Assembly: GCA_040900015.1 (NCBI GenBank)
Contig: JBBDZS010000022.1
Coordinates: 1-51,809, forward strand
Source of the DNA: Minisyncoccota bacterium
GTDB lineage: Bacteria > Patescibacteriota > Minisyncoccia > Phycocordibacterales > UBA9973
Reading direction: 5' to 3'
DNA length: 51,809 nt
In this document: positions 1 through 51,809 of the stretch, one piece after another
Position numbering within the stretch: the stretch's first letter is position 1
How the letters are laid out: each line of letters begins with the position of its first letter
Translations under genes and position numbers: made by a program
The notes under the pieces: model-generated
What the model was told of the DNA's origin: nothing
The model's input: only the letters and a program-made list of their open reading frames with translations
Databases searched by the model: none

Positions 1-2
1 AT

Positions 3-515
3 GGTGACTACACCTCTGATTTATCCAGGCTTGTCTTAGAGCTAAAAAAAGAAATAACCCAATGCAAAGAGTGCTTTCGTTTCTTTCTTCCCGAAAATAC
101 CGCAGGTAAAGAATGCGACATCTGCCAAAATACAGGTCGCGACCCCGGCCTACTTATGGTGGTAGAAAAGGACTCTGACCTGGAAAGTGTGGAAAAAAGC
201 CATGTATATCACGGTAGGTATTTCGTACTAGGCGGACTAGTACCCATTGTGGAGAAAACAACCAAAAATAGAGTAAGGGTAGAGGAACTAAAAAAGAAGT
301 TATCCGGCAACGGTAAAATCAAGGAAATCATCCTCGCCTTCTCGCTCTCGCCTCAAGGCGACCACACTGATTCCTATATACGAGAACAGATAAAAGAATC
401 AACCGAAAAGTCTGATATAAAAATGTCCTCCCTCGGCCGAGGGCTATCTACCGGCACCGAACTGGAATATTCCGACAACGATACGCTCAAAAACGCACTT
501 AAAAATCGACAATAA
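3..515 (+). CDS. recR: Recombination protein RecR, 5' end cut by window edge
   Basis: Frame is open from nt 3. Translation ...EITQCKECFRFFLPENTAGKECDICQNTGRDPGLLMVVEKDSDLESVEK... gives the RecR C4 zinc finger (CKEC..CDIC). A Toprim-like core follows (LMVVEKDSD, GRYFVLGG, ILAFSLSPQGDHT) and a GLSTGTELEYSD tail. Confidence 0.85.
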   Translation, partial: GDYTSDLSRLVLELKKEITQCKECFRFFLPENTAGKECDICQNTGRDPGLLMVVEKDSDLESVEKSHVYHGRYFVLGGLVPIVEKTTKNRVRVEELKKKLSGNGKIKEIILAFSLSPQGDHTDSYIREQIKESTEKSDIKMSSLGRGLSTGTELEYSDNDTLKNALKNRQ

Positions 516-543
516 AAAAATCCGCAATTTTACGGATTTTTTT
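514..543. terminator. Bidirectional intrinsic terminator between convergent recR and rplU
   Basis: Perfect 11-bp stem aaaaaaatccg (514-524) / cggattttttt (533-543) with 8-nt loop. A-run and T-run flanks make it usable on both strands. Confidence 0.6.
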
Positions 544-545
544 AT

Positions 546-875
546 TTATTTTATCGAAGTTATTTTTACCTTAAAAAAAGGCTGTCTGTGACCATTTCTG
601 CGTAAATAACGAGACTTTTGCTTATATTTTAGGATTAGAATCTTGCGGGCTCGGCCGATTTCCACTATCTCGGCGTCCACCTTCGCGCCGTCGATATACG
701 GGGTGCCAATAGTCGTATCCTTGCCGTTGTCCACCAGGAGCACCTTGTCGAAAGACACTTTATCCCCCTTTTTATACAGAGTGCCTTCTTTATCTTTCAT
801 TTTCTCGATAGAAACAAGGCTGTCCTTGGACACCTTGTATTGCTTCCCGCCTGTTTGTATTACTGCAAATTCCAT
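546..875 (-). CDS. rplU: 50S ribosomal protein L21
   Basis: MEFAVIQTGGKQYKV... is the typical L21 N-terminus, with RRNGHRQPFFKVKI at the C-terminus. I place the start at the ATG at 873-875 rather than the ORF-track start at 911. Confidence 0.9.
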   Translation of the reverse strand: MEFAVIQTGGKQYKVSKDSLVSIEKMKDKEGTLYKKGDKVSFDKVLLVDNGKDTTIGTPYIDGAKVDAEIVEIGRARKILILKYKQKSRYLRRNGHRQPFFKVKITSIK

Positions 876-932
876 AGGTCTTATAATATACGACATTTCC
901 CAAAATTGCAAGTTGTGTTACAATGTTTTCAT

Positions 933-1967
933 ATGCAAACAAAAATCGTGGAAAGGTATTTCTTTTTCGGATTACTGCTCACTACTTTTATTTTTACCTT
1001 CCTGGTTTTCCGGCCTTTTTGGGTCGTCCTGGTTCTCGGGGCTTGCTTCTCTATTGTGCTCTATCCTGTCTATGAATGGCTCCGGAACAAGAAGTTCCCC
1101 AGCTGGCTCGCATCCATCCTGACCGTACTTTTGTTCACTATCCTTCTGTGCGGCCCCTTATTAGGGTTGGGTGTCCTTGTATTTAACCAAAGCGAAGATG
1201 TCTTTTACCTTGTTACTGACTCCCAAAGCCTTGATCCGTTCTTGGCATCCGTAGAGAGCGCGGTCAACAAGTTCCTCCCTGCCGGCATCGACCTGGATGT
1301 CAAGGAAAAGTCTGCAGAATTCATAGCCTATATTGCCAACAACATCGCCAACATCTTCACCACCACCCTATCTGCATTTTTCTCGTTTATACTAATGCTC
1401 CTTATTATTTTTTACTTCCTTAAGGATGGCACGAGATGGAAAAGATACATCATCGTTCTCTCCCCGCTCTCTGATCGCGATGACGAGAATATAATCAGAC
1501 AACTCGTAAAATCAGTTAACGCTGTCATCAAAGGCACTCTCTTTATTTCTCTAGTTCAAGGTTTCCTGATGGGTATCGGACTCTGGATATTTAATGTACC
1601 CAATCCGGCGCTTTGGGGCACGGTGGCCTCCGTTTCTTCATTACTTCCGACTATTGGTACTGCATTAGTCTCTGTACCGGCTATTATGTTCCTATTTGCG
1701 ACAGGTAGCACCGGCAGTGCTATCGGGCTCATAATTTGGGCAGCTCTCGTGGTAGGAATGGTAGACAATTTCTTACACCCTATGATTGTGGGCAGCACTA
1801 TGAGGATACCCCCACTTCTTATTCTTTTTGCGGTGCTGGGAGGTATATCCTTCCTAGGCCCAATAGGCATCTTGATTGGTCCGCTATCTGTCAGTCTGCT
1901 TTATACCCTTATCGCCATCTACCGCAATGAATTCAACAAAAATGAAGAATCAGCTCTTACTGCATAA
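933..1967 (+). CDS. AI-2E family (PerM/UPF0118-like) membrane transporter
   Basis: Multi-TM protein of about 344 aa with the typical FFLKDG..W and NFL.P..VG motifs. Start moved to the ATG at 933 (MQTKIVERYFFFGLLL) because the upstream part overlaps rplU. Confidence 0.75.
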   Translation: MQTKIVERYFFFGLLLTTFIFTFLVFRPFWVVLVLGACFSIVLYPVYEWLRNKKFPSWLASILTVLLFTILLCGPLLGLGVLVFNQSEDVFYLVTDSQSLDPFLASVESAVNKFLPAGIDLDVKEKSAEFIAYIANNIANIFTTTLSAFFSFILMLLIIFYFLKDGTRWKRYIIVLSPLSDRDDENIIRQLVKSVNAVIKGTLFISLVQGFLMGIGLWIFNVPNPALWGTVASVSSLLPTIGTALVSVPAIMFLFATGSTGSAIGLIIWAALVVGMVDNFLHPMIVGSTMRIPPLLILFAVLGGISFLGPIGILIGPLSVSLLYTLIAIYRNEFNKNEESALTA

Positions 1968-3303
1968 TACTCTCACTAGAGAAAAAGAGGTTTTCGTCCC
2001 GATCAATAAAGACGAAGTCCTAATGTATAGCTGTGGACCCACAGTCTACAACTATCCGCACATCGGCAATTACAGGGCATATATTTTCGCTGATATCCTA
2101 AAGCGCACACTCGAATATCACGGTTACGCCGTTAAACACATAATGAACCTAACCGACGTCGACGACAAAACCATCCGTGAATCCAGAAAAATGAAGAAAA
2201 GTTTGAAAGAATTCACCGAATTCTACACTCGAGAATTTTTTGAAGATATCAAGACTCTAAACATTCTCCCTCCCAAAGAGTTTACCAAGGCAACCGATTA
2301 TGTAAACGAAATGGTATCCATAATCGAAAAGCTTCTCTTTAAAGAACTCGCCTACAAAAGTGAAGACGGCTCAGTGTATTTTAGTATCAAAAAATTTAAA
2401 AATTATGGTTCCCTCGCCCACCTAAAACTTGACCAACAAAAAGAAAATGCCTCAGGACGAATAACGACTGATGAATACGATAAGGATAACATCCAAGACT
2501 TTGCTCTTTGGAAGGCTTGGGATGAAGAAGATGGCGATGTATTTTGGGATACGCCGCTCGGTAAGGGTCGGCCTGGTTGGCATATAGAATGCTCCGCGAT
2601 GGCAATGTCAACGCTTGATGAAGAGATAGACATCCATACCGGTGGAGTAGACAACATTTTTCCCCACCACGAAAATGAAATTGCCCAATCTGAAGGAGCT
2701 ACTGGAAAAAAATTCGTGCGCTATTGGCTACATAATGAGTGGGTGTTGGTGGACCAAAAAAAAATGGCCAAATCTTTCAACAATTTCTATACCTTACGAG
2801 ATATACTGGAGAGAGACATTAACCCGATAGCCTATCGATTTTGGCTCCTTATGGCGAATTACCGCACGAGAGTCAATTTTCACTGGGAGGCATTGGAAGC
2901 CGCCGAAATTGCCTTAAAAAGACTTTATAGTCTCTACCTCGGCCTTGGCACTAAATTAGGAAAAGTACACGAAGAATATGTCCTTAAATTCAAGGAATAC
3001 ATTGGAGACGACCTCAATACCCCTCGAGCACTTTCCCTGTTATGGGATGTACTGAAGGACGAAAATATATCTGATGCTGACAAGAAAGCCACAGTATTAG
3101 ATTTTGACAAAGTTCTTGGATTAGGATTTGAAAATCTAAAAGAAGAAGAAATTCCGAGAGAAGTATTAAAACTTGTTGAAGAAAGAAAGATAGCTAAAAA
3201 AGAAAAAGATTTTACTAAGTCTGACGAAATGAGAAAAGAAATCAACTCACTCGGTTATGAAGTGAAAGACACAATAGAAGGACAGAAAATATCCAAAATC
3301 TAA
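1927..3303 (+). CDS. cysS: Cysteine--tRNA ligase
   Basis: Class I HIGH motif (CGPTVYNYPHIGNYR), GWHIECSAM zinc site, KMAKS (KMSKS) loop. The start is ambiguous between ATG 1927 and ATG 1942, and it overlaps the end of the upstream transporter gene. Confidence 0.9.
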   Translation: MNSTKMKNQLLLHNTLTREKEVFVPINKDEVLMYSCGPTVYNYPHIGNYRAYIFADILKRTLEYHGYAVKHIMNLTDVDDKTIRESRKMKKSLKEFTEFYTREFFEDIKTLNILPPKEFTKATDYVNEMVSIIEKLLFKELAYKSEDGSVYFSIKKFKNYGSLAHLKLDQQKENASGRITTDEYDKDNIQDFALWKAWDEEDGDVFWDTPLGKGRPGWHIECSAMAMSTLDEEIDIHTGGVDNIFPHHENEIAQSEGATGKKFVRYWLHNEWVLVDQKKMAKSFNNFYTLRDILERDINPIAYRFWLLMANYRTRVNFHWEALEAAEIALKRLYSLYLGLGTKLGKVHEEYVLKFKEYIGDDLNTPRALSLLWDVLKDENISDADKKATVLDFDKVLGLGFENLKEEEIPREVLKLVEERKIAKKEKDFTKSDEMRKEINSLGYEVKDTIEGQKISKI

Positions 3304-3346
3304 TTTTCTACCATCTTATACATATGTTCATTATGGTAGAAAATTA
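3301..3346. terminator. Hairpin shared by convergent cysS and metK (both stop codons lie in the stem)
   Basis: Perfect 14-bp inverted repeat taattttctaccat (3301-3314) / atggtagaaaatta (3333-3346) with an 18-nt loop. Confidence 0.5.
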
Positions 3347-4288
3347 ATCCTCCCAAGGAGAATTCTTGTTTCCAAAATGTCCCCATTTGGCCGTGTCAGC
3401 GAATTTTACTTCCCTTAATTTAAGCGCTTCTCTTATACCCTTAGGGGTCAAATCATAGCCCTTGATTTTTATTTCTTTCCCATCTAAAACTGCCACCGCC
3501 ATCACCGGCTCCGGCTTACCTATCGCGTAAGCAAGCTTTACGAACGCCTCCTTCGCTTTACCGCTTCGTACTATATCTACTGCTATCTTACGAGCGATAT
3601 AGGCACCGCTCCGATCCACCTTGGTATAATCTTTACCGGAGAATGATCCGCCGCCGATCGGTATTTCTGGACCATAGTTATCGATAATCAATTTTCTGCC
3701 GGAAAGACCCGTGTCCGCATCGAAACCACCGAGAGTCCACTCACCTGCGGGGTTGATAAGATATTCCTCGGCTTGTATTATTTCTTTTACAAAAGGTAAT
3801 AGCTCGCTGTTTTTAGAGTTTTGAAAACTCACCACGACTGTCTTCACTACATCTCCATCTAAAGTAACTTGTACTTTTCCATCATAGGGATAATTTTGGT
3901 AAACTTTTGCGCATAGACTTCGGGCAAGCTCGTACTCTAGCGGCATCAAATTAGTGGTAGCTGAAGTTGCGTAACCTTTCATTATTCCCTGATCTCCTGC
4001 CCCACCAGTGTCTACTCCGGAGGCAATACTCGGGCTTTGCCTAGAGAGATTAATTATTATTTTATATTCTTGACCAACTATCTCTTTTACGATAGATTCC
4101 AAATCCGGCTCGGCCTGACTAGTCACTTCACCATTTATGGTAATGAGCTTGTGTCCGCCCATCACCTCTACTGCTACTCTGCTTTCTTTATCGCCATCTA
4201 GGTAGGCATCTAAAATGCAGTCCGCGATGTAGTCGCATATCTTGTCCGGATGCCCAGGACTCACGAATTCAGCTGTCTTTATAGCCAT
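3344..4288 (-). CDS. metK: S-adenosylmethionine synthase, short (314 aa) form
   Basis: GHPDKICD, GAGDQGIM and GGGSFSGKDYTKVDRSGAY motifs occur in canonical order. Confidence 0.85.
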   Translation of the reverse strand: MAIKTAEFVSPGHPDKICDYIADCILDAYLDGDKESRVAVEVMGGHKLITINGEVTSQAEPDLESIVKEIVGQEYKIIINLSRQSPSIASGVDTGGAGDQGIMKGYATSATTNLMPLEYELARSLCAKVYQNYPYDGKVQVTLDGDVVKTVVVSFQNSKNSELLPFVKEIIQAEEYLINPAGEWTLGGFDADTGLSGRKLIIDNYGPEIPIGGGSFSGKDYTKVDRSGAYIARKIAVDIVRSGKAKEAFVKLAYAIGKPEPVMAVAVLDGKEIKIKGYDLTPKGIREALKLREVKFADTAKWGHFGNKNSPWED

Positions 4289-4350
4289 AGCTTAAATCAG
4301 TCTAGCATAACTGGTTTGCATAAAAAAGTTAAAATGATATCCTTACCAAT

Positions 4351-5235
4351 ATGATTCAATCAATAATCAATGAGAAAAACCCAGAGAAAGCGGATGTGGT
4401 CTTGGTCGCCGCACCATACGAAAAAACCGCATCTTCACACAAAGGCACTGTAGCTGGGCCTAAAGCTGTGGTGAATTTCCTCAACACTCAGATTGAATTC
4501 TTTGACCGCAAGTTTAAAGTGGAAGTCTCCGAATTTGTAAAAACTGCACATCTATCCTTGCCAATTCAAAAATTATCACCAGTGAGAGCATATGAAAAAG
4601 TAAGGAATACAGCCGGGCATCTGGTCCAAAAAGGCAAATTTGTTTTTGTTCTGGGTGGCGAGCACTCAGTCTCAGTAGGCAACATCGCAGCCTTAAACCA
4701 AAAATACGATCCTAGTGAGGTGACCATACTCCAAATTGATGCGCATTGCGACCTTCGAGATAATGATGGCGACTACAGTAAAAATCCTACCAAGTTCGCG
4801 CACTCAGCAGTCATGCGAAGAGCGAGCGAGCTCGGGCATAGTATCGTCCAAGTAGGCATCCGCACATATTCGAAAGATGAGTACATTTATTTCAGCAATC
4901 CTAAACATAAAATAAAAGTCTTTGAGTGGGGTCTCGGAGGAAAACCGAAAATAGAAGAAATCTTGAAAAGTATTAAAACAAAAAATATCTATCTTTCTAT
5001 CGATGTGGATGGTTTTGATCCTTCAGTAATGCCGGGCACAGGTACGCCAGTTCCGGGAGGGCTCAAATGGAATTATGGAGTTAAGCTGATCGAACAATTG
5101 ATTGGAAAATTCAACCTAGTAGGCGCTGACATCGTAGAAGTCGCCCCTATGCGCGACACAGTCCTCACCGAATATGCCGCCGCCCAGCTGGCTTACACTA
5201 TTATTGCTAACAAATTTCGCAACAAATTTAAGTAA
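4351..5235 (+). CDS. Ureohydrolase family protein (agmatinase/arginase-like)
   Basis: Mn-binding signature blocks GGEHSVS, QIDAHCDLRD and SIDVDGFDP. Substrate specificity cannot be decided from sequence by eye. Confidence 0.8.
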   Translation: MIQSIINEKNPEKADVVLVAAPYEKTASSHKGTVAGPKAVVNFLNTQIEFFDRKFKVEVSEFVKTAHLSLPIQKLSPVRAYEKVRNTAGHLVQKGKFVFVLGGEHSVSVGNIAALNQKYDPSEVTILQIDAHCDLRDNDGDYSKNPTKFAHSAVMRRASELGHSIVQVGIRTYSKDEYIYFSNPKHKIKVFEWGLGGKPKIEEILKSIKTKNIYLSIDVDGFDPSVMPGTGTPVPGGLKWNYGVKLIEQLIGKFNLVGADIVEVAPMRDTVLTEYAAAQLAYTIIANKFRNKFK

Positions 5236-5809
5236 ATTTAAAAATTCTCTTACGATAGATTATCATTACCAAACCTAAATTTGCTAGTATTAAATAAATT
5301 CCGAATGAATAAATGGTAAAAGACCAGTCCTTGATGATAAGAATCCCCATTATTTGAACTACCGTCGTGGAAATATACAGCAAGCCAGATTCAGATTCAG
5401 GATGATGCCAAGATTTAATAAAAGTTGGAATAAAGGCCAAAGCATCGGCTAGTATTGCAAATAAAATAGATATCGCTAAATTTTACGTGACTACATATAA
5501 CAACAATGCCACTATGGCCAAAATCCCGCATGTTGCATCAAATACGGTGATCTTCCAATAACTATTTTTATCCCATAGTGAAACTATAATTATTGTCAAC
5601 GGCCCGAAACCAGCCAAAAAGACGGGTATAACTGATAGCCCTGCGCCTGCTTTCAACTGAAAAAATACGCCGATAAACGGAGCGAGCATCCAGATAAACC
5701 AAGACACTAGGTTAGGTCTAGTCTGCCCAAAAAGCATGTCTCTAAAATAGAAATAGTAGCCCACTGTATAAAATACAATTCCTAAATAGATAAAATATTC
5801 TGGAAGCAT
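5228..5809 (-). pseudogene. Polytopic membrane protein split by one in-frame TAA (5483-5485), or two small membrane ORFs
   Basis: ORFs 5483-5809 and 5228-5440 are in the same frame. The 42 nt between them translate without a stop (NLAISILFAILADA) and continue hydrophobic helices. The ATG at 5807-5809 is 1 nt from the dnaJ stop. Confidence 0.45.
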
Positions 5810-5810
5810 A

Positions 5811-6908
5811 TTATATTCCCTCTTCTTTGAGCTTCTCTATTAGTTCACGAGATTTGCGAGAAATCTTGGTCGGTAGTTTGATGTTGAGCTTGATCAGGAT
5901 GTCACCTCTTTTGCCTTTACCCGCCGGCACGCCTTTACCTTTTACTCGTAGTATCTCGCCAATTGTCACTCCTTCCGGAATACTGACCTCTATTTCCCCG
6001 TCGAGTGTTTCGATAAAATGCTTCGCACCGAGTAAGGCATCGGAAAGTTTTAGATTCAAGGTCATAGATAAATCATTGCCTTCACGCTTGAACACTGGAT
6101 GCGCTGCCACATTAATCTTGATATAAAGGTCGCCGGTGGTGCCTTTGGATACCGCTTCGCCGTGTCCGGTCATCCGTATCATTTCGCCGTCTCGTATACC
6201 GGCTGGAATATTTAGAGTAATTTCTTCTTCTCTACGGAGCACTCCCTTGCCCTTGCATGTTTCGCATACTTCTTTCGGGACCTCTCCAGCCCCCAAGCAG
6301 GTTTCGCAGATTTTAGTATTGGCGATGGTGCCGAAAATAGTCCGCTTGGCTTCGTGAATCTTACCTTGTCCGTTGCACTTTTTGCATGTTTCCATTTTCG
6401 ATCCCTCCTTTGCGCCCGAACCCTTACAAGAGAGACAACTAGAAGTTTTTGTGATAAGTATTTTTCTTTCTACACCGAACACTGCATCAGAAAATGAAAT
6501 CTGAATTTCGGTGGAAATATCCCTACCTCTTCTTGCTTGAGCTCGGCCACCCCCCATACCTCCACTGAAAAAATCACTAAAAATATCGTTCAAATTTCCA
6601 AAATCGAAATCCACCGATCCGTTTCCAAAGCCTCCTGCGCCAGAGAAATCGAAACCGCCAAATCCCTGCGAAGCGCCGTAAGCCCCTCCGCCCATATTTT
6701 CGAATCCGGTGCCAAATTGATCGTACTTGGAGCGCTTGGAGTCATCGGAGAGCACTTGATATGCCTCGTTTACTTCTTTAAATTTAGCCTCGTCGCCCTC
6801 CTTTTTATCGGGGTGGTACTTGTGTGCCAACTTATAGAAAGCCTTCTTTATTTCGTCCTTTTTTGCGTCTTTATTGACGCCCAATATATCGTAATAGTCT
6901 TTTGCCAT
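5811..6908 (-). CDS. dnaJ: Molecular chaperone DnaJ
   Basis: J domain (DYYDILGV..HPDK), G/F-rich linker, four CxxCxGxG zinc-finger repeats, C-terminal substrate-binding domains. Confidence 0.95.
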   Translation of the reverse strand: MAKDYYDILGVNKDAKKDEIKKAFYKLAHKYHPDKKEGDEAKFKEVNEAYQVLSDDSKRSKYDQFGTGFENMGGGAYGASQGFGGFDFSGAGGFGNGSVDFDFGNLNDIFSDFFSGGMGGGRAQARRGRDISTEIQISFSDAVFGVERKILITKTSSCLSCKGSGAKEGSKMETCKKCNGQGKIHEAKRTIFGTIANTKICETCLGAGEVPKEVCETCKGKGVLRREEEITLNIPAGIRDGEMIRMTGHGEAVSKGTTGDLYIKINVAAHPVFKREGNDLSMTLNLKLSDALLGAKHFIETLDGEIEVSIPEGVTIGEILRVKGKGVPAGKGKRGDILIKLNIKLPTKISRKSRELIEKLKEEGI

Positions 6909-6914
6909 ATGGAT

Positions 6915-7010
6915 AGAATATCATAATTATCGGGTCTTTCGCAAGCCGACGGGCTGAGAATGAGCAAATTTTCAGCAGAAAATTATGCGACCCGATAATT
7001 ATGATATTCT
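6915..7010. repeat. Perfect 22-bp inverted repeat with 52-nt spacer in the ATPase-dnaJ intergenic region
   Basis: agaatatcataattatcgggtc (6915-6936) is the exact reverse complement of gacccgataattatgatattct (6989-7010). The proximal arm ends 6 nt upstream of the dnaJ ATG (6908). Confidence 0.9.
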
Positions 7011-7017
7011 TGTAATT

Positions 7018-8472
7018 TTATATCATCGGCTCAGCTTCCACAGATGGTTTATCGCCGTCCTTCTTATGCCCCTTGCCTTCGATGATAGCCTTCTCTTCCG
7101 CACTTCGGATAATGGTGGATTCCTCTTCAGCGATCAGCTTGGCCGCATCACCTCTTGGTATAGAATACTTTCTACGGGAAGCCTCGATTATTTCCTTCCT
7201 GTATGAAGTGTGGGTTGGTGGTAGAACACGCAGGGTTTCCGCCGAAAACGGATCATAAGACTCCCCGTCTATCGTCATCTTTATGTAAATTTCTCCGACT
7301 GCGAGATTTATCATATCTTTCACATCGAAAAGCGGAGAAAATTCTGGCTTCATTTTGACCGCGTCTTCCCCACCCACTCGAAATGTGATAACTGAACCTA
7401 CATTTCCGAGCACTGCCTGGTGCACCTTGGGTAATATCTGGCCGACATATTGATGAGCTATGGTAAGGTTGAGGCCGTATTTGCGCGCCTCAGATAAAAT
7501 ATTTTCAAATGTCTGAGTCACCACATTTTGAAACTCGTCGACATATAGATAGAAATCGACACGTTCTGACTCCGGTATGGCGGCACGCTCCATTCCGGCT
7601 TGCTTTATCTTAGTTAAGAACATCGAACCCAGAAAAGAGGAATTCTCTTCGCCTAGGCGACCCTTAGATAAATTGATGAAAATGATCTTGCGTTCGTTCA
7701 TCAGCTTACTTATGTCGATTTTATTCTCTTTCTGTCCAAAAATATTGCGAAGGAGCGGATCAGACAAAAATTGACCTAGCTTATTCACCAGCGGAATGAT
7801 AGCGTCGGTGTCGAACTTCTCCGACCAATCGGCAAATTCAATAGCGAAGAATCTTTTGACCATATCATCGGTGATGTATTCCACCACCTTCTGTCTATAA
7901 TTTCGATCCGTAAGCATTGATATCATTCCACGCATTGTGGCGTGAGGATAATCCAAAAGTGCCAGACAAGTGAAACGGAAGACATGTTCGAGCCTAGGGG
8001 TCCAGTTGGCACCGAATTGTTTCTGAAAAACTTCGATCAGTCCCTGGGTGAGCTGGAATTTGAACATCGGGTCCACATTGGCAAGTGGATTGAAAGAAGC
8101 AGGAAAATCAATGTCGGCTGGATCAATAATGCACACATCTTCGATACGTTCTTTAGGAATATAGTCGAGCATGGCATCGATGACATCGCCGTGTGGGTCG
8201 ATCAGACACAGACCGTGACTATATGTCACATCCTGGCGAAGCATAAGTTCTAGGAGCTTAGTCTTGCCTACGCCGGACTTACCGATGATATATAGGTGGC
8301 GCCTGCGGTCCACCCGCTTGATACCGAAAATGAATTTCTTTTCTTCGAGCGCAGCCACATAGTTCGTCCTGCCGATAAAAGACACCTCTTCGGGTTTGAC
8401 CTTGCCGAAAACAGGCAGCTCAGGCGGTGGAGGTCCATGTTTGATTATTTGCACCCGGTTCAGCTTGGACAT
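7018..8472 (-). CDS. Soluble TraD/VirD4-like (type IV coupling protein-like) P-loop ATPase, paralog 1
   Basis: Walker A IIGKSGVGKT, Walker B-like DFYLYVDEFQN, then SEARKYGLNLTIAHQY. No TM segment. Clear paralog of 10270-12339. Confidence 0.7.
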   Translation of the reverse strand: MSKLNRVQIIKHGPPPPELPVFGKVKPEEVSFIGRTNYVAALEEKKFIFGIKRVDRRRHLYIIGKSGVGKTKLLELMLRQDVTYSHGLCLIDPHGDVIDAMLDYIPKERIEDVCIIDPADIDFPASFNPLANVDPMFKFQLTQGLIEVFQKQFGANWTPRLEHVFRFTCLALLDYPHATMRGMISMLTDRNYRQKVVEYITDDMVKRFFAIEFADWSEKFDTDAIIPLVNKLGQFLSDPLLRNIFGQKENKIDISKLMNERKIIFINLSKGRLGEENSSFLGSMFLTKIKQAGMERAAIPESERVDFYLYVDEFQNVVTQTFENILSEARKYGLNLTIAHQYVGQILPKVHQAVLGNVGSVITFRVGGEDAVKMKPEFSPLFDVKDMINLAVGEIYIKMTIDGESYDPFSAETLRVLPPTHTSYRKEIIEASRRKYSIPRGDAAKLIAEEESTIIRSAEEKAIIEGKGHKKDGDKPSVEAEPMI

Positions 8473-8506
8473 ATATAGATTTATATTACCACAAATTCAG
8501 CTCTTT

Positions 8507-10267
8507 CTAATATACTTCCTGCTGATAGCACTTTTCGCAATAAACAATTTCCGGCCGGTCGGGTGCGTATCCGGTTTTGAATATTTCTGGACAAGGAGAA
8601 TTATTATGATTGTGTTTCGTCGTGTTTTGATATGTACCTGTTACATCAGCAGTACCGGCACACATGCACGCTCGTTCGTATAAATGTACCTTAAGCCTAT
8701 CGCTGATACGGCGCTCGTGCCGGCATTCACTGCACAATCTTGGAACCGGGAGATTTTCTTTTTTATAAAAAATTAGCTCGTTCTCAAGTACACGATAGGG
8801 ATTTTTGCAATTATCGCATTCGATGACCTCTTTCAAAATTTGATCGTTTGCATCATTTATTGAACTCGGCAATTCATCGGCTTTTTTAGTAATCACATAT
8901 TCCCCTCTTTCGATTTCTATCCAGCCATATTTCTTAGCTTCGGCTTCTTCTTTTGATATCGGAAAATGTTGGACAGCTAGAGTATTATTATAGCCAAATG
9001 GCGACAATTCCGCAGGAAAAAATTCTCCATATTTATATACTGTTCCCTTGGAATCGACATATGGCATTTCATCCATATTCTTTTTAATTTTAGCTGCAAG
9101 TTTCTCGTACTCTTCCTTAGTATACTGTCTGTTTAGAATACAATACTGTTTTTTCTTTAATCCGACGCACCCAAAACAATCCGAGGAACTAAAAAGATGC
9201 ACGGAATATTCGCAACTTCGACAAGACGGCCAGCAGTTGCGAGAAAATTTATTATTGTATGAATTCTGCCCACATTCCATTGTTTCATAATTTAACTCTG
9301 TATATCCTCCCCAGTTTGTAGTATCGTAGTTATCTTTATTGCTTGGTACCTCGAGATACTGGCAATAACGCATGTTTTCACCCTCGCGGACTAAATAACT
9401 GTCATTTACTTTTTTACAGTCAGTGACATAAGAGCCGCTTGAATTTACATTCCTTAGACCTTGATTATATTTCACAGGTTGAGTGTTCCAAAACGCTCTT
9501 GTTTTCTTGCGTGCCTCCGCTAGGCCTGAACTTGTATCCAACTGCATTTTTTTGATCTCTTTTTCATAATCCTCTTTTGTGTACTGTTTATTAAAAATAC
9601 AATAAGAAGACTTCCGCAGATTGGTACTACCGAAACAATCATTACATCCCACACATCCCCTACAAAACCATAAGTTCCTTGAGTCCATTGATCTCTGGGT
9701 AAAATAACATTGGTAGCATTTATCCAACCAGAATGAATCGTAACAACGCTCAGAATGCGATACGTGAGAATTATCTACACAGTCTTTACAGGAATTAACT
9801 CCGTTACCATACATGCAATCTTCAGAGTTGTTTGAATTGCATAAAAGATAAGAATTCTTGAGTCGTGAGGCATTAAATGAATACGGGCTATTGATCATAC
9901 CAATAACATTAAAGTTATACATAGGTACTTTCATCTCGAGCTCATGCAATTGTTCCCAAAAGGATATAGAGAAATCTATTTCCATACCATAATCCATTGC
10001 ATCCCAACTATCCCCGAGCCAAGTTTCTCGAGTAATTATATTCCTTCCACTTTCTTTGGGGTAAGTAGATAGAATTTCTTTGCTAGAAAAAGCATCTTTT
10101 ACTTTGAAAAGCTTACGTTCGTTTCGGTAAACCATTCTTCTTTGTGCACGACAAAGCGGACAAAAAGTCGGTGGAGGTACTTTTATTTTTTCGTAGAAAC
10201 TAAAATCCTCAGGATCTATAGTAAAGTCTCGCTTGCAGTTCTGGCAGTTTTTAACTTCTTGTTTCAT
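8507..10267 (-). CDS. Cysteine-rich double zinc-ribbon protein, paralog 1 (uncharacterised family)
   Basis: 586 aa with no signal peptide or TM and about 34 Cys by manual count. N-terminal NCQNCKRDFTIDPEDFSFYEKIKVPPPTFCPLCRAQRR is echoed near the C-terminus as ECDNCKNPYRVLENELIFYKKENLPVPRLCSECRHERR. There are two internal C.GC..(R/K)K.YCI.N.QYTKE.YEK modules. The protein ends RPEIVYCEKCYQQEVY. Its ATG lies 2 nt after the upstream ATPase stop. Confidence 0.85.
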   Translation of the reverse strand: MKQEVKNCQNCKRDFTIDPEDFSFYEKIKVPPPTFCPLCRAQRRMVYRNERKLFKVKDAFSSKEILSTYPKESGRNIITRETWLGDSWDAMDYGMEIDFSISFWEQLHELEMKVPMYNFNVIGMINSPYSFNASRLKNSYLLCNSNNSEDCMYGNGVNSCKDCVDNSHVSHSERCYDSFWLDKCYQCYFTQRSMDSRNLWFCRGCVGCNDCFGSTNLRKSSYCIFNKQYTKEDYEKEIKKMQLDTSSGLAEARKKTRAFWNTQPVKYNQGLRNVNSSGSYVTDCKKVNDSYLVREGENMRYCQYLEVPSNKDNYDTTNWGGYTELNYETMECGQNSYNNKFSRNCWPSCRSCEYSVHLFSSSDCFGCVGLKKKQYCILNRQYTKEEYEKLAAKIKKNMDEMPYVDSKGTVYKYGEFFPAELSPFGYNNTLAVQHFPISKEEAEAKKYGWIEIERGEYVITKKADELPSSINDANDQILKEVIECDNCKNPYRVLENELIFYKKENLPVPRLCSECRHERRISDRLKVHLYERACMCAGTADVTGTYQNTTKHNHNNSPCPEIFKTGYAPDRPEIVYCEKCYQQEVY

Positions 10268-10269
10268 TT

Positions 10270-12339
10270 CTATTCCAAAACTTTCCTGAGTACATCTTCC
10301 GGAACTTCTTTGGGCTTCTGTGGCACAGGTGTATCGGCTTGTTTGGGTGGGCGTGGTGGCGGAGTCGGCACAGGTGTTTGAAAAATGGGTGCGGGCGCTT
10401 TTTCCGGCTCAGGTGTTGATTCGACAATTTTCTCTTTGATTAATTCTTTGAGTCGATTCATATCGTCCGAACTCGCAGCGCGATCTTTTTGCGGATGAGA
10501 TATTTCTTTGGTTTTATCCTTTAAGGCTTCGAGTGATATTGGTGCTGGCACCGGGGGTAGCTCAGGCTTGATCTCATGAGATGCCACTAAAGGTGTTGCA
10601 AGTGTTTTACTTATTATGTCCTTAAGGGCTGTATTTTCTCTCGGCGGGTGTGGTTTGTATGTCGGTTTTAATTGCTGTCTTGCCTGAGGCTTAGGTGATG
10701 GCTTTATCTGAGGTTTTGTTTGGTGCTTCACCTCGGCTTGCTGACCTTCCTTAGGTGGAAATTCTATACCAAGGTCGGCTAGTGGCTTGTAATATTTGGA
10801 ATCATCATATCTGACTTCGTTCTCTGGACCCTTTTCGACTTTGACTTCGCCAGATTTTATTTTAGCAATGCATTCTTTGCAATACACTGGCCTGCCTGGC
10901 TCCGGCTTGAAGGGTACAGTACTCTCTCTTTTACAAAGCGAACAAATTGTCTCAAATTTCTCAAAACTACCTCCCCCCGCACCGCTACTTTGTCCACGAT
11001 GTTCAGTATAATCTCCAGCAGATCCGAGTGACATTCCGCTCCAGCTATTTATTTCATTTTCGACCACTTCTTTGGACTTGCAATAAAGTTCGCGAGAGGA
11101 ATTGATGACCTGTTCCTCGATTTCCTTGTTTCCAGATTGCACCATAGGCGGTAAAGTCTTCGCAGAGAATGGTCGTGAAGTCACCCCGTCTATCATCAGC
11201 TTCAGATAGATTTTGTAATTCGGCAAGTTCACAATATCTTGCGGAGTAAATTCTGGATCGAATTCTTTTTCTAAAAAATCCGCATCATCGGAGCCCACGC
11301 GAAAAACTATCATCGTACCGACATTGCCGAATACAGCATCGCGCACGGCCGAGCTTTTATCAGAAATCAACTGTGCAGTGTATTGGTGCGCCACGGTCAA
11401 ATTCAGACGGTATTTACGGGCCTCGGAGAGTATGCCTGCGAAGGCGTCTGTTACGAAGTTTTGGAATTCGTCCACATATAGATAGAAATCCTTACGGCTA
11501 TCCTCTGGAATTCGCACCCTCTCCATAGCGGCGAGCTGAATCTTGGTAATTATCATACCTCCTAGGAGTGAGGAGTTATCCTCACCGATACGCCCCTTGG
11601 AAACATTTACCAGGAATATTTTGCCCTGGTTCATAATATCAAAAATATTAATCGTGCTCTTAGACTGGCCGACGACATTGCGGATAATCGAAGTAGAAAG
11701 AAACTGACCGACTTTGTTTTGGATCGGAGCAATGGCCTCGTTTCTAAATTTGTCCTGCCAGGCCTCGTACTCGTGCACCCAAAATGCCTTGATGACCGGG
11801 TCCTTGAGATTTGAAATTATCTTCTGACGATAATCCTTGTCCACGAGCATCCTGGGAATACCGAGAAGTGTGGTGCCTGGGGTATCGAGAAGCGCCAGAA
11901 TAGCATTGTTGAGAATATATTCCATTCGGGCAGACCAGGCGTTTGCCCATATCTTGGTGAAAATACCCATCAATCCCGAAGCGACGAGGTGCTTATATTG
12001 TGGGTCTACTAGCTCGAGCACATTAAAACCGATATGATAGTCGGTGTCCGCCGGGTTAAAATATACAACATCCTTTAGTCGGTGCGGTGGGATGGCCGAG
12101 AGCACTCCCTCGACGAGCTCTCCGTGTGGGTCCACTACGCAAACGCCTTCGCCGTTTAAAATATTCTGAATAACCATATTGAACATTAGCACGGATTTAC
12201 CAGTGCCGGACTTTCCGAGTAGGTATACATGCTGACGGCGATCTTTGCGCTTGATTCCGAAGAGAGTATTCTTGTCGCGATATGTGGTAAGGCCCAGATA
12301 TGTCAGGTCTTTATTTAATGGTATTTCCGGCGTGTCCAT
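10270..12339 (-). CDS. TraD/VirD4-like P-loop ATPase paralog 2 with C-terminal zinc ribbon and Pro/Lys-rich tail
   Basis: Walker A LLGKSGTGKS, DFYLYVDEFQN, SEARKYRLNLTVAHQY. Downstream come CSLCKRESTVPFKPEPGRPVYCKEC and a low-complexity KPQIKPSPKPQ..PVPTPPPRPPKQ tail. Start set to the ATG at 12337-12339 (MDTPEIPLNKD). Confidence 0.7.
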   Translation of the reverse strand: MDTPEIPLNKDLTYLGLTTYRDKNTLFGIKRKDRRQHVYLLGKSGTGKSVLMFNMVIQNILNGEGVCVVDPHGELVEGVLSAIPPHRLKDVVYFNPADTDYHIGFNVLELVDPQYKHLVASGLMGIFTKIWANAWSARMEYILNNAILALLDTPGTTLLGIPRMLVDKDYRQKIISNLKDPVIKAFWVHEYEAWQDKFRNEAIAPIQNKVGQFLSTSIIRNVVGQSKSTINIFDIMNQGKIFLVNVSKGRIGEDNSSLLGGMIITKIQLAAMERVRIPEDSRKDFYLYVDEFQNFVTDAFAGILSEARKYRLNLTVAHQYTAQLISDKSSAVRDAVFGNVGTMIVFRVGSDDADFLEKEFDPEFTPQDIVNLPNYKIYLKLMIDGVTSRPFSAKTLPPMVQSGNKEIEEQVINSSRELYCKSKEVVENEINSWSGMSLGSAGDYTEHRGQSSGAGGGSFEKFETICSLCKRESTVPFKPEPGRPVYCKECIAKIKSGEVKVEKGPENEVRYDDSKYYKPLADLGIEFPPKEGQQAEVKHQTKPQIKPSPKPQARQQLKPTYKPHPPRENTALKDIISKTLATPLVASHEIKPELPPVPAPISLEALKDKTKEISHPQKDRAASSDDMNRLKELIKEKIVESTPEPEKAPAPIFQTPVPTPPPRPPKQADTPVPQKPKEVPEDVLRKVLE

Positions 12340-12347
12340 ATGGAATA

Positions 12348-12356
12348 AGTATAACA
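12348..12356 (-). promoter_or_regulatory. Candidate extended -10 promoter (TGtTATACT) for the ATPase2 operon
   Basis: The minus strand reads ..CTGTTATACTTATTCCATATG. The -10 ends 8 nt before the ATG, implying a leaderless or near-leaderless mRNA. No good -35. Confidence 0.35.
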
Positions 12357-12370
12357 GTAAATAAACAAAC

Positions 12371-12405
12371 AAAAAAGCCCAAGGCGGTCGCCGAGAGGCT
12401 TTTTT
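12371..12405 (-). terminator. Candidate intrinsic terminator downstream of the small TM ORF
   Basis: A6 run, GC-rich imperfect hairpin (gcccaaggcggtcgccgagaggc), T6 run. The stem pairing is imperfect. Confidence 0.4.
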
Positions 12406-12421
12406 GTTTGTTTAGCAAAAT

Positions 12422-12607
12422 CTATTCCAGAGTGCTCTCTTCCGATGTGCCATCAGGAAGGCTTAAGTCTACATTGATATCAGACGCATCATCAGGGACG
12501 CCACCACGAGTAGCGAACCACCATACGCCAAAACCAACAAGAAGGACAAGTACAATAACAATCAACATTGTATTTGTACCTGAAGAATCATTGTGGGTAG
12601 GTTCCAT
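12422..12607 (-). CDS. Small single-pass membrane protein (hypothetical)
   Basis: 61 aa with a central hydrophobic helix MLIVIVLVLLVGFGVWWFA and an acidic C-terminus. It occupies an otherwise empty gap. Confidence 0.35.
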   Translation of the reverse strand: MEPTHNDSSGTNTMLIVIVLVLLVGFGVWWFATRGGVPDDASDINVDLSLPDGTSEESTLE

Positions 12608-12693
12608 ATTATGTATTCAAAAAATTACTAATAATATCGGCCACGGCATTATTATACCATTTGCAAGAACGCGAGGGCAACCAACTTTTCCAC

Positions 12694-13239
12694 TTATGGC
12701 TGAAACAGGTCTGCTGGAGAAATGCGCACGGAGGTTACAGTTGGAAACTGTTTGGCTGTAGCTTCAATCTGAAGAAGAAGAATGCCCACGCGACAAGACC
12801 CACCACCGGTCTTATTATTAGGATCGTTGAATGTAAGAGTCGCCACACCATTTGATATTGTGGCATTCTCGAGCGTTACTCCTTCAAGAGGAAATTCAGT
12901 TTCTATGCCTTCCGCTCTTTCTGCTTGCGTTAGCTCTCCTCTCAACAAAAGCTTGATTGATTCCGCAAGTGGTGTAGTAGTGTCTGGAAGCACACGGTCT
13001 ACAGCTACCAACCCTTTACTACTGCAGAGTATCCCTCCTTGACCTTGATCCAAGTCTGGATTGTAATAATAAAGCTTAATAGGAATCGTAACTACATCTT
13101 CCTCTTCCTCTTCCTCTTCGTTTACATCTTCGATAACGGGATCATTTATGACCCGATTATCATCATCATTCCTCATCGCATAATATCCCAACCCGAACAA
13201 AATTATTAATATTAAAACAACCAATAATATTTTTTTCAT
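12694..13239 (-). CDS. GerMN-domain secreted/membrane-anchored protein
   Basis: N-terminal signal/anchor MKKILLVVLILIILFGL, acidic linker, then a GerMN-like core (IKLYYYNP..., LLRGELTQAE, ATLTFND). Confidence 0.55.
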   Translation of the reverse strand: MKKILLVVLILIILFGLGYYAMRNDDDNRVINDPVIEDVNEEEEEEEDVVTIPIKLYYYNPDLDQGQGGILCSSKGLVAVDRVLPDTTTPLAESIKLLLRGELTQAERAEGIETEFPLEGVTLENATISNGVATLTFNDPNNKTGGGSCRVGILLLQIEATAKQFPTVTSVRISPADLFQP

Positions 13240-13259
13240 ACATATATTATACCATAGTT

Positions 13260-13772
13260 TTAGCCCTTCCGCACCTTAGTCATAGTGACCTCGTTTCCTT
13301 CTTTATTGTGAACAGCAGAATCAAAATAATTTTCCATTATCAATATGCCCCTTCCCTTTTCCTTGAATAAGCCTTCTTCACTTGTAGGGTCAGGAACTTC
13401 CTCTCTCTTAAAACCATTTCCTTCGTCTCGGATATGGATAACTACTTTATCTTTTGATATCTCGATTGTCACATACACATGCTTTGAGTTTCTTTTTTCT
13501 GGATGCTTCGATATTTCTATCCTAGCCATCTGACACAGATCTCCACCTTCAGGCTTAGTCAATCCTAAATTACCATGAGCAATGGCATTGATCAGGGCCT
13601 CACGAAACCCAAGCTGTATATCGTATATCTCTTCCTCGCTCCACCCAACCATCTGCAATCTTTCTTCTAGTGCCGTAGCCGCCGATTCAAGTAAATCTAT
13701 ATCCGTCGGCAAAGCCCATAGGTCCTCCTTGAATTCGAAATTCGGCTTGTTAGCGTCTAATCCTTCATACAT
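13260..13772 (-). CDS. RsbW/SpoIIAB-like anti-sigma factor serine kinase (HATPase_c family)
   Basis: N box EALINAIAHGN and G1 box IRDEGNGF. Size of 170 aa fits. Confidence 0.6.
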   Translation of the reverse strand: MYEGLDANKPNFEFKEDLWALPTDIDLLESAATALEERLQMVGWSEEEIYDIQLGFREALINAIAHGNLGLTKPEGGDLCQMARIEISKHPEKRNSKHVYVTIEISKDKVVIHIRDEGNGFKREEVPDPTSEEGLFKEKGRGILIMENYFDSAVHNKEGNEVTMTKVRKG

Positions 13773-13811
13773 AAATAGACTATATCTTAATTTACTAGCT
13801 TTGCAAACAAT

Positions 13812-13831
13812 AAAGCCCCGACCGGGGCTTT
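13812..13831 (-). terminator. Intrinsic terminator after dnaK
   Basis: 8-bp stem aaagcccc / ggggcttt with loop gacc, located 10 nt past the dnaK stop and followed on the minus strand by ATTGTTTG. Confidence 0.6.
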
Positions 13832-13840
13832 ATTTGAAGA

Positions 13841-15781
13841 TTACTGTGTTTTTGGTTCCTCGCCTTCCGGGCCTTTAGGTTTTTCCTTGAATTCGGCATC
13901 CCGAGCAGGTCCTGAGCCTGTTGAAGGATTGACCTCGGCTGGCTGTTCTTCTGGAGTGCCAGCTGGTGGGGTTTCAGCTCCGAACTTGGCCATAGCCTCG
14001 CCAATCTTGGACATCTCAGCGGAGAGTTCTTCGGTCGCCTTCTTTATAGCATCCGTGTCAGTGCCGTCCTTTGCCCCTCGAAGTGCAGTGATCTTGGCAT
14101 TCACACCCTCTTTGAGCGCAGCGTCGAGTTTGGCATCGTTGTCCTTGAGCGCCTTCTCGGCAGTATACAAGGTCATCTCGGCAGTGTTCTTCAGATCAGC
14201 AATGTCTTTCTTCTTCTTATCCTCTTCCGCATGAGCTTCGGCATCTGCTTGCATCTTTTTTATGTCTTCTTCCTTGAGGCCGGAGCTGGCTTCGATCCGT
14301 ATGGACTGGGTCTTGCCGGAAGCCTTATCCTTGGCGGTGACATTTAAGATGCCGTTTGCGTCCACATCGAAAGTCACTTCGACCTGAGGCATGCCACGCG
14401 GTGCTGGAGGTACTCCGTCTAGTATAAACCTGCCGAGGGACTTATTATCGCTTGCCATAGGGCGCTCACCTTGGACGATGTGGATCTCCACGGAGGTCTG
14501 ATTGTCGGCTGCGGTCGAAAACACCTGCGACTTCGAGGACGGAATAGTGGTATTCCTTTCCACAAGCTTGGTGGCTACTCCTCCGAGAGTCTCGATGCCG
14601 AGAGACAGCGGTATGACATCGAGCAAAAGCACGTCACGTACATCTCCCTGGAGCACTCCGGCTTGCACTGCAGCACCGAGAGCCACGACTTCATCAGGAT
14701 TGATGGATAGGTTCGGAGTCTTGCCGAACACCTTCTTCACTTCTTCTACTATCTTCGGCATTCTAGTCTGACCTCCGACCATTATAATCTCATGCATATC
14801 CTCAATCTTAAATCCGGAAGCAGCCATTGCACGTTTAGTAATCTCAATCGAACGAGTAATATACTCATCAGCAATAGCTTCCAACTGGGCTCGCGTCATC
14901 TTGAGAAGAAGATGTTGAGGACCTTCGTCAGTAGAAGTGATAAACGGAATATTTATTTCTGTTTCGATCGCAGTCGAAAGTTCGATCTTGGCTTTTTCAG
15001 CTGCTTCGTCGAGGCGCTGTAGCGCCAATTTGTCTTTGCGCACATCCACGCCGGATGTTTTTTTGTATTCTTCGGCAATCCAACCAATGATCTTGTGGTC
15101 AATATCTCGACCTCCTAGATGACTGTCGCCATCGGTGGACTTAACTTCGATCACATCATCGCCAATTTCGAGCACGGACACATCGAATGTACCACCTCCG
15201 AAGTCATATACCACCACTTTTTCATTTTTCTTTTTATTAAATCCGTATGCGAGCGCAGCGGCCGTCGGCTCGTTGATAATTCTTTTTACATCGAGTCCCG
15301 CAATCAATCCTGCGTCCTTGGTGGCTTTTCTTTGTGCGTCATTAAAGTATGCAGGCACAGTGATGACGGCCTCGGTAACTTTTTCCCCGAGCTTCGCTTC
15401 CACATCAGCCTTTATCTTACCTAATATCATCGCGGATACTTCCTCTGGGCGCATCCATTTGTCGCCGATTTTTACTTCCACTCCACCAGTCGCGCCTTTT
15501 TGAATTTTGAATGATGCATTCTTAAGATCCTTCTGCACTTCCGGGTCATCGAAGTTGTGGCCCATAAAACGCTTAATACCGTACACAGTATTTTCCGGAT
15601 TAGTTACTGCTTGTCTCTTTGCGAGCAAGCCCACCAACCTGTCTCCGTTTTTTGCAACCGAAACAATAGATGGAGTTGTTCGTGCTCCCTCTGCATTTTC
15701 TACTATTTTCGGAGTACCCCCTTCGATAATGGCTACTGCCGAATTTGTCGTACCCAAGTCTATTCCTATGATTTTTGACAT
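13841..15781 (-). CDS. dnaK: Molecular chaperone DnaK (Hsp70)
   Basis: [18 protein letters not shown] and VGGQTRMP signatures, with a full substrate-binding domain and lid. Confidence 0.97.
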
Positions 15782-15843
15782 AATATTATTTGATTAAACT
15801 TATAATTTTGTTGTTTATATTATTTTATACCAAAACCTAATCT

Positions 15844-15879
15844 TTAGCAAGTATTTCGTGACCACAAAATACTTGTCAA
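15844..15879. promoter_or_regulatory. Imperfect 13-bp inverted repeat (operator candidate) between dnaK and the PaaX-like gene
   Basis: TTAGCAAGTATTT (15844-15856), 10-nt spacer, AAATACTTGTCAA (15867-15879); 11 of 13 positions are complementary. On the dnaK strand the right arm contains a TTGACA hexamer. Confidence 0.5.
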
Positions 15880-15907
15880 AAGATAATATATATTATAAAA
15901 TGTACCT

Positions 15908-16453
15908 ATGTCAAGTAAAGATAAGGAAAACAACCAGTATTCTCGAAAAATCCTTAGAATATTGGGCCAAAAGTCGGCCGTATCGCTTGAAGATATAACC
16001 GATAAGGTAAGCGTCCACAAAGGGAAAAAGGACCCTAAATACGCGATTACACGCTCTTTAAAAGGCCTTCGTGAGGCCGGATTAATAGAGTGCATTTCCT
16101 CCCCACACAACGAATACGCCCGCCTGACAAAGGAAGGTAAAAAGAAGGTCCACAGCCTAGAGCTAGAAAGCGATACCAGCTTGGTCAACACCTCCTGGGA
16201 TGGACAATGGAGAATCATCCTGCTTGACCTGCCGGAGAGTCGCAAGGCCGAGCGCGAGAGCCTGCGCTACCTTCTAAAAAAGGCCGGTTTCGTGTGTCTG
16301 AAGAATTCTGCCTGGATCTCCCCTTTCCCCTTCGAGCACCTGTTCACAAATATCAAAAAAGACCTGGGTCTGACTACCGAAATGATGATCATAACCACAT
16401 CAAATATCGACGAGGAAACTAAAAAAATCCTATTCGAAACTTTCGGGAAGTAG
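15908..16453 (+). CDS. PaaX-like transcriptional regulator (winged helix plus Cas2-like middle domain)
   Basis: N-terminal wHTH (ILRILGQKSAVSLEDITDKV). Then the PaaX-type signature WDGQWRIILLDLPESRKAERESLRYLLKKAGFVCLKNSAWISPFP. Confidence 0.55.
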   Translation: MSSKDKENNQYSRKILRILGQKSAVSLEDITDKVSVHKGKKDPKYAITRSLKGLREAGLIECISSPHNEYARLTKEGKKKVHSLELESDTSLVNTSWDGQWRIILLDLPESRKAERESLRYLLKKAGFVCLKNSAWISPFPFEHLFTNIKKDLGLTTEMMIITTSNIDEETKKILFETFGK

Positions 16454-18211
16454 TTAATATACTTCTTTGTTGTAATGTTCGGCACAAACTACTTTTTTCG
16501 GCCCACCTTCGTTTTCCGGTAAATATGTAGTATCAATTTCTTTATCTCCGAAATAACACATTCTCTTTCTGAGAACCATTGGGTTTCTTAATTTTAATCT
16601 TTCATTATGCCGCTCGTCGGGATGAATAGATGGTAGTGGTAAATTAAATCTTCGATAGAAATTCAACTCTTGTTCAAGAATTTTAAAGGGTCTCCCCGTA
16701 ATTTCACATTCTATAACTTCATTCATGATATTGTCCCCTACTTCTGTTATAGTCTCAGGTAAATCTTTCCCATTTATCGTGGTTTGATAAGAGCCTAAAG
16801 TATATTCACGCCAAGAAAAACCTTTATCTTTTACAGAATCCCGACTAAGAGGAAAATAATCTTGAGCTACAGTTTCGTTATATGAAAAAGGCGAAATCTC
16901 TGGTGGAAAAAACTCTCCAAAAGCATAAGATTTACCGTTTTTATCTATATATGGCATATTTTTCATCTGTTCTATGATCTGTGGCACTAGGTTTTCATAC
17001 TCTTTTTTTGTATATTGCTTATTCAAAATACAATATTGTTTTTTATCTATACCTACACACCCAAAGCAATTATGAGAATTGGTTACCATATAACCATATA
17101 AAATTTCGTGAGAATACCATACAGTAGCTCCAAAAAATACCCTATTATCTTGAACTCCTACTCCGACACTTTCATAAGTTAATTCAGAATTATCACCACA
17201 GCCAGGCCCCACATCATACGAATCTCTTAAACCTTTTCCTCCCCAGTTAGCATATTTAGTATTTTCAATTACGTCTTTAACATCAAAAATCTGATAGCAA
17301 TTCCTAGCATCTGACACATGATCTCCTACTACATTATCTGTATTAGTAAGTTTTAAATGTTTATGGATCGCACTTTGCCATAATTCTCGAAATTTCTTTT
17401 TAGCATTTACAATACCTGAGCGAGTATTTAGAGCAAGTTCATTTTTCTTTTTTAGATATTCTTCTCTGGAATATTGTATATTCTCTATACAATAACTTTT
17501 ATTACGTAAATTGGTACTTAATATACAATCCGAGCAATTTCGACAATCATATAAAAAATATGAATCAAGACAATTTTCACTTTCTCTGGAGAAAAAAAGC
17601 TTACTGGAATCGTTACAATAAACATTTTCATAGCTAAATTCAGTATTAAAAGTAATATATGAGTCCAGAGTAAATTTACCCCCTGCCATTCGATTACAGA
17701 ACATACAATCTTCGCTAGCCCAAGCCCCACTTACTAAATAACAATTTTTCTGTTCAACTGTGTAATTACAAAATCTTGCATTTACGGATTTAGAATCAAA
17801 AAGAGCAACATGAGGAATTCTTTCCAATAACTCCTTAAACTGCTGAAAAAAAGGCTTATTGAAGTCATAATCCATTCCGAAATCGCATGGATCCCATTTA
17901 TCGCTCCACCAATATTCTCGATCGTATGTAGTAAATTTAGAATCCGGGTGATAAATAGAAATATGTTCACCGGTAGAACCAGGGGTACTATTTGGACGTC
18001 GAAACAAAGAATGTTCATTACGCCACAACAGACGACGAATGAGACGACACTCTGGACACCAAGTCGGCGACGGAACTTTTATTTTTTCGTAAAAAGAAAA
18101 ATCTTCTTTTTCTATAACGAAATCCCCTTTGCAGTTTTGGCAAGCTTGCACTGAACCCTTCGGTAGTGAGCTCAGGGCCGAACTGCTTGTTGAATGTGTT
18201 CTTATTTCCAT
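16454..18211 (-). CDS. Cysteine-rich double zinc-ribbon protein, paralog 2
   Basis: 585 aa. Motifs CQNCKGDFVIEKEDFSFYEKIKVPSPTWCPECRLIRR, YWWSDKWDPCDFGMDYDF, CRNCSDCILSTNLRNKSYCIENIQYSREEY and CFGCVGIDKKQYCILNKQYTKKEYE. The C-terminal ribbon is degenerate (ITGRPFKILEQELNFYRRFNLPLP, ending VVCAEHYNKEVY). Confidence 0.85.
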   Translation of the reverse strand: MEIRTHSTSSSALSSLPKGSVQACQNCKGDFVIEKEDFSFYEKIKVPSPTWCPECRLIRRLLWRNEHSLFRRPNSTPGSTGEHISIYHPDSKFTTYDREYWWSDKWDPCDFGMDYDFNKPFFQQFKELLERIPHVALFDSKSVNARFCNYTVEQKNCYLVSGAWASEDCMFCNRMAGGKFTLDSYITFNTEFSYENVYCNDSSKLFFSRESENCLDSYFLYDCRNCSDCILSTNLRNKSYCIENIQYSREEYLKKKNELALNTRSGIVNAKKKFRELWQSAIHKHLKLTNTDNVVGDHVSDARNCYQIFDVKDVIENTKYANWGGKGLRDSYDVGPGCGDNSELTYESVGVGVQDNRVFFGATVWYSHEILYGYMVTNSHNCFGCVGIDKKQYCILNKQYTKKEYENLVPQIIEQMKNMPYIDKNGKSYAFGEFFPPEISPFSYNETVAQDYFPLSRDSVKDKGFSWREYTLGSYQTTINGKDLPETITEVGDNIMNEVIECEITGRPFKILEQELNFYRRFNLPLPSIHPDERHNERLKLRNPMVLRKRMCYFGDKEIDTTYLPENEGGPKKVVCAEHYNKEVY

Positions 18212-18241
18212 GTAATTCCTTAACTTATCATATATGATATA

Positions 18242-19993
18242 CTAATACACTTCTTGCTGATAGCACTTTTCGCAGTACACTATTTCCGGTCTACTTGGAG
18301 AGTAAGAAGTCTCGAACTCCTCTTCACATTTATTATCACTATGAGTATGATTATTTTTATCACACATACAGGATCTATGCCAGAGTCGGAGCGGGTTTCG
18401 CTTACCTAGCCTTTGGAAATGCCGGCAGTTTGGGCACAACCGTGGAAGAGCCAGTTTCTTGCTTTTATAAAACTGTAGCTCGTCTGGTATAATTTTAAAT
18501 GCCTCCGTGCATTGTTCGGCACACTCGCCTCTGTGTATACAACCGATAACCTTACCTAAAATGGACTCATCCGTCTCGTCAATGTGGTCCGGCAAGTCCT
18601 TTGCTTTAATATCAACTTTGTAGTCTCTTTTTTCTTTTTCTTTCCATTTGAATCCATACTCGATGGCCTTTTCCCCGGAAAGTGGATAATATTCTTCCGC
18701 AACAGTTTCATTGTATGCGAAGGGTGAAAGTTCTGCAGGAAAAAATTCGCCATACTTATACACCCTGCCCTTCTTGTCCACATAGGGCATCTTCTTCATA
18801 TGAGTAATTATTTTAGGTAGGAGTTTGTCATATTCTGCCTTGGTATATTTCTTGTTTAAAATTGAATAGTCGTGATCTCTCACACCTACGCACCCAAAAA
18901 GAAATTTAGCACCGTAGCACATATAAGTATAGGTCGTATCCATACCACCGTGATTGAGAACTGAGAAAAGCTGTTTAGCGCCATTAAGACCTGTATCCAC
19001 ACCTTCATACATAAATTCTACTTTCGCCCCTGCGCCGTAGGCGTCATAACTGTCTCTTAAATTTAAGGCATGAGTAATAAATTTAGAATTCTCAACCTCG
19101 CCGTATATGTCGAACAACATTCGGCCGTTTTTGGAATTAAGTATATTGTCGCCGGTGACATTGACCGACTTATAGGTATAAGCAAAACGACGGAATTGTA
19201 GCTTGAGAAAATTTGCATACTCCTCTTTAAACCTGGTCAAATTTTCGTAGCTACCAAAGTCATACTCGGCAATCCTGCGTTCATATTCCTCCTTGGTATA
19301 CTGAATATTAAAAATACGATAGCTCTTGTGTCTCAAGTTCACACACCCTAGACAATTGTGGATATTCAAACAAGAAGTAAGAAACATCGAATCTATGCAC
19401 TCATCGCTATCATAACTAAAATGAGTTCGATACAAACTACCGCAAAGAACATCCTCGTAGCACTGCTCAGACTTCATAGTGTTGTAAAGATCGAAGGAAT
19501 CCTTTACCCCTACCACCCCAGCCGCATAGGAAACATTCTCATTTGAAAACGAAGCATATGTGAGATAACAATTCTTGCAATCTAAATTATGGTTGCCATA
19601 TTCGCTAAGCGGACAATTGGTGTTGCCTAGATTACATAAAGGCACTCGAGACATTAGCTCTTTAAACTGGTCGAAAAAAGGTCGAGAAAAATCATAATCC
19701 ATGCCGTAATCAAAAGGGTCCCACTTATCACTCCACCAAATATCCCTATCGTAAACCGTAAGACCGGTCTCAGGGGAGAACATGGAAACAATGGGGGCCC
19801 CGGAAAAAGCGCATATGTTGTGATGGAGCGAACGTTCATTACGCCAAACCAATCTTCTCCTCGCCCGACACAAAGGACAAAAAGTCGGAGGTGGAACTTT
19901 TATTTTTTGGTAAAAGCCAAAATCTTCACTCTCAATCGTGAATTCATGTTTACAGTTTTGACAATTTTTTCTTTCTTGCTTCATATGTTTCAT
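18242..19993 (-). CDS. Cysteine-rich double zinc-ribbon protein, paralog 3
   Basis: 583 aa. Motifs NCQNCKHEFTIESEDFGFYQKIKVPPPTFCPLCRARRR, IWWSDKWDPFDYGMDYDF, FGCVGVRDHDYSILNKKYTKAEYD and FKIIPDELQFYKSKKLALPRLCPNCRHFQR. It ends RPEIVYCEKCYQQEVY. Its start overlaps the ArsR stop (ATGA). Confidence 0.85.
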   Translation of the reverse strand: MKHMKQERKNCQNCKHEFTIESEDFGFYQKIKVPPPTFCPLCRARRRLVWRNERSLHHNICAFSGAPIVSMFSPETGLTVYDRDIWWSDKWDPFDYGMDYDFSRPFFDQFKELMSRVPLCNLGNTNCPLSEYGNHNLDCKNCYLTYASFSNENVSYAAGVVGVKDSFDLYNTMKSEQCYEDVLCGSLYRTHFSYDSDECIDSMFLTSCLNIHNCLGCVNLRHKSYRIFNIQYTKEEYERRIAEYDFGSYENLTRFKEEYANFLKLQFRRFAYTYKSVNVTGDNILNSKNGRMLFDIYGEVENSKFITHALNLRDSYDAYGAGAKVEFMYEGVDTGLNGAKQLFSVLNHGGMDTTYTYMCYGAKFLFGCVGVRDHDYSILNKKYTKAEYDKLLPKIITHMKKMPYVDKKGRVYKYGEFFPAELSPFAYNETVAEEYYPLSGEKAIEYGFKWKEKEKRDYKVDIKAKDLPDHIDETDESILGKVIGCIHRGECAEQCTEAFKIIPDELQFYKSKKLALPRLCPNCRHFQRLGKRNPLRLWHRSCMCDKNNHTHSDNKCEEEFETSYSPSRPEIVYCEKCYQQEVY

Positions 19994-20262
19994 TCTAACA
20001 TTCTAACGAACTTTAGAATGATATTTCCACGCGAGGTCAACTTATGACGTACTGATTTACTGTCGCTTCTCTTCATTAAGAGACCCGCAATGGCCATCTT
20101 GCCAATATGGGCCGAAATATTTTTCATATCTGATTTTAATCTATCTGATATCTCTTGCACTGATAATTCAGGCTCCTTGGAAAGCAAGGCTAAAATTTGC
20201 AACCTTCGATGATTGGCAACTCCTTTAATTATTCTTTCTAATTCTCTGTTAGATTTCTTCAT
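19990..20262 (-). CDS. ArsR/SmtB-family winged-helix transcriptional regulator
   Basis: ANHRRLQILALL..LSVQEISDRL..NISAHIGKMAIAGLL matches the ArsR HTH pattern. It contains no Cys, so it lacks the classical CxC metal site. Confidence 0.8.
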   Translation of the reverse strand: MKKSNRELERIIKGVANHRRLQILALLSKEPELSVQEISDRLKSDMKNISAHIGKMAIAGLLMKRSDSKSVRHKLTSRGNIILKFVRMLE

Positions 20263-20302
20263 ATTTTTATTTTAACATTCTATAGAACGTTGGAATGTAC
20301 TA

Positions 20303-21964
20303 TTAAGCTATGTTTTGCTTGTAACAGTCCTCGCAGGCGATTTTCTGGTAGCCCCATTCCGGAGGATAGTAAGCGCTAATTTCTTTTTTACAGTAAAAGC
20401 ATTTGTAAGGATAGCTTTTTACAACCGCAGTCTTACGTGCTTTCTTTATGATACGCAAATCAAAATGCTCTCTAGGAAGGGCAAAACCTTTTCTCTTATG
20501 GAATTCATATTCAGCTGGAGAAATGTTAAATCGAAAGTTACTCTCGGGGCAAATAAGAGCCTGGTTAGAAACACTCGAGTCCGTATCTTGAATACTGTCG
20601 GGTAAATCCAGGGAAGAGATTCCGTCGTGGGATGAAAGGTCTTCTTCTGACCAGTATCCTCCCTTTTTTACAACTTCATTCTTTGTCGTGTCCGGAAAGT
20701 AGATAATACCGTTAGAAAAATTATAGTCGCAGACACTCATAAAATATGGCATAAATAGTCCATACTCTCCCCTGCTTTTCATATCGGAAATAATCTTATC
20801 TTTAAGAGACTCGTAATCCTCTTTGCTGTATTGCTTGTTTAAAATGCAATATTTCTTTTTTTTGAGACCCACGCATCCGAAACAATACTCCACTTCCTCG
20901 CACAAATCTATGTATTCTGAGTATCTGCCGACAGAGTATATTGAGTTCTTTATCTGATATCCTCCGTTCACTGCACTGTTGCTACCAGATAACTCGGTAT
21001 GCCAACTTACCGCCTGATCAATACTATCCTTTGAGAAAAGACCGCGTAGGCAGTTTCTACAATTCTGCGAGTCGTCCCAAGTAAAGCAGTTAGAGCATTT
21101 GTCGCAATTATTAAGATAGTTGCCGGTAGAGCCCGCAGACTTTAGATTGAAATTTTCCCTGTGAACAACTTCGTTTCTCAGAATATTTGCGAATTCTGCT
21201 CTTAGATTCTCCAAGGATTTATAGGAATCAAGCTTGAGCTTTTTTATCTCCACTTCATATTCTTCTTTCGTGTACTGCTTGTTTTTTATGCAGTATTGCT
21301 TGTTACGTAGGTTCCAGCTCATAAAGCAATTCTGGCAGTTACGGCAATCAAAAAGAAAAAAGGAGTCTATGCAATCCCGAGAGTTTTCTGAAAAGTTCAG
21401 ATTAAAGGAACTATGGCAGGTCAGGCAATCATAACAGTTCTGTATATGAAAAGAAATTGCTACATCAAAAGAGTCCTTGGCGTCCAAAACCCTGTATCCA
21501 TAATTTAAGTTATCGCATTTTGCAAGAGCTCTTGATAGATAGCAGTTTTTTGAGTCCCACACATCCTCACACCAATCACAGTTGACGTTGTTTTTCCCAG
21601 CCTGGTGTGGACGTGGGATTTTACCTTGAAGCTCCTTCAGTTGGTCAAAAAACGGCCTTTCTGAATCATATTCTTGACCAAAAGCCATTGGATCCCATGC
21701 ATCGCTCCACCATTCGTGGGAGGTGTATATAGGGTATGTCTTTCTCTCCGGCAACACCGTAATCAGACTCTCACCTGACAGACTCGAAGCTCCTTTACGG
21801 AATTTACCGAAAATGGAAAAAGCAAGATATTGCTTCATTCTACAAAAGAAACACTGTTCTGGAATTTCTAAACCTACTTTCTGGTATAAGTCCAAATCAC
21901 CTGAATTTATTTCAAATTGCTTCTCGCAGTTTACACAAATTTTATTCTCCGTCTTTGTATTCAT
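20303..21964 (-). CDS. Cysteine-rich double zinc-ribbon protein, paralog 4 (most divergent)
   Basis: 553 aa. Motifs CVNCEKQFEINSGDLDLYQKVGLEIPEQCFFCR, EWWSDAWDPMAFGQEYD, CRNCQNCFMSWNLRNKQYCIKNKQYTKEEYE and CFGCVGLKKKKYCILNKQYSKEDYE. It ends IACEDCYKQNIA. Its first 23 nt overlap the grpE 3' end. Confidence 0.85.
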   Translation of the reverse strand: MNTKTENKICVNCEKQFEINSGDLDLYQKVGLEIPEQCFFCRMKQYLAFSIFGKFRKGASSLSGESLITVLPERKTYPIYTSHEWWSDAWDPMAFGQEYDSERPFFDQLKELQGKIPRPHQAGKNNVNCDWCEDVWDSKNCYLSRALAKCDNLNYGYRVLDAKDSFDVAISFHIQNCYDCLTCHSSFNLNFSENSRDCIDSFFLFDCRNCQNCFMSWNLRNKQYCIKNKQYTKEEYEVEIKKLKLDSYKSLENLRAEFANILRNEVVHRENFNLKSAGSTGNYLNNCDKCSNCFTWDDSQNCRNCLRGLFSKDSIDQAVSWHTELSGSNSAVNGGYQIKNSIYSVGRYSEYIDLCEEVEYCFGCVGLKKKKYCILNKQYSKEDYESLKDKIISDMKSRGEYGLFMPYFMSVCDYNFSNGIIYFPDTTKNEVVKKGGYWSEEDLSSHDGISSLDLPDSIQDTDSSVSNQALICPESNFRFNISPAEYEFHKRKGFALPREHFDLRIIKKARKTAVVKSYPYKCFYCKKEISAYYPPEWGYQKIACEDCYKQNIA

Positions 21965-22538
21965 ACACGTTTACCCTTGCTGGGCGCATCACTCGCTCGC
22001 CCAGCTTGTAGCCCTTCTGGACCACTTCGGCCACCTTGTGGTCCATCTCCTTTTTGTCGGTCGGCACCATATCAATCGATTCATGAATGTTCGGATCGAA
22101 AGGTTCGCCCCCTTCCCCCACGCCCTTAACGCCGTATTCCTCGAATATAATGTTCATCTGGGAGTATATGTATTCCACACCTTTGCGCCACGAAGAATCC
22201 ACTTTTTCCCAGGCATCCTTGTTGGCAAAGGCCATATTGAAACTATCAACTACAGAGAGAAATCTCGAGAGGATACGCTCGCGCACCGCCTCGGAAAAGA
22301 CTGTCTTACGGTCATCCTCCTGCTTTTTATAATTAGCAAAATCCGCCCGCTCCTTCTGCCAGCCGTTTAGGTATTCCTCTTTTTCCTTCTTAGCCTGCTT
22401 TAGGTCTGCGCGAAGTTTCTTGATGGTCTTCTTCAAATCCTCCTCGCCGTCCTCGTTGAATTCGAATTCCAACACTTCCGCTTCCAGCTCAGCTTGGGTA
22501 TCTTCCGTATTTTTCTTTTCTTCCTCTTCGCTTGACAT
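21942..22538 (-). CDS. grpE: Nucleotide exchange factor GrpE
   Basis: Acidic N-terminus, coiled coil (LKKTIKKLRADLKQAKKEKEEYLNGWQKERADFANYKKQ) and C-terminal beta domain (GYKLGERVMRPARV). The ATG at 22538 is preferred over 22556 because the upstream terminator U-tract abuts 22556. Confidence 0.9.
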   Translation of the reverse strand: MSSEEEEKKNTEDTQAELEAEVLEFEFNEDGEEDLKKTIKKLRADLKQAKKEKEEYLNGWQKERADFANYKKQEDDRKTVFSEAVRERILSRFLSVVDSFNMAFANKDAWEKVDSSWRKGVEYIYSQMNIIFEEYGVKGVGEGGEPFDPNIHESIDMVPTDKKEMDHKVAEVVQKGYKLGERVMRPARVNVYEYKDGE

Positions 22539-22564
22539 ATATGGTAATACTAGCATAAAAAAAT

Positions 22565-22580
22565 CCCTCTTGGAAGAGGG
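22565..22580 (-). terminator. Intrinsic terminator after rpsI
   Basis: Stem ccctct / agaggg with loop tgga, flanked by an A-run (plus strand, 5') and T8 (3'). On the minus strand it is followed by ATTTTTTT. Confidence 0.7.
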
Positions 22581-22591
22581 TTTTTTTTATT

Positions 22592-23005
22592 TTAACGTTT
22601 AGACCACTGTGGGCTTTTTCTTGCTTTCTTGAGCCCGAATTTTCTTCGTTCTTTAGCTCTAGGATCTCGCTTAAGAAATCCTAGACTTTTTAGTTTTGGA
22701 CGAGATTCGGAATCTGAGGCCACCAATGCTCTCGAGAGTCCATGACGCACAGCTTCTGCCTGTGAATGAGTGCCTCCTCCAGATACGCGCACTTCTATGT
22801 TCCACTTGCCCACTACGCCCTTGACGATAGGGTCCTGCACCAGCCTGCGCTCGCTTTCGGTCTGGAAATATTCCTTGGCATCCTTGCCGTTTACAACGAA
22901 TGAAACTTTTTCAGCCGGGGTGATGCGCACTCGAGCAGTAGAAGTCTTCCTTCTGCCGACCGCCTCTATGTATCTTCCTTCTGTTTTTGCTGATTTTTTT
23001 TCCAT
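22592..23005 (-). CDS. rpsI: 30S ribosomal protein S9
   Basis: GRRKTSTARV, GGGTHSQAEAVRHGLSRAL, and a C-terminal ...KR. Confidence 0.95.
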   Translation of the reverse strand: MEKKSAKTEGRYIEAVGRRKTSTARVRITPAEKVSFVVNGKDAKEYFQTESERRLVQDPIVKGVVGKWNIEVRVSGGGTHSQAEAVRHGLSRALVASDSESRPKLKSLGFLKRDPRAKERRKFGLKKARKSPQWSKR

Positions 23006-23009
23006 ATGA

Positions 23010-23393
23010 CTAATCTTGTATTGTTAAATGTTTCATCATTTCCCGACGAAGCTTGTTGTCTGGTAGCATATTGTAAGTAGCCAGCTTGATGAGCTCTTTG
23101 TATCCCCGCTTCTCAGCGGTTTCTGTACCAGAGAGAACCCGCAGTCCGCCCGGAATTCCAGAATAGCGGGTGTGATATATTTCTGCCAATTTCTTGGTGG
23201 TGATGCGTAGCTTAGAGGCGTTGACTACATTTACTGGCATACCGCTGTATATATGGCGCTCGAAGGTCGGCTTGGTCTTACCCATAAGAGACATAGCCAC
23301 CTCAGAAGCCACTCGCCCTAAAGTACGCCCTTGGGCATCTATGGTCTTGGTCTCTTCTTTGGTCTTATTTGGATTTTTTGCTGATTTTTTCAT
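23010..23393 (-). CDS. rplM: 50S ribosomal protein L13
   Basis: IDAQGRTLGRVASEVAMSLMGK and YHTRYSGIPGG motifs. It lies upstream of rpsI, as in the conserved rplM-rpsI pair. Confidence 0.95.
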   Translation of the reverse strand: MKKSAKNPNKTKEETKTIDAQGRTLGRVASEVAMSLMGKTKPTFERHIYSGMPVNVVNASKLRITTKKLAEIYHTRYSGIPGGLRVLSGTETAEKRGYKELIKLATYNMLPDNKLRREMMKHLTIQD

Positions 23394-23426
23394 TGGCTGT
23401 TTCCTATACTAAATCATTTGACTGAA

Positions 23427-23780
23427 TTACACAAATTCGATGATGGCCATCTTGGCTCCGTCGGATTTACGAGCGCCTAATTTCAAAATTCTTGTGTATC
23501 CTCCATTTTTACTTGTATATCTTGGCGCAATAATATCAAAAAGCTTCTTAGCTTCGCGACTTCGTCCAAAGAGCCTAGAAATCACTACTCTCCTCGTCGC
23601 TAAGTCATTCTTCTTGGCCTTGGTTACCAATTTCTCGATAAATGGGCGAAGCTCCTTGGCTTTCGGCTCGGTGGTCTTGATCTTCTCACGAACAATCAAA
23701 TTAAGAGCAAGCGACTTCAAAAGCGCGTTTCTCTGGTTCTTCTCTCGGCCGAATTTTCTTTTGTTATTTGCGTGTCGCAT
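23427..23780 (-). CDS. rplQ: 50S ribosomal protein L17
   Basis: MRHANNKRKFGREKNQRNALLKSLA..GGYTRILKLGARKSDGAKMAIIEFV. Confidence 0.95.
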   Translation of the reverse strand: MRHANNKRKFGREKNQRNALLKSLALNLIVREKIKTTEPKAKELRPFIEKLVTKAKKNDLATRRVVISRLFGRSREAKKLFDIIAPRYTSKNGGYTRILKLGARKSDGAKMAIIEFV

Positions 23781-23784
23781 AAAA

Positions 23785-24759
23785 TTATTCTTTTAGGTTT
23801 AAACCGTACTTGCCCAATACTTTCTTAATTTCAGTAATACCCTTCTCGCCGATACCTTCTATCTCTAGTAGGTCCTCGCGCTTCTTGCGAGCTAGGCCTC
23901 CCAGTGTGCGAATATTGGCAGCAGACAGGGCATTTAGCGTCCTGGTGGATAGGTCAAGTGTGTCCGTACGGGTCTTGAGCACATCACTAAAGTCCTCGCT
24001 CTTCTTTTCCTCATCCTTATCCTCCGCCTTTAGTGATTTCTTTTCTTCTGGGGTTTCTACAACCTCAGGCTCCTTGAAGTCAATTATTGCTTTGAGTTGA
24101 TTAATCATTATTTCGATTGATTGGGAAAGTGCTTCGCGCGGAGTAAGCGTGCCGTCAGTCTCAATCGAGATTCGAAGGCGGTTGTGGTTGGTGCGGTCGC
24201 CGACTCGCATATTTTCCACCTCGTAAGCAACTCGGCGAATAGGAGTGAATATAGCGTCGACTGCGATCGTGCCAATGTCCACTTTTTCTTTTTGGAAGTT
24301 CTCCTTTGAGATAAATCCGAGGCCTTTCTCTATGTGAAGCTCGATATTCAAATTTACCTTACCGGTAACTTCAGCAATATGCAGTTCTGGATTCAAAATT
24401 TCCACCTGACCACCTGTCTTTATATCAGAAGCGGTGATTTCCTTCGGTCCCTTGATTGATAGGGTCACTGTCTGAGGCTCATCTGAGAGCATCTTGAAGC
24501 GTATTTTCTTTAAGTTAAGAATTATCACGATGACATCTTCTTTGATGCCGTCCATTGTGGAAAATTCATGTGAAATGCCTTCTATTTTGATAGATGTCAC
24601 ACTAGCTCCCGGCAAAGAAGAAAGAATTATTCTTCGAAGACTATTGCCCAGGGTATGTCCATAGCCCGGATACAAGCCGTCTATTTCAAATACCCCTTTA
24701 TTTCCTTCTTCTACCACAACTCGAGGCTTGGAAGGCATAATGATTTTATATTCAGGCAT
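23785..24759 (-). CDS. rpoA: DNA-directed RNA polymerase subunit alpha
   Basis: N-terminal domain GHTLGNSLRRILLSS-like (GHTLGNSLRRIILSSLPG). C-terminal domain with LDLSTRTLNALSAANIRTLGGL. Confidence 0.95.
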   Translation of the reverse strand: MPEYKIIMPSKPRVVVEEGNKGVFEIDGLYPGYGHTLGNSLRRIILSSLPGASVTSIKIEGISHEFSTMDGIKEDVIVIILNLKKIRFKMLSDEPQTVTLSIKGPKEITASDIKTGGQVEILNPELHIAEVTGKVNLNIELHIEKGLGFISKENFQKEKVDIGTIAVDAIFTPIRRVAYEVENMRVGDRTNHNRLRISIETDGTLTPREALSQSIEIMINQLKAIIDFKEPEVVETPEEKKSLKAEDKDEEKKSEDFSDVLKTRTDTLDLSTRTLNALSAANIRTLGGLARKKREDLLEIEGIGEKGITEIKKVLGKYGLNLKE

Positions 24760-24827
24760 AATTTTTTATAAAAAAGTTACTTTTTCAGCCAGAGGCTGAT
24801 CCGCCTATGGCGGAAAATTATTAATAA

Positions 24828-25433
24828 TTAACGACTGTAAAACTCTAGCACGGCATTTAAATCCAGAAATGTTTCGGTATTTTTCGGCTTTTCGAGCACC
24901 TTGCCTTCGAGCTTCGACAGGTCGAAAGTAATCCAGGCTGGAGCATTATATTCCTTCAGTCTTTCGGTAAGATTGTCAAAAATCTTTTTTATCTTGGAAC
25001 CTTCACGGATAGCGATAGCGTCGCCCGGCTTGAGCTCGTAGGATGGTATAGTCACTTTGTGTCCATTTACCATAAAATGTCCGTGAGAAACCATTTGTCT
25101 GGCCCCACGACGAGAAGGAGCGAGGCCCATACGGTAAACTGCGTTGTCTAAGCGGGATTCTAGTTGTTCAAAAAATTTATCCGCAGTACCCGCACCTTTG
25201 ATATGAGTGGCTTTCTTCACATAGTTGGAAAGTTGACGCTCGGTGATGCCGTATGAAAATCGCACTTTTTGTTTTTCTATCAGCTGGGTGCCATATTCGG
25301 AAAGAGCTTTTGGGCGACGACCTCCGATCGCTCCAGCAGGACCAGTGGATGTGCTGAACTTGACTGTCTGACATTTGTCATACACCCCAGGACCCAGTCT
25401 TCTACAAATTTTAAATTTTGGTTTTGTTATCAT
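24828..25433 (-). CDS. rpsD: 30S ribosomal protein S4
   Basis: KICRRLG, EKQKVRFSYGITERQ and an S4 RNA-binding domain (RLDNAVYRMGLAPSRRGARQMVSHGHFMVNG). Confidence 0.95.
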   Translation of the reverse strand: MITKPKFKICRRLGPGVYDKCQTVKFSTSTGPAGAIGGRRPKALSEYGTQLIEKQKVRFSYGITERQLSNYVKKATHIKGAGTADKFFEQLESRLDNAVYRMGLAPSRRGARQMVSHGHFMVNGHKVTIPSYELKPGDAIAIREGSKIKKIFDNLTERLKEYNAPAWITFDLSKLEGKVLEKPKNTETFLDLNAVLEFYSR

Positions 25434-25446
25434 AAATTATATAAAG

Positions 25447-25869
25447 TTATACTCGTCGAGGCTTTTTCGCCTTAGGGCCATTGTGCGGCACCGGTGTTGC
25501 ATCTTTAATGGAAGTAATTTCTATGCCGTGGGCCATAAATGCTCTGATTGCAGGCTCTCGTCCGGATCCAACTCCCAACACCACCACATCTGCATCTTTT
25601 ACTCCTAGTGCGGCTGCCTTGCTACCGATGATCTCGCCCACTTTACCTGAAGCAAACGGAGTTCCCTTCTTTGCGCCTCGGAATCCCAAACTCCCCGCGG
25701 AAGACCAGAATAGTGTGTTGCCAAGTTTGTCGGAAAAAAGTACTTTGGTGTTGTTGAATGTGGCTTCAATATGCAAAACACCGGAAGTGATTTTCTTTTT
25801 CGGTGTCTTGGGGGACGGGGCTGTTGCCTTGGTGTCCGTGGATTCTGTTGTGGTGTTTGTGGTGTCCAT
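25447..25869 (-). CDS. rpsK: 30S ribosomal protein S11
   Basis: GVLHIEATFNNT.., GFRGAKKGTPFA and DATPVPHNGPKAKKPRRV. Confidence 0.95.
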   Translation of the reverse strand: MDTTNTTTESTDTKATAPSPKTPKKKITSGVLHIEATFNNTKVLFSDKLGNTLFWSSAGSLGFRGAKKGTPFASGKVGEIIGSKAAALGVKDADVVVLGVGSGREPAIRAFMAHGIEITSIKDATPVPHNGPKAKKPRRV

Positions 25870-25880
25870 TTTAAATTATT

Positions 25881-26261
25881 TTATGTCTTTGTTTCTTTTC
25901 TCTTTCCGGAAGCCATTGTCTTTCTTACATTTCCTCTTATAGTCCTAGAGTTAGTCTTGGTTCTCTGTCCGCGGACTGGGAGTCTCTTGATGTGCCTGAT
26001 ACCGCGATAGCTCTTGATGTCTTTAAGGCGCTTGATATTTGAAGAAATTTCTCTTTTCAAATTTCCTTCGATAGTAATGCTTTCAATTACAGTTCTGATT
26101 TTATTTTCCTCAGCTTCAGAAAGGTCTTTTGCTTTCTTACCTCGGTCGATGCCGACTTGGTCGAGGACCTTGCGAGCTTTCGGAATGCCTATGCCATATA
26201 GCACGGTCAGGCCGATCTCTAGTCTTTTGTCGTTTGGTACTGTAATTCCTAGAATTCTCAT
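25881..26261 (-). CDS. rpsM: 30S ribosomal protein S13
   Basis: MRILGITVPNDKRLEIGLTVLYGIG and YRGIRHIKRLPVRGQRTKTN. Confidence 0.95.
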   Translation of the reverse strand: MRILGITVPNDKRLEIGLTVLYGIGIPKARKVLDQVGIDRGKKAKDLSEAEENKIRTVIESITIEGNLKREISSNIKRLKDIKSYRGIRHIKRLPVRGQRTKTNSRTIRGNVRKTMASGKRKETKT

Positions 26262-26263
26262 AA

Positions 26264-26374
26264 TTATTGCTTCTGCTTATGCTTAGGATTAACGCAAATC
26301 ACACGCAAATGCCTAGCCCTTCGTACCAGCTTGCAATTGCTGCATATTTTCTTTACGGATGATTTGATTTTCAT
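26264..26374 (-). CDS. rpmJ: 50S ribosomal protein L36 (not in the ORF track; hand-translated)
   Basis: The minus-strand ATG at 26372-26374 gives [36 protein letters not shown], with a TAA at 26264-26266. This is the canonical L36 CxxC..C..H pattern, and the gene sits between infA and rpsM. Confidence 0.9.
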
Positions 26375-26508
26375 AAAAAATTTAACAAAACAACAAAAAC
26401 AAGGAAAAACCCTTATTTTTTCTACTCTACGCCATATTTAAAACCTAAAATAGACTGTAAGCACTATCATACACCATTCTAAAAAAAACACAAGCGCCAT
26501 CAGGCCAA

Positions 26509-26742
26509 CTATAGCCTTTTGATGATTCTACCCTTGCCTCCGTATTGATCGAGCACTATTTCTACTGTGTCACCGATCAAAACTTTGATTCTATGAAGCC
26601 GCATCTTACCCGAGAGGTATGCGAGTAGTTCTTTTTCTTCTTCTTTGGATCCTTCCATTTTTACCCTAAACAATGTAGACGGCAGGGCTTCAGTGACGAC
26701 GCCTCTACCTATTGCCAATTTTTCATTTTTTGAATCACTCAT
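26509..26742 (-). CDS. infA: Translation initiation factor IF-1
   Basis: S1-like fold sequence GVVTEALPSTLFRV..AYLSGKMRLHRIKVLIGDTV. Position upstream of rpmJ fits. Confidence 0.9.
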   Translation of the reverse strand: MSDSKNEKLAIGRGVVTEALPSTLFRVKMEGSKEEEKELLAYLSGKMRLHRIKVLIGDTVEIVLDQYGGKGRIIKRL

Positions 26743-26754
26743 TTGTATAGTATA

Positions 26755-26783
26755 AATATATCAGAATTTTGTAAAAATGTCAA
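26755..26783 (-). promoter_or_regulatory. Sigma-70-type promoter for infA-rpmJ-rpsM...
   Basis: The minus strand reads TTGACA (26778-26783), a 17-nt spacer, TATATT (26755-26760), then 12 nt to the infA ATG. Confidence 0.5.
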
Positions 26784-26808
26784 AAACAAATCTATCGTGC
26801 TTTTTTTA

Positions 26809-28164
26809 TTATGGGTTATTTACAATTATTTCCAGACCTTCTGGATCCTCCGGTAAGGACATTCGCCAAAACGGACGCAGGCTCAAGTCCGCGGAATCAA
26901 TATTCGAATAATTTGATAAGATGGAATTGAAACTACTCTTGGGTTGACCCAAAATACTGTCCATAAACTCTTCCTCGTTGACCTTCCAGATAAATTTTGC
27001 TTCACCGGATAAGCTAAAGTTTATATTCTTAACATTAGAAAAAGAAATATTTTCCTTATCCGTCAGAGCGAAATTAAGTTCGGCTATGTCTACAATATAA
27101 ACATCGCTACCATCATGGTCTTTTATCGCTTTTCGAGCTATCTCTTTTGTAAGTTTTTCTTCGTTTAGCAATAGTCCGTATAGAGTGCCTTTGACAACAA
27201 TTGGCACAGATCCCTCCTTGGCTCCGTCATAATCTACACTTTCTTCGGTGATATTAAGAATAGCCGCATCCTTAAAAAGAATGAATCCGGAAGGAGTTTG
27301 GTCAGATATTTTCTTGAAAAGCTTGGCCTTTAGGGTGTCTTTCAAACTAGCTGATGTAGAAGCCTTCAGTGCGGGCGTCACAAACGGAAGTTTACCGATG
27401 AGTCCACCGGCTATCGGCCCTTTACTCCTTGCGTAGAATTTTTCGTATTTAGGTGTACCTTTAAATCCGAATATCTTGAAATCTAGTGGCTCGCTGTTGT
27501 AGCTAGGGCCGGGTTCCGCTCCATAAATGTCTACTTCCACACTACCTGGAGAATTGTCGCTCTTTAATCCAGGTATTGTAATCTCTCGGGTCGTCTTATA
27601 TATTTTGCCATTCGAACCCTCGAGTCTAGTATCAATAGACAGTCGCTGGGGAGTAGAACCAAAGTTGTTATATAATATTACCTTACCTTGAGCATTCTCT
27701 CTGACTTCTCTCTCCTCTTCTGCTGTCACATTAAGAGTTTCTTGTCCGGAAATTATTACAAGATCAAACGAAGCACCGGCAGTACTGGGGTCCTTTATTG
27801 CAGAAAAATTATTCTCAAGAGCCAGAACCTCTGTCTTGGGGTTAATGACGATCAGAGCTTTCGAAAACAAGAATGACAAGGCGAAAAGCAAAAACAGTAC
27901 GGCAACGATCGCAATCATCCATAAGCCATATCGTCGTGGAGACTTAGGCTTTCTCGCTGACATCTCCGATCCTATTTTATCTCTTCTTTGTGGTTCAGTT
28001 TTGGACTGAGTGTTTTTTTGAACAATTCTCATCCTCTCTTCTCCTCGAAGGGTATTCACTCCTCTCGGCTCGCGCACCACATCAGCATCCCAAACTTTGG
28101 GCTGAAGCCTTTCTATTTTCTGGGCCTTTTTCTTGACCACATCCTGCATTATCTTTTTGGCCAT
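26809..28164 (-). CDS. Single-pass membrane protein with large extracytoplasmic domain (hypothetical)
   Basis: Basic N-terminus, a TM helix LWMIAIVAVLFLLFALSFLF, then about 340 aa with no recognisable motifs. The start lies 2 nt after the upstream actin-like gene stop. Confidence 0.6.
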   Translation of the reverse strand: MAKKIMQDVVKKKAQKIERLQPKVWDADVVREPRGVNTLRGEERMRIVQKNTQSKTEPQRRDKIGSEMSARKPKSPRRYGLWMIAIVAVLFLLFALSFLFSKALIVINPKTEVLALENNFSAIKDPSTAGASFDLVIISGQETLNVTAEEEREVRENAQGKVILYNNFGSTPQRLSIDTRLEGSNGKIYKTTREITIPGLKSDNSPGSVEVDIYGAEPGPSYNSEPLDFKIFGFKGTPKYEKFYARSKGPIAGGLIGKLPFVTPALKASTSASLKDTLKAKLFKKISDQTPSGFILFKDAAILNITEESVDYDGAKEGSVPIVVKGTLYGLLLNEEKLTKEIARKAIKDHDGSDVYIVDIAELNFALTDKENISFSNVKNINFSLSGEAKFIWKVNEEEFMDSILGQPKSSFNSILSNYSNIDSADLSLRPFWRMSLPEDPEGLEIIVNNP

Positions 28165-28166
28165 AA

Positions 28167-29348
28167 TTATATTTTATTCAAAAAACGATTAATGTAAATA
28201 GCGTCTAGAATCAAAAACGGGTCCCGAACGACGGACTCCTCATAAATGGCTGCTCCATGCAAGGACCGAGTGTTTAGAAAAATTATCTGAAACTTAGAAT
28301 TTGTAAGTGTGTATTGGTTGAATTGTTCGTTTCGAATAATATCGGCGAAAAATTCCTCATATGGGGCATTAACGGCCAGAAATATGGCGGCAGGAACAGA
28401 GATGTCGTTAGAGAGATTGGCAAGCGTGCTCTGGAAATTTTTCAGCCATTCTACTTTTATATCCTTCAGTGCCACCTCTAACTTCTTCACAACTGTTTCT
28501 GCGGCGTGCCCTTCCTGATATAACGAAAACAGTGTGTGCGCTTCGTTTGGGCCGACACCGAGAGATTTGGACAAAGCACGAATCACAGCATTATGACCAA
28601 TAGGATAGGAAACTGACTCTCGGAGGACATTTTTCTTTACCATAGTTATATCAGTGACTTCCCCACCGATATCCATCAAAAGAAAATTGTCCTGGTGCAC
28701 ATACATATCCCGTACTGCCACAAATGAAGTCATAACAAACGAAGTAAATTTTATTTCTCGGTGATGAAAATGTGTTTTGATAGATTTTTCAAATGCCTGA
28801 AGTACTCTCTCCTCACTCATAGATATAAAGATATCCATCTGGAGTTCTTTCACGCTCTGGGCTAATGGCTCAATAGTTTCATACCCATTTAGGGTGGTCT
28901 TGATATTTTTTAGTTCGATAGGGCGAAAGTGATGTTCTGTGTCAGAGTATTCTTTTATATATTCCTCCTCGAATAAGGCGACTTCTCGTGCAATAAGACT
29001 GTCCGCGAATTTACTGGTAAAAATAAAAGGTGTATTTTTTTCGAGCCGAACCACCCGAGTCTGTGAGACATACCAACTGGAAGACAATACGCAAAAAATT
29101 TTGGATGGAGCGCCTAGCCCCGCCTTGAGCGCTTTGTCGGCGACCACTTCGAGTGCCTGACTAGCCTCCAATAGCAAACGATCGAAGGTGACTTCGTCTG
29201 CGATAGACAAATGCTCCCTCACTGAAAAAATAATTTGAGGCACATTACCCACCGAAGAATAAAACAAAGCCGCACCTACCGAAGAAGAAGCGACATCTAG
29301 AGCCAGGATCAACTCATCTTTATTCTTATTGCCAGAAAAAATTCCCAT
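28167..29348 (-). CDS. Actin-like ATPase (FtsA/PilM-type ASKHA fold), function unclear
   Basis: Phosphate-1-like LALDVASSSVGAAL and phosphate-2-like LLMDIGGEVTDITMV. Size of 393 aa fits. Confidence 0.5.
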   Translation of the reverse strand: MGIFSGNKNKDELILALDVASSSVGAALFYSSVGNVPQIIFSVREHLSIADEVTFDRLLLEASQALEVVADKALKAGLGAPSKIFCVLSSSWYVSQTRVVRLEKNTPFIFTSKFADSLIAREVALFEEEYIKEYSDTEHHFRPIELKNIKTTLNGYETIEPLAQSVKELQMDIFISMSEERVLQAFEKSIKTHFHHREIKFTSFVMTSFVAVRDMYVHQDNFLLMDIGGEVTDITMVKKNVLRESVSYPIGHNAVIRALSKSLGVGPNEAHTLFSLYQEGHAAETVVKKLEVALKDIKVEWLKNFQSTLANLSNDISVPAAIFLAVNAPYEEFFADIIRNEQFNQYTLTNSKFQIIFLNTRSLHGAAIYEESVVRDPFLILDAIYINRFLNKI

Positions 29349-29361
29349 TTGTTTTATTGTA

Positions 29362-31107
29362 TCACAAAAGCACCGCTTTTATTCTTCGGACGCCAGAAGA
29401 AACTGCCTCTTCTTTCTGTATTTTGAACGCGCCCAGAGTGCTGGTGTTTTCTACATGGGGTCCACCACAAAACTCCTTAGATAAAGCATTACCAGCTTGG
29501 TCTTCAATAAAGTAAACAGAAACTATTTCTGGGTACTTCGCGCCAAACTCCATCTCCGCACCTATCTTCTCGGCCTCAGTAAGTGGCATCTCGCGACGAA
29601 CAACTCTAAGGCTATTGGCAATCTTATCATTTACCCATTCCTCCACCTTTTTCTTTTCCTCCTCGCTGAGCTTGTGGTCGCACATAAAATCCAGGCGTAG
29701 TCTTTCTTCGGTGATGTTGCTACCCCGCTGTTTGATTTCGCTTCCCACGATAGCCTGCAATCCAGCAAGCAGTAAATGATGCGCAGTATGTAGTTTGATA
29801 GTCTTTTCATTGTGGTTAGCCAGTCCGCCCTTAAACATACCGGCGGATGCAGTCTGAGATAACTTTTGATGTTCGGATATCTTTTTATAAAAATCTTCTA
29901 GGTCTACATCTCGCCCACTTTCTTTTGCCAGTTCCAAAGTAAGCTCGATAGGAAAGCCGTAAGTAGTAGCGAGTATGAACGGATCTATACCTTTTTCAAA
30001 TTCCTTCATCCCTGATCGCAAAGTGTTTAAAAAATTTTCTTCTTCTTTTTTGAAAATACCTTGAATGTCTACATTCTGTAATTGCTCATAAGTGCCGGAA
30101 TATACATCAATAAAATAATTAATTATCTCTACCCCGACCAGTGAGTTTGGCATCAAACTTTTCATTTTAAAAACCGCTCTTCGTATCAACCTACGCAGTA
30201 CATACCCCTGATCCTTATTACCCGGAATAACTCCGTCAGAAATTAAAAAAGCGGAGCTTCTCAGATGGTCAGCTATTATTCTAGCCGTTTTTTCATCGTA
30301 ATTTACGGAATTCTTTTTTATTATCTCCATTACTGGTAGAAAAATATCCGTTTCATATATACTTTGCTTACCTTGGACAACCGTAGTCACTCGTTCGAGC
30401 CCAGCGCCTGTGTCCACATTTTTGTTTGGAAGCTCGCCAACCACCTTCCCTTCTTCTTGCTTATAGGCCATAAAAACATCGTTCCATATTTCGACAACCT
30501 TTTGCGCATCTTCAGCTGACTCAAACTGTTCCTGATTCATATCACCAAGCATTCCAGTGAGGTCGTAAAACATTTCTGTGGACGGTCCTGCGGGTGAATT
30601 TGAACCTGCGCTCCACCAGTTGGATTTGGAACTTTTAAAATATATCCGATGCTCGGGTATGCCGAGAGATTTCCATATCTTCACAGATTCTGCATCACGG
30701 GGTACTGCTTCGCTCCCACCGAACACAGTAATATATAGTCTGTTTGTCTCCAGCCCTAGACCTTCCTCTTTTGAGATCAAAAATTCGTAGCTCCATTTAA
30801 TAGCGTCTTCTTTAAAATAATCCCCCAGAGACCAGTTGCCCATCATTTCGAAAAAAGTAAGGTGAGTATTATCCCCGACTTCTTCCAGGTCGACTGTACG
30901 GATACATTTCTGAATATTTACCAACCGTTTTCCGCTCGGATGCTTTTCTCCCAAGAGATACGGCATAAGGGGCTGCATTCCGGCTATGTTGAATAAGACC
31001 GATGGATCATTCTCCGGCACTAAGGAAGCAGAAGGGATAATCTTATGTCCCCGATCCTCGAAAAATTTTAAAAATCTTAATCTTATTTCTGCCGATGATA
31101 AATTCAT
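29362..31107 (-). CDS. alaS: Alanine--tRNA ligase, short form lacking the C-Ala domain
   Basis: RFLKFFEDRGH, FNIAGMQP, FFEMMGNWSLGDYFK, editing-domain HTAHHLL and CGGPHV. The protein ends right after the editing core, at 581 aa. Confidence 0.9.
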   Translation of the reverse strand: MNLSSAEIRLRFLKFFEDRGHKIIPSASLVPENDPSVLFNIAGMQPLMPYLLGEKHPSGKRLVNIQKCIRTVDLEEVGDNTHLTFFEMMGNWSLGDYFKEDAIKWSYEFLISKEEGLGLETNRLYITVFGGSEAVPRDAESVKIWKSLGIPEHRIYFKSSKSNWWSAGSNSPAGPSTEMFYDLTGMLGDMNQEQFESAEDAQKVVEIWNDVFMAYKQEEGKVVGELPNKNVDTGAGLERVTTVVQGKQSIYETDIFLPVMEIIKKNSVNYDEKTARIIADHLRSSAFLISDGVIPGNKDQGYVLRRLIRRAVFKMKSLMPNSLVGVEIINYFIDVYSGTYEQLQNVDIQGIFKKEEENFLNTLRSGMKEFEKGIDPFILATTYGFPIELTLELAKESGRDVDLEDFYKKISEHQKLSQTASAGMFKGGLANHNEKTIKLHTAHHLLLAGLQAIVGSEIKQRGSNITEERLRLDFMCDHKLSEEEKKKVEEWVNDKIANSLRVVRREMPLTEAEKIGAEMEFGAKYPEIVSVYFIEDQAGNALSKEFCGGPHVENTSTLGAFKIQKEEAVSSGVRRIKAVLL

Positions 31108-31113
31108 ATCCTT

Positions 31114-31581
31114 TTATTTTTGCGGGTCTAACTGGTCTGAAATTTTCCGGAGAGGTCGTTCGATCAAATTGACTATCAGGAACACGAAAAGCACGAGAGC
31201 TGTAGCTATAACAGCCAGGCTATAAAACCCGAAACCGGCTGCCATGCCGATACCCGCAGTAATCCAGAGTCCGCCAGCTGTAGTAAGCCCGCGAAGCTGG
31301 GAGCCTTGCAACATTATCGAGCCTGCACCAAGAAACCCGATACCTACGATAACCTGGGAAGCGATACGAGTCGGATCAAATCCGCCTATATCCATATACT
31401 TTATGGATATCATTTCTGAAATAATGACGAACACTGCTGCTCCGAGGGAGACAAGAGAATGAGTTTTCATTCCCGCATCTTTATGCACTAGTATTCTCTC
31501 GGCACCAATGGTCAAACCTAAAATTAAAGCTACGAATAATCTAATAATAATCTCGCTGTTTCCTACAAAGAAATCAATCAT
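31114..31581 (-). CDS. MgtC/SapB family membrane protein
   Basis: ALILGLTIGAER...AGMKTHSLVSLGAA and GLTTAGGLW motifs. 155 aa with 4-5 TM helices. Confidence 0.75.
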   Translation of the reverse strand: MIDFFVGNSEIIIRLFVALILGLTIGAERILVHKDAGMKTHSLVSLGAAVFVIISEMISIKYMDIGGFDPTRIASQVIVGIGFLGAGSIMLQGSQLRGLTTAGGLWITAGIGMAAGFGFYSLAVIATALVLFVFLIVNLIERPLRKISDQLDPQK

Positions 31582-31621
31582 AAATTCATTATATAACTAC
31601 GATAGGCAAAAGAAAAGCAGG

Positions 31622-32749
31622 CTATTTCACCACTCCCCCGCCCAAGCAAACATCCTTGTCGTATACTACCACCGACTGGCCAGAAGCAACCATAACCGAC
31701 CTTTGAAAAATTACTTGCGCAAGGTTCGACTTTGCACAAATTATAGTACAAGGTAAGAAATCGCCATGATAACGCACTTGAGCTGTATATATTTTATCTG
31801 CTTTCGGTTGTAAAAAAATCCAGTTTGTATTTTCTATTCTAATGTTCGTTAGAACTTTAGAATGAGAATATGTTGAATTTTGGGATACTATTAGGATATT
31901 TTTCTTTAAATCCTTGGCTACTACATAATACGGTCCGTCGTTGGGGCTTTTCTTGGTTACGGTAAATCCATGCCTTTCGCCCAAGGTATGGAAAACTGCG
32001 CCCATGTGCCAGCCGATAATTTTGCCTTTCTCGTTGACTACCTTGCTTTTTTTTTCTTTTATATAGTGTTTCAAAAATTCTTTGAGATCTATCGCCCCCA
32101 AAAAACATATCCCTTGACTATCCTTTTTTTTCGCGACTGGCAATTTGAATTTTTTAGCAAGAGTACGAACTTCAGTCTTTTTCAAATGTCCGACTGGAAA
32201 CAATATCTTACTTAGTTGTTCCTGTCTCAATGTCCAAAGAAAATAGCTTTGATCTTTTGAAACATCTTTGCCCTTTAAAAGTAAAGAATCGTAAGATTTC
32301 TGACCGCGGAAGGTTCCGCCCGCAGGGTGGAGGAAAGCGAAAGAAATTTTATGATTCTTTACTTTTGCATAGTGTCCAGTCGCTACAAAATCTGCACCCA
32401 TCTTAAGAGACTTTTTTAAGAAAGCGCCGAATTTGACCTCCTTGTTGCACATCACATCCGGGTTTGGTGTCCGCCCGGCCTTGTATTCCGAGATCATATA
32501 ATCCGCCACCTCCCTCTTGTAAACATCTTCTAGGTCAAAAATAAGGAAAGGAATATCCAGATGAGCGGCCACCCGCATCGCATCGCGGCGCTCTTCCTCC
32601 TCGTTGCACTCCAGAAAATCTGGATGCCAGGTGCGGATAAAAACCCCAACGACATCAAAGCCCTGGTTCTGCAGAAGCGCCGCGGCAACTCCGGAATCCA
32701 CTCCGCCGGAAAGACCCACAAAGACTGTTTTATTTGCAGTTTTTTTCAT
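31622..32749 (-). CDS. mnmA: tRNA-specific 2-thiouridylase MnmA
   Basis: PP-loop VGLSGGVDSGVAA, CN..VKF, and KDQSYFL. The ATG at 32749 is preferred; the ORF-track GTG at 32761 is the alternative. Confidence 0.9.
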   Translation of the reverse strand: MKKTANKTVFVGLSGGVDSGVAAALLQNQGFDVVGVFIRTWHPDFLECNEEEERRDAMRVAAHLDIPFLIFDLEDVYKREVADYMISEYKAGRTPNPDVMCNKEVKFGAFLKKSLKMGADFVATGHYAKVKNHKISFAFLHPAGGTFRGQKSYDSLLLKGKDVSKDQSYFLWTLRQEQLSKILFPVGHLKKTEVRTLAKKFKLPVAKKKDSQGICFLGAIDLKEFLKHYIKEKKSKVVNEKGKIIGWHMGAVFHTLGERHGFTVTKKSPNDGPYYVVAKDLKKNILIVSQNSTYSHSKVLTNIRIENTNWIFLQPKADKIYTAQVRYHGDFLPCTIICAKSNLAQVIFQRSVMVASGQSVVVYDKDVCLGGGVVK

Positions 32750-32769
32750 AAGCAGAGCCACGGACGATT

Positions 32770-33297
32770 CTACAGACTCATTAGTTTTTTGTAAAGCTCA
32801 TGGGTGGCCCGGGCGTCCGAGAGAGCGGTATGCGCTTTCTCGTTTACGATGCCGAAGCGCTCGCACATTTCGCGCAGAGAGAAACGCTCCACATCAACTT
32901 CCTTATGCAGTTTGGCCCAGGCAATCGATATGGTATCGAGCCTGTGGTAGTGCATCGGGTTCGGCAATTCCAGCTTATTGAAAGCATACTCTAAGAAACC
33001 GAAATCGAAGGCCACATTCTGCCCTACCATAATGCAGTCTTTTACTTTGCGGGTAAATATCTCCATCGCAGATGCAAGCGTAAGCGCCCCCTTCCACAAA
33101 ACTGGATCATAGTGATTTACTTTCAGAGCGGTAGGGTCAGCGGTTGCAATGTTTTCCGGTTTTATTTTTAAATCAAATTCATCGAGAATATTAAGGTCGG
33201 GGTCGGTGATAACGCAACCAATCTCAATAATCTCATGGTGAATCAAGTTCAACCCTGTCGTCTCCAAGTCTATAAAAGCAAGATTATGTTTGCGCAT
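32770..33297 (-). CDS. DEDDh 3'-5' exonuclease (DnaQ/epsilon-like)
   Basis: ExoI FIDLETTGL, ExoII VGQNVAFDFGFL, ExoIII HTALSDARATHELY. Confidence 0.8.
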   Translation of the reverse strand: MRKHNLAFIDLETTGLNLIHHEIIEIGCVITDPDLNILDEFDLKIKPENIATADPTALKVNHYDPVLWKGALTLASAMEIFTRKVKDCIMVGQNVAFDFGFLEYAFNKLELPNPMHYHRLDTISIAWAKLHKEVDVERFSLREMCERFGIVNEKAHTALSDARATHELYKKLMSL

Positions 33298-33326
33298 TAA
33301 TACAATTATAACATATGCCTGCGCTC

Positions 33327-34274
33327 TTATTTTAGATACCTGGCGATATTTCTTTTATGCTCTTCGAAATTCCTGGCGTAATATGTATTGCCATCCTTGC
33401 CGTGAATATAATATAGATATGGAGAAGTTTCGGGATGTATTGCTGCAATAATAGATTTAAGTCCAGGATTACCTAGAGGCCCGTCGGGCAAACCTTTACG
33501 CTCGTAGGTTTCTGGCGCAGCGTCAGCCTGGAGCGGCATACCAATCGAAAGTCTTTTCCATAAAATTCCTGATATTATTGCCCTATCTCCGTCGCCCTTG
33601 GCTTCTTTCTCCAGAAGGGCCGCCATATTTATTATGTCTTCCTCACTTTTCTTTACAGAAAGCATTTCGCTCCGAAGAGGAGCCACCTTTTTCTCGTAGT
33701 TGGCTTGCATAGTTTTGATAACCTTATCTTCAGTGTCGGTCGGGAAAAAGAAGTAAGTATCCGGAAACAGATAACCTTCTTCTCCTCTAGTAAGAGTAAG
33801 AAACTTTTCTTTGTTGAAATATGGAAGCTTGAGAGAAAGCGCCTCCGACATCTCGCCTAGGTTTTGCCCTTCAGGAATAGTCACCTTAAAAGCGAGCAGT
33901 CTGTGATCACCCTCGCTGAACCGTCTGGCCACTTCATAGACCGGCAATGTTTTAGAAAAGAAATAACTGGAAGCAATGACGCGTTTCTCACCTCCAAAAA
34001 GAATCACAAAAGCTTCGAAGCTTGTCCGAGAACGAATCACTCCTTGATTTTTAAGCTCGAGTGAGACTTGTCTTAATCCTGAACCGAACTCTATACTTAC
34101 AATACTTCCTTCGGGGAAATTTCTCGGCGCACTTAGAAGAAAAAAATATAACAATATTAAGCCCGAAAATAGAATAACAGCATAAATGGCGCTACGAGAC
34201 AATGTTCTCTTTTTGGGCGATATATCGCCCAAACCACTTTCAGTATTTGATAAGAATGGATCCTTGGTATCCAT
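33327..34274 (-). CDS. mltG: Endolytic murein transglycosylase MltG (YceG-like)
   Basis: N-terminal TM helix, VTIPEG, ASLLEKE-like AALLEKEAKG, and LQADA..Y near the C-terminus. Confidence 0.8.
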   Translation of the reverse strand: MDTKDPFLSNTESGLGDISPKKRTLSRSAIYAVILFSGLILLYFFLLSAPRNFPEGSIVSIEFGSGLRQVSLELKNQGVIRSRTSFEAFVILFGGEKRVIASSYFFSKTLPVYEVARRFSEGDHRLLAFKVTIPEGQNLGEMSEALSLKLPYFNKEKFLTLTRGEEGYLFPDTYFFFPTDTEDKVIKTMQANYEKKVAPLRSEMLSVKKSEEDIINMAALLEKEAKGDGDRAIISGILWKRLSIGMPLQADAAPETYERKGLPDGPLGNPGLKSIIAAIHPETSPYLYYIHGKDGNTYYARNFEEHKRNIARYLK

Positions 34275-34275
34275 A

Positions 34276-35598
34276 TTATATAGGTAGATTGGTTGGCGGC
34301 GATGCCTCCTTGGACTCTATACGCTCTAGGGTTGGAACTTTCAATATCTGACCTGGGAAGTGCCACAAGGTAGCCAGCTCCTCCACATTGAGTACAAAAG
34401 TTTGATGATGTTTGTAGGCAAGGAAAAATCGGGAGATCGGCCAGTGCATCCAAAGCGCGTGTTCAGAAAATAAGTGATGTCGGAGAGGCACATGATAAAA
34501 AGATCTTTCTTGATACTCATGGACGACCCTGGCGGTGAGTTTCGTTACTTTATGATCCGGCAAAGTGAAAGTGCCTCCGTAAGCATCGCCTTGTGATGAA
34601 TTCATACGAACAAACTCATTACTGTTGGGCTTGGCGTACTGACGAAAAATCAGGCGGATGTTGCGACGAGTATTCATATTGAAAGACTCTCTTTTGGCCA
34701 CATAGACCAACCTGATACCGGTTTCGAAACCCAGCTTGGTAACCTTCGTCGACATGCCATCCACCAGGTCATCCATATATTTCGGCACGCGGACTTCTCT
34801 TGACATCTCTCCGGGGTGACTGGGACGTTCGCTGTATTTGGTATATGGCTCTAGCATCTTTTTGATTTCCATATCGGCCTGTGTCACCCAATCATGCCAG
34901 GTAAACCATTTTCCGGGAGTTTTGTACGCTTTTTTGGAAGGAGTGATGACTATTTGTACCCATGCCTGTTCTCCTTTCTGCAGGGAACCAAAAAGTTCGA
35001 TTATCGGCGAAATGGGGTCCACTTTGAATTCTTCTTTGGGGTCTTTGTCGAGCCCGAAATCTGTGTAAGTCTTGATCGGATATGCCTCCGGTTTAGCAAG
35101 TCCAAATTCACAACCCCATGCCCTCCAGGCACTATGATCGGAAATATGATCGACTGCCAGGGTGTAATCCTCCACGACCTTTACATGTGCTTGGGGGTAC
35201 TGCGCGTACATTTGGGTTTCGATCAATGACCTTAGGCGGGATGGCGTGCGAAGATAAAAATGCACCTGTCCGTCGATTGACGCGATCTCAAGAGAAAACC
35301 AGAACCAAACAGCTCCCTGCCAGTATTCCTCCTTACCTCCTTTATTACTCCAGTGATAGAGTGCGTTGGTAAAAAAAAGCTCCATCGCCTTGGGAGACCG
35401 GAGTACTTCTCTAGGAGGTATGATCTCAAGCAGTATGAACTCTATGCCAGAAATAAAATCCTGACGGATATAATGAACCCATAGCTTGAAGGCCACCCAT
35501 CCCAAAAAGATAGTTCCAAATAATGGCAATATGTATATAGCGGCCCGGTAGAGAAAAAATATCAGTTCTTCCAAAATCATACCTATATGATAATACAA
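34276..35598 (-). CDS. Membrane-anchored protein of unknown function
   Basis: 440 aa with two N-terminal hydrophobic helices. Then LLEIIPPREVLRSPKAMELFFTNALYHW and a large soluble domain. No catalytic motifs were recognised. Confidence 0.6.
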   Translation of the reverse strand: MYYHIGMILEELIFFLYRAAIYILPLFGTIFLGWVAFKLWVHYIRQDFISGIEFILLEIIPPREVLRSPKAMELFFTNALYHWSNKGGKEEYWQGAVWFWFSLEIASIDGQVHFYLRTPSRLRSLIETQMYAQYPQAHVKVVEDYTLAVDHISDHSAWRAWGCEFGLAKPEAYPIKTYTDFGLDKDPKEEFKVDPISPIIELFGSLQKGEQAWVQIVITPSKKAYKTPGKWFTWHDWVTQADMEIKKMLEPYTKYSERPSHPGEMSREVRVPKYMDDLVDGMSTKVTKLGFETGIRLVYVAKRESFNMNTRRNIRLIFRQYAKPNSNEFVRMNSSQGDAYGGTFTLPDHKVTKLTARVVHEYQERSFYHVPLRHHLFSEHALWMHWPISRFFLAYKHHQTFVLNVEELATLWHFPGQILKVPTLERIESKEASPPTNLPI

Positions 35599-35612
35599 AC
35601 GGATATAAAAAC

Positions 35613-36641
35613 CTAGACAGCTATATAAAGCCCGTTCTTGTTCTTTTTAAAGTATTTGGAGTTCACCAGATTGACCAAGACAGTATTCTTCTTGAAATAT
35701 CTTTCTTTCATAACTCGATCCACTACATCTTCTTTGGATAAAGGGCCCTCTTTTTTCAGTATCTCTCTGATAACATCGCGGGCAATACCTTCCTTGTATC
35801 CCCATTCTGCCAAAGCATACATACCTCGGCCTACGAGAATAAATCTAGAATCCTTAATAAGTTCATTGTGGCAAGTAGCATAATGCGTCTTTCTGCCGAA
35901 GGTCTTGGAAATAGAGTCTGCCACTTCTTTGAAGTGCATTGGTGACCCATGTCTGCGCATGACTAGAAATGCGTAATCCTTAACTCCACGAGTACGAATA
36001 TTTGGTGAGCTAGCCCTACCCCACTCCCCCAGCGGATTTTTAGAAATTGTCTTCGACATCGAGAGCCACCTGCGTGCTATTTCTTCGTTGCGATATCTCT
36101 CCGCAAGATCCTTGGTATGCTCTAGAAACATTTTTATCATTTCAGTTTCAGGAATCAAATCTTCATCCTTCAAGCCACCATAAAGCTTCTTTAGAGCGTC
36201 GTGGACCTTGAGCGCAACACCATCATCCACACTCCATCTTGGGTGAAAGTGATTATCTTCTCGATGTTTCTTGAAAGCATCTCCTAGGACCAATAGAAAA
36301 TGGACATGGTTCTGTGTACTTTTATCCTTGGAAACATGCGGCAGTAACTCATGTTCAGCCACTACTGAGCCCAATGAATGTACTAACGATTTTAATTCTT
36401 CAAAAAAAGCCTGCTCTGCTTTATAGGTGCTCGATTTTTTTATCATAGTGAGTGCAGCGTCCTCTACTTGCCTGACTCTTTCACGGGTTATACCGTATTT
36501 CTTACCGATTTCCTCGAGAGTCTTCATATCGCCGTCAGCATGAAGTCCAAAACGATTCATAATTACATCTTTCGCACGCTCACCGAGACCGGAAGTTATC
36601 CTTTTGGTGACCTGTTTTGGTTTGAAAGATATTGTTGCCAT
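35613..36641 (-). CDS. Sigma-70 region-4-like HTH fused to a HARE-HTH-like C-terminal domain
   Basis: N-terminal RFGLHADGDMKTLEEIGKKYGITRERVRQVEDAAL is a sigma region 4.2 signature. The C-terminal MHFKEVADSISK...RFILVGRGMYALAEWG resembles a HARE-HTH. No region 2 is present. Confidence 0.5.
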   Translation of the reverse strand: MATISFKPKQVTKRITSGLGERAKDVIMNRFGLHADGDMKTLEEIGKKYGITRERVRQVEDAALTMIKKSSTYKAEQAFFEELKSLVHSLGSVVAEHELLPHVSKDKSTQNHVHFLLVLGDAFKKHREDNHFHPRWSVDDGVALKVHDALKKLYGGLKDEDLIPETEMIKMFLEHTKDLAERYRNEEIARRWLSMSKTISKNPLGEWGRASSPNIRTRGVKDYAFLVMRRHGSPMHFKEVADSISKTFGRKTHYATCHNELIKDSRFILVGRGMYALAEWGYKEGIARDVIREILKKEGPLSKEDVVDRVMKERYFKKNTVLVNLVNSKYFKKNKNGLYIAV

Positions 36642-36717
36642 AATTTTTTAAAAAAGATTTTTCGATACTCTCTAACTATACTGGAAATCCTGTCAAAGTC
36701 AAACTAATGACAGAGAA

Positions 36718-38541
36718 TTACTTTCTATCTGTCCGAGTCGCCCGGATACGATCATTCTCGGTAAGGTATTTCTTGCGCAGACGCACTGATTTTGGGGTAA
36801 CTTCCAGATATTCATCAGCGTTCATGACTTCAAGACCTCGTTCGATGCTCAGAGTAAACACTGGATTAAGCGTGATGGCCTCGTCTGTTCCAGAGGCGCG
36901 CATATTCGTGAGCTGCTTGCCTTTAGTGGGATTCACAGACATCTCTTCGCCTTTTAGCACATTACCGATAACCATACCCTCATAAACCTCTGCCCCATGC
37001 TCGATATATAGTATACCACGTTCCTGTAAATTTGCAAGAGAAAAGGCCACGGCCTTACCAGCAACCATTGATATCATTGAACCATATTCCCGCTTCTTTA
37101 TCTCCCCTGCGTACTCCCGAAAACCGGTCACCCGAGAAGACATTATCCCTTCTCCTTTAGTATCTATAATAAATTCACCCCGATAGCCCAGGAGGCCGCG
37201 GGTAGGAATGTCGAACACAATGCGGGCAATGCCTTCCCTCTCGGCCATATCTTTCATTATTCCCCTTCTTTTGCCCATCTTCTCGATTACTGATCCTGAG
37301 GACTCGATAGGGACATCGATTACGAGTTCTTCATAAGGTTCGGTCTTCGCTCCATTCTCTTCTTTGATGATAACCTCTGGTTGAGAGACCTGCATCTCGA
37401 ATCCTTCGCGACGCATGTTCTCAAGAAGTATCGCAATATGTAGCTCGCCTCTTCCATAAACTTTAAAAAAGCTCGGACCTGCCTGCGCGGGCAGGCCGGA
37501 GGTTACATTGGGCGAAAAATCTACCTTTAGCCCCACATTTATCTCCAATTCTTTTTCTAAACGCTCTTTGATCTGTCTTGATGTCACGAACTTACCTTCT
37601 TTACCCGCAAATGGTGAATCATTGACGAGAAAGTGAAGCGACAATGTCGGCTCATCAATAGCAATGTGTGGGAGAGGTTCTATACTCTCATCTTCACACA
37701 ATGTTTCTCCTATATATATGTCTGGAATACCTGCGAGGAGCACAATATCACCCGCAGAAGCGCTTTCTACTTCTTGGCGAGCGATGCCTTTAAAAGAAAA
37801 TAGTTTAGTGATTTTACCCGTACGGGTGCCGTGTACACCTTTGACAAAAAGATTTGAGCCGGCAGATATTTGACCAGAATATATCCGAGCAACAGCCATG
37901 CGCCCCAAGAAATTGTCATAACCAAGGTTGAAAACTTGTGCGGACATTTTTTTGTCCTCACCCACCGAGGCTACTGGCACTTTTTCTAGTATTAACTCCA
38001 GAAGCGGAGAGAGATCAGTAGAGGCGTCGCCGAGATTTTTCATAGCGAGGCCCTGACGGCCAATTGCATAAATTGTTTCAAAATTCGCTTGCTCTTCACT
38101 AGCACCCAGTTCAAAAAACAACTCCAGCACTTCCTCGTGTACTCGGTGAGGGTCCGCGGCTGGCTTATCTATTTTATTTATGACCACGATGGGTTTGAGG
38201 CCAAGCTCGAGCGATTTTTTGAGTACAAACCGAGTTTGGGGCATCGGGCCTTCTACGGCGTCTACCAACAAGAGTACGGAGTCTATGGCTCGAAGCACCC
38301 TTTCTACCTCACTGCCGAAGTCAGCGTGGCCTGGTGTGTCAACGATGTTTATCTTGGTGTCCTTATATATAATGGAAGTGTTTTTGGAATAAATGGTGAT
38401 ACCCCGCTCGCGTTCGAGTTCATTTGAATCCATCGACAAGCCTTCATCCTGTAGTCCGCCATTCTGACGCATCAAAGCATCGGTAAGTGTTGTCTTACCG
38501 TGATCCACATGCGCTATTATTGCTATATTCCTGATTTCCAT
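36718..38541 (-). CDS. typA: Translational GTPase TypA/BipA
   Basis: IRNIAIIAHVDHGKTTL, DTPGHADF and NKID G-motifs. The length and domain order are those of BipA. Confidence 0.93.
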   Translation of the reverse strand: MEIRNIAIIAHVDHGKTTLTDALMRQNGGLQDEGLSMDSNELERERGITIYSKNTSIIYKDTKINIVDTPGHADFGSEVERVLRAIDSVLLLVDAVEGPMPQTRFVLKKSLELGLKPIVVINKIDKPAADPHRVHEEVLELFFELGASEEQANFETIYAIGRQGLAMKNLGDASTDLSPLLELILEKVPVASVGEDKKMSAQVFNLGYDNFLGRMAVARIYSGQISAGSNLFVKGVHGTRTGKITKLFSFKGIARQEVESASAGDIVLLAGIPDIYIGETLCEDESIEPLPHIAIDEPTLSLHFLVNDSPFAGKEGKFVTSRQIKERLEKELEINVGLKVDFSPNVTSGLPAQAGPSFFKVYGRGELHIAILLENMRREGFEMQVSQPEVIIKEENGAKTEPYEELVIDVPIESSGSVIEKMGKRRGIMKDMAEREGIARIVFDIPTRGLLGYRGEFIIDTKGEGIMSSRVTGFREYAGEIKKREYGSMISMVAGKAVAFSLANLQERGILYIEHGAEVYEGMVIGNVLKGEEMSVNPTKGKQLTNMRASGTDEAITLNPVFTLSIERGLEVMNADEYLEVTPKSVRLRKKYLTENDRIRATRTDRK

Positions 38542-38545
38542 AAAT

Positions 38546-38567
38546 AAAAAAGCCCTCGGGCTTTTTT
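38546..38567 (-). terminator. Intrinsic terminator after the GNAT gene and upstream of typA
   Basis: aaaaaagcc ctcg ggctttttt: a short GC stem extended by A6/T6 runs. Confidence 0.5.
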
Positions 38568-38598
38568 AAACAATAACACGAAAAAAAAGTTTAAGCAA

Positions 38599-39228
38599 TT
38601 AATCTTTTACCATGACCGCCCAGTTGTTATTAATGTCAGAAAAATCATCTATCAGTTTAAAACCCAAACTCAAAGCCAGAGCGCTACTTGCACTATTTTC
38701 AGTATTAATTCCGGCCCATAACCTCACATTTGGAACATTTTTTATATAAATATCCATACAAAAAGCAACAAATTTTTTAGTCAGACCCTTGCCTCGGAAA
38801 TTAGGGTAGCAGCGATATGAAATAGTGTGCCAATTTTCCTTGTTCATATCAGATTCATTCTCGCTCAATTCCGCATTTGAAAGATGTTTAAGTGATTTTC
38901 TGCCTATCGGCTTAGGACCAAACCAAACCAGTGCTGCTAGGGAATTTGAAGCAGTATGAACAAGTGCGAATGGGATTCTATTTTTTTTATACCAATCTTC
39001 ATACTTTCCCACTCCGAAACGCTTAAAATCAGAAGTATTTTTCTGAAGCTCTTCATCAGTTTCATCCAGAGATAGTTCTTTTAATTGTAAAATTAATTTT
39101 TCGTCCAACCCCGCAAAGACAGAAAACTTCTCACCGTCTTTACTTAATGCCTCTCCGATGTAAGTGGAGCTGAATATCGGCAGAGGAAATAGAAAACTTT
39201 TTAATTTAGGATCTGGATTAATTTCCAT
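38599..39228 (-). CDS. GNAT-family N-acetyltransferase
   Basis: Acetyl-CoA-binding-like block YPNFRGKGLTKKFV followed by NSASSALALSLGFKL. Confidence 0.6.
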   Translation of the reverse strand: MEINPDPKLKSFLFPLPIFSSTYIGEALSKDGEKFSVFAGLDEKLILQLKELSLDETDEELQKNTSDFKRFGVGKYEDWYKKNRIPFALVHTASNSLAALVWFGPKPIGRKSLKHLSNAELSENESDMNKENWHTISYRCYPNFRGKGLTKKFVAFCMDIYIKNVPNVRLWAGINTENSASSALALSLGFKLIDDFSDINNNWAVMVKD

Positions 39229-39251
39229 AAATAAAATTTAAAAATGAAATT

Positions 39252-40175
39252 TTATGAATTCTTACGCCTATCAAACCATTCCTGCATCCGCACTCTGTCT
39301 TTGTGAGCATATTTCTCATAACCCTCCCTGTCGGTCGTTTCCGGAATGTAAGAGTTGAATACTTTTAATTGTAATCCTTTTTCAGGATCAAAATATTGCG
39401 CAACCGGCAAGACCCTAACTCCCAGTTTTGAAGCAATTACATAACCACCGGTTTTAAAAGGTTCAAGATCATATGGCCCTAATCCGCTATACTTCCCGCT
39501 GGTGCCCCCTTCAGGATAATTCACGATGGCAATATTCGGCTTTGGTTTTAAGGCATTTCTTGTTTGTTCCAACAAAGCTTCGGTTCGATTTGTGTTCTGT
39601 GGGTTTGGGGGAGGAACATGTATAAAACCCGAAGCCCTGTGAATTTTTCCAAAAACGCCCGGAAAATCATCGGAAACATAAGAAAGATTATCTCCGATTT
39701 TTTCTGCTACGGGACTTAGTCCTGCAAAATACATCGGTGACGGATACATAAAGTCATAACCAGGTATATCTACACTTAATTCTTTTTTGGGATTAATACC
39801 TGCAAGTTTATAGATGCCAAGATGATTGGTCATAAGCAACACTGGACTTTCCTTGGGTATCTCCTTTAAAAATTCAGAGCCCTCTACAACTTCCGCTCTT
39901 AACAAAGAGGAGATTTCTTTCAAAAAGTTCTGAGTATGCGTATGTATCCAAGGTGGGTTTCCTATCTTAGTGATAACTTCCTTCATGTAATTTATCTGTA
40001 GAGATTTTATTTTATCAATGGTTTGGCGGGCCCATTCTGTCTGAGATACTTGTTGCCTTATTTTATTGGTTATGGCAATTTCTTTTGGATCATCTTGCCT
40101 GGGTTTTTTCTGAACTACAGCCTTAAGATATTCCTCATTCTCATCCTTATTTTGATTCATTGGGCCTTCTGTCAT
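39252..40175 (-). CDS. Putative lysophospholipid (PlsC-like) acyltransferase
   Basis: LLMTNHLG and VNYPEGGTSG resemble the NHxxxxD and FPEGTR blocks, but the Asp of block I is not evident. Confidence 0.4.
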   Translation of the reverse strand: MTEGPMNQNKDENEEYLKAVVQKKPRQDDPKEIAITNKIRQQVSQTEWARQTIDKIKSLQINYMKEVITKIGNPPWIHTHTQNFLKEISSLLRAEVVEGSEFLKEIPKESPVLLMTNHLGIYKLAGINPKKELSVDIPGYDFMYPSPMYFAGLSPVAEKIGDNLSYVSDDFPGVFGKIHRASGFIHVPPPNPQNTNRTEALLEQTRNALKPKPNIAIVNYPEGGTSGKYSGLGPYDLEPFKTGGYVIASKLGVRVLPVAQYFDPEKGLQLKVFNSYIPETTDREGYEKYAHKDRVRMQEWFDRRKNS

Positions 40176-40184
40176 AGATTTATT

Positions 40185-42032
40185 TTATTCCACAGTCACG
40201 CTCTTGGCAAGGTTGCGCGGTCTATCCACATCGAGCTTAAGAATGGTAGCCATATGATAAGCGAGTAATTGAAGCGGAATGGATATGACAAAAAGCGCAA
40301 GTAAGGGAGAAGTCTCCGGCACTTCGATAAAATAGTCCGCGAGCGACTTTACACTCTCATCTCCTTCGGTAATTATAGCAATAATAATTCCTTTACGGGC
40401 CTTTACCTCCATCATATTACTAATGACTTTCTCGTAATGAGGACTCTTGTTGGCAATAAACAACACTGGCATTTGGGCATCCACGAGGGCTATCGGTCCG
40501 TGCTTCATTTCCCCTGCCGGATAGCCCTCGGCGTGGATATAAGATATTTCTTTGAGCTTGAGCGCGCCTTCGAGCGCAAGCGGGTATCCGTAGCCCCGTC
40601 CCAGAAAAATAAAACTCTTTGCATCTTTAAGTTTCTTCACTATATCCAATACTTTATCGCTTAAAAGCAACGCTTGCTTGATTTTATCTGGAATACTACC
40701 TAGCTCGAATGTGATTTTTTTGATTTCTTCTTTGGAGAGAGTTTCTTTTTTTGAAGCAAGATGTAAGCAAATCAAAAGAAGTACGGTGATTTGCGCAGTA
40801 AAGGCTTTAGTAGAAGCCACCCCTATCTCCGGACCAGCATGAGTATACACTCCTGCATCGGTTTCCCTGGGAATCGAGGAACCAGCTACATTACAAATAC
40901 CGAAGACCGTCGCGCCCTTTTCTTTTATCAGCTTCACCGCAGCTAAAGTATCCGCGGTTTCCCCCGATTGAGAAATAGCAATGACTAAATCGTCTTTATT
41001 AATTACAGGGTTACGGTATCTAAACTCGGAAGCATGCTCCACTACTGTAGGTATATGCGCCAAATCTTCAAAAAAATATTTTGCGGTTAGTCCCGCATGA
41101 TAACTCGTGCCACAGGCGAGGATAACAATGCGACTAACAGAAGTAAGTTTGGCTTCACACCTCTCAATGCCACCTAACTTCACTATTCCATCAGAAAAAT
41201 TAACCCTGCCACGCATGCTGTCTAAGACTGAGCTCGGCTGTTCAAATATTTCTTTCAACATAAAGCTCGAAAATCCTCCTTTTTCAAGGACATCAATCTC
41301 CATTTCCAGGCTCTCGACATATGGATTCTTATTTTCGTTTTTAATTGTCTTTATTGAAAGCTCGCCATGTCTAATAGTGGCTACTTCGAGATCGTTTAGA
41401 TAAACAACCTGTTTGGTGTATTCCACTATCGGCGTCGCATCTGAGGCAACAAAATATTCTCCATCACCTACGCCAATGACAGCGGGCGAGCCGTTCTTAG
41501 CTATGACTATCGTATCCGGATCCTCCTTTGATAATACCGCAATCGCATACGCTCCCACCGCTTCATTCAAAGCCAGACGCACTGCCTCCTCAATCGGAAG
41601 ATTCCCGTGCTTTTTGATGTCTTCGATCAGATTTACCAGAACTTCCGTATCAGTATCGCTCTTAAATTTATATCCTTTACCTTTTAGTAATTTTTTTAAT
41701 GGAAGATAATTTTCGATAATGCCGTTATGCACAATCGAAATATTTCCGGAGTTTGAAAGATGGGGGTGAGAATTTATGTCGGATGGCTCGCCGTGAGTAG
41801 CCCAGCGAGTATGGGCGATGCCAGTAGTACTTCCAAGGATAGCTAGGTTTTGATTATGCACCAGCTTTACAAGCTCCTCTACTTTGCCCGTTTTCTTCAA
41901 TACTAGGATTCCATCCGGCTCCACAAGCGCCACCCCCGCGGAATCATACCCTCTGTATTCGAGACGCTCTAAGCCCTTGATTAAAATAGGCAAAGCTTCT
42001 TTTTTCCCTATGTATCCTACTATTCCACACAT
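40185..42032 (-). CDS. glmS: Glutamine--fructose-6-phosphate aminotransferase
   Basis: Begins MCGIVGY (Ntn catalytic Cys2), has two SIS domains, and ends ..AKSVTVE. The start is trimmed to the ATG at 42030-42032. Confidence 0.95.
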   Translation of the reverse strand: MCGIVGYIGKKEALPILIKGLERLEYRGYDSAGVALVEPDGILVLKKTGKVEELVKLVHNQNLAILGSTTGIAHTRWATHGEPSDINSHPHLSNSGNISIVHNGIIENYLPLKKLLKGKGYKFKSDTDTEVLVNLIEDIKKHGNLPIEEAVRLALNEAVGAYAIAVLSKEDPDTIVIAKNGSPAVIGVGDGEYFVASDATPIVEYTKQVVYLNDLEVATIRHGELSIKTIKNENKNPYVESLEMEIDVLEKGGFSSFMLKEIFEQPSSVLDSMRGRVNFSDGIVKLGGIERCEAKLTSVSRIVILACGTSYHAGLTAKYFFEDLAHIPTVVEHASEFRYRNPVINKDDLVIAISQSGETADTLAAVKLIKEKGATVFGICNVAGSSIPRETDAGVYTHAGPEIGVASTKAFTAQITVLLLICLHLASKKETLSKEEIKKITFELGSIPDKIKQALLLSDKVLDIVKKLKDAKSFIFLGRGYGYPLALEGALKLKEISYIHAEGYPAGEMKHGPIALVDAQMPVLFIANKSPHYEKVISNMMEVKARKGIIIAIITEGDESVKSLADYFIEVPETSPLLALFVISIPLQLLAYHMATILKLDVDRPRNLAKSVTVE

Positions 42033-42102
42033 TACCAAATGATACCAAAATATTTTTACTCAGGCTAATGTGAGCATTATTTTTTATCAAACTTGTATGC
42101 GG

Positions 42103-42185
42103 TGCGTCGGGAAGGATTCGAACCTTCGTAGCCCTAAGGCGACAGATTTACAGTCTGTTGTAATTGACCACTCTACCACCGACGC
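42103..42185 (-). tRNA. tRNA-Tyr (GTA), long variable arm
   Basis: Minus strand GCGTCGG..ACAGA CTGTAAA TCTGT..GAAGG TTCGAAT CCTTC CCGACGC A. There is a 7-bp acceptor stem and a T-loop. CCA is not fully encoded (ACCg). Confidence 0.9.
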
Positions 42186-42244
42186 GTGCGTATAAAATAC
42201 CACAAAATGATAGATTTTGCACGATATCAAAATATTAATAATTC

Positions 42245-44935
42245 CTAAGCTGTAGACCGCGGTCGTACCCTCATTCCACTTTTTATTTTGCCTCTCTCGT
42301 TTTGGATTACCAAATCTCCGCCTTTTAGAATTACTGAGACAGTGTCCCCCTTCTTAACATTGTTTCCGATAATATAAGCAGCTGCAGGATTTAAAATTTT
42401 GCTCTGGATAATTCGGTTTAATGGTCGCGCGCCGTAATGCGGATCGTAGCCTACGCTAGCTAGATGAGAAAGCGCTTCCTCGGATATCTTAAATTCAATC
42501 CCTTTGGCAAGAAGCCTATCCTTCACCACCTTAACGCGGATATTCACGATTTCTTTTATCGCTTCCGGCGAAAGAATATCGAAAACAACAATCTCATCTA
42601 GTCGATTGATAAACTCAGGGCGAAAATGATCCTTCAGTGATTCCAGTACTTTTTCCTTCATCCGACTATAATCCTGCAAGGCACCACTATTGGAGAAACC
42701 AATTGACTCCATCTTCTCAATGAATTGCGAGCCAATGTTCGAAGTCAAAATGATAATGGTATTCTTGAAGTTCACTATTCTGCCTTTACCGTCGGTCAGC
42801 CGGCCTTCGTCGATGACCTGAAGCAGCATATTAAACACTTCCGGATGCGCCTTTTCTATCTCATCGAAAAGTATGACAGCGTATGGTCGGTGACGCACCG
42901 ACTCGGTCAGTTGGCCAGACTCGTCGTAGCCTACATAGCCCGGTGGCGAGCCGATCAATTTGGAAACAGAATGCCTCTCCATATATTCGGACATATCTAC
43001 CCGGATAACTGCACGATCATCATTGAACATAAATTGTCCGAGAGCCTTAGTGAGTTCAGTCTTACCGACGCCAGTAGGGCCTAGAAATATAAACGAACCG
43101 ATAGGTCGGTTGGGATCGGAAATACCCGCGCGAGACCTGCGAATGACATCCGCCACTCTCTTTATGGCCTCATCCTGCCCGACGACACGCTTCTTGAGAT
43201 CGGCTTCCATCTTCTCCAGTTTCTCACGCTCTTCCTCGAGCATCTTGGTGAGCGGTATGCCTGTCCAGCGGGCCACAACCTCGGCGATATCTTCGGAAGT
43301 GATTTCTTCTTTGATGATTCTACGAGACTTCTGCAGTTTCTTTAGCCGAGCTAGTTTGACATCTAATTCTTTCTTGAGAGTAGGTATCTTGCCGTAGCGT
43401 ATCTCCGCAGCCTTGGCCAAATCCGCGCGCATTTCCGCATTTTCGGCCTCAAGGCGCAGAGTCTCAAGTTCTTTTTTGATACCCCTAATCTCCACCACAG
43501 TGGATTTCTCGTTCTGCCATTTTAGTTCGAGCTCTTTAGTTTTTTCGGTGAGGTTACCTATCTCCTTATCTATTTCTTTGAGACGGTTCTTATCTTCCTT
43601 ATTTTTTATTTTATCATCCCCGCCCAAAGAAACCTCTTTTTTAAGAGCAGCCTTCTCTATCTCCAGACGCATTATCTTAGCGTGCGCATCTTCAAGCACT
43701 TGTGGTTTATTTTCAAGCATTATTTTGAGCGACGACGAAGCTTCGTCTATCAAATCCACTGCCTTGTCGGGAAGAAAACGATTGGTGATGTATCTGGCGG
43801 ATAGATTGACCGCAGCTAAAATCGCATCATCGGTAATGCGCACGCCGTGAAAAAGCTCATACTTCTCCTTGAGTCCGCGCAAAATAGCTATCGCATCATC
43901 AACTCCCGGCTCGTCCACATACACCGGCTGAAAACGCCGGGCAAGCGCCGGATCCTTCTCTATATGTTTCTGATATTCTCGCAAGGTGGTCGCTCCGATT
44001 GCCCGAAGTTCACCACGAGCTAATGCGGGCTTCAACATATTGGAAGCATCCATCGTGCCTTCTGCACCTCCGGCGCCCACAATAGTGTGTATCTCGTCGA
44101 TAAAGAGAATTATCCTTCCGTCCGCGCGTTCTATTTCCTTCATAATACCTTTGAGTCTTTCTTCGAATTCCCCACGATACTTCGTGCCAGCAATGAGTGA
44201 ACCCAAGTCGAGCGACACTAATTCCTTGTCCTTAAGTGACTCTGGTACATTGTTCTTCATTATTCTCTGTGCCAAGCCTTCCACCACAGCAGTCTTACCT
44301 GTGCCCGCTTCGCCAATTAAAATCGGATTATTTTTGGTCCTTCTCGAAAGTATCTGCATAATACGCATTATCTCCATATCCCGACCTATTACTGGGTCTA
44401 GCTTGTCCTCCTTGGCAAGTTTGGTCAGATTGCGTGTGTACTTGAGTAGTAACTTGAATTTCTTCGGTTCGGAAACATCAGTAATGTTCTGACTGCGAAG
44501 CTCCTCGAGAACCTTAAGCACTTGCTCTTTGTGTATTCGAAAACGAGCCAGCGTCTCTCGAGACTCCCCGGCTACTTCCAGAATTGCAATAAAAAGATGT
44601 TCGGTCGATACAAAATCGTCCTTCATTGCTTCTGAGAGCTTGGCGGACTGCTCAATTACCTGCGCTAGATCGGGGTTGAGATAAATCTGATATGAAGGCG
44701 ACAGAGTGCTGTGGTTTTCTGGTAGCTCGATGAGCTCCAACACAGAGTCAGTCAGTAAAATCGTATCAATCTCCAACTTATCGAGTATCGAAGCAACCAT
44801 ACTTTCTTCTTGAAGGAGAAGTGCGGCAAGCAAATGTAAAGAAGAAACATGGTTGACACCGCGTTCGATAGCCAGCTCGTGGGCTTTTTTTATCGCATCC
44901 TTGGCTTTTGTTGTAAATTTGTTTAGTGGAGGCAT
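42245..44935 (-). CDS. clpB: ATP-dependent chaperone/disaggregase ClpB
   Basis: Clp N domain, two AAA+ modules (GEAGTGKT and GPTGVGKT), and a long coiled-coil M domain between them. 896 aa. Confidence 0.95.
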
Positions 44936-44944
44936 ATTTTAATT

Positions 44945-44972
44945 AATTTTCAATTTTCAATTTCTAATTTTC
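44945..44972. repeat. Four tandem heptamers AATTTTC/AATTTTC/AATTTCT/AATTTTC immediately upstream of clpB
   Basis: Read directly: 44945-44951, 44952-44958, 44959-44965 and 44966-44972. The block starts 10 nt upstream of the clpB ATG (44935). Confidence 0.85.
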
Positions 44973-44993
44973 GAACATATTCCAACACTAATC

Positions 44994-45518
44994 TTACGGA
45001 GTGACAGGAGCCGGAGCTTCTTTTTCTTCTACAGGTGGTTTAGAAGGTATCTCGGTCTTTATAAGCTCAATAATAGTGAAATCTTTTTCGGGAATTAACT
45101 TGAGCACCTTTTGCTCCCCGAGCACGGATTTGACCACATATATCTCTCCATCTTTCGGCGCCGGAACCGGAGATGCTATGACCACCTTATTGTCTCCCAA
45201 GAAAAGCCCGGTGCCCAAAATCTTGTCCGTCTTTTCCCCCCGAGAAAACAAACTCACAGTTAGCGGCTTGATGGCCTTTAGTTCTTCTAGTAGCTTCTTG
45301 TCTTCCGTCGATAGGGATGCCTGGACGCTGGCTTGGCTACTCTCCGGTGCCATTTGCTGCACAGTTTCGCGGATCACTCTATTAATAGGTACGGTGATCG
45401 ATGCGGGTGCCTGTTGCATCAATGTTACAGTGGTGATGCCAGTCGCAATAGAGGTCACAAAAGATAGCAGTATTGCTAGCAGTATCAGCTGGGATTTATT
45501 CAGGTCGTTCAGGTCCAT
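44994..45518 (-). CDS. Membrane-anchored hypothetical protein
   Basis: 174 aa with an N-terminal TM helix LILLAILLSFVTSIATGITTV. No recognisable catalytic motif. Confidence 0.55.
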   Translation of the reverse strand: MDLNDLNKSQLILLAILLSFVTSIATGITTVTLMQQAPASITVPINRVIRETVQQMAPESSQASVQASLSTEDKKLLEELKAIKPLTVSLFSRGEKTDKILGTGLFLGDNKVVIASPVPAPKDGEIYVVKSVLGEQKVLKLIPEKDFTIIELIKTEIPSKPPVEEKEAPAPVTP

Positions 45519-45568
45519 AGGTCAATTATACTCTGTATTTTTAGTTTTGCAAAACCGAAATCGAAAAC

Positions 45569-46741
45569 TCAATACCACTTTTTTAATTTGGTCAAAATTT
45601 GCTTGAGCGCATTTATGGTGATGTCGATATCCCCCTTGCTGGTGTCCCTACCGAAGGAAAATCTTATGGAGCCGTCGGTTTCTGCTAAGTCCCCCCGGAG
45701 CGCCTGAATCACATGCGAGGCCTTGCCGTCACCCGACTTGCAAGCGCTCTTAGAAGAAGCCTCAATACCACGAGCATTGAGCTCGAGCACTAGGAGGTCG
45801 CTCGGTATTTTCGGCACAGTAATACTGACATTGTTCGGCAATCTATTTCTTAAATCACCATTTACAATTATTCTGGTATTCTCAAGAATACCAGAATAGT
45901 TTAATTTACTAATGAAATAATCGCGGAGTTTTTCTAGGCGCGCCGATTCTTTTTCCTTTATATTTTGCGTAGCCAAAAGCGCCTCGGCAAACTTAGTTAT
46001 GGATGGTAGATTTTCGGTTCCTGGTCGAAGCCCCGCCTCTTGATTTCCTCCGCCAAAAAGTGGTGCAAGTATGATATTAGCTTTCTTATACAGTGCCCCC
46101 GCTCTGCCGGAGCCTTCTATTTTGGCGCCCGATAAGGTAAGTAGGTCCACCCCTAACCTCTCTACATTAAGGTTGAGATAATTAACAGCCTGTACTGCGT
46201 CGGTGTGAAATAAAACCTTCGTTCCGTATCGCTTGTTGTGATGTCTGACACATTTAGCGATTTCTCTTATTGGTTGTATTGTGCCTATCTCATTGTTCGC
46301 ATACATTACAGAGACAAGTAATGTATTTTTTTTGATTGCCTTTTTTATATTTTCCGAGTCCACAATACCACTGGATTCTACAGGCACGAAAGTTATTTCC
46401 GCAAGTTTTCTTTTTTCGAGCAGTTTGCATGTTTCCAGAACAGATGAATGCTCGATGTTTGTAGTCACGATATGGGGTAGAATATTTTTTTTCCATGCCC
46501 ACACCGCCCCTGCGATTGCCAAGTTATTACCCTCAGTTCCCCCACTCGTAAATATCACTTCTTCCCTACGACAAACCAACACTTCCGCCACTTTCGTACG
46601 GGCTTCTTCGAGTATTATTTTCGCTTCTACCCCGCTTTTATGGATGGAGCCTGGATTTGCCGAGACGCCGGAAGCGTAATCCAGGTATATTTTGCTGGAG
46701 CTTTTATTGTGTTTATTGGGTTTTTTAATTGATTTAGGCAC
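45569..46741 (-). CDS. Cysteine desulfurase (class V aminotransferase, NifS/IscS-like)
   Basis: IYLDYASG, FTSGGTEGNNLAI, HTDAVQA, SGAKI (PLP lysine) and SSKSACKSG (catalytic Cys loop). Confidence 0.8.
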   Translation of the reverse strand: MPKSIKKPNKHNKSSSKIYLDYASGVSANPGSIHKSGVEAKIILEEARTKVAEVLVCRREEVIFTSGGTEGNNLAIAGAVWAWKKNILPHIVTTNIEHSSVLETCKLLEKRKLAEITFVPVESSGIVDSENIKKAIKKNTLLVSVMYANNEIGTIQPIREIAKCVRHHNKRYGTKVLFHTDAVQAVNYLNLNVERLGVDLLTLSGAKIEGSGRAGALYKKANIILAPLFGGGNQEAGLRPGTENLPSITKFAEALLATQNIKEKESARLEKLRDYFISKLNYSGILENTRIIVNGDLRNRLPNNVSITVPKIPSDLLVLELNARGIEASSKSACKSGDGKASHVIQALRGDLAETDGSIRFSFGRDTSKGDIDITINALKQILTKLKKWY

Positions 46742-46765
46742 GAAAATAGTATATATTAATCAGGT

Positions 46766-47236
46766 ATGAATATACAGCTCGATAATATTTTCCTCATGGG
46801 CTTTTTTGTTTTAGCCGGACTTATCATGTTGGTGGGCATTTTGTGGGCCTTCAACACGGAAAAGAGGCTAAAAAGATTTTTTCTGGGTAAAAAAGCGAAA
46901 GACCTGGAGGATACTATCCTCCACCTTGAAAACCAAATTGCTCGGTTGGAAAAATGGAGCAAGGATGCAGATGGCGAGCTCTCGACAATAAACAATAAGT
47001 TGAAAAAAAGCGTCCGAGGTATAGCGACGATGAGATTCAATCCTTTCACAGATCAAGGTAGCAATCAGAGTTTTGCCATTGGTATGCTCGATGAAGAGGG
47101 TGACGGTGTCGTACTCTCGAGTCTGTATTCTAGAGAAAGAATGAGTGTGTTCGCAAAGCCGGTCAAGGGCGGTAAGTCGGAGTACGATCTGACTCGCGAA
47201 GAAAAAGAAGTTTTAGTTAAAGCGAAGGTTTTATAA
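46766..47236 (+). CDS. DUF4446-like protein
   Basis: N-terminal TM helix and a coiled coil. Then the conserved RFNPFTDQGSNQSFAIGMLDEEGDGVVLSSLYSRE block. Confidence 0.6.
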   Translation: MNIQLDNIFLMGFFVLAGLIMLVGILWAFNTEKRLKRFFLGKKAKDLEDTILHLENQIARLEKWSKDADGELSTINNKLKKSVRGIATMRFNPFTDQGSNQSFAIGMLDEEGDGVVLSSLYSRERMSVFAKPVKGGKSEYDLTREEKEVLVKAKVL

Positions 47237-47239
47237 AAT

Positions 47240-48739
47240 ATGGAAAATAATAAATCAACAACCAGGCCTCCGGTAGTAGCGGTAGTGGGACATATCGACC
47301 ACGGCAAATCCACTCTGCTAGACTACATCCGGAAGACCAACATAACAGAAAAAGAAGCGGGTGGTATCACTCAGCGTATTTCTGCCTATGAGGTGGAGCA
47401 CAAAGACGAACATGGCGTTCTCAGGAAAGTTACTTTCCTCGATACGCCCGGGCATGAAGCCTTTTCCAAAATGCGTCATCGTGGATGTCTGATAGCGGAT
47501 ATTGCCATCCTTGTAGTCTCCGCAGAGGACGGAGTCAAGCCACAAACTATCGAAGCGCATAAGACGATAATGGAGAGCAATACCCCGTTCATTGTGGCCA
47601 TCAACAAGATCGACCGACCGGGAGCAAATATAGAAAAAGTAAAGACAGAGCTCGCGGAAAATGAAATCTACCTCGAAAATTACGGCGGAAAGGTTCCCTT
47701 CGCCCTCATCTCGGCGCTCGAAGGCACAGGTGTAGACGAACTTATTTCACTCATATTAATTTTAGCGGAGATGGAAAACTTTCAAGGCGATCCAGAAGAG
47801 AGCGCCTCCGGCGTAGTACTCGAGGCCAATATGGATCCCCGACGTGGCATCGAGGCATCGCTCATCATCAAGAACGGCACGCTTATAAAAGGTATGACCG
47901 TCGTTGCAGAAGATAGCGTATGCTCCACCCGGATAATCCAAAATTTCCTCGGCAAGCCTATCGAACAAGCTACATTTTCCTCTCCCATTCGGCTGATCGG
48001 ATGGAATAAAATTCCGCGAGTAGGCTCAGAATGGAAATCCTTCAATAAAAAAAGTGAAGCTGAAGAATACACGAAAAATTGGCTGTCAGGCAAAATCAGA
48101 GGTAGGAGTGGCGAAGAGTCTATGGAGACGGGTAAGAAGATAATTCCGATAGTACTCCGAGCTGATGTGTCTGGTATGATCGAGGCACTAGAGAAAGAAA
48201 TAAGTAAGATCAAAAGCGAAGGCGCAGAGTTTCGCATAGTGGCCAAAGGAGCTGGGGTGATTTCCGAGAGCGATATCAAATCTCTCGCCACGAACGAAAA
48301 CGCAATAGTTATTGGCTTTAATGTGAAAGCTGACGGCAGCGCCACCCAGCTCGCAGAAAAACGCGGTATCACCATAGCTTATTTTGATATCATATATAAA
48401 ATGACGGAGTGGTTGGAAAGTGAGATGGAAGCCCGTCGGCCAAAAATTGAGACCCAAGAGACTGCCGGCAAGGCCAAGATCATCAAGGCCTTTAGTCGCA
48501 CCAAGGAGCGCCAAATAGTCGGGGGTAAAGTTTATGAAGGCATTATTTTGCTCGACTCGACTGTAAAAATAATCCGTAGAGATTTTGAGATCGGCCGGGG
48601 AAGAATTGTAAATCTAGAAAAAGGCAAAGTGAAAACAAAAGAAGTCTCCGAAGGTACGGAGTTCGGTATGATGATAGAATCAAAAATCGAAATAGTCTCC
48701 GGAGACATACTTGAATCCTTTAATGTAGTACAGAAATAA
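47240..48739 (+). CDS. infB: Translation initiation factor IF-2 (short form, no N-terminal extension)
   Basis: RPPVVAVVGHIDHGKSTLLD, DTPGHEAF and NKID. The C-terminal domains end ..SGDILESFNVVQK. Confidence 0.93.
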   Translation: MENNKSTTRPPVVAVVGHIDHGKSTLLDYIRKTNITEKEAGGITQRISAYEVEHKDEHGVLRKVTFLDTPGHEAFSKMRHRGCLIADIAILVVSAEDGVKPQTIEAHKTIMESNTPFIVAINKIDRPGANIEKVKTELAENEIYLENYGGKVPFALISALEGTGVDELISLILILAEMENFQGDPEESASGVVLEANMDPRRGIEASLIIKNGTLIKGMTVVAEDSVCSTRIIQNFLGKPIEQATFSSPIRLIGWNKIPRVGSEWKSFNKKSEAEEYTKNWLSGKIRGRSGEESMETGKKIIPIVLRADVSGMIEALEKEISKIKSEGAEFRIVAKGAGVISESDIKSLATNENAIVIGFNVKADGSATQLAEKRGITIAYFDIIYKMTEWLESEMEARRPKIETQETAGKAKIIKAFSRTKERQIVGGKVYEGIILLDSTVKIIRRDFEIGRGRIVNLEKGKVKTKEVSEGTEFGMMIESKIEIVSGDILESFNVVQK

Positions 48740-49062
48740 TGTCTGACCGAACCGAAAAAGTAGCCAGCCTCATCAAAGAGCTCGGGGCTCAGTTTTTGGG
48801 AAAGGAAAATAATAAAACCTCGCTCATCACCGTCACTTTGGCGACCGTGTCCCCCGACTTGAAGCGTGCTACCATCTACATTACAGTCCTGCCGGACGAC
48901 AAGGAACGCACCGCGCTCGAATTTGCCAAGCGCAAGAGGCCAGAGCTACGGGAGTACCTGAAGAAGAATATGATGACCAAGATGATTCCCTTCATAGACA
49001 TAGCCATAGATAAAGGCGAAAAAAATCGCCAGAAAATTGACGAACTACTGAGAGGAAATTAA
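48739..49062 (+). CDS. rbfA: Ribosome-binding factor A
   Basis: 107 aa with VTLATVSPDLKRATIYI and IPFIDIAID-type blocks. The TAATG overlap with infB matches the conserved infB-rbfA order. Confidence 0.8.
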   Translation: MSDRTEKVASLIKELGAQFLGKENNKTSLITVTLATVSPDLKRATIYITVLPDDKERTALEFAKRKRPELREYLKKNMMTKMIPFIDIAIDKGEKNRQKIDELLRGN

Positions 49063-49069
49063 TAACCGG

Positions 49070-49141
49070 AGGCCTGGGGCGGAATTGAACCGCCGTATAT
49101 TCCTTTTGCAGAGGAACGCCTTACCACTTGGCTACCAGGCC
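49070..49141 (-). tRNA. tRNA-Cys (GCA)
   Basis: Minus strand GGCCTGG TA GCC..GGC G TTCCT CTGCAAA AGGAA TATAC GGCGG TTCAATT CCGCC CCAGGCC T. Confidence 0.9.
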
Positions 49142-49154
49142 GTATGAAACTTTG

Positions 49155-49236
49155 TGGGCAAGGAGGGACTCGAACCCTCAAGCCTTGCGGCATTAGTTCC
49201 TAAGACTAACGCGTATACCAATTCCGCCACTTGCCC
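49155..49236 (-). tRNA. tRNA-Leu (TAG), long variable arm
   Basis: Minus strand GGGCAAG..TTAGT CTTAGGA ACTAA..GAGGG TTCGAGT CCCTC CTTGCCC A. Confidence 0.9.
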
Positions 49237-49357
49237 GTTTGCTATTACTCTATCATGCTTGTGGTCAGGAATATTTTACTCGCCGTCGCTCGTAAAATTT
49301 CACGACCCTGCCTCAGTAGTTTTTTCTAGTGAAAAAACATACTTCCGGCTCGCTCTA

Positions 49358-49393
49358 GCCATAAAAAATTAAAGCAGTTTAATTTTTTATGGC
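49358..49393 (-). other. Perfect 16-bp AT-rich hairpin just 3' of tRNA-Lys
   Basis: gccataaaaaattaaa (49358-49373), loop gcag, tttaattttttatggc (49378-49393). No U-tract follows on the minus strand, so it may be a processing site or an atypical terminator. Confidence 0.6.
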
Positions 49394-49397
49394 CTAG

Positions 49398-49470
49398 TGC
49401 GCCCTGAAGGGATCGAACCTTCGACCTTATCCTTAAGAGGGATCTGCTCTACCAGCTGAGCTAAGGGCGC
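49398..49470 (-). tRNA. tRNA-Lys (CTT)
   Basis: Minus strand GCGCCCT TA GCTCAGCTGGTAGAGC A GATCC CTCTTAA GGATA..GAAGG TTCGATC CCTTC AGGGCGC A. Confidence 0.9.
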
Positions 49471-49494
49471 ATATTTGTTCTGAAAATTCCCGGG

Positions 49495-49576
49495 TGCCCG
49501 AGGTGGGGGTCGAACCCACATCCCTTGCGAGACACGATTTTAAGTCGTGCGCGTATACCAATTCCGCCACTCGGGC
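49495..49576 (-). tRNA. tRNA-Leu (TAA), long variable arm
   Basis: Minus strand GCCCGAG..CACGA CTTAAAA TCGTG..GTGGG TTCGACC CCCAC CTCGGGC A. Its D-arm is identical to that of tRNA-Leu(TAG). Confidence 0.9.
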
Positions 49577-49651
49577 ATTACATAAGTAACAAAGTAGATT
49601 ATATGTATAAAATTCAAAAATAACAAGCTTTTAGAGCCGAATTTTAGGTAC

Positions 49652-49680
49652 TTGACATTTATGTCTGTATATGATATACT
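49652..49680 (+). promoter_or_regulatory. Near-consensus sigma-70 promoter giving a probably leaderless mRNA
   Basis: TTGACA (49652-49657), a 17-nt spacer, TATACT (49675-49680), then 6 nt (actagt) and the ATG at 49687. Confidence 0.55.
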
Positions 49681-49686
49681 ACTAGT

Positions 49687-50148
49687 ATGAGTAAAATTAA
49701 TAATACAAAAAGAATATATAGTATGGCTTTCAGCTTGGGAATATTGACTCTTTTGGTGCTTTCTTTCGCTTTGCCTATGGAGGCCCGTGGCGAAACTGCA
49801 GGCTATGTGAACCCTTATAATAGCAATCCCCCTCAAGGTCCTGTGGTAATCTACGAACAGCCGATCATACGGGTCAAGCAATCTACTCAGACTTACAGCA
49901 ACAATCCAAAGTATGCGAATGAACAGACTTCTACTCGGACTAATACAACCGAAAACGAAGTTACTCCGGTGGAAGACAAGTATGGCTCCCTGGCAGCCAA
50001 TGCAGTGTATGGTGGTAGCTCCTTTGCCCCTTCTGGTCTGGTGCAGTGGATAATGCTTGCGATACTAGTACTCGTGATTGTGATTCTCGCCCGCAAGATA
50101 TTCGGCGCAGCTGACAGATATCATCAGTCACCGCTCAAGCACGCCTAA
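49687..50148 (+). CDS. Small secreted/membrane protein (hypothetical)
   Basis: Signal-like FSLGILTLLVLSFALPMEA, a polar low-complexity middle, and a C-terminal TM helix WIMLAILVLVIVILA. Confidence 0.55.
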   Translation: MSKINNTKRIYSMAFSLGILTLLVLSFALPMEARGETAGYVNPYNSNPPQGPVVIYEQPIIRVKQSTQTYSNNPKYANEQTSTRTNTTENEVTPVEDKYGSLAANAVYGGSSFAPSGLVQWIMLAILVLVIVILARKIFGAADRYHQSPLKHA

Positions 50149-50174
50149 ATTGCCCCAACATATGTGAAGAAAAA

Positions 50175-50199
50175 GTCAGCCCTAGGGGTTGACTTTTTT
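50175..50199 (+). terminator. Intrinsic terminator after 49687-50148
   Basis: 8-bp stem gtcagccc / ggggttgac-type pairing (one G-U pair) with a 3-nt loop, followed by T6 (50194-50199). Confidence 0.6.
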
Positions 50200-50217
50200 G
50201 GTTTTATATGATACAAT
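50189..50217 (+). promoter_or_regulatory. Sigma-70-type promoter overlapping the terminator, driving the GC-rich genes
   Basis: TTGACT (50189-50194), a 17-nt spacer, TACAAT (50212-50217). Confidence 0.45.
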
Positions 50218-50305
50218 GTCAACAGCTTCGTTCGTTGACATTGAAAGTTTTTTTAGCCCGCGCCTGCGGGCGCTTCACAAAGCGCCTGTGGCGCGAGGAG
50301 AGAGC

Positions 50306-51304
50306 ATGGCAACTTGGAGAGAAAACTTGCGAAAGTTGACTGGGGAACACAACCACAACGGCGAGGACGATATCCAGATTCCTGAAACGATTCCGCCGTC
50401 GGCGTTCGAATTCGGGTTCTGGAACGGGATGATGGTCGCCGCCATCTTCCTGGTCTGGACACTCTTGCTCTTGCCATTTACGTGGTGGAGTCCAGCGCTA
50501 GCACTCATCCTCATTCCCGGGACTTTGGGAATGATGATCCAGTCTATCGCTGTAAACATCCCTGACTGGTACGGAGCGCTGGTGTTCAACCAGTTCTCCC
50601 GGCGCCGGCGAGTCATCTTTCAAGGTTTTCATTGGAAGCTCTGGTGCGAGAAACTGGAGCATCCCTTGCATTCTTTGAAGCGTGAAGTAACTGCGACAAT
50701 CGAAGCGGTCTTCACGACCAACGATCCGGCAGAAAAGATGAGGGTCAAGATTCTGGTTCACGCCAGGCTTGACACGCGTCCAAGATCAAAAGAGGATGAC
50801 GCGCTGAACTTTATACGTTTCGTGTCGATCGACAGCGACTCGCTCGAACACATCCTTCACTCGGAAGTGAAGAAGATGTTCGGGCAACACTATGGCGATT
50901 CTGAGATGGAAGAGCTTGGCAAGCTCGACGAGGTTCAGAAAGCCGTGGAAAACGTAGCAGAAAACGAGAAGAAAATTCACAAACTCGAAAAAAGCTTCGG
51001 CGTGCATATCGGCATCGTGCTAGAAGAGAGCGTCCCCGACGACGCGACCATCGAGATGAAACGGACGCCGGCGCGAGCCGAAGGGCTCGTAACTGCGATC
51101 AAAAAAATGACCGATGCTGGGATGGACCCTGAGAAGGCGCGGCGCGCGGCTCTTCTCCTCGATCCCAACTCGGACTACACCGAACAGCAGAATGAGTACG
51201 AGTTCCGGGCGAAAATCGACGCCCCGGACCTCAAAAACCTGCATGACGTCAACATCTTCCCGCCAGGACTAGTGGGGAACGAGAAGAAGAAAGGTAAAAA
51301 ATGA
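50306..51304 (+). CDS. SPFH/band-7-like membrane protein (tentative)
   Basis: The start is set at the ATG at 50306, which is preceded by GAGGAG at 50295-50300. Two TM helices are followed by an SPFH-like pattern: IPDWYGALVFNQFSRRRRVIFQGFHWKLW..LKREVTATIEAVFTTNDPAEKMRVKILVHARL..FGVHIGIVLEESVPDD. GC is about 55-60%. Confidence 0.5.
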   Translation: MATWRENLRKLTGEHNHNGEDDIQIPETIPPSAFEFGFWNGMMVAAIFLVWTLLLLPFTWWSPALALILIPGTLGMMIQSIAVNIPDWYGALVFNQFSRRRRVIFQGFHWKLWCEKLEHPLHSLKREVTATIEAVFTTNDPAEKMRVKILVHARLDTRPRSKEDDALNFIRFVSIDSDSLEHILHSEVKKMFGQHYGDSEMEELGKLDEVQKAVENVAENEKKIHKLEKSFGVHIGIVLEESVPDDATIEMKRTPARAEGLVTAIKKMTDAGMDPEKARRAALLLDPNSDYTEQQNEYEFRAKIDAPDLKNLHDVNIFPPGLVGNEKKKGKK

Positions 51305-51756
51305 GCCACAATCCCCTCAACACTGGTAACGCGCCAGCATCAGAAGGAGGCGGACCAAAGGCGGTGATTCAGGCGGGACTCGTCTTCGTCTCGATTTTCC
51401 TTCTCATCGGCTTCCTCTATGTCGTATGGTGGAACGCCGACGAGATAGAGACGCCGACCAACGCGACACCTCCACCAGCGCCGGTCGAGATGGTCGAGGC
51501 ACTCGTCTTAGAACACGAGTGCCTGACCCCTTGTAGCGCCGACATCGCGTGGCGCTTCAAGATTCGGACGGATGGTCGTCCGCTCTCGGTCAAATTCCAG
51601 GGGGTCGGCCAGGCGGTCACCTACCCTGGCGAAGGGGATTTCAAGGCCCCTTCGAGTATGCGCTCGGGTGAGACGCAGTTCGTCTCACCCGACGAGTCTC
51701 ACCCGCACGTGCGGGTGCAAGTGTACAGGAAGGTCACCGTCCCGTCGGGACGGTGA
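51301..51756 (+). CDS. Single-pass membrane protein (hypothetical), translationally coupled (ATGA) to the SPFH-like gene
   Basis: 151 aa with a TM helix AGLVFVSIFLLIGFLYVVWW. GC-rich, with no recognisable motif. Confidence 0.5.
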   Translation: MSHNPLNTGNAPASEGGGPKAVIQAGLVFVSIFLLIGFLYVVWWNADEIETPTNATPPPAPVEMVEALVLEHECLTPCSADIAWRFKIRTDGRPLSVKFQGVGQAVTYPGEGDFKAPSSMRSGETQFVSPDESHPHVRVQVYRKVTVPSGR

Positions 51757-51809
51757 CGGCCGAACATCGCGCTGGCCACGCAAAAGCAAAAGGGGCGGTT
51801 CGTCTTCGA

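Follow-up and report, generated by a model that had tools for sequence, protein, structure and literature searches.

Type IV coupling proteins (T4CPs) are DNA-dependent ATPases and, in their classical form, carry an N-terminal transmembrane (TM) anchor. In the CPR, 5,713 VirD4-like homologs are known from 2,918 genomes (about two per genome); virB4 is nearby for just 148 of these homologs, and the survey's authors raise exaptation as a possibility (bioRxiv 10.1101/2025.01.22.634366). The stretch of DNA analysed here (51,809 nucleotides, hereafter the window) comes from a small Paceibacteria (CPR) genome, where genes for two predicted VirD4-like ATPases (A1 and A2) and four Cys-rich paralogs are interleaved with grpE, dnaK and dnaJ (Table 1). 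The initial annotation took the chaperone locus as the organising principle and expected the Cys-rich family to be enriched both near chaperone genes and near the ATPases; a P-loop ATPase was found in 35 of 77 genome loci baited with Cys genes, and a chaperone gene in just 6. The functional unit is a module spanning Paceibacteria, formed by the Cys-rich family and the two ATPases, and not a chaperone operon. This conserved association is real and, as far as the literature searched shows, previously undescribed.

The original gene map proved correct, since all ORFs and every stated junction were reproduced and Pfam upheld the identities of the regulators, the kinase-like protein and GerMN. Equivalog cut-offs were passed by dnaK (918.7 bits vs 648) and dnaJ (396 bits vs 377), and grpE matched exclusively GrpE models in NCBIfam (E 2.6e-26, under the equivalog cut-offs). 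Paralog 4 is followed after 40 nt by the ArsR-type gene, which shares a 4-nt ATGA overlap with paralog 3 (whose start in the NCBI gene call lies 9 nt further downstream, giving 580 aa), and 30 nt separate the latter from paralog 2. The PaaX-like gene and dnaK are divergent. A2 and paralog 1 are 2 nt apart, a 34-nt gap leads to A1, and the 109 nt between A1 and dnaJ contain the perfect 22-nt inverted repeat; dnaJ and the small multi-TM ORF are 1 nt apart. In loci L001 and L006 other genes occupy the slot at 12422-13772, and its RsbW-like, GerMN and small TM genes are lineage-specific filler outside the conserved module.

Table 1. Features of the window in and around the interleaved locus (A3 and its neighbour lie outside the region covered by the initial annotation).
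Feature	Positions	Strand	Remarks
grpE	21942-22556	(-)	3' part overlaps paralog 4 by 23 nt
Cys-rich paralog 4	20303-21964	(-)	553 aa, 31 Cys
ArsR/SmtB-type winged-helix regulator	19990-20262	(-)	Pfam + NCBIfam
Cys-rich paralog 3	18242-19993	(-)	583 aa by longest ORF, 27 Cys
Cys-rich paralog 2	16454-18211	(-)	585 aa, 23 Cys
PaaX-like regulator	15908-16453	(+)	wHTH + PaaX_M domain; PF20803, E 1.6e-20
dnaK	13841-15781	(-)	NCBIfam DnaK equivalog
Terminator-like hairpin after dnaK	13809-13834	(-)	11-bp G+C-rich stem, tetraloop, U-rich tail
RsbW-like HATPase_c_2	13260-13772	(-)	Pfam
GerMN	12694-13239	(-)	Pfam
Small TM ORF	12422-12607	(-)	
Strong hairpin between small TM ORF and A2	12362-12414	(-)	18-nt arms + U tract
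A2 (ATPase-2)	10270-12339	(-)	Pfam; ORF reaches TTG at 12372
Cys-rich paralog 1	8507-10267	(-)	586 aa, 34 Cys
A1 (ATPase-1)	7018-8472	(-)	484 aa; Pfam above cut-offs
Inverted repeat	6915-7010	(-)	Perfect 22-nt arms 6915-6936 / 6989-7010, 52-nt spacer
dnaJ	5811-6908	(-)	TIGR02349
Small multi-TM ORF	5483-5809	(-)	
A3	34276-35598	(-)	N-terminal TM helix + ~400-aa domain
Sigma-70 region 4 + HARE-HTH protein	35613-36641	(-)	Pfam

Judging from their sequences, A1 and A2 (46% identical) are soluble P-loop ATPases, distant relatives of TrwB/VirD4-type coupling proteins. A2 exceeds the Pfam cut-offs of TrwB_AAD_bind, T4SS-DNA_transf, TraG-D_C and zf_Tbcl_2 and also matches TIGR04272, and the profile of the ATPase family finds TrwB (E 3.7e-7) and, weakly, DotL. 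Unlike classical T4CPs, neither protein has a TM segment; no T4SS genes are present in the window. A1 is very highly conserved (orthologs 66-93% identical), and A2 (orthologs 53-74% identical) has a treble-clef zinc finger of the CxxC-x17-CxxC type at its C-terminus, along with a Pro/Lys-rich tail.

At 50% identity the Cys-rich family falls into more than 5,000 clusters, with members of about 580 aa and a pI near neutral to acidic (median 6.3). As the initial annotation had supposed, HMM searches (Pfam, NCBIfam) placed its core in no characterised family, the Pfam matches being confined to the terminal zinc fingers. Paralog 1 belongs to the best-conserved subfamily (>7,000 homologs, orthologs 65-81% identical), and its AF2 model, a confident one (pLDDT 83, pTM 0.86), matched no solved fold in the PDB. 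In order, each member has a treble-clef zinc ribbon, a linker, a pair of duplicated solenoid-like domains bearing a Cys/Ser ladder, an alpha/beta domain, another copy of the first ribbon and a C-terminal CxxC...CxxC finger as in A2, the three terminal domains all being treble-clef zinc ribbons. The window's paralogs are 30-42% identical in pairs; the C-terminal zinc sites are degenerate in paralog 2, as are the second and third in paralog 4, which has a positional ortholog beside grpE in six loci (L001, L006, L020, L080, L090, L096; 54-71% identity).

The abundance of Cys (median 34 per protein, range 23-45) led the initial annotation to suggest a zinc or thiol buffer, storing or sensing metal or redox state. 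CxxC-x17-CxxC domains of Methanosarcina small proteins do bind zinc (PMC12704099), and ArsR-type homologs lie inside or beside Cys arrays in L019, L031, L035, L083, L094 and L144. However, gain and loss as units is limited to the terminal tetra-Cys sites (phi 0.86-1.0), 3-4 of which behave as zinc sites, whereas the central Cys, some 20 in number, vary independently of one another (phi <=0.34), usually give way to Ser and follow a strict 3-residue lattice; in this pattern, the one expected of core packing positions, they form a structural ladder. Moreover, the ArsR-type protein sequence contains no Cys and shows no evident metal or sensing site, and neither the strong conservation of aromatic and structural residues nor the paralog subfamilies would be expected of a simple buffer, so that the proposal is weakened and we consider it highly improbable.

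The same ladder and duplicated solenoid-like core, with conserved positions that are mostly aromatic or structural and not catalytic, could alternatively belong to ancient paralogous subunits of a large cytoplasmic or membrane-associated solenoid scaffold, assembled or remodelled by A1 and A2. A uniform length (550-600 aa over 5,196 clusters) agrees with such a scaffold, as does the absence of recent duplicates in the family (96% of members have their nearest relative in another genome and not in their own array). Nevertheless, a locus holds 1-11 of the genes in a same-strand tandem array (about 19 on one contig), and the count in a slot ranges from 0 to 5 even among close relatives, which is hard to square with a fixed stoichiometry; T4CP-type ATPases are not known to act as assembly factors. 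A structural role therefore seems distinctly unlikely.

The link between arrays and ATPases is seen from both sides. In the set of metagenome loci baited with A1, 29 have 5 kb or more on each side, of which 25 contain a Cys gene and 22 contain A2; a Cys gene lies within 1 kb of A1 in 44 of the 65 that reach 3 kb or more on one side. An ATPase lies within 2.5 kb of 43 of the 110 observable array ends (39%), the remaining 61% being ATPase-free, and A1-A2 pairs lacking a Cys gene within 10 kb also occur (e.g. L132, L141, L143, L149, L151). Adjacency might reflect nothing but synteny conserved in small CPR genomes, given that other housekeeping genes (SecDF, CutA, M17 peptidase, PGK) likewise recur near arrays. 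This is very doubtful, though: 8 of 78 loci is the most that any other gene family reaches, against the 35 with ATPases; the arrays sit specifically between A1 and A2 across differing gene orders and lineages (sigma4-HTH, A3, A1, Cys(n), A2 outside the chaperone clade); all 190 adjacent Cys/ATPase pairs are co-oriented; and gaps are short (median 4 nt between Cys genes). Furthermore, A2 shares its zinc-finger type with the family, zf_Tbcl_2 being found in 13 of 47 members (aligning the Cys C-terminus to the A2 finger with hhalign gives E 1e-4).

A third protein, A3, accompanies A1 in most lineages and adjoins A1 or A2 in about 31 loci. In two genomes a TM helix, an A3-like domain and an ATPase are fused (L025:13671-16055 and L028:12938-15313), a Rosetta-stone arrangement. 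In Foldseek, the best matches of the A3 AF2 model are TrwK/VirB4 (E 2.4e-4, prob up to 1.0), a likeness that is structural only and weak (TMq 0.30, sequence support absent). The A3 domain lacks a P-loop. A3 is likely the membrane partner of A1 and A2, and its anchor, its VirB4-like model and the two fusions make the membrane the probable site of action of these motors.

The constant upstream neighbour of A3, a gene for a DNA-binding protein with sigma-70 region 4 and HARE-HTH, is one of several observations that would suit a module for DNA uptake, export or processing, in which the ribbons bind DNA or RNA, A1 and A2 are translocases like TrwB or FtsK and each paralog is tuned to another target. 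Treble-clef zinc ribbons, of which the family has three, are a fold frequent in nucleic-acid binding, the DNA dependence of T4CPs points the same way, and the T4SSs of CPR lack relaxases and are located near competence and recombination genes. Against this, the proteins are not basic overall, the HMM searches detected no nucleic-acid-binding family, and inspection for motifs found no nuclease, relaxase or helicase signature and no conserved His. We regard nucleic-acid handling as unlikely.

Co-transcription with both grpE and dnaJ had been claimed from the short junctions. With a terminator-like hairpin (22555-22590) upstream, grpE opens a transcription unit, and dnaK, having its own promoter-like site (15914-15885, 11/12 matches) and terminator hairpin, is apparently monocistronic. 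The hairpin ahead of A2 (dG -34.7, z -6.97) may be a terminator or attenuator; the TTG start of A2 lies inside it, and the true start is probably the ATG at 12339. The inverted repeat ends 6 nt ahead of the dnaJ start codon (dG -46.2, z -7.9) and has counterparts of different sequence in 6 of 15 related loci. Given the signals around dnaK and the strong A1/dnaJ hairpin, only grpE-Cys4-ArsR-Cys3-Cys2 and A2-Cys1-A1 look co-transcribed.

The frame grpE..PaaX..dnaK..A2..A1..dnaJ is nonetheless stable in the window's clade (5 of 78 Cys-baited loci, the window counted, and about 23 A1-baited metagenome loci). The PaaX-like gene is part of it, keeping position and orientation wherever loci reach upstream of dnaK, and in most loci a small multi-TM protein follows dnaJ, sometimes with Cys genes inserted between. 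This stability is what would favour the Cys proteins as obligate clients, sensors or partners of DnaK/DnaJ/GrpE, together with the overlap or abutment of grpE and a Cys gene (the window, L001, L048, L096) and the presence of dnaJ or dnaK 0.2-6 kb upstream of the module in some other lineages (L012, L099, L124, L149). But the interleaving was seen only where A1 shares at least 83% identity with that of the window, none of the compared loci outside this clade showing it, and some genomes within the clade lack a Cys gene in the grpE-dnaK interval (L083) or in the A2-A1 interval (L083, L087, L092, L095). Considering also the rarity of chaperone genes near arrays and the separate transcription signals, a chaperone-centred function is improbable. 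Fortuitous placement, another of the initial proposals, explains the chaperone link most economically but does not do so for the ATPase link.

Of all readings, ATPase-driven handling or export, also among those proposals, fits the data best, and we tentatively favour a role for the Cys-rich proteins as clients of, or cargo for, an exapted ATPase module of T4SS type, at somewhat less than an even chance. They differ from typical fast-evolving effectors in having fairly conserved orthologs (median 57% identity to the nearest relative in another genome), no recent duplicates and no toxin-type fusions. Also counting against cargo are the lack of a signal peptide on the Cys-rich proteins, the 3-4 stable zinc sites (awkward for an unfolding translocon), the ATPase-free array ends, the Cys-free A1-A2 pairs, the missing TM anchor, the T4SS-free window and the weakness of the A3-VirB4 likeness.

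If the Cys-rich proteins are such cargo, A3 would bring A1 and A2 to the membrane, where these would function as ring motors that recognise the conserved zinc-finger ends of the Cys-rich proteins and work on them in the way that secretion coupling proteins do on substrates. The proteins could then be passed to a translocon, possibly a T4SS without relaxase whose genes lie elsewhere in these genomes, or else be loaded or remodelled by A1 and A2, and the many ancient paralogs would provide a range of distinct cargos or cargo adaptors. In the sub-lineage that holds the window, rearrangement appears to have mixed the module with grpE, dnaK and dnaJ, and at least one Cys paralog is apparently co-transcribed with grpE there; DnaK/DnaJ/GrpE may be used to hold the multi-zinc proteins in a translocation-competent state.

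The gene neighbourhoods gathered from other genomes and metagenomes reveal a module that is conserved across the Paceibacteria, formed by two soluble T4CP-like ATPases (A1 and A2) and an array of genes for Cys-rich proteins of about 580 residues (the Cys family). With the Cys family as bait, 77 loci were obtained from different species genomes, all of the Parcubacteria/Paceibacteria type; together with the window (78 loci) they contain 289 Cys genes by ORF clustering, distributed over 88 arrays of one to 11 genes. Two of these loci (L071 and L027) lie on the same contig of a single-cell genome, where about 19 tandem Cys genes and then A2 extend over about 37 kb. P-loop ATPases belonging to the A1/A2 family are found in 35 of the 77 Cys-baited loci and within 2.5 kb of 43 of the 110 observable array ends, whereas each other family is found in at most eight loci, the recurrent ones being housekeeping by sequence inspection (SecD/F, CutA, M17 aminopeptidase, PGK). 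As a rough expectation, a genome of less than 1 Mb with two ATPase genes would show one of them within 2.5 kb of a randomly chosen position in about 1% of cases. For the ATPase part, the neighbourhood statistics proposed in the initial annotation thus bear out an enrichment of the Cys family near TraD-like ATPases. The converse search, with the ATPase as bait, yielded 80 metagenome loci; among the 29 in which A1 has 5 kb or more of flank on each side, 25 have a Cys gene and 22 have A2, and a Cys gene lies within 1 kb of A1 in 44 of 65 eligible loci. Mere synteny, which would take this recurrent proximity as neighbourhood and nothing else, has to accommodate adjacent Cys/ATPase pairs that are co-oriented in 190 of 190 cases (with a median Cys-Cys gap of 4 nt), and we find it scarcely credible.

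Coordinates of the features in the window and in homologous loci (L) from other genomes and metagenomes
Feature	Sequence	Positions	Strand	Remarks
Inverted repeat between A1 and dnaJ	window	6915-7010		perfect, 22 nt; dG -46, z -7.9; 6 nt ahead of dnaJ ATG
A1 (ATPase-1)	window	7018-8472	-	
Cys paralog 1	window	8507-10267	-	34 Cys
A2 (ATPase-2)	window	10270-12339	-	ORF extends to TTG 12372
Hairpin and U tract before A2	window	12362-12414		very stable, z -7
Terminator-like hairpin of dnaK	window	13809-13834		
Promoter-like site of dnaK	window	15914-15885		11/12 matches
PaaX-like gene	window	15908-16453	+	
Cys paralog 2	window	16454-18211	-	23 Cys
Cys paralog 3	window	18242-19993	-	27 Cys
ArsR-type gene	window	19990-20262		
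Cys paralog 4	window	20303-21964	-	31 Cys
Terminator-like hairpin	window	22555-22590		grpE directly downstream
451-aa protein	window	26809-28164		no Pfam match
393-aa protein	window	28167-29348		weak FtsA/actin-like similarity
A3	window	34276-35598	-	
A3 with its constant neighbour	window	34276-36641	-	
307-aa protein	window	39252-40175		no Pfam match
tRNA-Tyr	window	42101-42185	-	
ClpB	window	42245-44935		
Class-V aminotransferase	window	45569-46741		cysteine desulfurase-like
tRNA cluster (Cys, Leu, Lys, Leu)	window	49068-49577	-	
A1 stop/dnaJ start hairpin	L006	16620-16690		
A1 stop/dnaJ start hairpin	L066	6930-7075		
A1 stop/dnaJ start hairpin	L078	8079-8290		
A1 stop/dnaJ start hairpin	L085	2152-2445		
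A1 stop/dnaJ start hairpin	L097	9103-9200		
A1 stop/dnaJ start hairpin	L133	1148-1295		
A3-ATPase fusion	L025	13671-16055		
A3-ATPase fusion	L028	12938-15313		
Tandem Cys genes, then A2	JALLOO010000001.1 (L071, L027)	349-39616		

The window itself, whose genes carry the NCBI locus tags WD991_022xx, belongs to the core chromosome of a Paceibacteria MAG, with flanks that encode S9, L13, RpoA, S4, AlaRS, MnmA, MltG, BipA, GlmS, ClpB and IF-2. An origin as a mobile element or island was discarded, given these flanks (ribosomal proteins, RpoA, tRNA synthetases, ClpB) and the absence of a sharp compositional break. All the gene junctions mapped in the initial annotation were reproduced, and its ArsR-type, PaaX-like, HATPase_c_2 (RsbW-like) and GerMN assignments agree with Pfam/NCBIfam. 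DnaK and DnaJ score above the NCBIfam equivalog cut-offs, and GrpE matches only GrpE models in NCBIfam, with scores under their cut-offs. ClpB (the disaggregase partner of DnaK) and the aminotransferase are encoded about 20 kb from the chaperone genes; the tRNA-Tyr gene is separate from the four-gene tRNA cluster. The family of the 451-aa protein (cluster 16), whose ORF adjoins that of the 393-aa protein, is found in five loci.

As in the canonical hrcA-grpE-dnaK-dnaJ operon, the three chaperone genes of the window keep their relative order and strand. Unlike in that operon, about 15 kb of other genes are interleaved with them, hrcA was not seen, the gene divergent from dnaK encodes a PaaX-like regulator and dnaK appears monocistronic; with this distance, the terminator-like hairpins and an opposite-strand gene in between, grpE, dnaK and dnaJ are not contiguous and would not be co-transcribed as one unit. 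The frame, grpE-Cys(n)-PaaX(opposite strand)-dnaK-...-A2-Cys(n)-A1-dnaJ-small TM ORF, is present in the window and in L001, L006, L020 and L048, in part in L066, and in every A1-baited locus (about 23) with enough flank and an A1 at least 83% identical to that of the window. In this chaperone clade the frame is fixed and the Cys genes vary from zero to five per slot (between grpE and PaaX, between A2 and A1, and between dnaJ and the TM ORF), and the genes for the RsbW-like protein, GerMN and the small TM protein are filler peculiar to the lineage of this genome. Where A1 identity drops under about 80%, the genes run [SecD SecF] sigma4/HARE-HTH, A3, (small TM protein), A1, Cys(n), A2, where A3 is a membrane-anchored candidate partner of the ATPases; the most divergent loci show A3-A1-A2, with no Cys gene within range. 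The chaperone interleaving is specific to one clade, and the split dnaK operon, striking as it is, is a lineage-specific rearrangement rather than the key to the system. Since a few divergent loci (L012, L099, L124 and L149) have dnaJ, with or without dnaK, at 0.2-6 kb upstream, an old chaperone/module neighbourhood may have been rearranged. A chaperone-centred module, which would be in line with the fixed frame of the clade and must be set against the order seen at lower A1 identity, is very unlikely in our view.

Based on five transcription signals, the region looks like several transcription units, two of which join Cys genes to others (grpE with three paralogs, and A2-paralog 1-A1). Downstream of its hairpin, grpE is followed by paralog 4, the ArsR-type gene, paralog 3 and paralog 2, each junction being either an overlap or a gap no longer than 40 nt; dnaK has its own promoter-like site and terminator-like hairpin; and further hairpins stand before A2 and before dnaJ. 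The co-transcription proposed earlier would hold for grpE with the paralogs and probably not for dnaJ, given the hairpin between A1 and dnaJ. The TTG start of the A2 ORF falls within the hairpin and U tract ahead of A2, and a start at ATG 12339, which gives a protein of 689 aa, is likelier. No second copy of the 22-nt arm was found in the window, so the inverted repeat ahead of dnaJ is not a dispersed repeat; hairpins at the same junction, with a sequence of their own in each genome, are found in six other loci, their 3' arm abutting TATAAT in L006, L078 and L085 and containing TTGACC in L078 and L085. This A1-dnaJ hairpin may serve as an operator, or else combine a terminator with a promoter for dnaJ.

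Concerning the regulators, the ArsR-type protein matches NF033788 with an E-value of 3.6e-12 (45.9 bits versus a cut-off of 55) and Pfam HTH_20 and HTH_5 above their cut-offs, and inspection for a metal-sensing site found none (it has no Cys and three His). The PaaX-like gene is divergent from dnaK in all the chaperone-clade loci which extend upstream of dnaK, and additionally lies beside A1 or Cys genes, with no dnaK, in L049, L051 and L129; as hrcA was not seen in this lineage, its product could be what regulates dnaK here.

A1 and A2 constitute two ortholog groups, A1 having about 485 aa and 66-93% identity across genomes, and A2 about 650-700 aa, a zinc finger and 53-74% identity; the two window proteins are 46% identical over 429 aligned residues. 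Like the T4CPs (TrwB from R388, VirD4, TraD and DotL), both have a P-loop NBD (Walker A GKSGVGKT/S, Walker B YVDEFQN), have their genes next to those of a set of candidate clients and match, above the cut-offs, Pfam TrwB_AAD_bind (PF10412, cut-off 20.5; 29.0 bits for A1 and 35.2 for A2), T4SS-DNA_transf (PF02534, cut-off 20.1; 25.7 and 32.4) and TraG-D_C (PF12696, cut-off 22; 22 and 25.1). The best solved relative of the family profile is TrwB (E 3.7e-7), followed more weakly by DotL. Unlike the T4CPs, they have no N-terminal TM anchor (no TM segment was found in either, the maximum 19-residue hydropathy being 1.05 for A1 and 1.27 for A2), occur as two paralogs per locus, have no virB4, relaxase or other T4SS genes nearby, acquire a membrane link through a fused A3-like domain in two genomes and, in the case of A2, bear a treble-clef zinc finger and a Pro-rich tail. 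Both remain far under every NCBIfam equivalog cut-off (the best match, conju_CD1115, gives 49.9 bits versus 250, and SXT_TraD 48.5 versus 366). T4SS and relaxase families are absent from the recurrent neighbours of the module and from the 38 window proteins compared with Pfam, a set that leaves out 15 short ORFs of 70-201 aa. In PADLOC, which covers known defence systems, the ATPases give only generic weak matches (mad8, HerA), and the Cys proteins and A3 give none. A1 and A2 are, then, distant and atypical T4CP relatives, outside any characterised subfamily. A role in nucleic-acid handling, to which the kinship with TrwB could be taken to point, we consider unlikely.

A3 consists of a TM helix and a domain of about 400 aa, with neither a P-loop nor similarity to A1 and A2; its initial clustering with A1 and A2, which made it a candidate third ATPase, was due to fusion proteins, and this candidate was rejected (hhalign probability 0.2%). 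The two fusions, of 791-794 aa, start with a TM helix and continue with an A3-like domain (E 2e-17 and 4e-15), followed by a T4CP-like ATPase (E 3e-107 and 1e-100), and the one in L028 occupies the usual place of A2 and lacks the zinc finger. Gene fusion thus links the ATPase to the membrane-anchored A3 domain. Additionally, A3 precedes A1 or A2 in about 31 A1-baited loci, and its constant neighbour is a protein with sigma-70 region 4 and HARE-HTH. The sequence of A3 has no match in PDB, NCBIfam or a Pfam set that does not contain PF26449; its homologs are tagged PF26449 in the source databases, a family for which our literature search returned nothing relevant. In the AF2 model (pLDDT 75, pTM 0.72), A3 would resemble VirB4, since TrwK/VirB4 chains are eight of the top nine Foldseek matches in the PDB (best E 2.4e-4, probability up to 1.0), a weak match with a query TM-score of about 0.30, 0.16 by target length and an rmsd of about 10 Å. 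The layout of the fusions, an N-terminal domain followed by an ATPase, is also that of VirB4; unlike VirB4, A3 lacks a P-loop, the two show no similarity in sequence, and the ATPase domain fused to A3 is nearer to T4CPs than to VirB4. Proteins of the TrsD type (VirB4-N-terminal-like) are abundant in the CPR (bioRxiv 10.1101/2025.01.22.634366).

The Cys family is new. The four ORFs of the window are true paralogs (30-42% pairwise identity), as initially annotated, and their homologs amount to more than 7,000 matches in a collection clustered at 90%, or 5,196 clusters at 50% identity with E ≤1e-3 (2,251 with E ≤1e-30); among the best 150 clusters listed, almost all have 520-625 aa and match end to end. 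All the matches with a name given by their source are hypothetical proteins, none has a Pfam domain, and no published description was found in a literature search. The profile-HMM check suggested in the initial annotation shows that no characterised family claims the Cys core: against Pfam, NCBIfam and PDB sequence profiles, the paralogs give nothing past weak zinc-ribbon matches. The 248 full-length members have a median of 34 Cys, a pI of 6.3 and no TM segment. Within the arrays the paralogs are old, 96% of the members being closer to a relative from another genome (median 57% identity) than to any protein of their own array (median 43%, maximum 62%), and on these values a recent array expansion, or a turnover similar to antigenic variation, was set aside.

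The ends of the protein are zinc-finger-like. The N-terminal zinc ribbon has a second copy at residues 478-528 (hhalign 98.7%), and the Cys quartets 8/11/36/39, 484/487/512/515 and 534/559/577/580 are 83-99% conserved; other conserved Cys are 205/208/211/214 and 367/376, and a set at 58/61/79/82 is optional. The conserved C-terminal end of the proteins reads ...VYCEKCYQxEVY. Among 47 diverse members, the terminal domains match zf_Tbcl (PF13451) in 24 (best E 3.7e-6) and zf_Tbcl_2/CxxC-x17-CxxC (PF23477, TIGR04272) in 13 (best E 1.5e-5), with no other recurrent Pfam match; for paralog 1 of the window the matches to these models are sub-threshold (E 0.009, 0.09 and 0.34). A2 also matches zf_Tbcl_2 (E 9e-12), and its finger weakly resembles the C-terminal finger of the Cys proteins (hhalign E 1e-4), so that A2 and the Cys family have one zinc-finger type in common. 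The CxxC-x17-CxxC domain binds zinc in small proteins of M. mazei (PMC12704099). Unlike the Cys proteins, zf_Tbcl and zf_Tbcl_2 are modules of about 40 residues; they account for less than 25% of a Cys protein, and the core of about 430 residues is left without a family assignment.

This core contains two duplicate domains (115-262 and 262-402, hhalign 99.8%) and a Cys/Ser ladder, which in paralog 1 spans residues 110-400 with a 12-residue super-period. The Cys-Cys distances are nearly all multiples of three (1,493 at d=3, 1,483 at d=9 and 1,293 at d=12, versus 33 at d=1 and 14 at d=2). The variable terminal Cys sets come and go as units (phi 0.86-1.0), whereas the central Cys vary independently (phi ≤0.34) and are mainly replaced by Ser. 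These central residues would be core-packing positions of a tight solenoid rather than metal ligands. The earlier hypothesis of a metal buffer is accordingly rejected for the whole of the 34 Cys, on the basis of the lattice and of the covariation; as an account of the module, metal buffering is extremely improbable.

Tight 12-residue β-solenoids with Cys/Ser cores do exist, as in the Tenebrio antifreeze protein. The Cys family resembles it in the strict three-residue lattice of Cys/Ser and the 12-residue super-period and, judging from the AF2 model of paralog 1 (pLDDT 83, pTM 0.86), in having little regular secondary structure and periodic isolated β-bridges. It differs in being cytoplasmic and in that the solenoid would be an internal domain of a far larger protein. 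Since the presence of Cys does not co-vary in pairs, obligate disulfides are unlikely, and the period-3/12 lattice does not place the family among the disulfide solenoids of this type. No PDB counterpart of the ladder was found; Foldseek with the paralog-1 model gave no PDB match with E <5 and, in BFVD, only zinc-ribbon matches of 40-66 residues. A structural scaffold, for which a solenoid would be suited, is quite unlikely.

Based on these observations, our preferred reading, held tentatively, is that A1 and A2 are putative ring motors that would be recruited to the membrane and have the Cys-rich proteins as their clients or cargo. ATPases of the coupling-protein type with client proteins are an already known frame, and we rate the whole module as a variant of it. 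An analogy, and only that, is provided by the EssC/EccC ATPases of T7SS, which are of the FtsK type and are encoded beside variable arrays of substrate genes, their substrates being small helical WXG/LXG proteins. Both cases have a translocation-type ATPase beside a co-oriented array of paralogous candidate substrates of variable number; they differ in that A1 and A2 belong to another ATPase clade and in that the candidates here are 580-aa multi-zinc proteins and ancient paralogs. That the module works as a distinct secretion pathway is possible, although doubtful. We give a similarly guarded place to a class-wide Paceibacteria translocation pathway assembled from exapted T4SS parts, in which A3 (VirB4-N-domain-like) and A1/A2 would be dedicated to up to about 19 ancient paralogs of a multi-zinc Cys/Ser-ladder solenoid protein with a putatively new fold, delivered to or across the envelope and perhaps into host cells.

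Within the Candidate Phyla Radiation, the Paceibacteria form the most abundant class; to our knowledge, almost nothing is known about their interaction with hosts. A survey of T4SS in Patescibacteria reported 5,713 VirD4-like homologs in 2,918 genomes, with 148 near virB4 and relaxases nearly absent, and its authors state that T4CP exaptation cannot be ruled out (bioRxiv 10.1101/2025.01.22.634366). The resulting figure of about two VirD4-like homologs per CPR genome would fit A1 plus A2. If true, the translocation pathway would explain these roughly two orphan T4CP homologs per genome, and the relaxase-less T4SS of the CPR would have its first candidate cargo family. The orphan VirD4-like homologs acquire a regular partner in the genome, namely a family that comprises more than 5,000 clusters at 50% identity, matches no solved fold and, on one contig, has genes that take up about 37 kb of a typically sub-megabase genome. 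Their role thereby becomes testable, through the putative binding of the zinc-finger ends by A1/A2, the putative anchoring by A3 and the possible exit of the Cys proteins from the cell.

Follow-up and report, generated by a model that had tools for sequence, protein, structure and literature searches.

A 96-nt palindrome upstream of dnaJ is probably a copy of a structured palindromic insertion family found largely in Paceibacteria

Results

A perfect palindrome fills the ATPase–dnaJ spacer

The window analysed here is a 51,809-nt stretch of DNA, contig JBBDZS010000022.1 of a Minisyncoccota bacterium (assembly GCA_040900015.1). Two of its minus-strand genes, encoding a soluble coupling-protein-like ATPase and DnaJ, are separated by 109 intergenic bases, and a hairpin occupies 96 of them (Table 1). 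The DnaJ N-terminus, MAKDYY, agrees with that of relatives. The ATPase C-terminus (..EAEPMI) is likewise the same as in relatives, with its stop codon 7 nt from the hairpin. The hairpin arms, AGAATATCATAATTATCGGGTC at 6915-6936 and its counterpart at 6989-7010, are exact reverse complements, with 22 of 22 positions paired around a 52-nt spacer. The initial annotation had described a perfect 22-bp inverted repeat spanning 96 nt and ending 6 nt before the dnaJ ATG, and by sequence that description is exact.

Within three mismatches, the 22-mer occurs twice in the window, as the two arms themselves (0.00 expected from 100 shuffles), and a genome-wide search across all 504 kb and 23 contigs found no further copy. 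Scanning the genome for perfect inverted repeats (arms of at least 14, spacer of at most 100) returned 37, against 0.4 in a shuffled genome, and the 22-bp repeat is the longest of these. Folded as minus-strand RNA, the hairpin region reaches -49.9 kcal/mol (z = -7.8). The locus is present in three metagenome runs, all of them DNA. In run X1, which is the source sample, a 159-nt low-depth contig from a diverged strain covers window 6880-6972; there too the element adjoins dnaJ, with two left-arm substitutions (6929 A>T and 6931 C>T), and the contig ends before the right arm.

Table 1. Features of the dnaJ locus, in window coordinates
Feature	Coordinates	Strand	Remarks
dnaJ, 365 aa	5811..6908	-	Pfam DnaJ, DnaJ_CXXCXGXG, DnaJ_C
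Spacer ATCCAT, 6 nt	6909..6914	-	from hairpin to dnaJ ATG (6906-6908)
Candidate extended -10 of dnaJ, TGATATTCT	6915..6923	-	outer arm end, 6 nt before ATG; inferred from sequence
Weak -35-like TTGCGA, supplied by the core	6939..6944	-	18 nt upstream of TATTCT; speculative
Whole hairpin element, 96 nt	6915..7010	+	fold-bearing (model) strand, antisense to dnaJ and the ATPase gene; strand from G.U versus A.C counts
P1 5' arm, 22 nt	6915..6936	+	inner GGGTC conserved in the family, outer part copy-specific
P1 3' arm, 22 nt	6989..7010	+	exact complement of 6915-6936
Three-way-junction core, 52 nt	6937..6988	+	
Core: joining U	6937	+	
Core: P2a	6938-6940 with 6958-6960	+	UUC/GAA, covaries with UGC/GCA
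Core: asymmetric internal loop	6941-6943 opposite 6956-6957	+	GCA opposite GA
Core: P2b, 4 bp	6944-6947 with 6952-6955	+	loop GACG, 6948-6951
Core: joining UGA	6961-6963	+	
Core: P3, ~10 bp, AU-rich	6964-6973 with 6978-6988	+	A6985 bulged; loop AGCA, 6974-6977
Soluble HerA/TrwB (coupling-protein-like) ATPase	7018..8472	-	Pfam TrwB_AAD_bind, T4SS-DNA_transf, DUF87

The spacer is the conserved part of a dispersed family

BLASTN of positions 6900-7025 against 61 relatives gave matches in 59, plus two further sites in the same genome. The matches span query positions ~33-94 only, corresponding to the 52-nt spacer together with GGGTC/GACCC, and the two further same-genome copies hold the same core inside wholly different long inverted arms. 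As a fallback, the initial annotation had raised a miniature inverted-repeat element, to be recognised by more copies of the 22-mer. Dispersed copies do exist, through the 52-nt spacer; the 22-mer arms are unique in the genome. Because the conserved part is the spacer, a search with the 22-mer alone would miss the family.

We built a covariance model of the element, R1, with 82 positions and 32 pairs, which matches 6922-7003(+) with 100.1 bits (E 1.4e-22). It finds about 12 copies in the 504-kb genome, 8 of them with E<1e-10, and 6-7 copies in each of two other congeners within the class sample. Nearly every congener has copies. Of the class genomes sampled, 17 of 151 match, with up to ~20 copies each, and among the sampled genomes outside the class there are three weak single matches. 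Individual copies are 80-120 nt in size and dispersed. The family is thus largely confined to the class Paceibacteria (Patescibacteria/CPR). One region of the window's own genome, C2:1991-2235, holds two copies back to back in opposite orientation (C2:2022-2105 on the minus strand and 2138-2219 on the plus strand), and this pair sits between, or overlaps, two divergent genes.

The core folds as a covarying three-way junction

In alignment A2, which comprises 58 copies, 94.1% of cells pair, a percentage that leans high since the alignment was fitted to the model structure, against 62.8% for shuffled partners and 39-54% for slid partners. Double-sided changes occur at 31 of the 32 pairs. These changes and the slid controls are unambiguous despite the model-fitted alignment. 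The unpaired bases of the core are near-invariant at CGCAG, GACGG, CGAG and CAGCAG. Covarying helices together with conserved loops point to a selected fold. The small spacer hairpin AGCC-GACG-GGCT that had been picked out from the sequence, at 6944-6955, is real and covaries across the family.

Searched with the Rfam covariance models, the window copy and 20 other loci gave only chance microRNA-hairpin matches far below gathering scores. A hammerhead was considered by eye, GUC and GAAA being present, and rejected: neither strand has the CUGANGA core, and C17 would fall in a helix. Neither the hammerhead nor other small self-cleaving ribozymes yielded anything in Rfam at E<=10.

The fold is selected on one strand, independently of the host gene

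On the model strand, G.U and U.G combinations number 79 against 19 for A.C and C.A (p = 7e-10). Symmetric mutation would give equal G.U and A.C, so pairing is selected on one strand. Split by orientation to the host gene, G.U against A.C stands at 34:8 for sense copies and at 32:9 for antisense ones. Since the bias is the same in both, the fold belongs to the element and not to the host transcript.

We then took a census of orientation in 46 copies that had not been chosen by gene. Within long ORFs lie 15 of the 46 (10 sense and 5 antisense). Between co-directional genes, 8 are sense and 10 antisense, while 6 lie between divergent and 5 between convergent genes; the 2 left unclassed have one neighbour gene outside the locus. 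Bias with respect to replication strand was not significant, the model strand being G-rich in 18 copies and C-rich in 28.

Outer arms differ at each copy and occupy ancestral positions

P1 is 15-40 bp long across copies, with a median of 22, and the window copy is typical. Core identity between copies has a mean of 0.68, whereas the outer ten arm positions reach 0.38, against 0.39 expected from column composition. Even in copy pairs whose cores are at least 85% identical, outer-arm identity is just 0.42. Some copies in other genomes match the window core at 88-90% identity and have arms that do not align with the window arms. Weak conservation among copies extends to a T-tract and to the innermost 5 bp of the stem, GGGTC/GACCC.

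Filled sites can be compared with empty ones at three genes. TsaD is 24 codons longer than its G014 counterpart, and the ancestral codons for KEKQS and NxSxFS fall within its outer arms. In the peptide deformylase gene (def), the 5' outer arm encodes the conserved EEGF residues. The dnaJ spacer measures 109 nt against 46 nt in G014, and ...TATTCT-ATCCAT-ATG aligns with TATAAT-ATCCAATT-ATG of that genome. These comparisons suggest that only ~60-80 nt were added at insertion, and for that reason the outer arms would be local DNA made complementary after or during insertion. An NFSFSG duplication beside the TsaD copy was considered as a copied flank and dropped, as the DNA is only 12/18 identical.

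A search for target-site duplications found no direct repeat flanking the window copy or the other copies in its genome. Nor did any fresh, polymorphic insertion come to light: at the dnaJ locus the source sample shows the filled site only. In other genera (L012-L014, L018-L021, L029-L033), copies share 11-15 bp of stem, for example GTTTTGCAAGACC, and are flanked by a direct-repeat-like arrangement, CGAAGG-N4-[hairpin]-N5-CAAGG. This motif may reflect target preference or duplication, or mark the true ends of the element. Because these subfamilies share both 11-15 bp of stem and the CGAAGG/CAAGG motifs, the true element ends are uncertain.

Copies lie in frame within housekeeping proteins

Three copies in the window's own genome lie in frame within genes, encoding a UvrD/PcrA-like helicase, TsaD and peptide deformylase (Def). 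All three have one orientation and one frame (GGT CTT TCG CAG ...), and the ORFs stay open throughout. In other genera, copies occur in UvrA and in a protein that we take, from its IIGSRRFLERVWK motif, to be a probable leucyl-tRNA synthetase; these carry ~27 extra residues relative to the uninterrupted genes of the window's genome.

The TsaD loop between LAEG and LPRPM holds a hairpin in most of 30 congeners, drawn either from the dnaJ-element family, in either orientation, or from other hairpin families. Short empty alleles are found in G014, G001 and two others. The variable loop of Def has the same pattern of occupancy. Across congeners, the TsaD (L071-L100) and Def (L101-L130) loops carry different palindromic insertions, for example of the IPLLRGG...TPQEEN type, and in G033 (L077) a plain perfect 22-bp hairpin fills the loop. 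Both surface loops are hot spots for several hairpin families. What looks like insertion in these loops may be tip replacement or targeting of pre-existing palindromes, because most congeners have these sites filled, with hairpins that vary in family and run in either orientation.

dnaJ is most likely a leaderless gene with its -10 in the arm

The initial annotation had remarked that dnaJ lacks a Shine-Dalgarno sequence. This is correct, and the same is true genome-wide: no Shine-Dalgarno-like peak appears upstream of the 394 long ORFs. Instead, 64 of these 394 have a TATAAT hexamer matched at 5/6 or better with exactly 6 nt between its end and the ATG, where background would give ~5, or ~4.9 for the 5/6 and 6/6 classes combined, and the genome-wide leaderless consensus reads TGnTATAAT-6-ATG. 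This signal indicates that leaderless initiation is widespread in this genome. The dnaJ start, TGATATTCT-ATCCAT-ATG, falls in a class with a 4/6 hexamer plus TG, which at spacing 6 comprises 6 genes versus 0.6 expected. Since its candidate extended -10 ends 6 nt before the ATG, as in the genome-wide consensus, dnaJ is most likely leaderless, with the -10 in the outer arm end and the hairpin outside the dnaJ mRNA. The TTGCGA/TATTCT pair scores 8/12, under the promoter-scan threshold. The arm had been placed at -7 to -28 of dnaJ and within its mRNA; the position stands, and the probable leaderless start argues against the arm's inclusion in the transcript.

Covariation in homologous intergenic regions had been proposed as a check; compensatory changes appear across the element family. 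Before dnaJ itself, the element is absent in 27 of the 29 congeners with a readable dnaJ start. The remaining two are the window's own genome and G032, which has a divergent family member with different arms. In element-free congeners the dnaJ spacer measures 9-60 nt and contains a TATAAT-like -10 whose distance to the ATG is 6-9 nt in most; in several, TTGACC lies ~17 nt before this hexamer. Three loci (L043, L049 and L057, from G211, G032 and G015) show a duplicated dnaJ start (ATGAGTAAAGAC, TAGCAAAAGAC or GTGTCTAAGGAC) between promoter and ATG, followed by a ~45-nt conserved motif, CCCCGCAUAAAAGCAAAGCUUUAAACAGGGCAAGUUAYC.... The motif at this dnaJ 5' end looks like another small inserted or structured element.

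Neighbouring genes and Y1 enzymes as candidate movers

When the ORFs of 36 loci were clustered, no recurrent neighbour gene emerged, the only shared ones being host genes such as UvrA, and no related autonomous element with the same ends was found among the neighbours. The one transposase family tested, Y1_Tnp, gave no transposase for the element. Y1 enzymes of the IS200/RAYT type were rejected as the mover: among genomes with the element 10 of 12 have Y1_Tnp (PF01797), and among those lacking it 7 of 12 do, which is no correlation. The local Y1 gene, C14:6667-7341, was also set aside, being flanked by its own, different hairpins. This RAYT/IS200-like HUH gene (~225 aa) is bracketed by inverted REP-like hairpin copies, TTGAGCAAGG-GGAGTC-CTTGCTCAA. 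A Y1-like ORF lies at C12:18471-18695, and Y1 HUH-type genes number up to 8 per genome in the class.

Discussion

A probable insertion with arms proposed to be made locally

The 96-nt palindrome is, with good probability, a copy of a non-autonomous family of structured palindromic insertions, largely of Paceibacteria, and not a regulator of dnaJ. Its conserved unit is a ~52-60-nt three-way-junction tip on a long basal stem. In the sequence of events that we propose, a ~60-80-nt unit, made up of the core and 5-15 bp of weakly conserved stem, would have landed in the short ATPase–dnaJ spacer in this lineage. Local host sequence would then have supplied the outer stem, and intramolecular template switching is the simplest route to it. 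The outer arm end would still carry the extended -10 of dnaJ, and transcription would start at or next to the ATG, leaving the hairpin out of the dnaJ transcript. As for the strand-specific tip, an enzyme acting in trans probably recognises its structure, either in single-stranded DNA or in an RNA copy. At this locus, judging from sequence, the palindrome is probably a passenger beside a leaderless dnaJ of the ordinary kind.

A more far-reaching version, which we consider rather unlikely, makes the tip a new functional fold, be it a single-stranded DNA recognition or cleavage structure, a small ribozyme or an aptamer, that drives an undescribed form of mobility in Patescibacteria. Here ~60-80 nt would move, and hairpin-templated synthesis would then make the flanks into a long perfect palindrome. 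If this were true, each copy would gain its own arms, and the element could colonise the surface loops of essential proteins as well as promoters such as that of dnaJ.

Weighing regulatory and processing roles

The initial annotation favoured an RNA thermometer or a processing/attenuation element. As a thermometer or translational attenuator, a hairpin in the dnaJ 5' UTR would block the ribosome when cool and open on heat shock. The hairpin does end 6 nt upstream of a heat-shock gene start, its fold is very stable, and transcription could in principle begin at its first base from a TATAAA that overlaps the stop codon of the ATPase gene. Known RNA thermometers, however, are weak, imperfect helices. 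In a ViennaRNA partition function from 15 to 85 C, the probability that the 3' arm is unpaired is 0.002-0.005 at 15-45 C and 0.08 at 75 C (92% paired), so that in silico it does not melt between 15 and 75 C. The AUG lies outside the helix and there is no Shine-Dalgarno sequence to sequester, no Rfam thermometer family matches, the same element sits within ORFs and in all orientations, 27 of 29 congeners lack it before dnaJ, and the selected strand here is antisense to dnaJ. Compared with ROSE, fourU and cspA-type thermometers, the likeness is a hairpin beside a heat-shock gene start; sequestration, physiological melting, conservation at the locus and strand polarity all differ. We regard the thermometer as largely refuted and give it hardly any probability. 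Just as improbable is control of dnaJ at the DNA level, through a protein operator or cruciform that would act as heat-shock repressor sites do. Such a site would account for a perfect palindrome overlapping the probable dnaJ -10, yet the arms lie 74 bp apart centre to centre, are unique in the genome and differ at each copy, the conserved part is a non-palindromic core, and the G.U/A.C asymmetry argues for single-strand folding. As for the specific case of a CIRCE/HrcA operator, no CIRCE-like site is present in the window. Likely operators in this genome are short ATTCT-type palindromes.

A stronger competitor, though still improbable, is a structured RNA module that benefits the host: a 3' stabiliser, RNase III site or terminator-like insulator for the ATPase mRNA that would keep it apart from dnaJ expression, with a protein-binding tip. 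Transcribed with the ATPase gene, the element would form a long double-stranded 3' region; an RNase III homologue is encoded at C23:37466-38047, and RNase III acts on Correia elements in transcripts (PMC10969869). The core is under strong purifying selection and all helices show compensatory changes, which also speaks for such a module, and core conservation in old, apparently orthologous copies fits host function equally well as it fits re-insertion or gene conversion. Flanks in this genus tend to be A-rich 5' and T-rich 3', and T-runs come after the hairpin in 15-19% of copies (background 7.7%). Against it stand the random orientation to transcription seen in the census, the like G.U bias of sense and antisense copies, the one third of copies inside coding sequences and the patchy taxonomic distribution. 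The window copy itself has no U-tract on either tail (minus strand AUCCAUAUGG, plus strand UGUAAUUU), a terminator scan found none at the element, and ordinary terminators here differ in form. We rejected a terminator role, as T-runs are enriched only ~2-fold across copies and the window copy has none.

Both the terminators and the operators just mentioned are palindromes of other kinds. Ordinary bidirectional terminators in the window (12362-12414, 511-546 and 49358-49393) consist of an A-tract, a GC clamp, a short loop and a T-tract, with perfect 14-18-bp arms. Short perfect palindromes with ATTCT half-sites, for example TATTCTGGTATTCT-CA-AGAATACCAGAATA, occur at window 45869-45898, C14:12802-12835, C23:25454-25485 and C5:1965-1992, and from their sequences look like operators of one DNA-binding protein.

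Relation to known palindromic elements

By analogy, the element is best read as resembling the Rickettsia palindromic elements (RPEs), small palindromic repeats that lie between genes or in frame in housekeeping genes, whose products gain a peptide segment (PMC10969869). Both are palindromes of ~100-150 bp in reduced genomes, lack a transposase of their own and lie unusually often in frame. The element at dnaJ differs in that conservation is restricted to the apical three-way junction, with a weak extension into the inner stem, and outer arms are unrelated between copies; its fold is strand-specific and the host phylum is another. The likeness drawn here is one of behaviour. Correia/NEMIS elements of Neisseria and the MITEs ERIC, BOX and RUP are similar as multi-copy hairpins of ~100 nt that can supply promoter elements, and the dnaJ-element arm, in Correia-like fashion, holds the probable dnaJ -10. 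Correia elements end in conserved 26-bp inverted repeats and duplicate a TA target. Here, in contrast, no conserved long terminal repeats or target-site duplication were found, and in-frame copies are far commoner. With a classical MITE the element shares its copy number, a size below 300 bp and the absence of coding capacity.

REPs are 20-40 bp long and carry an unpaired tag, GTAG or CGTC, at one end; some lie inside replication and repair genes (PMC3733652). Like REPs and REPINs, which RAYT (Y1 HUH) transposases mobilise, the dnaJ element is a strand-specific palindrome, a kind thought to act as single-stranded hairpins, and the complement of its P2 loop is CGTC. In the dnaJ element, however, CGTC is the loop of a 4-bp hairpin within a three-way junction and not an end tag. 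Quasi-palindrome correction by replication template switching, a known mutational route from imperfect to perfect inverted repeats (PMC7202029), would explain copy-specific, near-perfect outer arms on ancestral host positions; it is a mutational mechanism, not an element family.

Mobile DNA in minimal genomes

Full-text literature on palindromic, MITE, hairpin or in-frame elements of Patescibacteria/CPR contained no description of the family, which is apparently undescribed in the sources searched. The same holds there for the combination it presents: a selfish or semi-domesticated element with a conserved strand-specific tip, locally made arms and no visible transposase. Patescibacteria genomes are among the smallest and most streamlined free-standing ones, yet about a dozen hairpin copies are present here, several in essential genes. 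The family bears on how mobile DNA persists in minimal genomes and on how protein surface loops and promoters are remodelled in them. It also bears on genome annotation, because such hairpins mimic regulatory RNAs and terminators and inflate ORFs.

A second hairpin-element family is present in the same genome, at window 32277-32366, C12:6236-6335 and C10:776-853. Each member has perfect arms of its own, 14-17 bp long, enclosing another conserved core, ..GAC(C)GCGGAAGGTTCCGYCC...GGAGGAAAGCGA.., in the same architecture as the dnaJ element.

Follow-up and report, generated by a model that had tools for sequence, protein, structure and literature searches.

The window analysed here, a stretch of 51,809 nt from a Minisyncoccota bacterium, contains three consecutive genes that raise the question of whether an ATPase resembling type IV coupling proteins (ATPase-2) and the cysteine-rich protein encoded immediately downstream (paralog 1) are partners. 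The two proteins carry similar zinc-finger segments and their genes are separated by only two nucleotides; the sequence-only reading had taken these two traits together as the mark of a physical interaction or of a common ligand. The relevant features are the following.

12362..12414, minus strand: strong hairpin with a T-run (-28 kcal/mol, z -7.5), 22 nt upstream of the ATPase-2 ATG
10270..12339, minus strand: ATPase-2 gene, ATG at 12339, 689 aa
10858..10959, minus strand: CxxC-x17-CxxC treble-clef zinc finger, residues 461-494 of ATPase-2 (PF23477 / TIGR04272)
10273..10857, minus strand: ATPase-2 tail, Pro/Lys/Glu-rich and mostly disordered (composition, low pLDDT, conserved short motifs)
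10273-10311, minus strand: last 13 aa of ATPase-2, KEVPEDVLRKVLE, conserved in 110 orthologues
10268..10269, minus strand: 2 nt separating the stop TAG of ATPase-2 from the ATG of paralog 1
8507..10267, minus strand: paralog 1 gene, Cys-rich protein of 586 aa
about 8516-8593, minus strand: terminal diverged PF23477-type finger of paralog 1
8473..8506, minus strand: 34-nt spacer between paralog 1 and ATPase-1
7018..8472, minus strand: ATPase-1 gene, 484 aa
34276..35598, minus strand: MEM gene, 440 aa, TM segment near the N-terminus

All three genes of the cluster lie on the minus strand. The ATPase-2/paralog-1 junction reads GAA TAG AA ATG, with the stop codon at 10272-10270 and the ATG at 10267-10265; both this spacer and that of 34 nt ahead of ATPase-1 were borne out at the sequence level, as was the close packing of the three genes into one unit. 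An alternative start codon for ATPase-2, a TTG at 12372, is unlikely since it lies within the strong hairpin. This hairpin is likely the terminator of a small gene located upstream, and likely marks the beginning of the ATPase-2/paralog-1/ATPase-1 unit. A single transcription unit would run from ATPase-2 through paralog 1 and ATPase-1 to dnaJ, the short spacers reflecting operon compaction and, probably, translational coupling. A Cys-rich gene follows ATPase-2 in 21 of 24 close relatives, and the distance from ATPase-2 to the next Cys-rich gene of any type is -4 to +7 nt in 14 of 24; spacers of 23-45 nt between a paralog and ATPase-1 are also frequent among relatives. The paralog subtype found behind ATPase-2 is not constant, the two ATPase genes of close relatives are separated by 0 to 3 Cys-rich genes and, in two genomes of the same genus (G284 and G256), ATPase-1 directly follows ATPase-2 with no intervening gene.

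ATPase-2 is a P-loop ATPase of the TrwB/VirD4 fold belonging to clade A of the ATPase tree. Its core, modelled by AF2 with a pLDDT of about 90, matches PF10412, PF02534 and PF12696 (TrwB_AAD_bind, T4SS-DNA_transf and TraG-D_C) above the Pfam cut-offs, and its best fold in the PDB is TrwB deltaN70 (Foldseek E 5e-10, TM about 0.6, ~420 columns). The Walker A (GKSGTGKS) and Walker B (DEF) motifs are invariant, including residues G42, G45, G47, K48, D290 and E291. The proposal that ATPase-1 shares this TraD/VirD4-like core agrees with an identity of 46% between the two proteins over about 428 aa. The ATPase-2 family was present in 398 of the 401 Patescibacteria genomes sampled, with identities of 54-92%; when the same loci were compared, the ATPase-2 core was about 90% identical, versus 77-90% for DnaK. 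ATPase-2 would be the local copy of a near-universal and highly conserved Patescibacteria ATPase with a type IV coupling protein fold.

The zinc finger described for ATPase-2 proved to be a member of a known family, Pfam PF23477 (zf_Tbcl_2; E 9e-12, 44.9-51.4 bits, cut-off 27) or NCBIfam TIGR04272 (48.4 bits, cut-off 36). Its four cysteines are placed at CxxC-x17-CxxC spacing (residues 465-489 read CSLCKRESTVPFKPEPGRPVYCKEC), the motif is kept in 24 of 24 close orthologues, and the segment is modelled as a beta-hairpin plus a helix (pLDDT about 86). When all six frames of the complete 504-kb genome were scanned, PF23477 matched at four sites only, one in ATPase-2 and one at the extreme C-terminal end of each of three Cys-rich paralogs. 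Across the 401 genomes, the domain exceeded the cut-off in 189, mostly in small proteins. The pattern VPF.P..RPVYC..C is a generic PF23477 signature that is found in these stand-alone small proteins too, which bear basic residues behind the second knuckle, and the ATPase-2 finger is closer to them than to the paralog tails (51 vs 14-32 bits). Among the ATPases, the finger occurs in deep branches of clade A only, and is present on the clade-A ATPases of genomes devoid of the Cys-rich family (G284, G253, G124, G117 and G298). The finger is probably a promiscuous zinc module of the phylum, older than and independent of that family. The Pro/Lys-rich tail of ~190 aa that follows it is present as described (P 18%, K 14%, E 10% and Q 6% in the last 190 aa) and mostly disordered (pLDDT < 50), yet it includes several short blocks kept in 110 orthologues, among them the C-terminal KEVPEDVLRKVLE, and this type of tail is common to 680 protein clusters. 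Finger and short motifs together may form a lineage-variable docking tail which would recruit its own partners, much as the C-terminal tail of F TraD binds and recruits TraM.

Paralog 1 has one zinc ribbon at its N-terminus and another, C-proximal one, with a beta-solenoid-like body of repeats between them, and closes with the diverged finger. When its AF2 model (pLDDT 86, pTM 0.86) was searched as a whole protein against PDB and BFVD, no significant match was obtained (the top viral hit had an E of 8.5e-4 but a TM of 0.1), and local zinc-ribbon matches were present. The protein has > 7000 relatives. Its N-terminal and C-proximal ribbons scored 18.6 and 16.9 bits against zf_Tbcl (PF13451), below the gathering cut-off of 24, although this was the best or near-best family for both. 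The Cys-rich paralogs occur as multi-copy arrays of diverging members whose termini are conserved, and the family was found in 21 of the 401 genomes; it would be an accessory family of patchy distribution, made up of beta-solenoid proteins capped by zinc fingers, to which paralog 1 belongs. No paper dealing with Cys-rich arrays beside such ATPases was found in the literature.

The RPEIVYCEKC element attributed to the C-terminal ends of paralogs 1 and 3 is indeed there (the proteins end in DRPEIVYCEKCYQQEVY and SRPEIVYCEKCYQQEVY, respectively). These two tails scored 14.5 and 16.7 bits against PF23477, under the cut-off of 27; the first knuckle lacks its initial Cys at the canonical place (C-x17-CxxC), and an invariant upstream C-x-C plus an H-x-H loop are found. 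The canonical tails of the family exceeded the Pfam gathering score in five of ten cases (28-32 bits). Profile comparison, set in advance as the test of the ribbon similarity, gave significant results when the ATPase-2 fingers were aligned by hhalign to canonical tails (probability 95%, E 2e-8) and to paralog-1-type tails (probability 88%, E 3e-6); the homology of the paralog 1 and 3 tails is backed by profile-profile comparison at E 3e-6 and 5e-25 and by way of the canonical members. Judged by these profiles, the domain that forms the ATPase-2 finger recurs, as diverged copies, in the paralog tails. Since the last finger of the paralog is a diverged member of that family, the resemblance is explained without implying a specific contact between ATPase-2 and the paralog.

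A different picture emerged for ATPase-1, which belongs to clade B of the tree (clade support 100/100) and is truncated here, lacking the N-terminal domain. The full-length clade-B form was defined by a score of at least 942 bits with the clade-B profile, the next score being 855. It was present in 16 genomes, all of them among the 21 that contain the Cys-rich family, and in none of the 380 family-negative genomes, where this bit-score cut would not separate truncated clade-B genes. The co-occurrence (Fisher p about 1e-24, uncorrected for relatedness) overstates independence because the sampled genomes are related; clade B and the Cys-rich family also co-vary inside six families (f19, f37, f55, f60, f89 and f94). 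Of 19 genomes, 11 have a clade-B gene no more than 200 nt from a Cys-rich gene, and one more has the two within about 1 kb. Adjacency occurs in at least five gene arrangements across families, far above the ~2% expected by chance. Among the matches scored, the clade-B gene does not adjoin a Cys-rich gene in five family-positive genomes (G020, G024, G031, G048 and G256), and G284 retains a truncated clade-B gene with no Cys-rich gene at all. Co-inheritance of ATPase and paralog genes, on which the partnership would depend, therefore holds for the ATPase-1 clade (16/16 vs 0/380) and fails for ATPase-2 (398/401 vs 21/401). The evolutionary partner of paralog 1 would be the ATPase-1 clade rather than ATPase-2. 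Both ATPases would be motors working as rings, and the clade-B one may engage the Cys-rich proteins, as its clients or adaptors, by their conserved finger-capped ends; since ATPase-1 lacks here the N-terminal domain that clade B has elsewhere, the local mechanism may differ.

Neither ATPase has transmembrane helices, as had been observed: maximum 19-residue Kyte-Doolittle means were 1.27, 1.05 and 0.72 for ATPase-2, ATPase-1 and paralog 1, with no TM-like segment in any of them. The TM-anchored N-terminal module of the ATPase family does exist, as a split gene or fused in paralogues. MEM (KD19 1.98 at residues 12-40) is homologous (tblastn E 3e-25 to 3e-31) both to the gene located just before clade-A ATPase genes in distant genomes, which holds this position in 13 of 18 (first draw), and to the N-terminal domain that clades B, C and D carry in fused form. 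It showed no Pfam match and no PDB sequence match, nor homology to T4CP N-termini by any search run. The ancestral membrane-anchored N-terminal module of ATPase-2 has probably split off as this gene, at 34276-35598.

Taken together, these results probably describe a near-universal fingered ATPase-2 and an accessory Cys-rich family partnered with the ATPase-1 clade, all encoded in one transcription unit. The original proposal, in which the shared finger mediates direct contact between ATPase-2 and paralog 1 (finger to finger, or through a common nucleic acid or metal ligand) and the 2-nt junction ensures matched synthesis, seems unlikely. The finger homology is real, and a Cys-rich gene follows ATPase-2 in most relatives, often at very short distance. 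However, finger and junction fail as marks of a partnership when one family is so widespread and the other so restricted: clade-A ATPases bear the finger even where the Cys-rich family is absent, the RPVYCxxC element is the signature of a domain found in 189/401 genomes and the ATPase-2 copy resembles stand-alone proteins more than the tails, the paralog type behind ATPase-2 varies, the intervening gene is missing from G284 and G256, and no fusion between ATPase and Cys-rich protein was found among 150 and 220 ORFs. Because both ATPases flank Cys-rich genes in the clade of the window, and the spacing after ATPase-2 is tight in 14/24 relatives, a three-way complex of both ATPases and a Cys-rich protein may form. 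At the other extreme, the Cys-rich genes could be an expanding family that occupies permissive operon positions, beside the ATPases by accident. In many cases no ATPase lies within 10 kb of the paralog-1 orthologue (e.g. L001, L004, L012, L016, L018 and L020) and array size varies, but the perfect phyletic match with clade B, the co-variation within families and the recurrence of adjacency in at least five arrangements make this highly improbable, and the absence of a functional link is disfavoured.

Two further explanations assign the proteins a task by analogy. If the finger and the basic tail bound DNA or RNA, the ATPases could be FtsK/HerA-like translocases and the three-finger Cys-rich proteins their loaders or targets. 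TrwB, HerA, VirB4 and DndH, which neighbour the ATPases in fold, work on DNA, in stand-alone PF23477 proteins the second knuckle is followed by basic residues, 14% of the ATPase-2 tail is Lys, and weak NCBIfam matches to the CedB/CedD DNA-import ATPases were seen. This is nevertheless doubtful: the acidity of the tail about equals its basicity, apart from the fingers, no domain for nucleic-acid binding was detected, the search for competence and T4SS genes yielded no relaxase and no link to the ATPases, and FtsK is separately present in the genome. Recognition by way of a C-terminal signal is common among T4SS effectors, and the Cys-rich paralogs, as multi-copy diverging arrays with conserved termini, might be effectors recognised in this way by ATPases that feed a VirB4-type secretion system. 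The ATPases do have the T4CP fold, and a VirB4-like gene sits on contig C8. Even so, a classical role of this kind is quite improbable, in line with the doubt already expressed about it: no virB4 was found near the ATPases in this genome, the same is true of almost all Patescibacteria (148/5,713 homologues near virB4; PMC12102498), and the same study found the t4cp homologue dispensable in S. epibionticum and the T4SS essential. A zinc-stapled solenoid is, in addition, unlikely to be unfolded and exported.

Returning to the pairing of the Cys-rich family with clade B, it is possible, and proposed only tentatively, that the solenoids are dedicated clients (cargo or adaptors) of the soluble coupling-type ring ATPase of clade B, the pair being gained and lost together as an undescribed accessory machine of Patescibacteria. 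The C-terminal PF23477 finger would be the docking handle, and the ATPase-2 finger would let the clade-A motor or the membrane anchor engage the same receptor surface. The unlinked Patescibacteria ATPases resolve into distinct paralogue clades, with the membrane anchor in a domain that lacks Pfam and PDB sequence matches and is either fused or encoded apart; the finger borne by one clade is generic rather than a mark of partnership, and one clade, and only that one, is co-inherited with a large family of Cys-rich solenoids. The orphan ATPase problem thereby narrows to one pair open to testing, namely the ATPase of clade B with the Cys-rich protein encoded beside it, and interaction work is better aimed at ATPase-1 than at ATPase-2.

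The finger has the same CxxC-x17-CxxC spacing and VPF.P..RPVYC..C signature as zf_Tbcl_2 proteins. Zinc binding has been measured for small CxxC-x17-CxxC proteins of Methanosarcina mazei (PMC12704099), whereas the domain here lies within the tail of a 689-aa ATPase or makes up the final 35 aa of a solenoid protein of 586 aa. HerA-type ATPases with partners (HerA-NurA and the SIR2-HerA and DUF4297-HerA defence complexes) belong to the same ASCE ring-motor superfamily and are structural neighbours; as in those systems, a motor gene lies beside a non-enzymatic or effector partner, and clade B and the Cys-rich family form an accessory pair that is patchily distributed. In this case, however, PADLOC matches were only weak and generic (mad8, HerA), nuclease, SIR2 or other effector domains are absent, and the partner is a zinc-finger-capped solenoid without known relative. 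With the type IV coupling proteins (TrwB of R388, VirD4, Cag-beta, DotL and F TraD), ATPase-2 shares the fold of the nucleotide-binding domain and the all-alpha domain and, with TraD, a C-terminal extension that is long, disordered in part and conserved at its very end. It differs from them in that identity is only 16-18%, with the NCBIfam T4CP equivalog and subfamily cut-offs not reached (best 37-50 bits vs 250-650), and in that the ATPase ORFs lack TM helices, the anchor, encoded by its own gene (~440 aa) or fused as a 300-500 aa domain, being unrelated to the N-termini of known T4CPs. The ATPases are also unlinked to virB4 or relaxase, and their family, almost universally present, matches DnaK in conservation. 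Patescibacteria contain about two coupling-protein homologues per genome, unlinked to secretion systems and flagged as 'orphan, possibly exapted' (PMC12102498); if the machine proposed for clade B and the Cys-rich proteins is real, it would give these homologues a concrete function.

The three genes are read from the minus strand in the order ATPase-2, paralog 1, ATPase-1, and the unit is preceded by a strong hairpin:

12362-12414, hairpin and T-run, 22 nt upstream of the ATPase-2 ATG (-28 kcal/mol, z -7.5)
12339-10270, minus strand, ATPase-2, 689 aa counted from the ATG
10267-8507, minus strand, paralog 1, a Cys-rich protein of 586 aa
8472-7018, minus strand, ATPase-1, 484 aa

The tight spacing described in the sequence-only reading was found as claimed: the TAG of ATPase-2 is followed by 2 bases and then by the ATG of paralog 1, and a spacer of 34 nt separates paralog 1 from ATPase-1. 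The two ATPases (46% identity) both lack a TM-like segment, as had also been proposed, and none was found in paralog 1. The hairpin, which is perfect and flanked by an A-run and a T-run, lies between a 61-aa TM mini-ORF (12422-12607) and ATPase-2, and might terminate transcription from either side. Given its strength, the unit would begin there, and an upstream TTG start for ATPase-2 is unlikely; the TTG at 12372 was rejected since it falls within the hairpin. Scanning for promoter and terminator consensus sequences was not informative, as shuffled sequence contained more terminator-like sites than the real one, and the scan overlooked this hairpin on account of the size of its loop. A -10-like hexamer, TATACT, ends 8 nt ahead of the ATPase-2 ATG, which may point to a transcript with no leader or almost none. 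The interval between dnaK and ATPase-2 contains genes for a GerMN (Germane) domain protein whose N-terminus resembles a signal anchor (12694-13239, minus strand) and for an RsbW-like HATPase_c_2 anti-sigma-type kinase (13260-13772, minus strand). A divergent gene between dnaK and paralog 2 encodes a protein with PaaX_M (a Cas2-like middle domain) and an HTH (15908-16453, plus strand).

The resemblance noted earlier between the ribbon of ATPase-2 and the tails of the Cys-rich proteins reflects real homology. Residues 461-494 of ATPase-2 matched Pfam PF23477 (zf_Tbcl_2; 44.9 bits, cut-off 27) and NCBIfam TIGR04272 (CxxC-x17-CxxC; 48.4 bits, cut-off 36), and formed a beta-hairpin plus helix in the AF2 model (pLDDT about 86). 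Searched in all six frames with PF23477, the complete genome gave matches only at ATPase-2 and at three Cys-rich C-termini; paralogs 1 and 3 have tails that matched PF23477 only, at 14.5 and 16.7 bits, below threshold. Among 184 full-length Cys-rich members drawn from 80 related loci, the tail was a canonical CxxC-x17-CxxC in 22 and a C-x17-CxxC in 147, and five of ten canonical tails exceeded the Pfam cut-off. With hhalign, the ATPase-2 fingers aligned to canonical tails at E 2e-8 and to paralog-1-type tails at E 3e-6, the two tail types aligning to each other at E 5e-25. The shared RP.VYC..C element is the signature of the entire domain family. Paralog-1-type tails also bear an invariant C-x-C and an H-x-H loop, placed roughly 22 residues before the C-x17-CxxC (in paralog 1, the C-x-C is C534/C536, and the segment as a whole covers residues 534-580, about 8528-8668 of the window). 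The arrangement looks like an insertion that separated the two halves of the first CxxC knuckle; the site may thus have kept four ligands.

The finger is, nonetheless, a known and promiscuous zinc module. Archaeal members of the CxxC-x17-CxxC family bind zinc (PMC12704099), and PF23477 exceeded its cut-off in 189 of the 401 sampled Patescibacteria genomes, mostly in ORFs of 60-330 aa, with one to three copies. The small stand-alone proteins share the reading ...QVPF.P.GDRPVYC.DC..., and sequence comparison placed the ATPase-2 finger nearer to them than to the paralog tails. Each has between one and three PF23477 fingers in tandem, joined by basic linkers, in an open frame of about 90-330 aa, and about half of the genomes sampled encode such proteins (e.g. 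G140:C1:340-600, G098:C15:6843-7091 and G209:C3:143551-143790, among many others). The ATPase-2 tail (190 aa, P/K/E-rich and mostly disordered) contains conserved islands, one of them the nearly invariant KEVPEDVLRKVLE at the C-terminus, and is common to 680 protein clusters in public annotation. These are named either 'CxxC-x17-CxxC domain-containing protein' or 'type IV secretion system DNA-binding domain-containing protein'; the fusion of finger and ATPase is thus already named there.

The shared finger and the tight junction had been taken to suggest a physical interaction between ATPase-2 and paralog 1, or a common ligand. The finger was present in all 24 close ATPase-2 orthologues, and a Cys-rich gene came next in 21 of them, with a gap of -4 to +7 nt in 14; the subtype of that gene was not constant. 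Co-inheritance, however, did not hold: the ATPase family was found in 398 of the 401 genomes, usually as two copies (54-92% identity), and the Cys-rich family in 21 of that one sample. Further, genomes G284, G253, G124, G117 and G298 have a finger-bearing ATPase, and no Cys-rich gene was found in them. Fingers on ATPases of such genomes, together with these uneven distributions, indicate that the finger-bearing ATPase is independent of the family. Among relatives, zero to three Cys-rich genes lie between ATPase-2 and ATPase-1; the other two genomes of the genus have none, the gap between the ATPases being 3 nt in G284. The idea that the Cys-rich gene is a recent insertion between adjacent ATPases was withdrawn, as most close relatives have one to three there and two have none. 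The juxtaposition of ATPase-2 and paralog 1 is lineage-specific operon packing. In two related loci (L008 and L009), the gene directly after the ATPase-2 orthologue encodes a membrane protein of some 590 aa (start MKTEAKNFSWLDVPKSVWYF...) and stands where a Cys-rich gene would otherwise be.

The conserved relationship is that of the Cys-rich family with the clade of ATPase-1. A maximum-likelihood tree resolved three ATPase clades: A, that of ATPase-2, the only one with the finger (deep branches included); B, that of ATPase-1 (support 100/100); and C, represented by a copy on another contig of the same genome (C13). Clade-B proteins elsewhere have about 750 aa and a TM-less N-domain, but are cut down to about 485 aa in this genome. 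In the ATPase loci of family-positive genomes, a clade-B gene lay ≤200 nt from a Cys-rich gene in G000, G027, G073, G082, G119, G199, G244, G287, G301, G353 and G360, and within about 1 kb in G165, i.e. in 11-12 of the 19 genomes having clade B. A clade-B profile run on the 401 genomes gave 16 at 942-1267 bits, the next score being 855; all 16 were Cys-rich-positive, and all 380 family-negative genomes scored lower (Fisher p about 1e-24, uncorrected for relatedness). Three of the remaining five family-positive genomes have a truncated clade B, and none was found in G314 and G395. Within families f19, f37, f55, f60, f89 and f94, clade B and the Cys-rich family are present or absent together, a pattern that favours their having been gained or lost jointly more than once. 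No ORF fusing an ATPase to a Cys-rich protein was found in any locus examined.

Clade A also differs in that its N-terminal domain is split off as a separate protein, MEM. Among the distant genomes of the first draw, a MEM gene (about 435 aa, N-terminal TM segment) directly preceded the closest ATPase-2 relative in 13 of 18. The window has a homologue:

34276-35598, minus strand, MEM homologue, 440 aa, N-terminal TM segment, no Pfam family
35613-36641, minus strand, sigma70_r4 plus HARE-HTH gene, adjoining MEM

This MEM neighbours the sigma70_r4/HARE-HTH gene as in distant genomes, but without an ATPase. In those genomes the HARE-HTH gene is followed by MEM and then by the clade-A ATPase, with MnmA no more than a few genes further on; in the window, YceG and an RNase T-like gene occupy the ATPase's place ahead of MnmA (31622-32761). 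MEM had no match in Pfam, PDB sequences or PADLOC. Its domain is fused N-terminally in other ATPase paralogues, including the third copy (C13:3-2477, clade C), whose MEM-like domain has about 500 aa and which is cut at both contig ends.

As to how the clade-B/Cys-rich pair might work, the reading we favour is that the Cys-rich proteins would be clients or adaptors of a ring motor, which would engage them through their conserved finger-capped termini. In the paralog-1 model (pLDDT 86, pTM 0.86), the ends are capped by fingers and the body is repetitive and resembles a beta-solenoid. Whole-protein searches of Pfam, NCBIfam, PDB sequences and PADLOC gave no match, and Foldseek against PDB and BFVD no significant whole-protein match; there was a weak likeness to left-handed beta-helices, with local zinc-ribbon matches, and the top match was viral (E 8.5e-4 but TM 0.1). 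Searches of the literature turned up nothing relevant on the family, nor any paper on arrays of Cys-rich genes next to ATPases of this kind. As far as can be told, three results are new: the testing of the finger at domain level, the finding that it is independent of the Cys-rich family, and the co-occurrence of that family with one particular ATPase clade.

In a structure search, the ATPase-2 core best matched TrwB deltaN70, followed by Cag-beta, DotL, HerA and VirB4; FtsK is a separate gene in this genome. The VirB4-like gene is on another contig, away from the ATPases (C8:24663-27017, minus strand; 362 bits, over the NF045971 cut-off), and a separate ORF upstream of it matches the N-terminal part of the model, possibly corresponding to the TrsD-like piece of PMC12102498. 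That survey counted 5,713 VirD4-type homologues in 2,918 genomes, only 148 of them near virB4, and left their exaptation possible (PMC12102498); the ATPase family found here in 398 of 401 genomes, usually in two copies, agrees with those counts.

Follow-up and report, generated by a model that had tools for sequence, protein, structure and literature searches.

What are the large cysteine-rich proteins encoded four times in the 51,809-nucleotide stretch of DNA analyzed here (the window), and with what do they work? We use X for this family of ~550-600-aa Cys-rich zinc-finger proteins, and par1 to par4 for the four copies in the window. The four ORFs, described preliminarily as a tandem trio plus one distal copy, were found at exactly the positions first given for them, all on the minus strand, and a search of the 51,809-nt window for further copies found no fifth. 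BLASTP identity is 40% for par1-par3 and for par2-par3, 37% for par1-par2, and 31% for par4 against the others (E-values 1e-68 to 1e-151), and all of the sequence blocks originally listed are common to the four proteins. The AT-richness judged by eye corresponds to a GC content of 0.34-0.41, compared with 0.44-0.49 for dnaK, grpE, rpsI, rplM, and rpoA; among the four copies, GC3 is clearly low only in par2 and par1 (0.35 in the latter). As proposed, there is no transmembrane (TM) segment and no hydrophobic N-terminus (Kyte-Doolittle, maximum 19-residue window ≤1.07), and the X proteins are therefore predicted from sequence to be cytoplasmic. Family members contain 22-47 Cys (median 36) and have a near-neutral median pI of 6.1 for the whole protein. 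The features of the locus are listed in Table 1.

Table 1. Genes of the X locus, in the order in which they are read on the minus strand, and domains of par3; positions are those of the window.
Feature	Position	Strand	Description
grpE	21942-22556	minus	Immediately upstream of par4; stop overlaps par4 start by 23 nt
par4	20303-21964	minus	553 aa; second treble-clef finger lacks three of four Cys
Winged-helix ORF	19990-20262	minus	ArsR/HTH_20 type; 90 aa, no Cys; between par4 and par3
par3	18242-19993	minus	583 aa; three terminal fingers all intact; AlphaFold2 pLDDT 84.4, pTM 0.86
par3 N-terminal treble-clef finger	19853-19972	minus	Residues ~8-47; C11, C14, C39, C42; zf_Tbcl-like
par3 core module 1	19262-19678	minus	Residues ~106-244; lead helix, then 12-residue Cys/Ser-Asn/Asp-aromatic repeats
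par3 core module 2	18809-19231	minus	Residues ~255-395; duplicate of module 1; beta-rich, high pLDDT
par3 second treble-clef finger	18389-18553	minus	Residues ~481-535; homologous to N-terminal finger
par3 C-terminal finger	18245-18388	minus	Residues ~536-583; CxxC-x17-CxxC / zf_Tbcl_2 / LIM-like type
par2	16454-18211	minus	585 aa; Cys ligands lost in second finger and tail; lowest GC3 (0.24)
dnaK	13841-15781	minus	Separates the trio from the ATPase A-par1-ATPase B block
ATPase A	10270-12372	minus	VirD4/TraD-like P-loop, no TM; start perhaps ATG at 12339
par1	8507-10267	minus	586 aa, 34 Cys; AlphaFold2 pLDDT 85.5, pTM 0.86
ATPase B	7018-8472	minus	VirD4/TraD-like P-loop, no TM; 46% identical to ATPase A
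dnaJ	5811-6908	minus	Downstream of ATPase B

The preliminary description recognized no named family, and none was found: searches of Pfam, NCBIfam, and PADLOC returned no match above cut-off, those of PDB sequences yielded only weak sub-threshold matches, and Foldseek searches of the X models gave nothing at E≤0.001 (best PDB matches E 0.1-0.14). The ~430-aa core matched nothing in any of these resources. The PADLOC result also means that X corresponds to no known anti-phage defence protein represented there. A search of representative sequences gave 5,009 clusters at 50% identity with E≤1e-3, of which 2,158 were at ≤1e-30, with lengths of ~550-600 aa, and a scan of GTDB genomes detected at least 525 X loci. 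All records bearing a lineage name are from Patescibacteria, mostly Parcubacteria-group phyla, and every named member is annotated as hypothetical; phages, IMG/VR, and plasmids gave no match. On these searches, X is a very large and previously undescribed family restricted to ultra-small Patescibacteria of the Parcubacteria/Paceibacteria group.

The X protein consists, in order, of an N-terminal treble-clef finger, a WWSD.WDP aromatic/acidic linker domain, and two homologous core modules of ~140 aa in tandem. Further toward the C-terminus there is a conserved MPY.D..GEFFP..SPF.YNET domain, then the treble-clef finger a second time, and last a finger of the CxxC-x17-CxxC type. The N-terminal CxxC...CxxCR block is present in all four window copies, and the C-proximal FY.K..LP.PR.C..CR module is homologous to it (hhalign 99.4%, E=1.9e-21). 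These modules had been called mirrored zinc ribbons. Their symmetric placement and zinc-finger geometry stand, but the duplicates share one orientation, and in both AlphaFold2 models the fold is treble-clef instead of the classical two-hairpin ribbon, with a CxxC knuckle flanked by two short strands, and a helix whose N-terminus bears the second CxxC. The CxxC...CxxC pattern and treble-clef secondary structure resemble zf_Tbcl (PF13451), which matches 25 of 77 diverse X members at E<0.1 (best 4.9e-6). At the extreme C-terminus, the likeness is to zf_Tbcl_2 (PF23477) and the CxxC-x17-CxxC domain (TIGR04272), for which zinc binding has been shown experimentally in small Methanosarcina proteins (PMC12704099); zf_Tbcl_2 matches 38/77 members (best E=1.1e-6). 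The window copies, however, score below the Pfam cut-offs: par2 is the only one to match zf_Tbcl (15.6 bits, E=0.016, gathering threshold 24 bits), and par3 reaches 13.9 bits (E=0.043) against zf_Tbcl_2/TIGR04272, where the cut-offs are 27 and 36 bits. Such fingers account for only ~25% of the X protein, and the two Pfam families themselves have no assigned function.

In the C-terminal finger the first Cys pair is C.C or a single C, and the insert is variable. For the tail, W.R.C.C...C..F.T.Y.P.RPEIVYC..CY, an alignment with the second LIM finger of avian CRP was obtained (1ctl, E=0.023), and the Pfam LIM model matches 4/77 members weakly; the alignment is marginal and spans only one half of a LIM domain, and nothing other than the treble-clef fold speaks for shared ancestry. 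As stated in the preliminary description, the 16-aa tail is the same in par1 and par3, changed in par2 (C..H), and divergent in par4. The 16 amino acids shared by par1 and par3 are encoded with differences at 7 of 48 nucleotides, which points to purifying selection on this sequence rather than gene conversion.

The central part of the protein carries the internal duplication, which was confirmed by alignment of the two par3 core modules (hhalign 99.8%, E=1.8e-29, 137 columns), the first of which ends in C..C..LR.K.Y.I.N.QYTKEEYE; D168/D317 and N229/N380 are at equivalent positions in the two core repeats. The preceding WWSD.WDP block is found in all four copies; it is not invariant throughout, since par1 deviates (WLGDSWDA...), which leaves W, D, W, D, G, D, F, Q, E, L, and P as the residues identical in all copies. 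The Cys-repeat string quoted in the preliminary description was located in par1. Across the family, the core Cys are strictly in phase at a period of 3: of 3098 adjacent spacings, 1131 are of 3 residues, 681 of 9, 227 of 6, and 204 of 12. The core repeat reads x-(N/D)-C-(Y/F)-x-(C/S), its spacing being 3/3. Module 1 has a clean 12-residue register across eight repeats, in which positions 3, 6, 9, and 12 are Cys/Ser and positions 2 and 8 are Asn/Asp.

A Cys-laddered solenoid had been suggested for this region. The register fits that suggestion, as do the short strands that recur at intervals of 6-12 residues in the AlphaFold2 core (pLDDT ~70), and the 6/12-residue period with Cys/Ser and Asn/Asp ladders is likewise reminiscent of beta-solenoids such as the left-handed beta-helices of hexapeptide transferases and gamma-carbonic anhydrase. 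The top Foldseek matches of both models are indeed all left-handed beta-helices, but none is significant (E≥0.1, TM≤0.25, rmsd ~10 Å), the Hexapep model matches 0/77 members, and the core repeat of X is not the hexapeptide [LIV]-[GAED]-X2-[STAV]-X, so X is not assigned to the hexapeptide-repeat proteins. The only PDB profile match besides the LIM finger is the Tenebrio antifreeze protein TmAFP (1ezg), a 12-residue Cys beta-helix, at a non-significant E of 1.1-5. Unlike these proteins, X has a Cys spacing of 3/9 and not 6/6, and the likeness is one of analogy only. Because X is predicted to be cytoplasmic, disulfides are unlikely. A Cys-laddered solenoid core is plausible but not proven. Where Cys is replaced in the core columns, it is by Ser, Val, or Leu, and not by His or Asp (His ~0), as is typical of residues packed in a protein interior. 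The columns that reach ≥90% conservation hold Cys, aromatic residues, Pro, Gly, Asp, and Asn, with ~50 of them non-Cys, and no catalytic-type set of conserved His, Lys, or Ser was found among them. Together with the equivalence of D168/D317 and N229/N380 in the two repeats, this argues for a non-enzymatic protein.

The preliminary description proposed local duplication followed by subfunctionalization, with differential decay of the finger cysteines. Neither proposal survived comparison with other genomes. In searches covering par1, par3, and par4, each has its own orthologue group elsewhere, with best identities of 81%, 72%, and 74%, respectively. The nearest relative of 98% of 236 array members lies in another genome, and no pair of X proteins within a locus exceeds 58% identity. 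The second-finger Cys missing from par4 are also missing from 47/47 of its orthologues, indicating an ancient fixed state and not decay. The largest array holds at least 17 copies within 39 kb, and at least 16 ancient subfamilies can be distinguished. From these comparisons, X genes are arranged in tandem on one strand, in arrays whose subfamilies are ancient and have diverged from one another. The preliminary description did not include this tandem-array habit.

When all ORFs of 77 X-anchored loci were clustered without bias, X itself formed one family (286 members, 77 loci) and a type IV coupling protein-like ATPase another (70 members, 37 loci); no further family was present in more than 9 loci. 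The window has two such ATPase genes, 2 nt upstream and 34 nt downstream of par1, which were overlooked in the preliminary description. Both resemble the coupling proteins VirD4/TraD/TrwB in their Walker A (GKSG.GK) and Walker B (YVDEFQN) motifs and in matches above cut-off to TrwB_AAD_bind (29 and 35 bits, cut-off 20.5), T4SS-DNA_transf, and TraG-D_C. They differ from coupling proteins in lacking an N-terminal TM anchor (maximum 19-residue hydropathy 1.05 and 1.27) and in falling far below the NCBIfam equivalog cut-offs. With PADLOC, nothing beyond a generic P-loop resemblance to mad8 and HerA was obtained, and neither type IV secretion system (T4SS) channel genes (VirB4 etc.) nor relaxase genes were found in the window. 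The usual layout is ATPase, five to seven X genes, ATPase, tightly packed on one strand; the ATPase is present in 19/32 X loci of ≥20 kb at 4.5 per 100 kb, roughly 15-20 times its genome-wide density. VirD4/TraD-like ATPases number 5,713 in 2,918 CPR genomes, ~2 per genome, of which just 148 are near virB4, and exaptation has been considered possible (bioRxiv 10.1101/2025.01.22.634366).

We tentatively favor, as a real possibility, that X proteins are soluble, non-enzymatic, zinc-stabilized scaffolds or adaptors that work with these orphan, anchor-less ATPases. The ATPases bracketing the arrays would act as hexamers, the basic terminal fingers of X would dock on the nucleic acid or protein partner on which the motor acts, and the subfamilies would either differ in binding specificity or form parts of one hetero-oligomer.

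The adjacency is weak from the ATPase side. X was found in only 13/52 ATPase-anchored metagenome loci of ≥8 kb, ATPase relatives at 43-49% identity almost never have an X gene nearby, and 40/77 X loci have no ATPase within the sequence covered. In one close relative (locus L083), the order is dnaK-ATPase A-ATPase B-dnaJ, with no X between the ATPases. The commonest ATPase neighbors are housekeeping genes (a sigma70_r4/HARE-HTH protein, SecDF-like genes), so synteny in these small genomes may be inertia. The C-terminus of ATPase A carries a CxxC-x17-CxxC finger followed by a ~200-aa tail rich in Pro and Lys; the bona fide finger of the neighboring ATPases scores 44.9 bits, above cut-off, and the X C-terminal finger is homologous to it (hhalign 94.8%, E=4.9e-8). 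This finger is present in ~40% of the ATPases and is about equally frequent without X nearby (31/73) and with it (8/27); the shared domain is therefore not a specific link.

The weak linkage leaves room for X proteins as ATPase-independent architectural or regulatory proteins that bind nucleic acid bivalently through two basic fingers on a rigid repeat core, the adjacency being historical synteny. The core is acidic to neutral and the two zf_Tbcl-type fingers have basic pI values (9.8 and 9.4), the finger-module-module-finger layout is symmetric, and the fixed loss of one finger in some subfamilies would give monovalent variants. We consider this explanation unlikely, given that nothing outside the fingers was recognized as a nucleic-acid-binding domain, that the whole protein is near neutral, and that X lies beside the ATPase far more often than genome-wide density predicts.

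The other neighbors in the window are chaperone genes, in the order grpE-par4-winged-helix ORF-par3-par2, then dnaK, and further on ATPase A-par1-ATPase B-dnaJ; par2 ends back-to-back with a convergent PaaX_M-like gene. Neither this embedding in grpE-dnaK-dnaJ nor the winged-helix ORF, whose stop overlaps the par3 start as ATGA, appeared in the preliminary description. In the lineage of the window, co-transcription of the X module with the chaperone genes is probable. X proteins could act as holdases or DnaK co-chaperones that depend on redox state or zinc and are expressed from a heat-shock operon, analogous to the DnaJ zinc finger or Hsp33; their high Cys content, the overlap of par4 with grpE, and recurrence of the same embedding in loci L001, L002, L004, L009, L023, L051, L082, L084-086, and L094 are in keeping with this. 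Such a role is distinctly improbable, however, because dnaK, dnaJ, or grpE is near only 7/77 X loci (~9%), and big arrays elsewhere lack chaperone genes. The DnaJ_CXXCXGXG (PF00684) model matches the DnaJ of the window and no X protein, the Hsp33 model likewise matches no X member, a CIRCE element was sought and is absent, and ClpB is already encoded in the window.

Very little probability attaches to X proteins being effector cargo, recognized by the VirD4-like ATPases and exported into the host by way of a type IV-like channel. They are a multi-copy family of episymbiotic bacteria adjoining coupling-protein homologs, and a small protein with an N-terminal TM segment, encoded between ATPase genes in 9 loci, could tether the ATPases to the membrane. 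Against this, the ATPases lack anchors of their own and are rarely near virB4, T4SS genes are absent from the window, X subfamilies are strongly conserved, at 70-81% identity across genomes, and are not diversifying, and folded multi-zinc proteins would be poor translocation substrates. Least probable is a giant metallothionein-like metal or thiol buffer under the adjacent ArsR-type regulator: the many Cys, the translational coupling of the regulator to par3, and a CutA1-like gene adjoining arrays in 5 loci would fit, but the regulator has no Cys and is a sporadic neighbor (3/80 other loci), the core Cys do not exchange with metal-ligand His or Asp, and metallothioneins are small, low-complexity proteins dominated by Cys ligands with little else conserved, unlike these 550-600-aa proteins with their conserved non-Cys motifs and ancient subfamilies.

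Returning to the scaffold or adaptor reading, a bolder form of it, which we regard as doubtful, is that X arrays and orphan anchor-less ATPases constitute an unrecognized ATP-driven machine specific to Paceibacteria. The fold of X would then be of a new class, a 12-residue solenoid in the cytoplasm with ladders of Cys/Asn and with treble-clef fingers as caps. The subfamilies of X, ~16 or more, would be either the components of a hetero-oligomeric scaffold or a set of substrate adaptors. The machine might, for example, handle imported nucleic acid or serve trafficking at the interface between episymbiont and host. If true, this would provide a first function for the ~2 orphan coupling-protein homologs in each CPR genome.

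The preliminary description had reported four related cysteine-rich ORFs in the window; their coordinates proved exact, and all four (par1 to par4) lie on the minus strand. No fifth copy of the family, here termed X, is present in the window. Identity among par1, par2, and par3 is 37 to 40%, and par4 is 31% identical to the rest (BLASTP, E values from 1e-68 to 1e-151). All five sequence blocks by which the ORFs had been recognized were found, although the second is less invariant than it had appeared, par1 having WLGDSWDA in place of WWSD.WDP. A 16-amino acid tail is indeed shared unchanged by par1 and par3, and the 7 differences among its 48 nucleotides argue for purifying selection rather than gene conversion. 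The reported lack of a signal peptide or TM segment agrees with our finding no hydrophobic segment in any of par1 to par4. The genes are also AT-richer, as had been judged by eye, with GC contents of 0.34 to 0.41 vs 0.44 to 0.49 for dnaK, grpE, rpsI, rplM, and rpoA; third-position GC is clearly low only in par2 (0.24) and par1 (0.35), and is 0.43 in par3 and par4. The par2 value, set against 0.42 to 0.60 in the adjoining genes, hints at an expression level or history unlike that of its neighbors. Synonymous sites between the four genes are saturated at 31 to 40% protein identity.

Features of the window discussed in the text, with positions on the forward strand
Feature	Position	Strand	Description
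par1	8507-10267	-	X gene, 586 aa
par2	16454-18211	-	X gene, 585 aa
par3	18242-19993	-	X gene, 583 aa
par4	20303-21964	-	X gene, 553 aa
wHTH	19990-20262	-	ArsR/HTH_20-type winged helix, 90 aa, in the 309-nt par4-par3 "gap"; looks unannotated
ATPase A	10270-12372	-	VirD4/TraD-like P-loop ATPase
ATPase B	7018-8472	-	VirD4/TraD-like P-loop ATPase
PaaX_M gene	15908-16453	+	Cas2-like domain
Sigma70_r4/HARE-HTH gene	35613-36641	-	~23 kb from the ATPases
tRNA cluster	49070-49576	-	four tRNAs
Isolated tRNA	42103-42185	-	one tRNA

The proposed internal duplication was borne out by hhalign of the family alignment, in which residues ~106-244 of par3 are homologous to ~255-395 (99.8%, E=1.8e-29, 137 columns). 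The N-terminal Cys module is likewise homologous to the C-proximal one (99.4%, E=1.9e-21), and a third finger, distinct in type, makes up the extreme C-terminus. This last finger can be aligned to the CxxC-x17-CxxC finger that the neighboring ATPase family bears (94.8%, E=4.9e-8) and, at marginal significance, to the second LIM finger (1ctl, E=0.023). Among 77 diverse X members, 38 match the Pfam model zf_Tbcl_2 and 25 match zf_Tbcl, and no other model recurs. In AlphaFold2 models of par3 (pLDDT 84.4, pTM 0.86) and par1 (pLDDT 85.5, pTM 0.86), all three modules have their first CxxC on a loop flanked by two short strands and their second CxxC at the N-terminus of a helix. This is treble-clef geometry, so that the termini are finger-like, as had been suggested, but are not classical zinc ribbons. 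We infer that X proteins bind zinc.

Between the fingers lies a core of ~430 amino acids that includes the two duplicated modules. The median number of cysteines per X protein is 36 (range 22 to 47 in 152 diverse representatives), and those of the core hold a single modulo-3 phase across more than 100 residues, adjacent spacings being mostly 3 (1131), 9 (681), 6 (227), or 12 (204) out of 3098. Module 1 consists of eight 12-residue units of the form (E/K)-(N/D)-C-(Y/F)-x-(C/S)-x-(N/D)-(C/L)-x-(N/K)-(C/S). In the Cys columns of these units, the residues that replace Cys are Ser, Val, and Leu and hardly ever His, a pattern typical of residues buried in a ladder and not of metal ligands. An exception among the core cysteines is the CxxCxxCxxC run at par3 208-217, which is well conserved (0.77 to 0.95 Cys) and may genuinely bind metal. 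The AlphaFold2 model of par1 has short strands every 6 to 12 residues through the core repeats, at pLDDT ~70. Foldseek searches with the par1 and par3 models gave no match at E≤0.001 in PDB or BFVD (best E values 0.1 to 0.14 and 0.03 to 0.06, respectively); besides small zinc-ribbon proteins, the top matches were left-handed beta-helices with TM scores of at most 0.25, and a PDB profile search added only a 12-residue Cys beta-helix antifreeze protein (E=1.1). The Cys-laddered solenoid put forward earlier thus has the repeat register and the short strands in its favor but lacks a significant fold match, and a Cys/Asn-laddered solenoid is a reasonable reading of the core. That the architecture belongs to no named family holds, as the core has no match in Pfam, NCBIfam, PADLOC, or PDB sequences, and it may represent a new repeat fold.

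Word-indexed searches with par1, par3, and par4 each returned more than 6,000 significant matches, all of them nameless or labeled "hypothetical protein," none with a Pfam domain, and with named sources in Candidatus Paceibacterota, Nomurabacteria, Minisyncoccia, and the "Patescibacteria group." An exhaustive search of representatives yielded 5,009 clusters at 50% identity (E≤1e-3), uniformly of ~550 to 600 amino acids. When a single genome from each GTDB species was scanned, at least 525 X loci emerged; the named records among them, such as Sungiibacteriota, Liptonbacteria, Staskawiczbacteria, Ryanbacteria, and Parcubacteria, belong without exception to the Parcubacteria group. X genes are also carried by TPA MAG records labeled "uncultured Candidatus Saccharibacteria" (CAY*/CAZ*; loci L005, L006, L016, L022, and many others). 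The X proteins of these bins reach 71% identity to the Paceibacterota query and occur in similar tandem arrays; on the strength of that identity, the label is probably generic or wrong. A mobile, phage, or plasmid origin was rejected, there being no X homolog in INPHARED phages, IMG/VR, or PLSDB, and so was a defense system, X having no PADLOC match. The name "Caib/baif family protein," attached to one par4-like cluster, was treated as a legacy misannotation: the cluster protein lacks any precomputed Pfam domain, and none of the 77 X members matches a CoA-transferase.

Same-strand tandem arrays are a general habit of X, at least two full copies being present in 61 of 77 sampled loci, where X genes account for 37% of bases. 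As many as 10 full-length copies occupy 21 kb, and at least 17 are found in 39 kb on JALLOO010000001.1. Some array members contain a single in-frame stop or frameshift (L023 13364-15145, L021 3948-5676, L039 2567-4248) and represent either assembly errors or the occasional pseudogene. Introns or inteins were dismissed as the source of tblastn spans of ~2.5 kb with a 585-amino acid query, which are merges with an adjacent paralog or broken genes. A homolog of CutA1 (divalent ion tolerance) lies in or beside the arrays in 5 of the 77 loci (e.g., L037 11780-12112).

The preliminary description attributed uneven cysteine loss to decay and subfunctionalization after local duplication, a view that the wider family contradicts. 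Each of the three copies searched has its own orthologs in other genomes: those of par1 reach 81% identity and are nearly all exactly 586 amino acids long, and those of par3 and par4 reach 72% and 74%. Among 236 full-length copies from the 77 loci, 98% are more similar to a copy from some other locus than to any from their own, and the highest within-locus identity is 58%. Average-linkage clustering at 45% identity gave ~16 subfamilies with at least five members, most of them single-copy per locus. The three cysteines lost from the second finger of par4 are absent from all 47 par4 orthologs, in which fingers 1 and 3 are intact. The within-locus maximum, these fixed losses, and the nucleotide differences in the shared tail exclude recent local duplication or gene conversion; the X copies are old, stably kept subfamilies.

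Unbiased clustering of ORFs in the 77 X loci revealed only one recurrent partner, a VirD4/TraD-like P-loop ATPase (70 genes in 37 loci, including 19 of the 32 X loci of at least 20 kb); the runner-up among neighbor families is present in 9 loci. Typically, five to seven X genes are bracketed by ATPase genes. ATPase density in X loci is 4.5 per 100 kb vs about 2 per genome, which we estimate to be an enrichment of roughly 15- to 20-fold, assuming genomes of ~0.8 to 1 Mb. The ATPases exceed the Pfam cut-offs for TrwB, T4SS-DNA_transf, and TraG-D_C; unlike type IV coupling proteins, they have no TM segment, and they fall far below NCBIfam equivalog scores. A 2025 preprint reported 5,713 VirD4-like homologs from 2,918 CPR genomes, only 148 of them near virB4, and its authors raised possible exaptation (bioRxiv 10.1101/2025.01.22.634366).

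In the reciprocal direction, X was found in only 13 of 52 ATPase-anchored loci of at least 8 kb, mainly beside more closely related ATPases, and one close relative has dnaK-ATPaseA-ATPaseB-dnaJ without X. ATPase-only loci are surrounded by housekeeping genes, including a Sigma70_r4/HARE-HTH gene (29 of 62) and SecDF-like genes (19). The zinc finger that X and the ATPases have in common was rejected as a specific tie between them, since 8 of 27 ATPases beside X carry the finger vs 31 of 73 away from it. The ATPase family thus extends beyond X and can do without it; the preference of X arrays for a place beside the ATPases is compatible with functional coupling in Paceibacteria and also with historical synteny. 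The Sigma70_r4/HARE-HTH protein (~345 amino acids) is the commonest ATPase neighbor where X is absent (L081-L160), and the window has a copy. In ATPase A, the finger is followed by a low-complexity Pro/Lys/Glu/Gln tail (C-terminal ~200 amino acids, 10270-10900, minus strand); the listed TTG start of the ATPase A gene at 12372 adds a hydrophobic 11-amino acid leader, and the true start may be the ATG at 12339. A protein of ~170 amino acids that has one TM helix, at its N-terminus, and matches no Pfam model is encoded between or beside paired ATPase genes in 9 X-anchored and ~6 ATPase-anchored loci (e.g., L014 5082-5924, L028 1683-2228, L032 148-624, L022 5108-5644); it is absent from the window and, as a separate protein, might tether the anchorless ATPases to the membrane.

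Conserved X columns comprise Cys, aromatic, Pro, Gly, Asp, and Asn residues, with Asp and Asn positions symmetric between the modules and no catalytic-type residue set, which leads us to read X as a putative non-enzymatic repeat scaffold capped by zinc fingers. The fingers at both ends are basic (pI 9.4 to 9.8), which, with the two-fold internal symmetry, suggests a bivalent binder; where a subfamily has one dead finger, binding would be monovalent. As to the role of the proteins, we tentatively favor X as adaptor, partner, or client of soluble VirD4-like ring ATPases, the most likely of the roles considered. Nucleic-acid binding independent of the ATPases, for which the basic fingers may be cited and against which stands the recurrence of the ATPase as a neighbor, is rather unlikely.

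A role as DnaK-linked redox or zinc holdases, quite improbable overall, draws on the setting in the window, where grpE, dnaK, and dnaJ are split by ~13 kb of inserted genes (5811-22556, minus strand). The transcription order is rpsI, a terminator-like hairpin, grpE, par4 (overlapping grpE by 23 nt), wHTH, par3, and par2, which is convergent with the PaaX_M-like gene; then follow dnaK, an RsbW-like HATPase_c_2 gene, a Germane lipoprotein gene, ATPase A, par1, ATPase B, and dnaJ. Related genomes retain grpE-X-...-PaaX_M(-)-dnaK-ATPaseA-X-(X)-ATPaseB-dnaJ; across species-level X loci, dnaK, dnaJ, or grpE is nearby in only 7 of 77. dnaK has its own strong promoter-like site (11/12 match at 15914-15885), and HrcA/CIRCE heat-shock control was rejected, there being no CIRCE within three mismatches. 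The PaaX_M gene is conserved divergently upstream of dnaK in the lineage (also in L001, L002, L004, L009, L023, L051, L084, L085, and L094); its product has weak CARF-like PADLOC matches and could be the lineage's HrcA substitute as heat-shock regulator. Rfam matches in the window are tRNAs only, and the remaining genes are ordinary housekeeping ones (ClpB, AlaRS, MnmA, YceG, BipA, GlmS, class-V aminotransferase, IF-2, and CysRS).

Export of X as T4SS-type cargo, which the VirD4 likeness of the ATPases brings to mind, is very unlikely. Metal or thiol stores controlled by an ArsR-type regulator are scarcely credible: the wHTH, whose TGA overlaps the par3 ATG (ATGA), contains no cysteines and so probably does not sense metal through thiolates, and it was rejected as a conserved family regulator because just three of 80 other loci (L022, L034, and L038) have a homolog.

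No family model, structure, or paper on X was found in databases or literature, and literature on the family, cysteine-rich Parcubacteria proteins, and finger domains yielded no description of it. For three quarters of the protein, no relative could be detected, and the combination of arrays with orphan ATPases appears unreported. X sequences can already be found in public databases as "hypothetical protein"; the novelty lies in recognizing them as a family and in its architecture and gene-neighborhood pattern. We regard X as a new protein family and gene module, with the caveat that large CPR-specific families of unknown function are not rare in themselves. Patescibacteria genomes are ~0.6 to 1 Mb in size, and some devote tens of kilobases to this single family, each subfamily of which is maintained at 70 to 81% identity between genomes. 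An outlay of this kind, where genomes are so streamlined, implies a lineage-specific function of importance. The family is relevant to CPR biology and to fold discovery, and its association with the ATPases provides a concrete, testable lead on the role of orphan VirD4-like ATPases in CPR bacteria.
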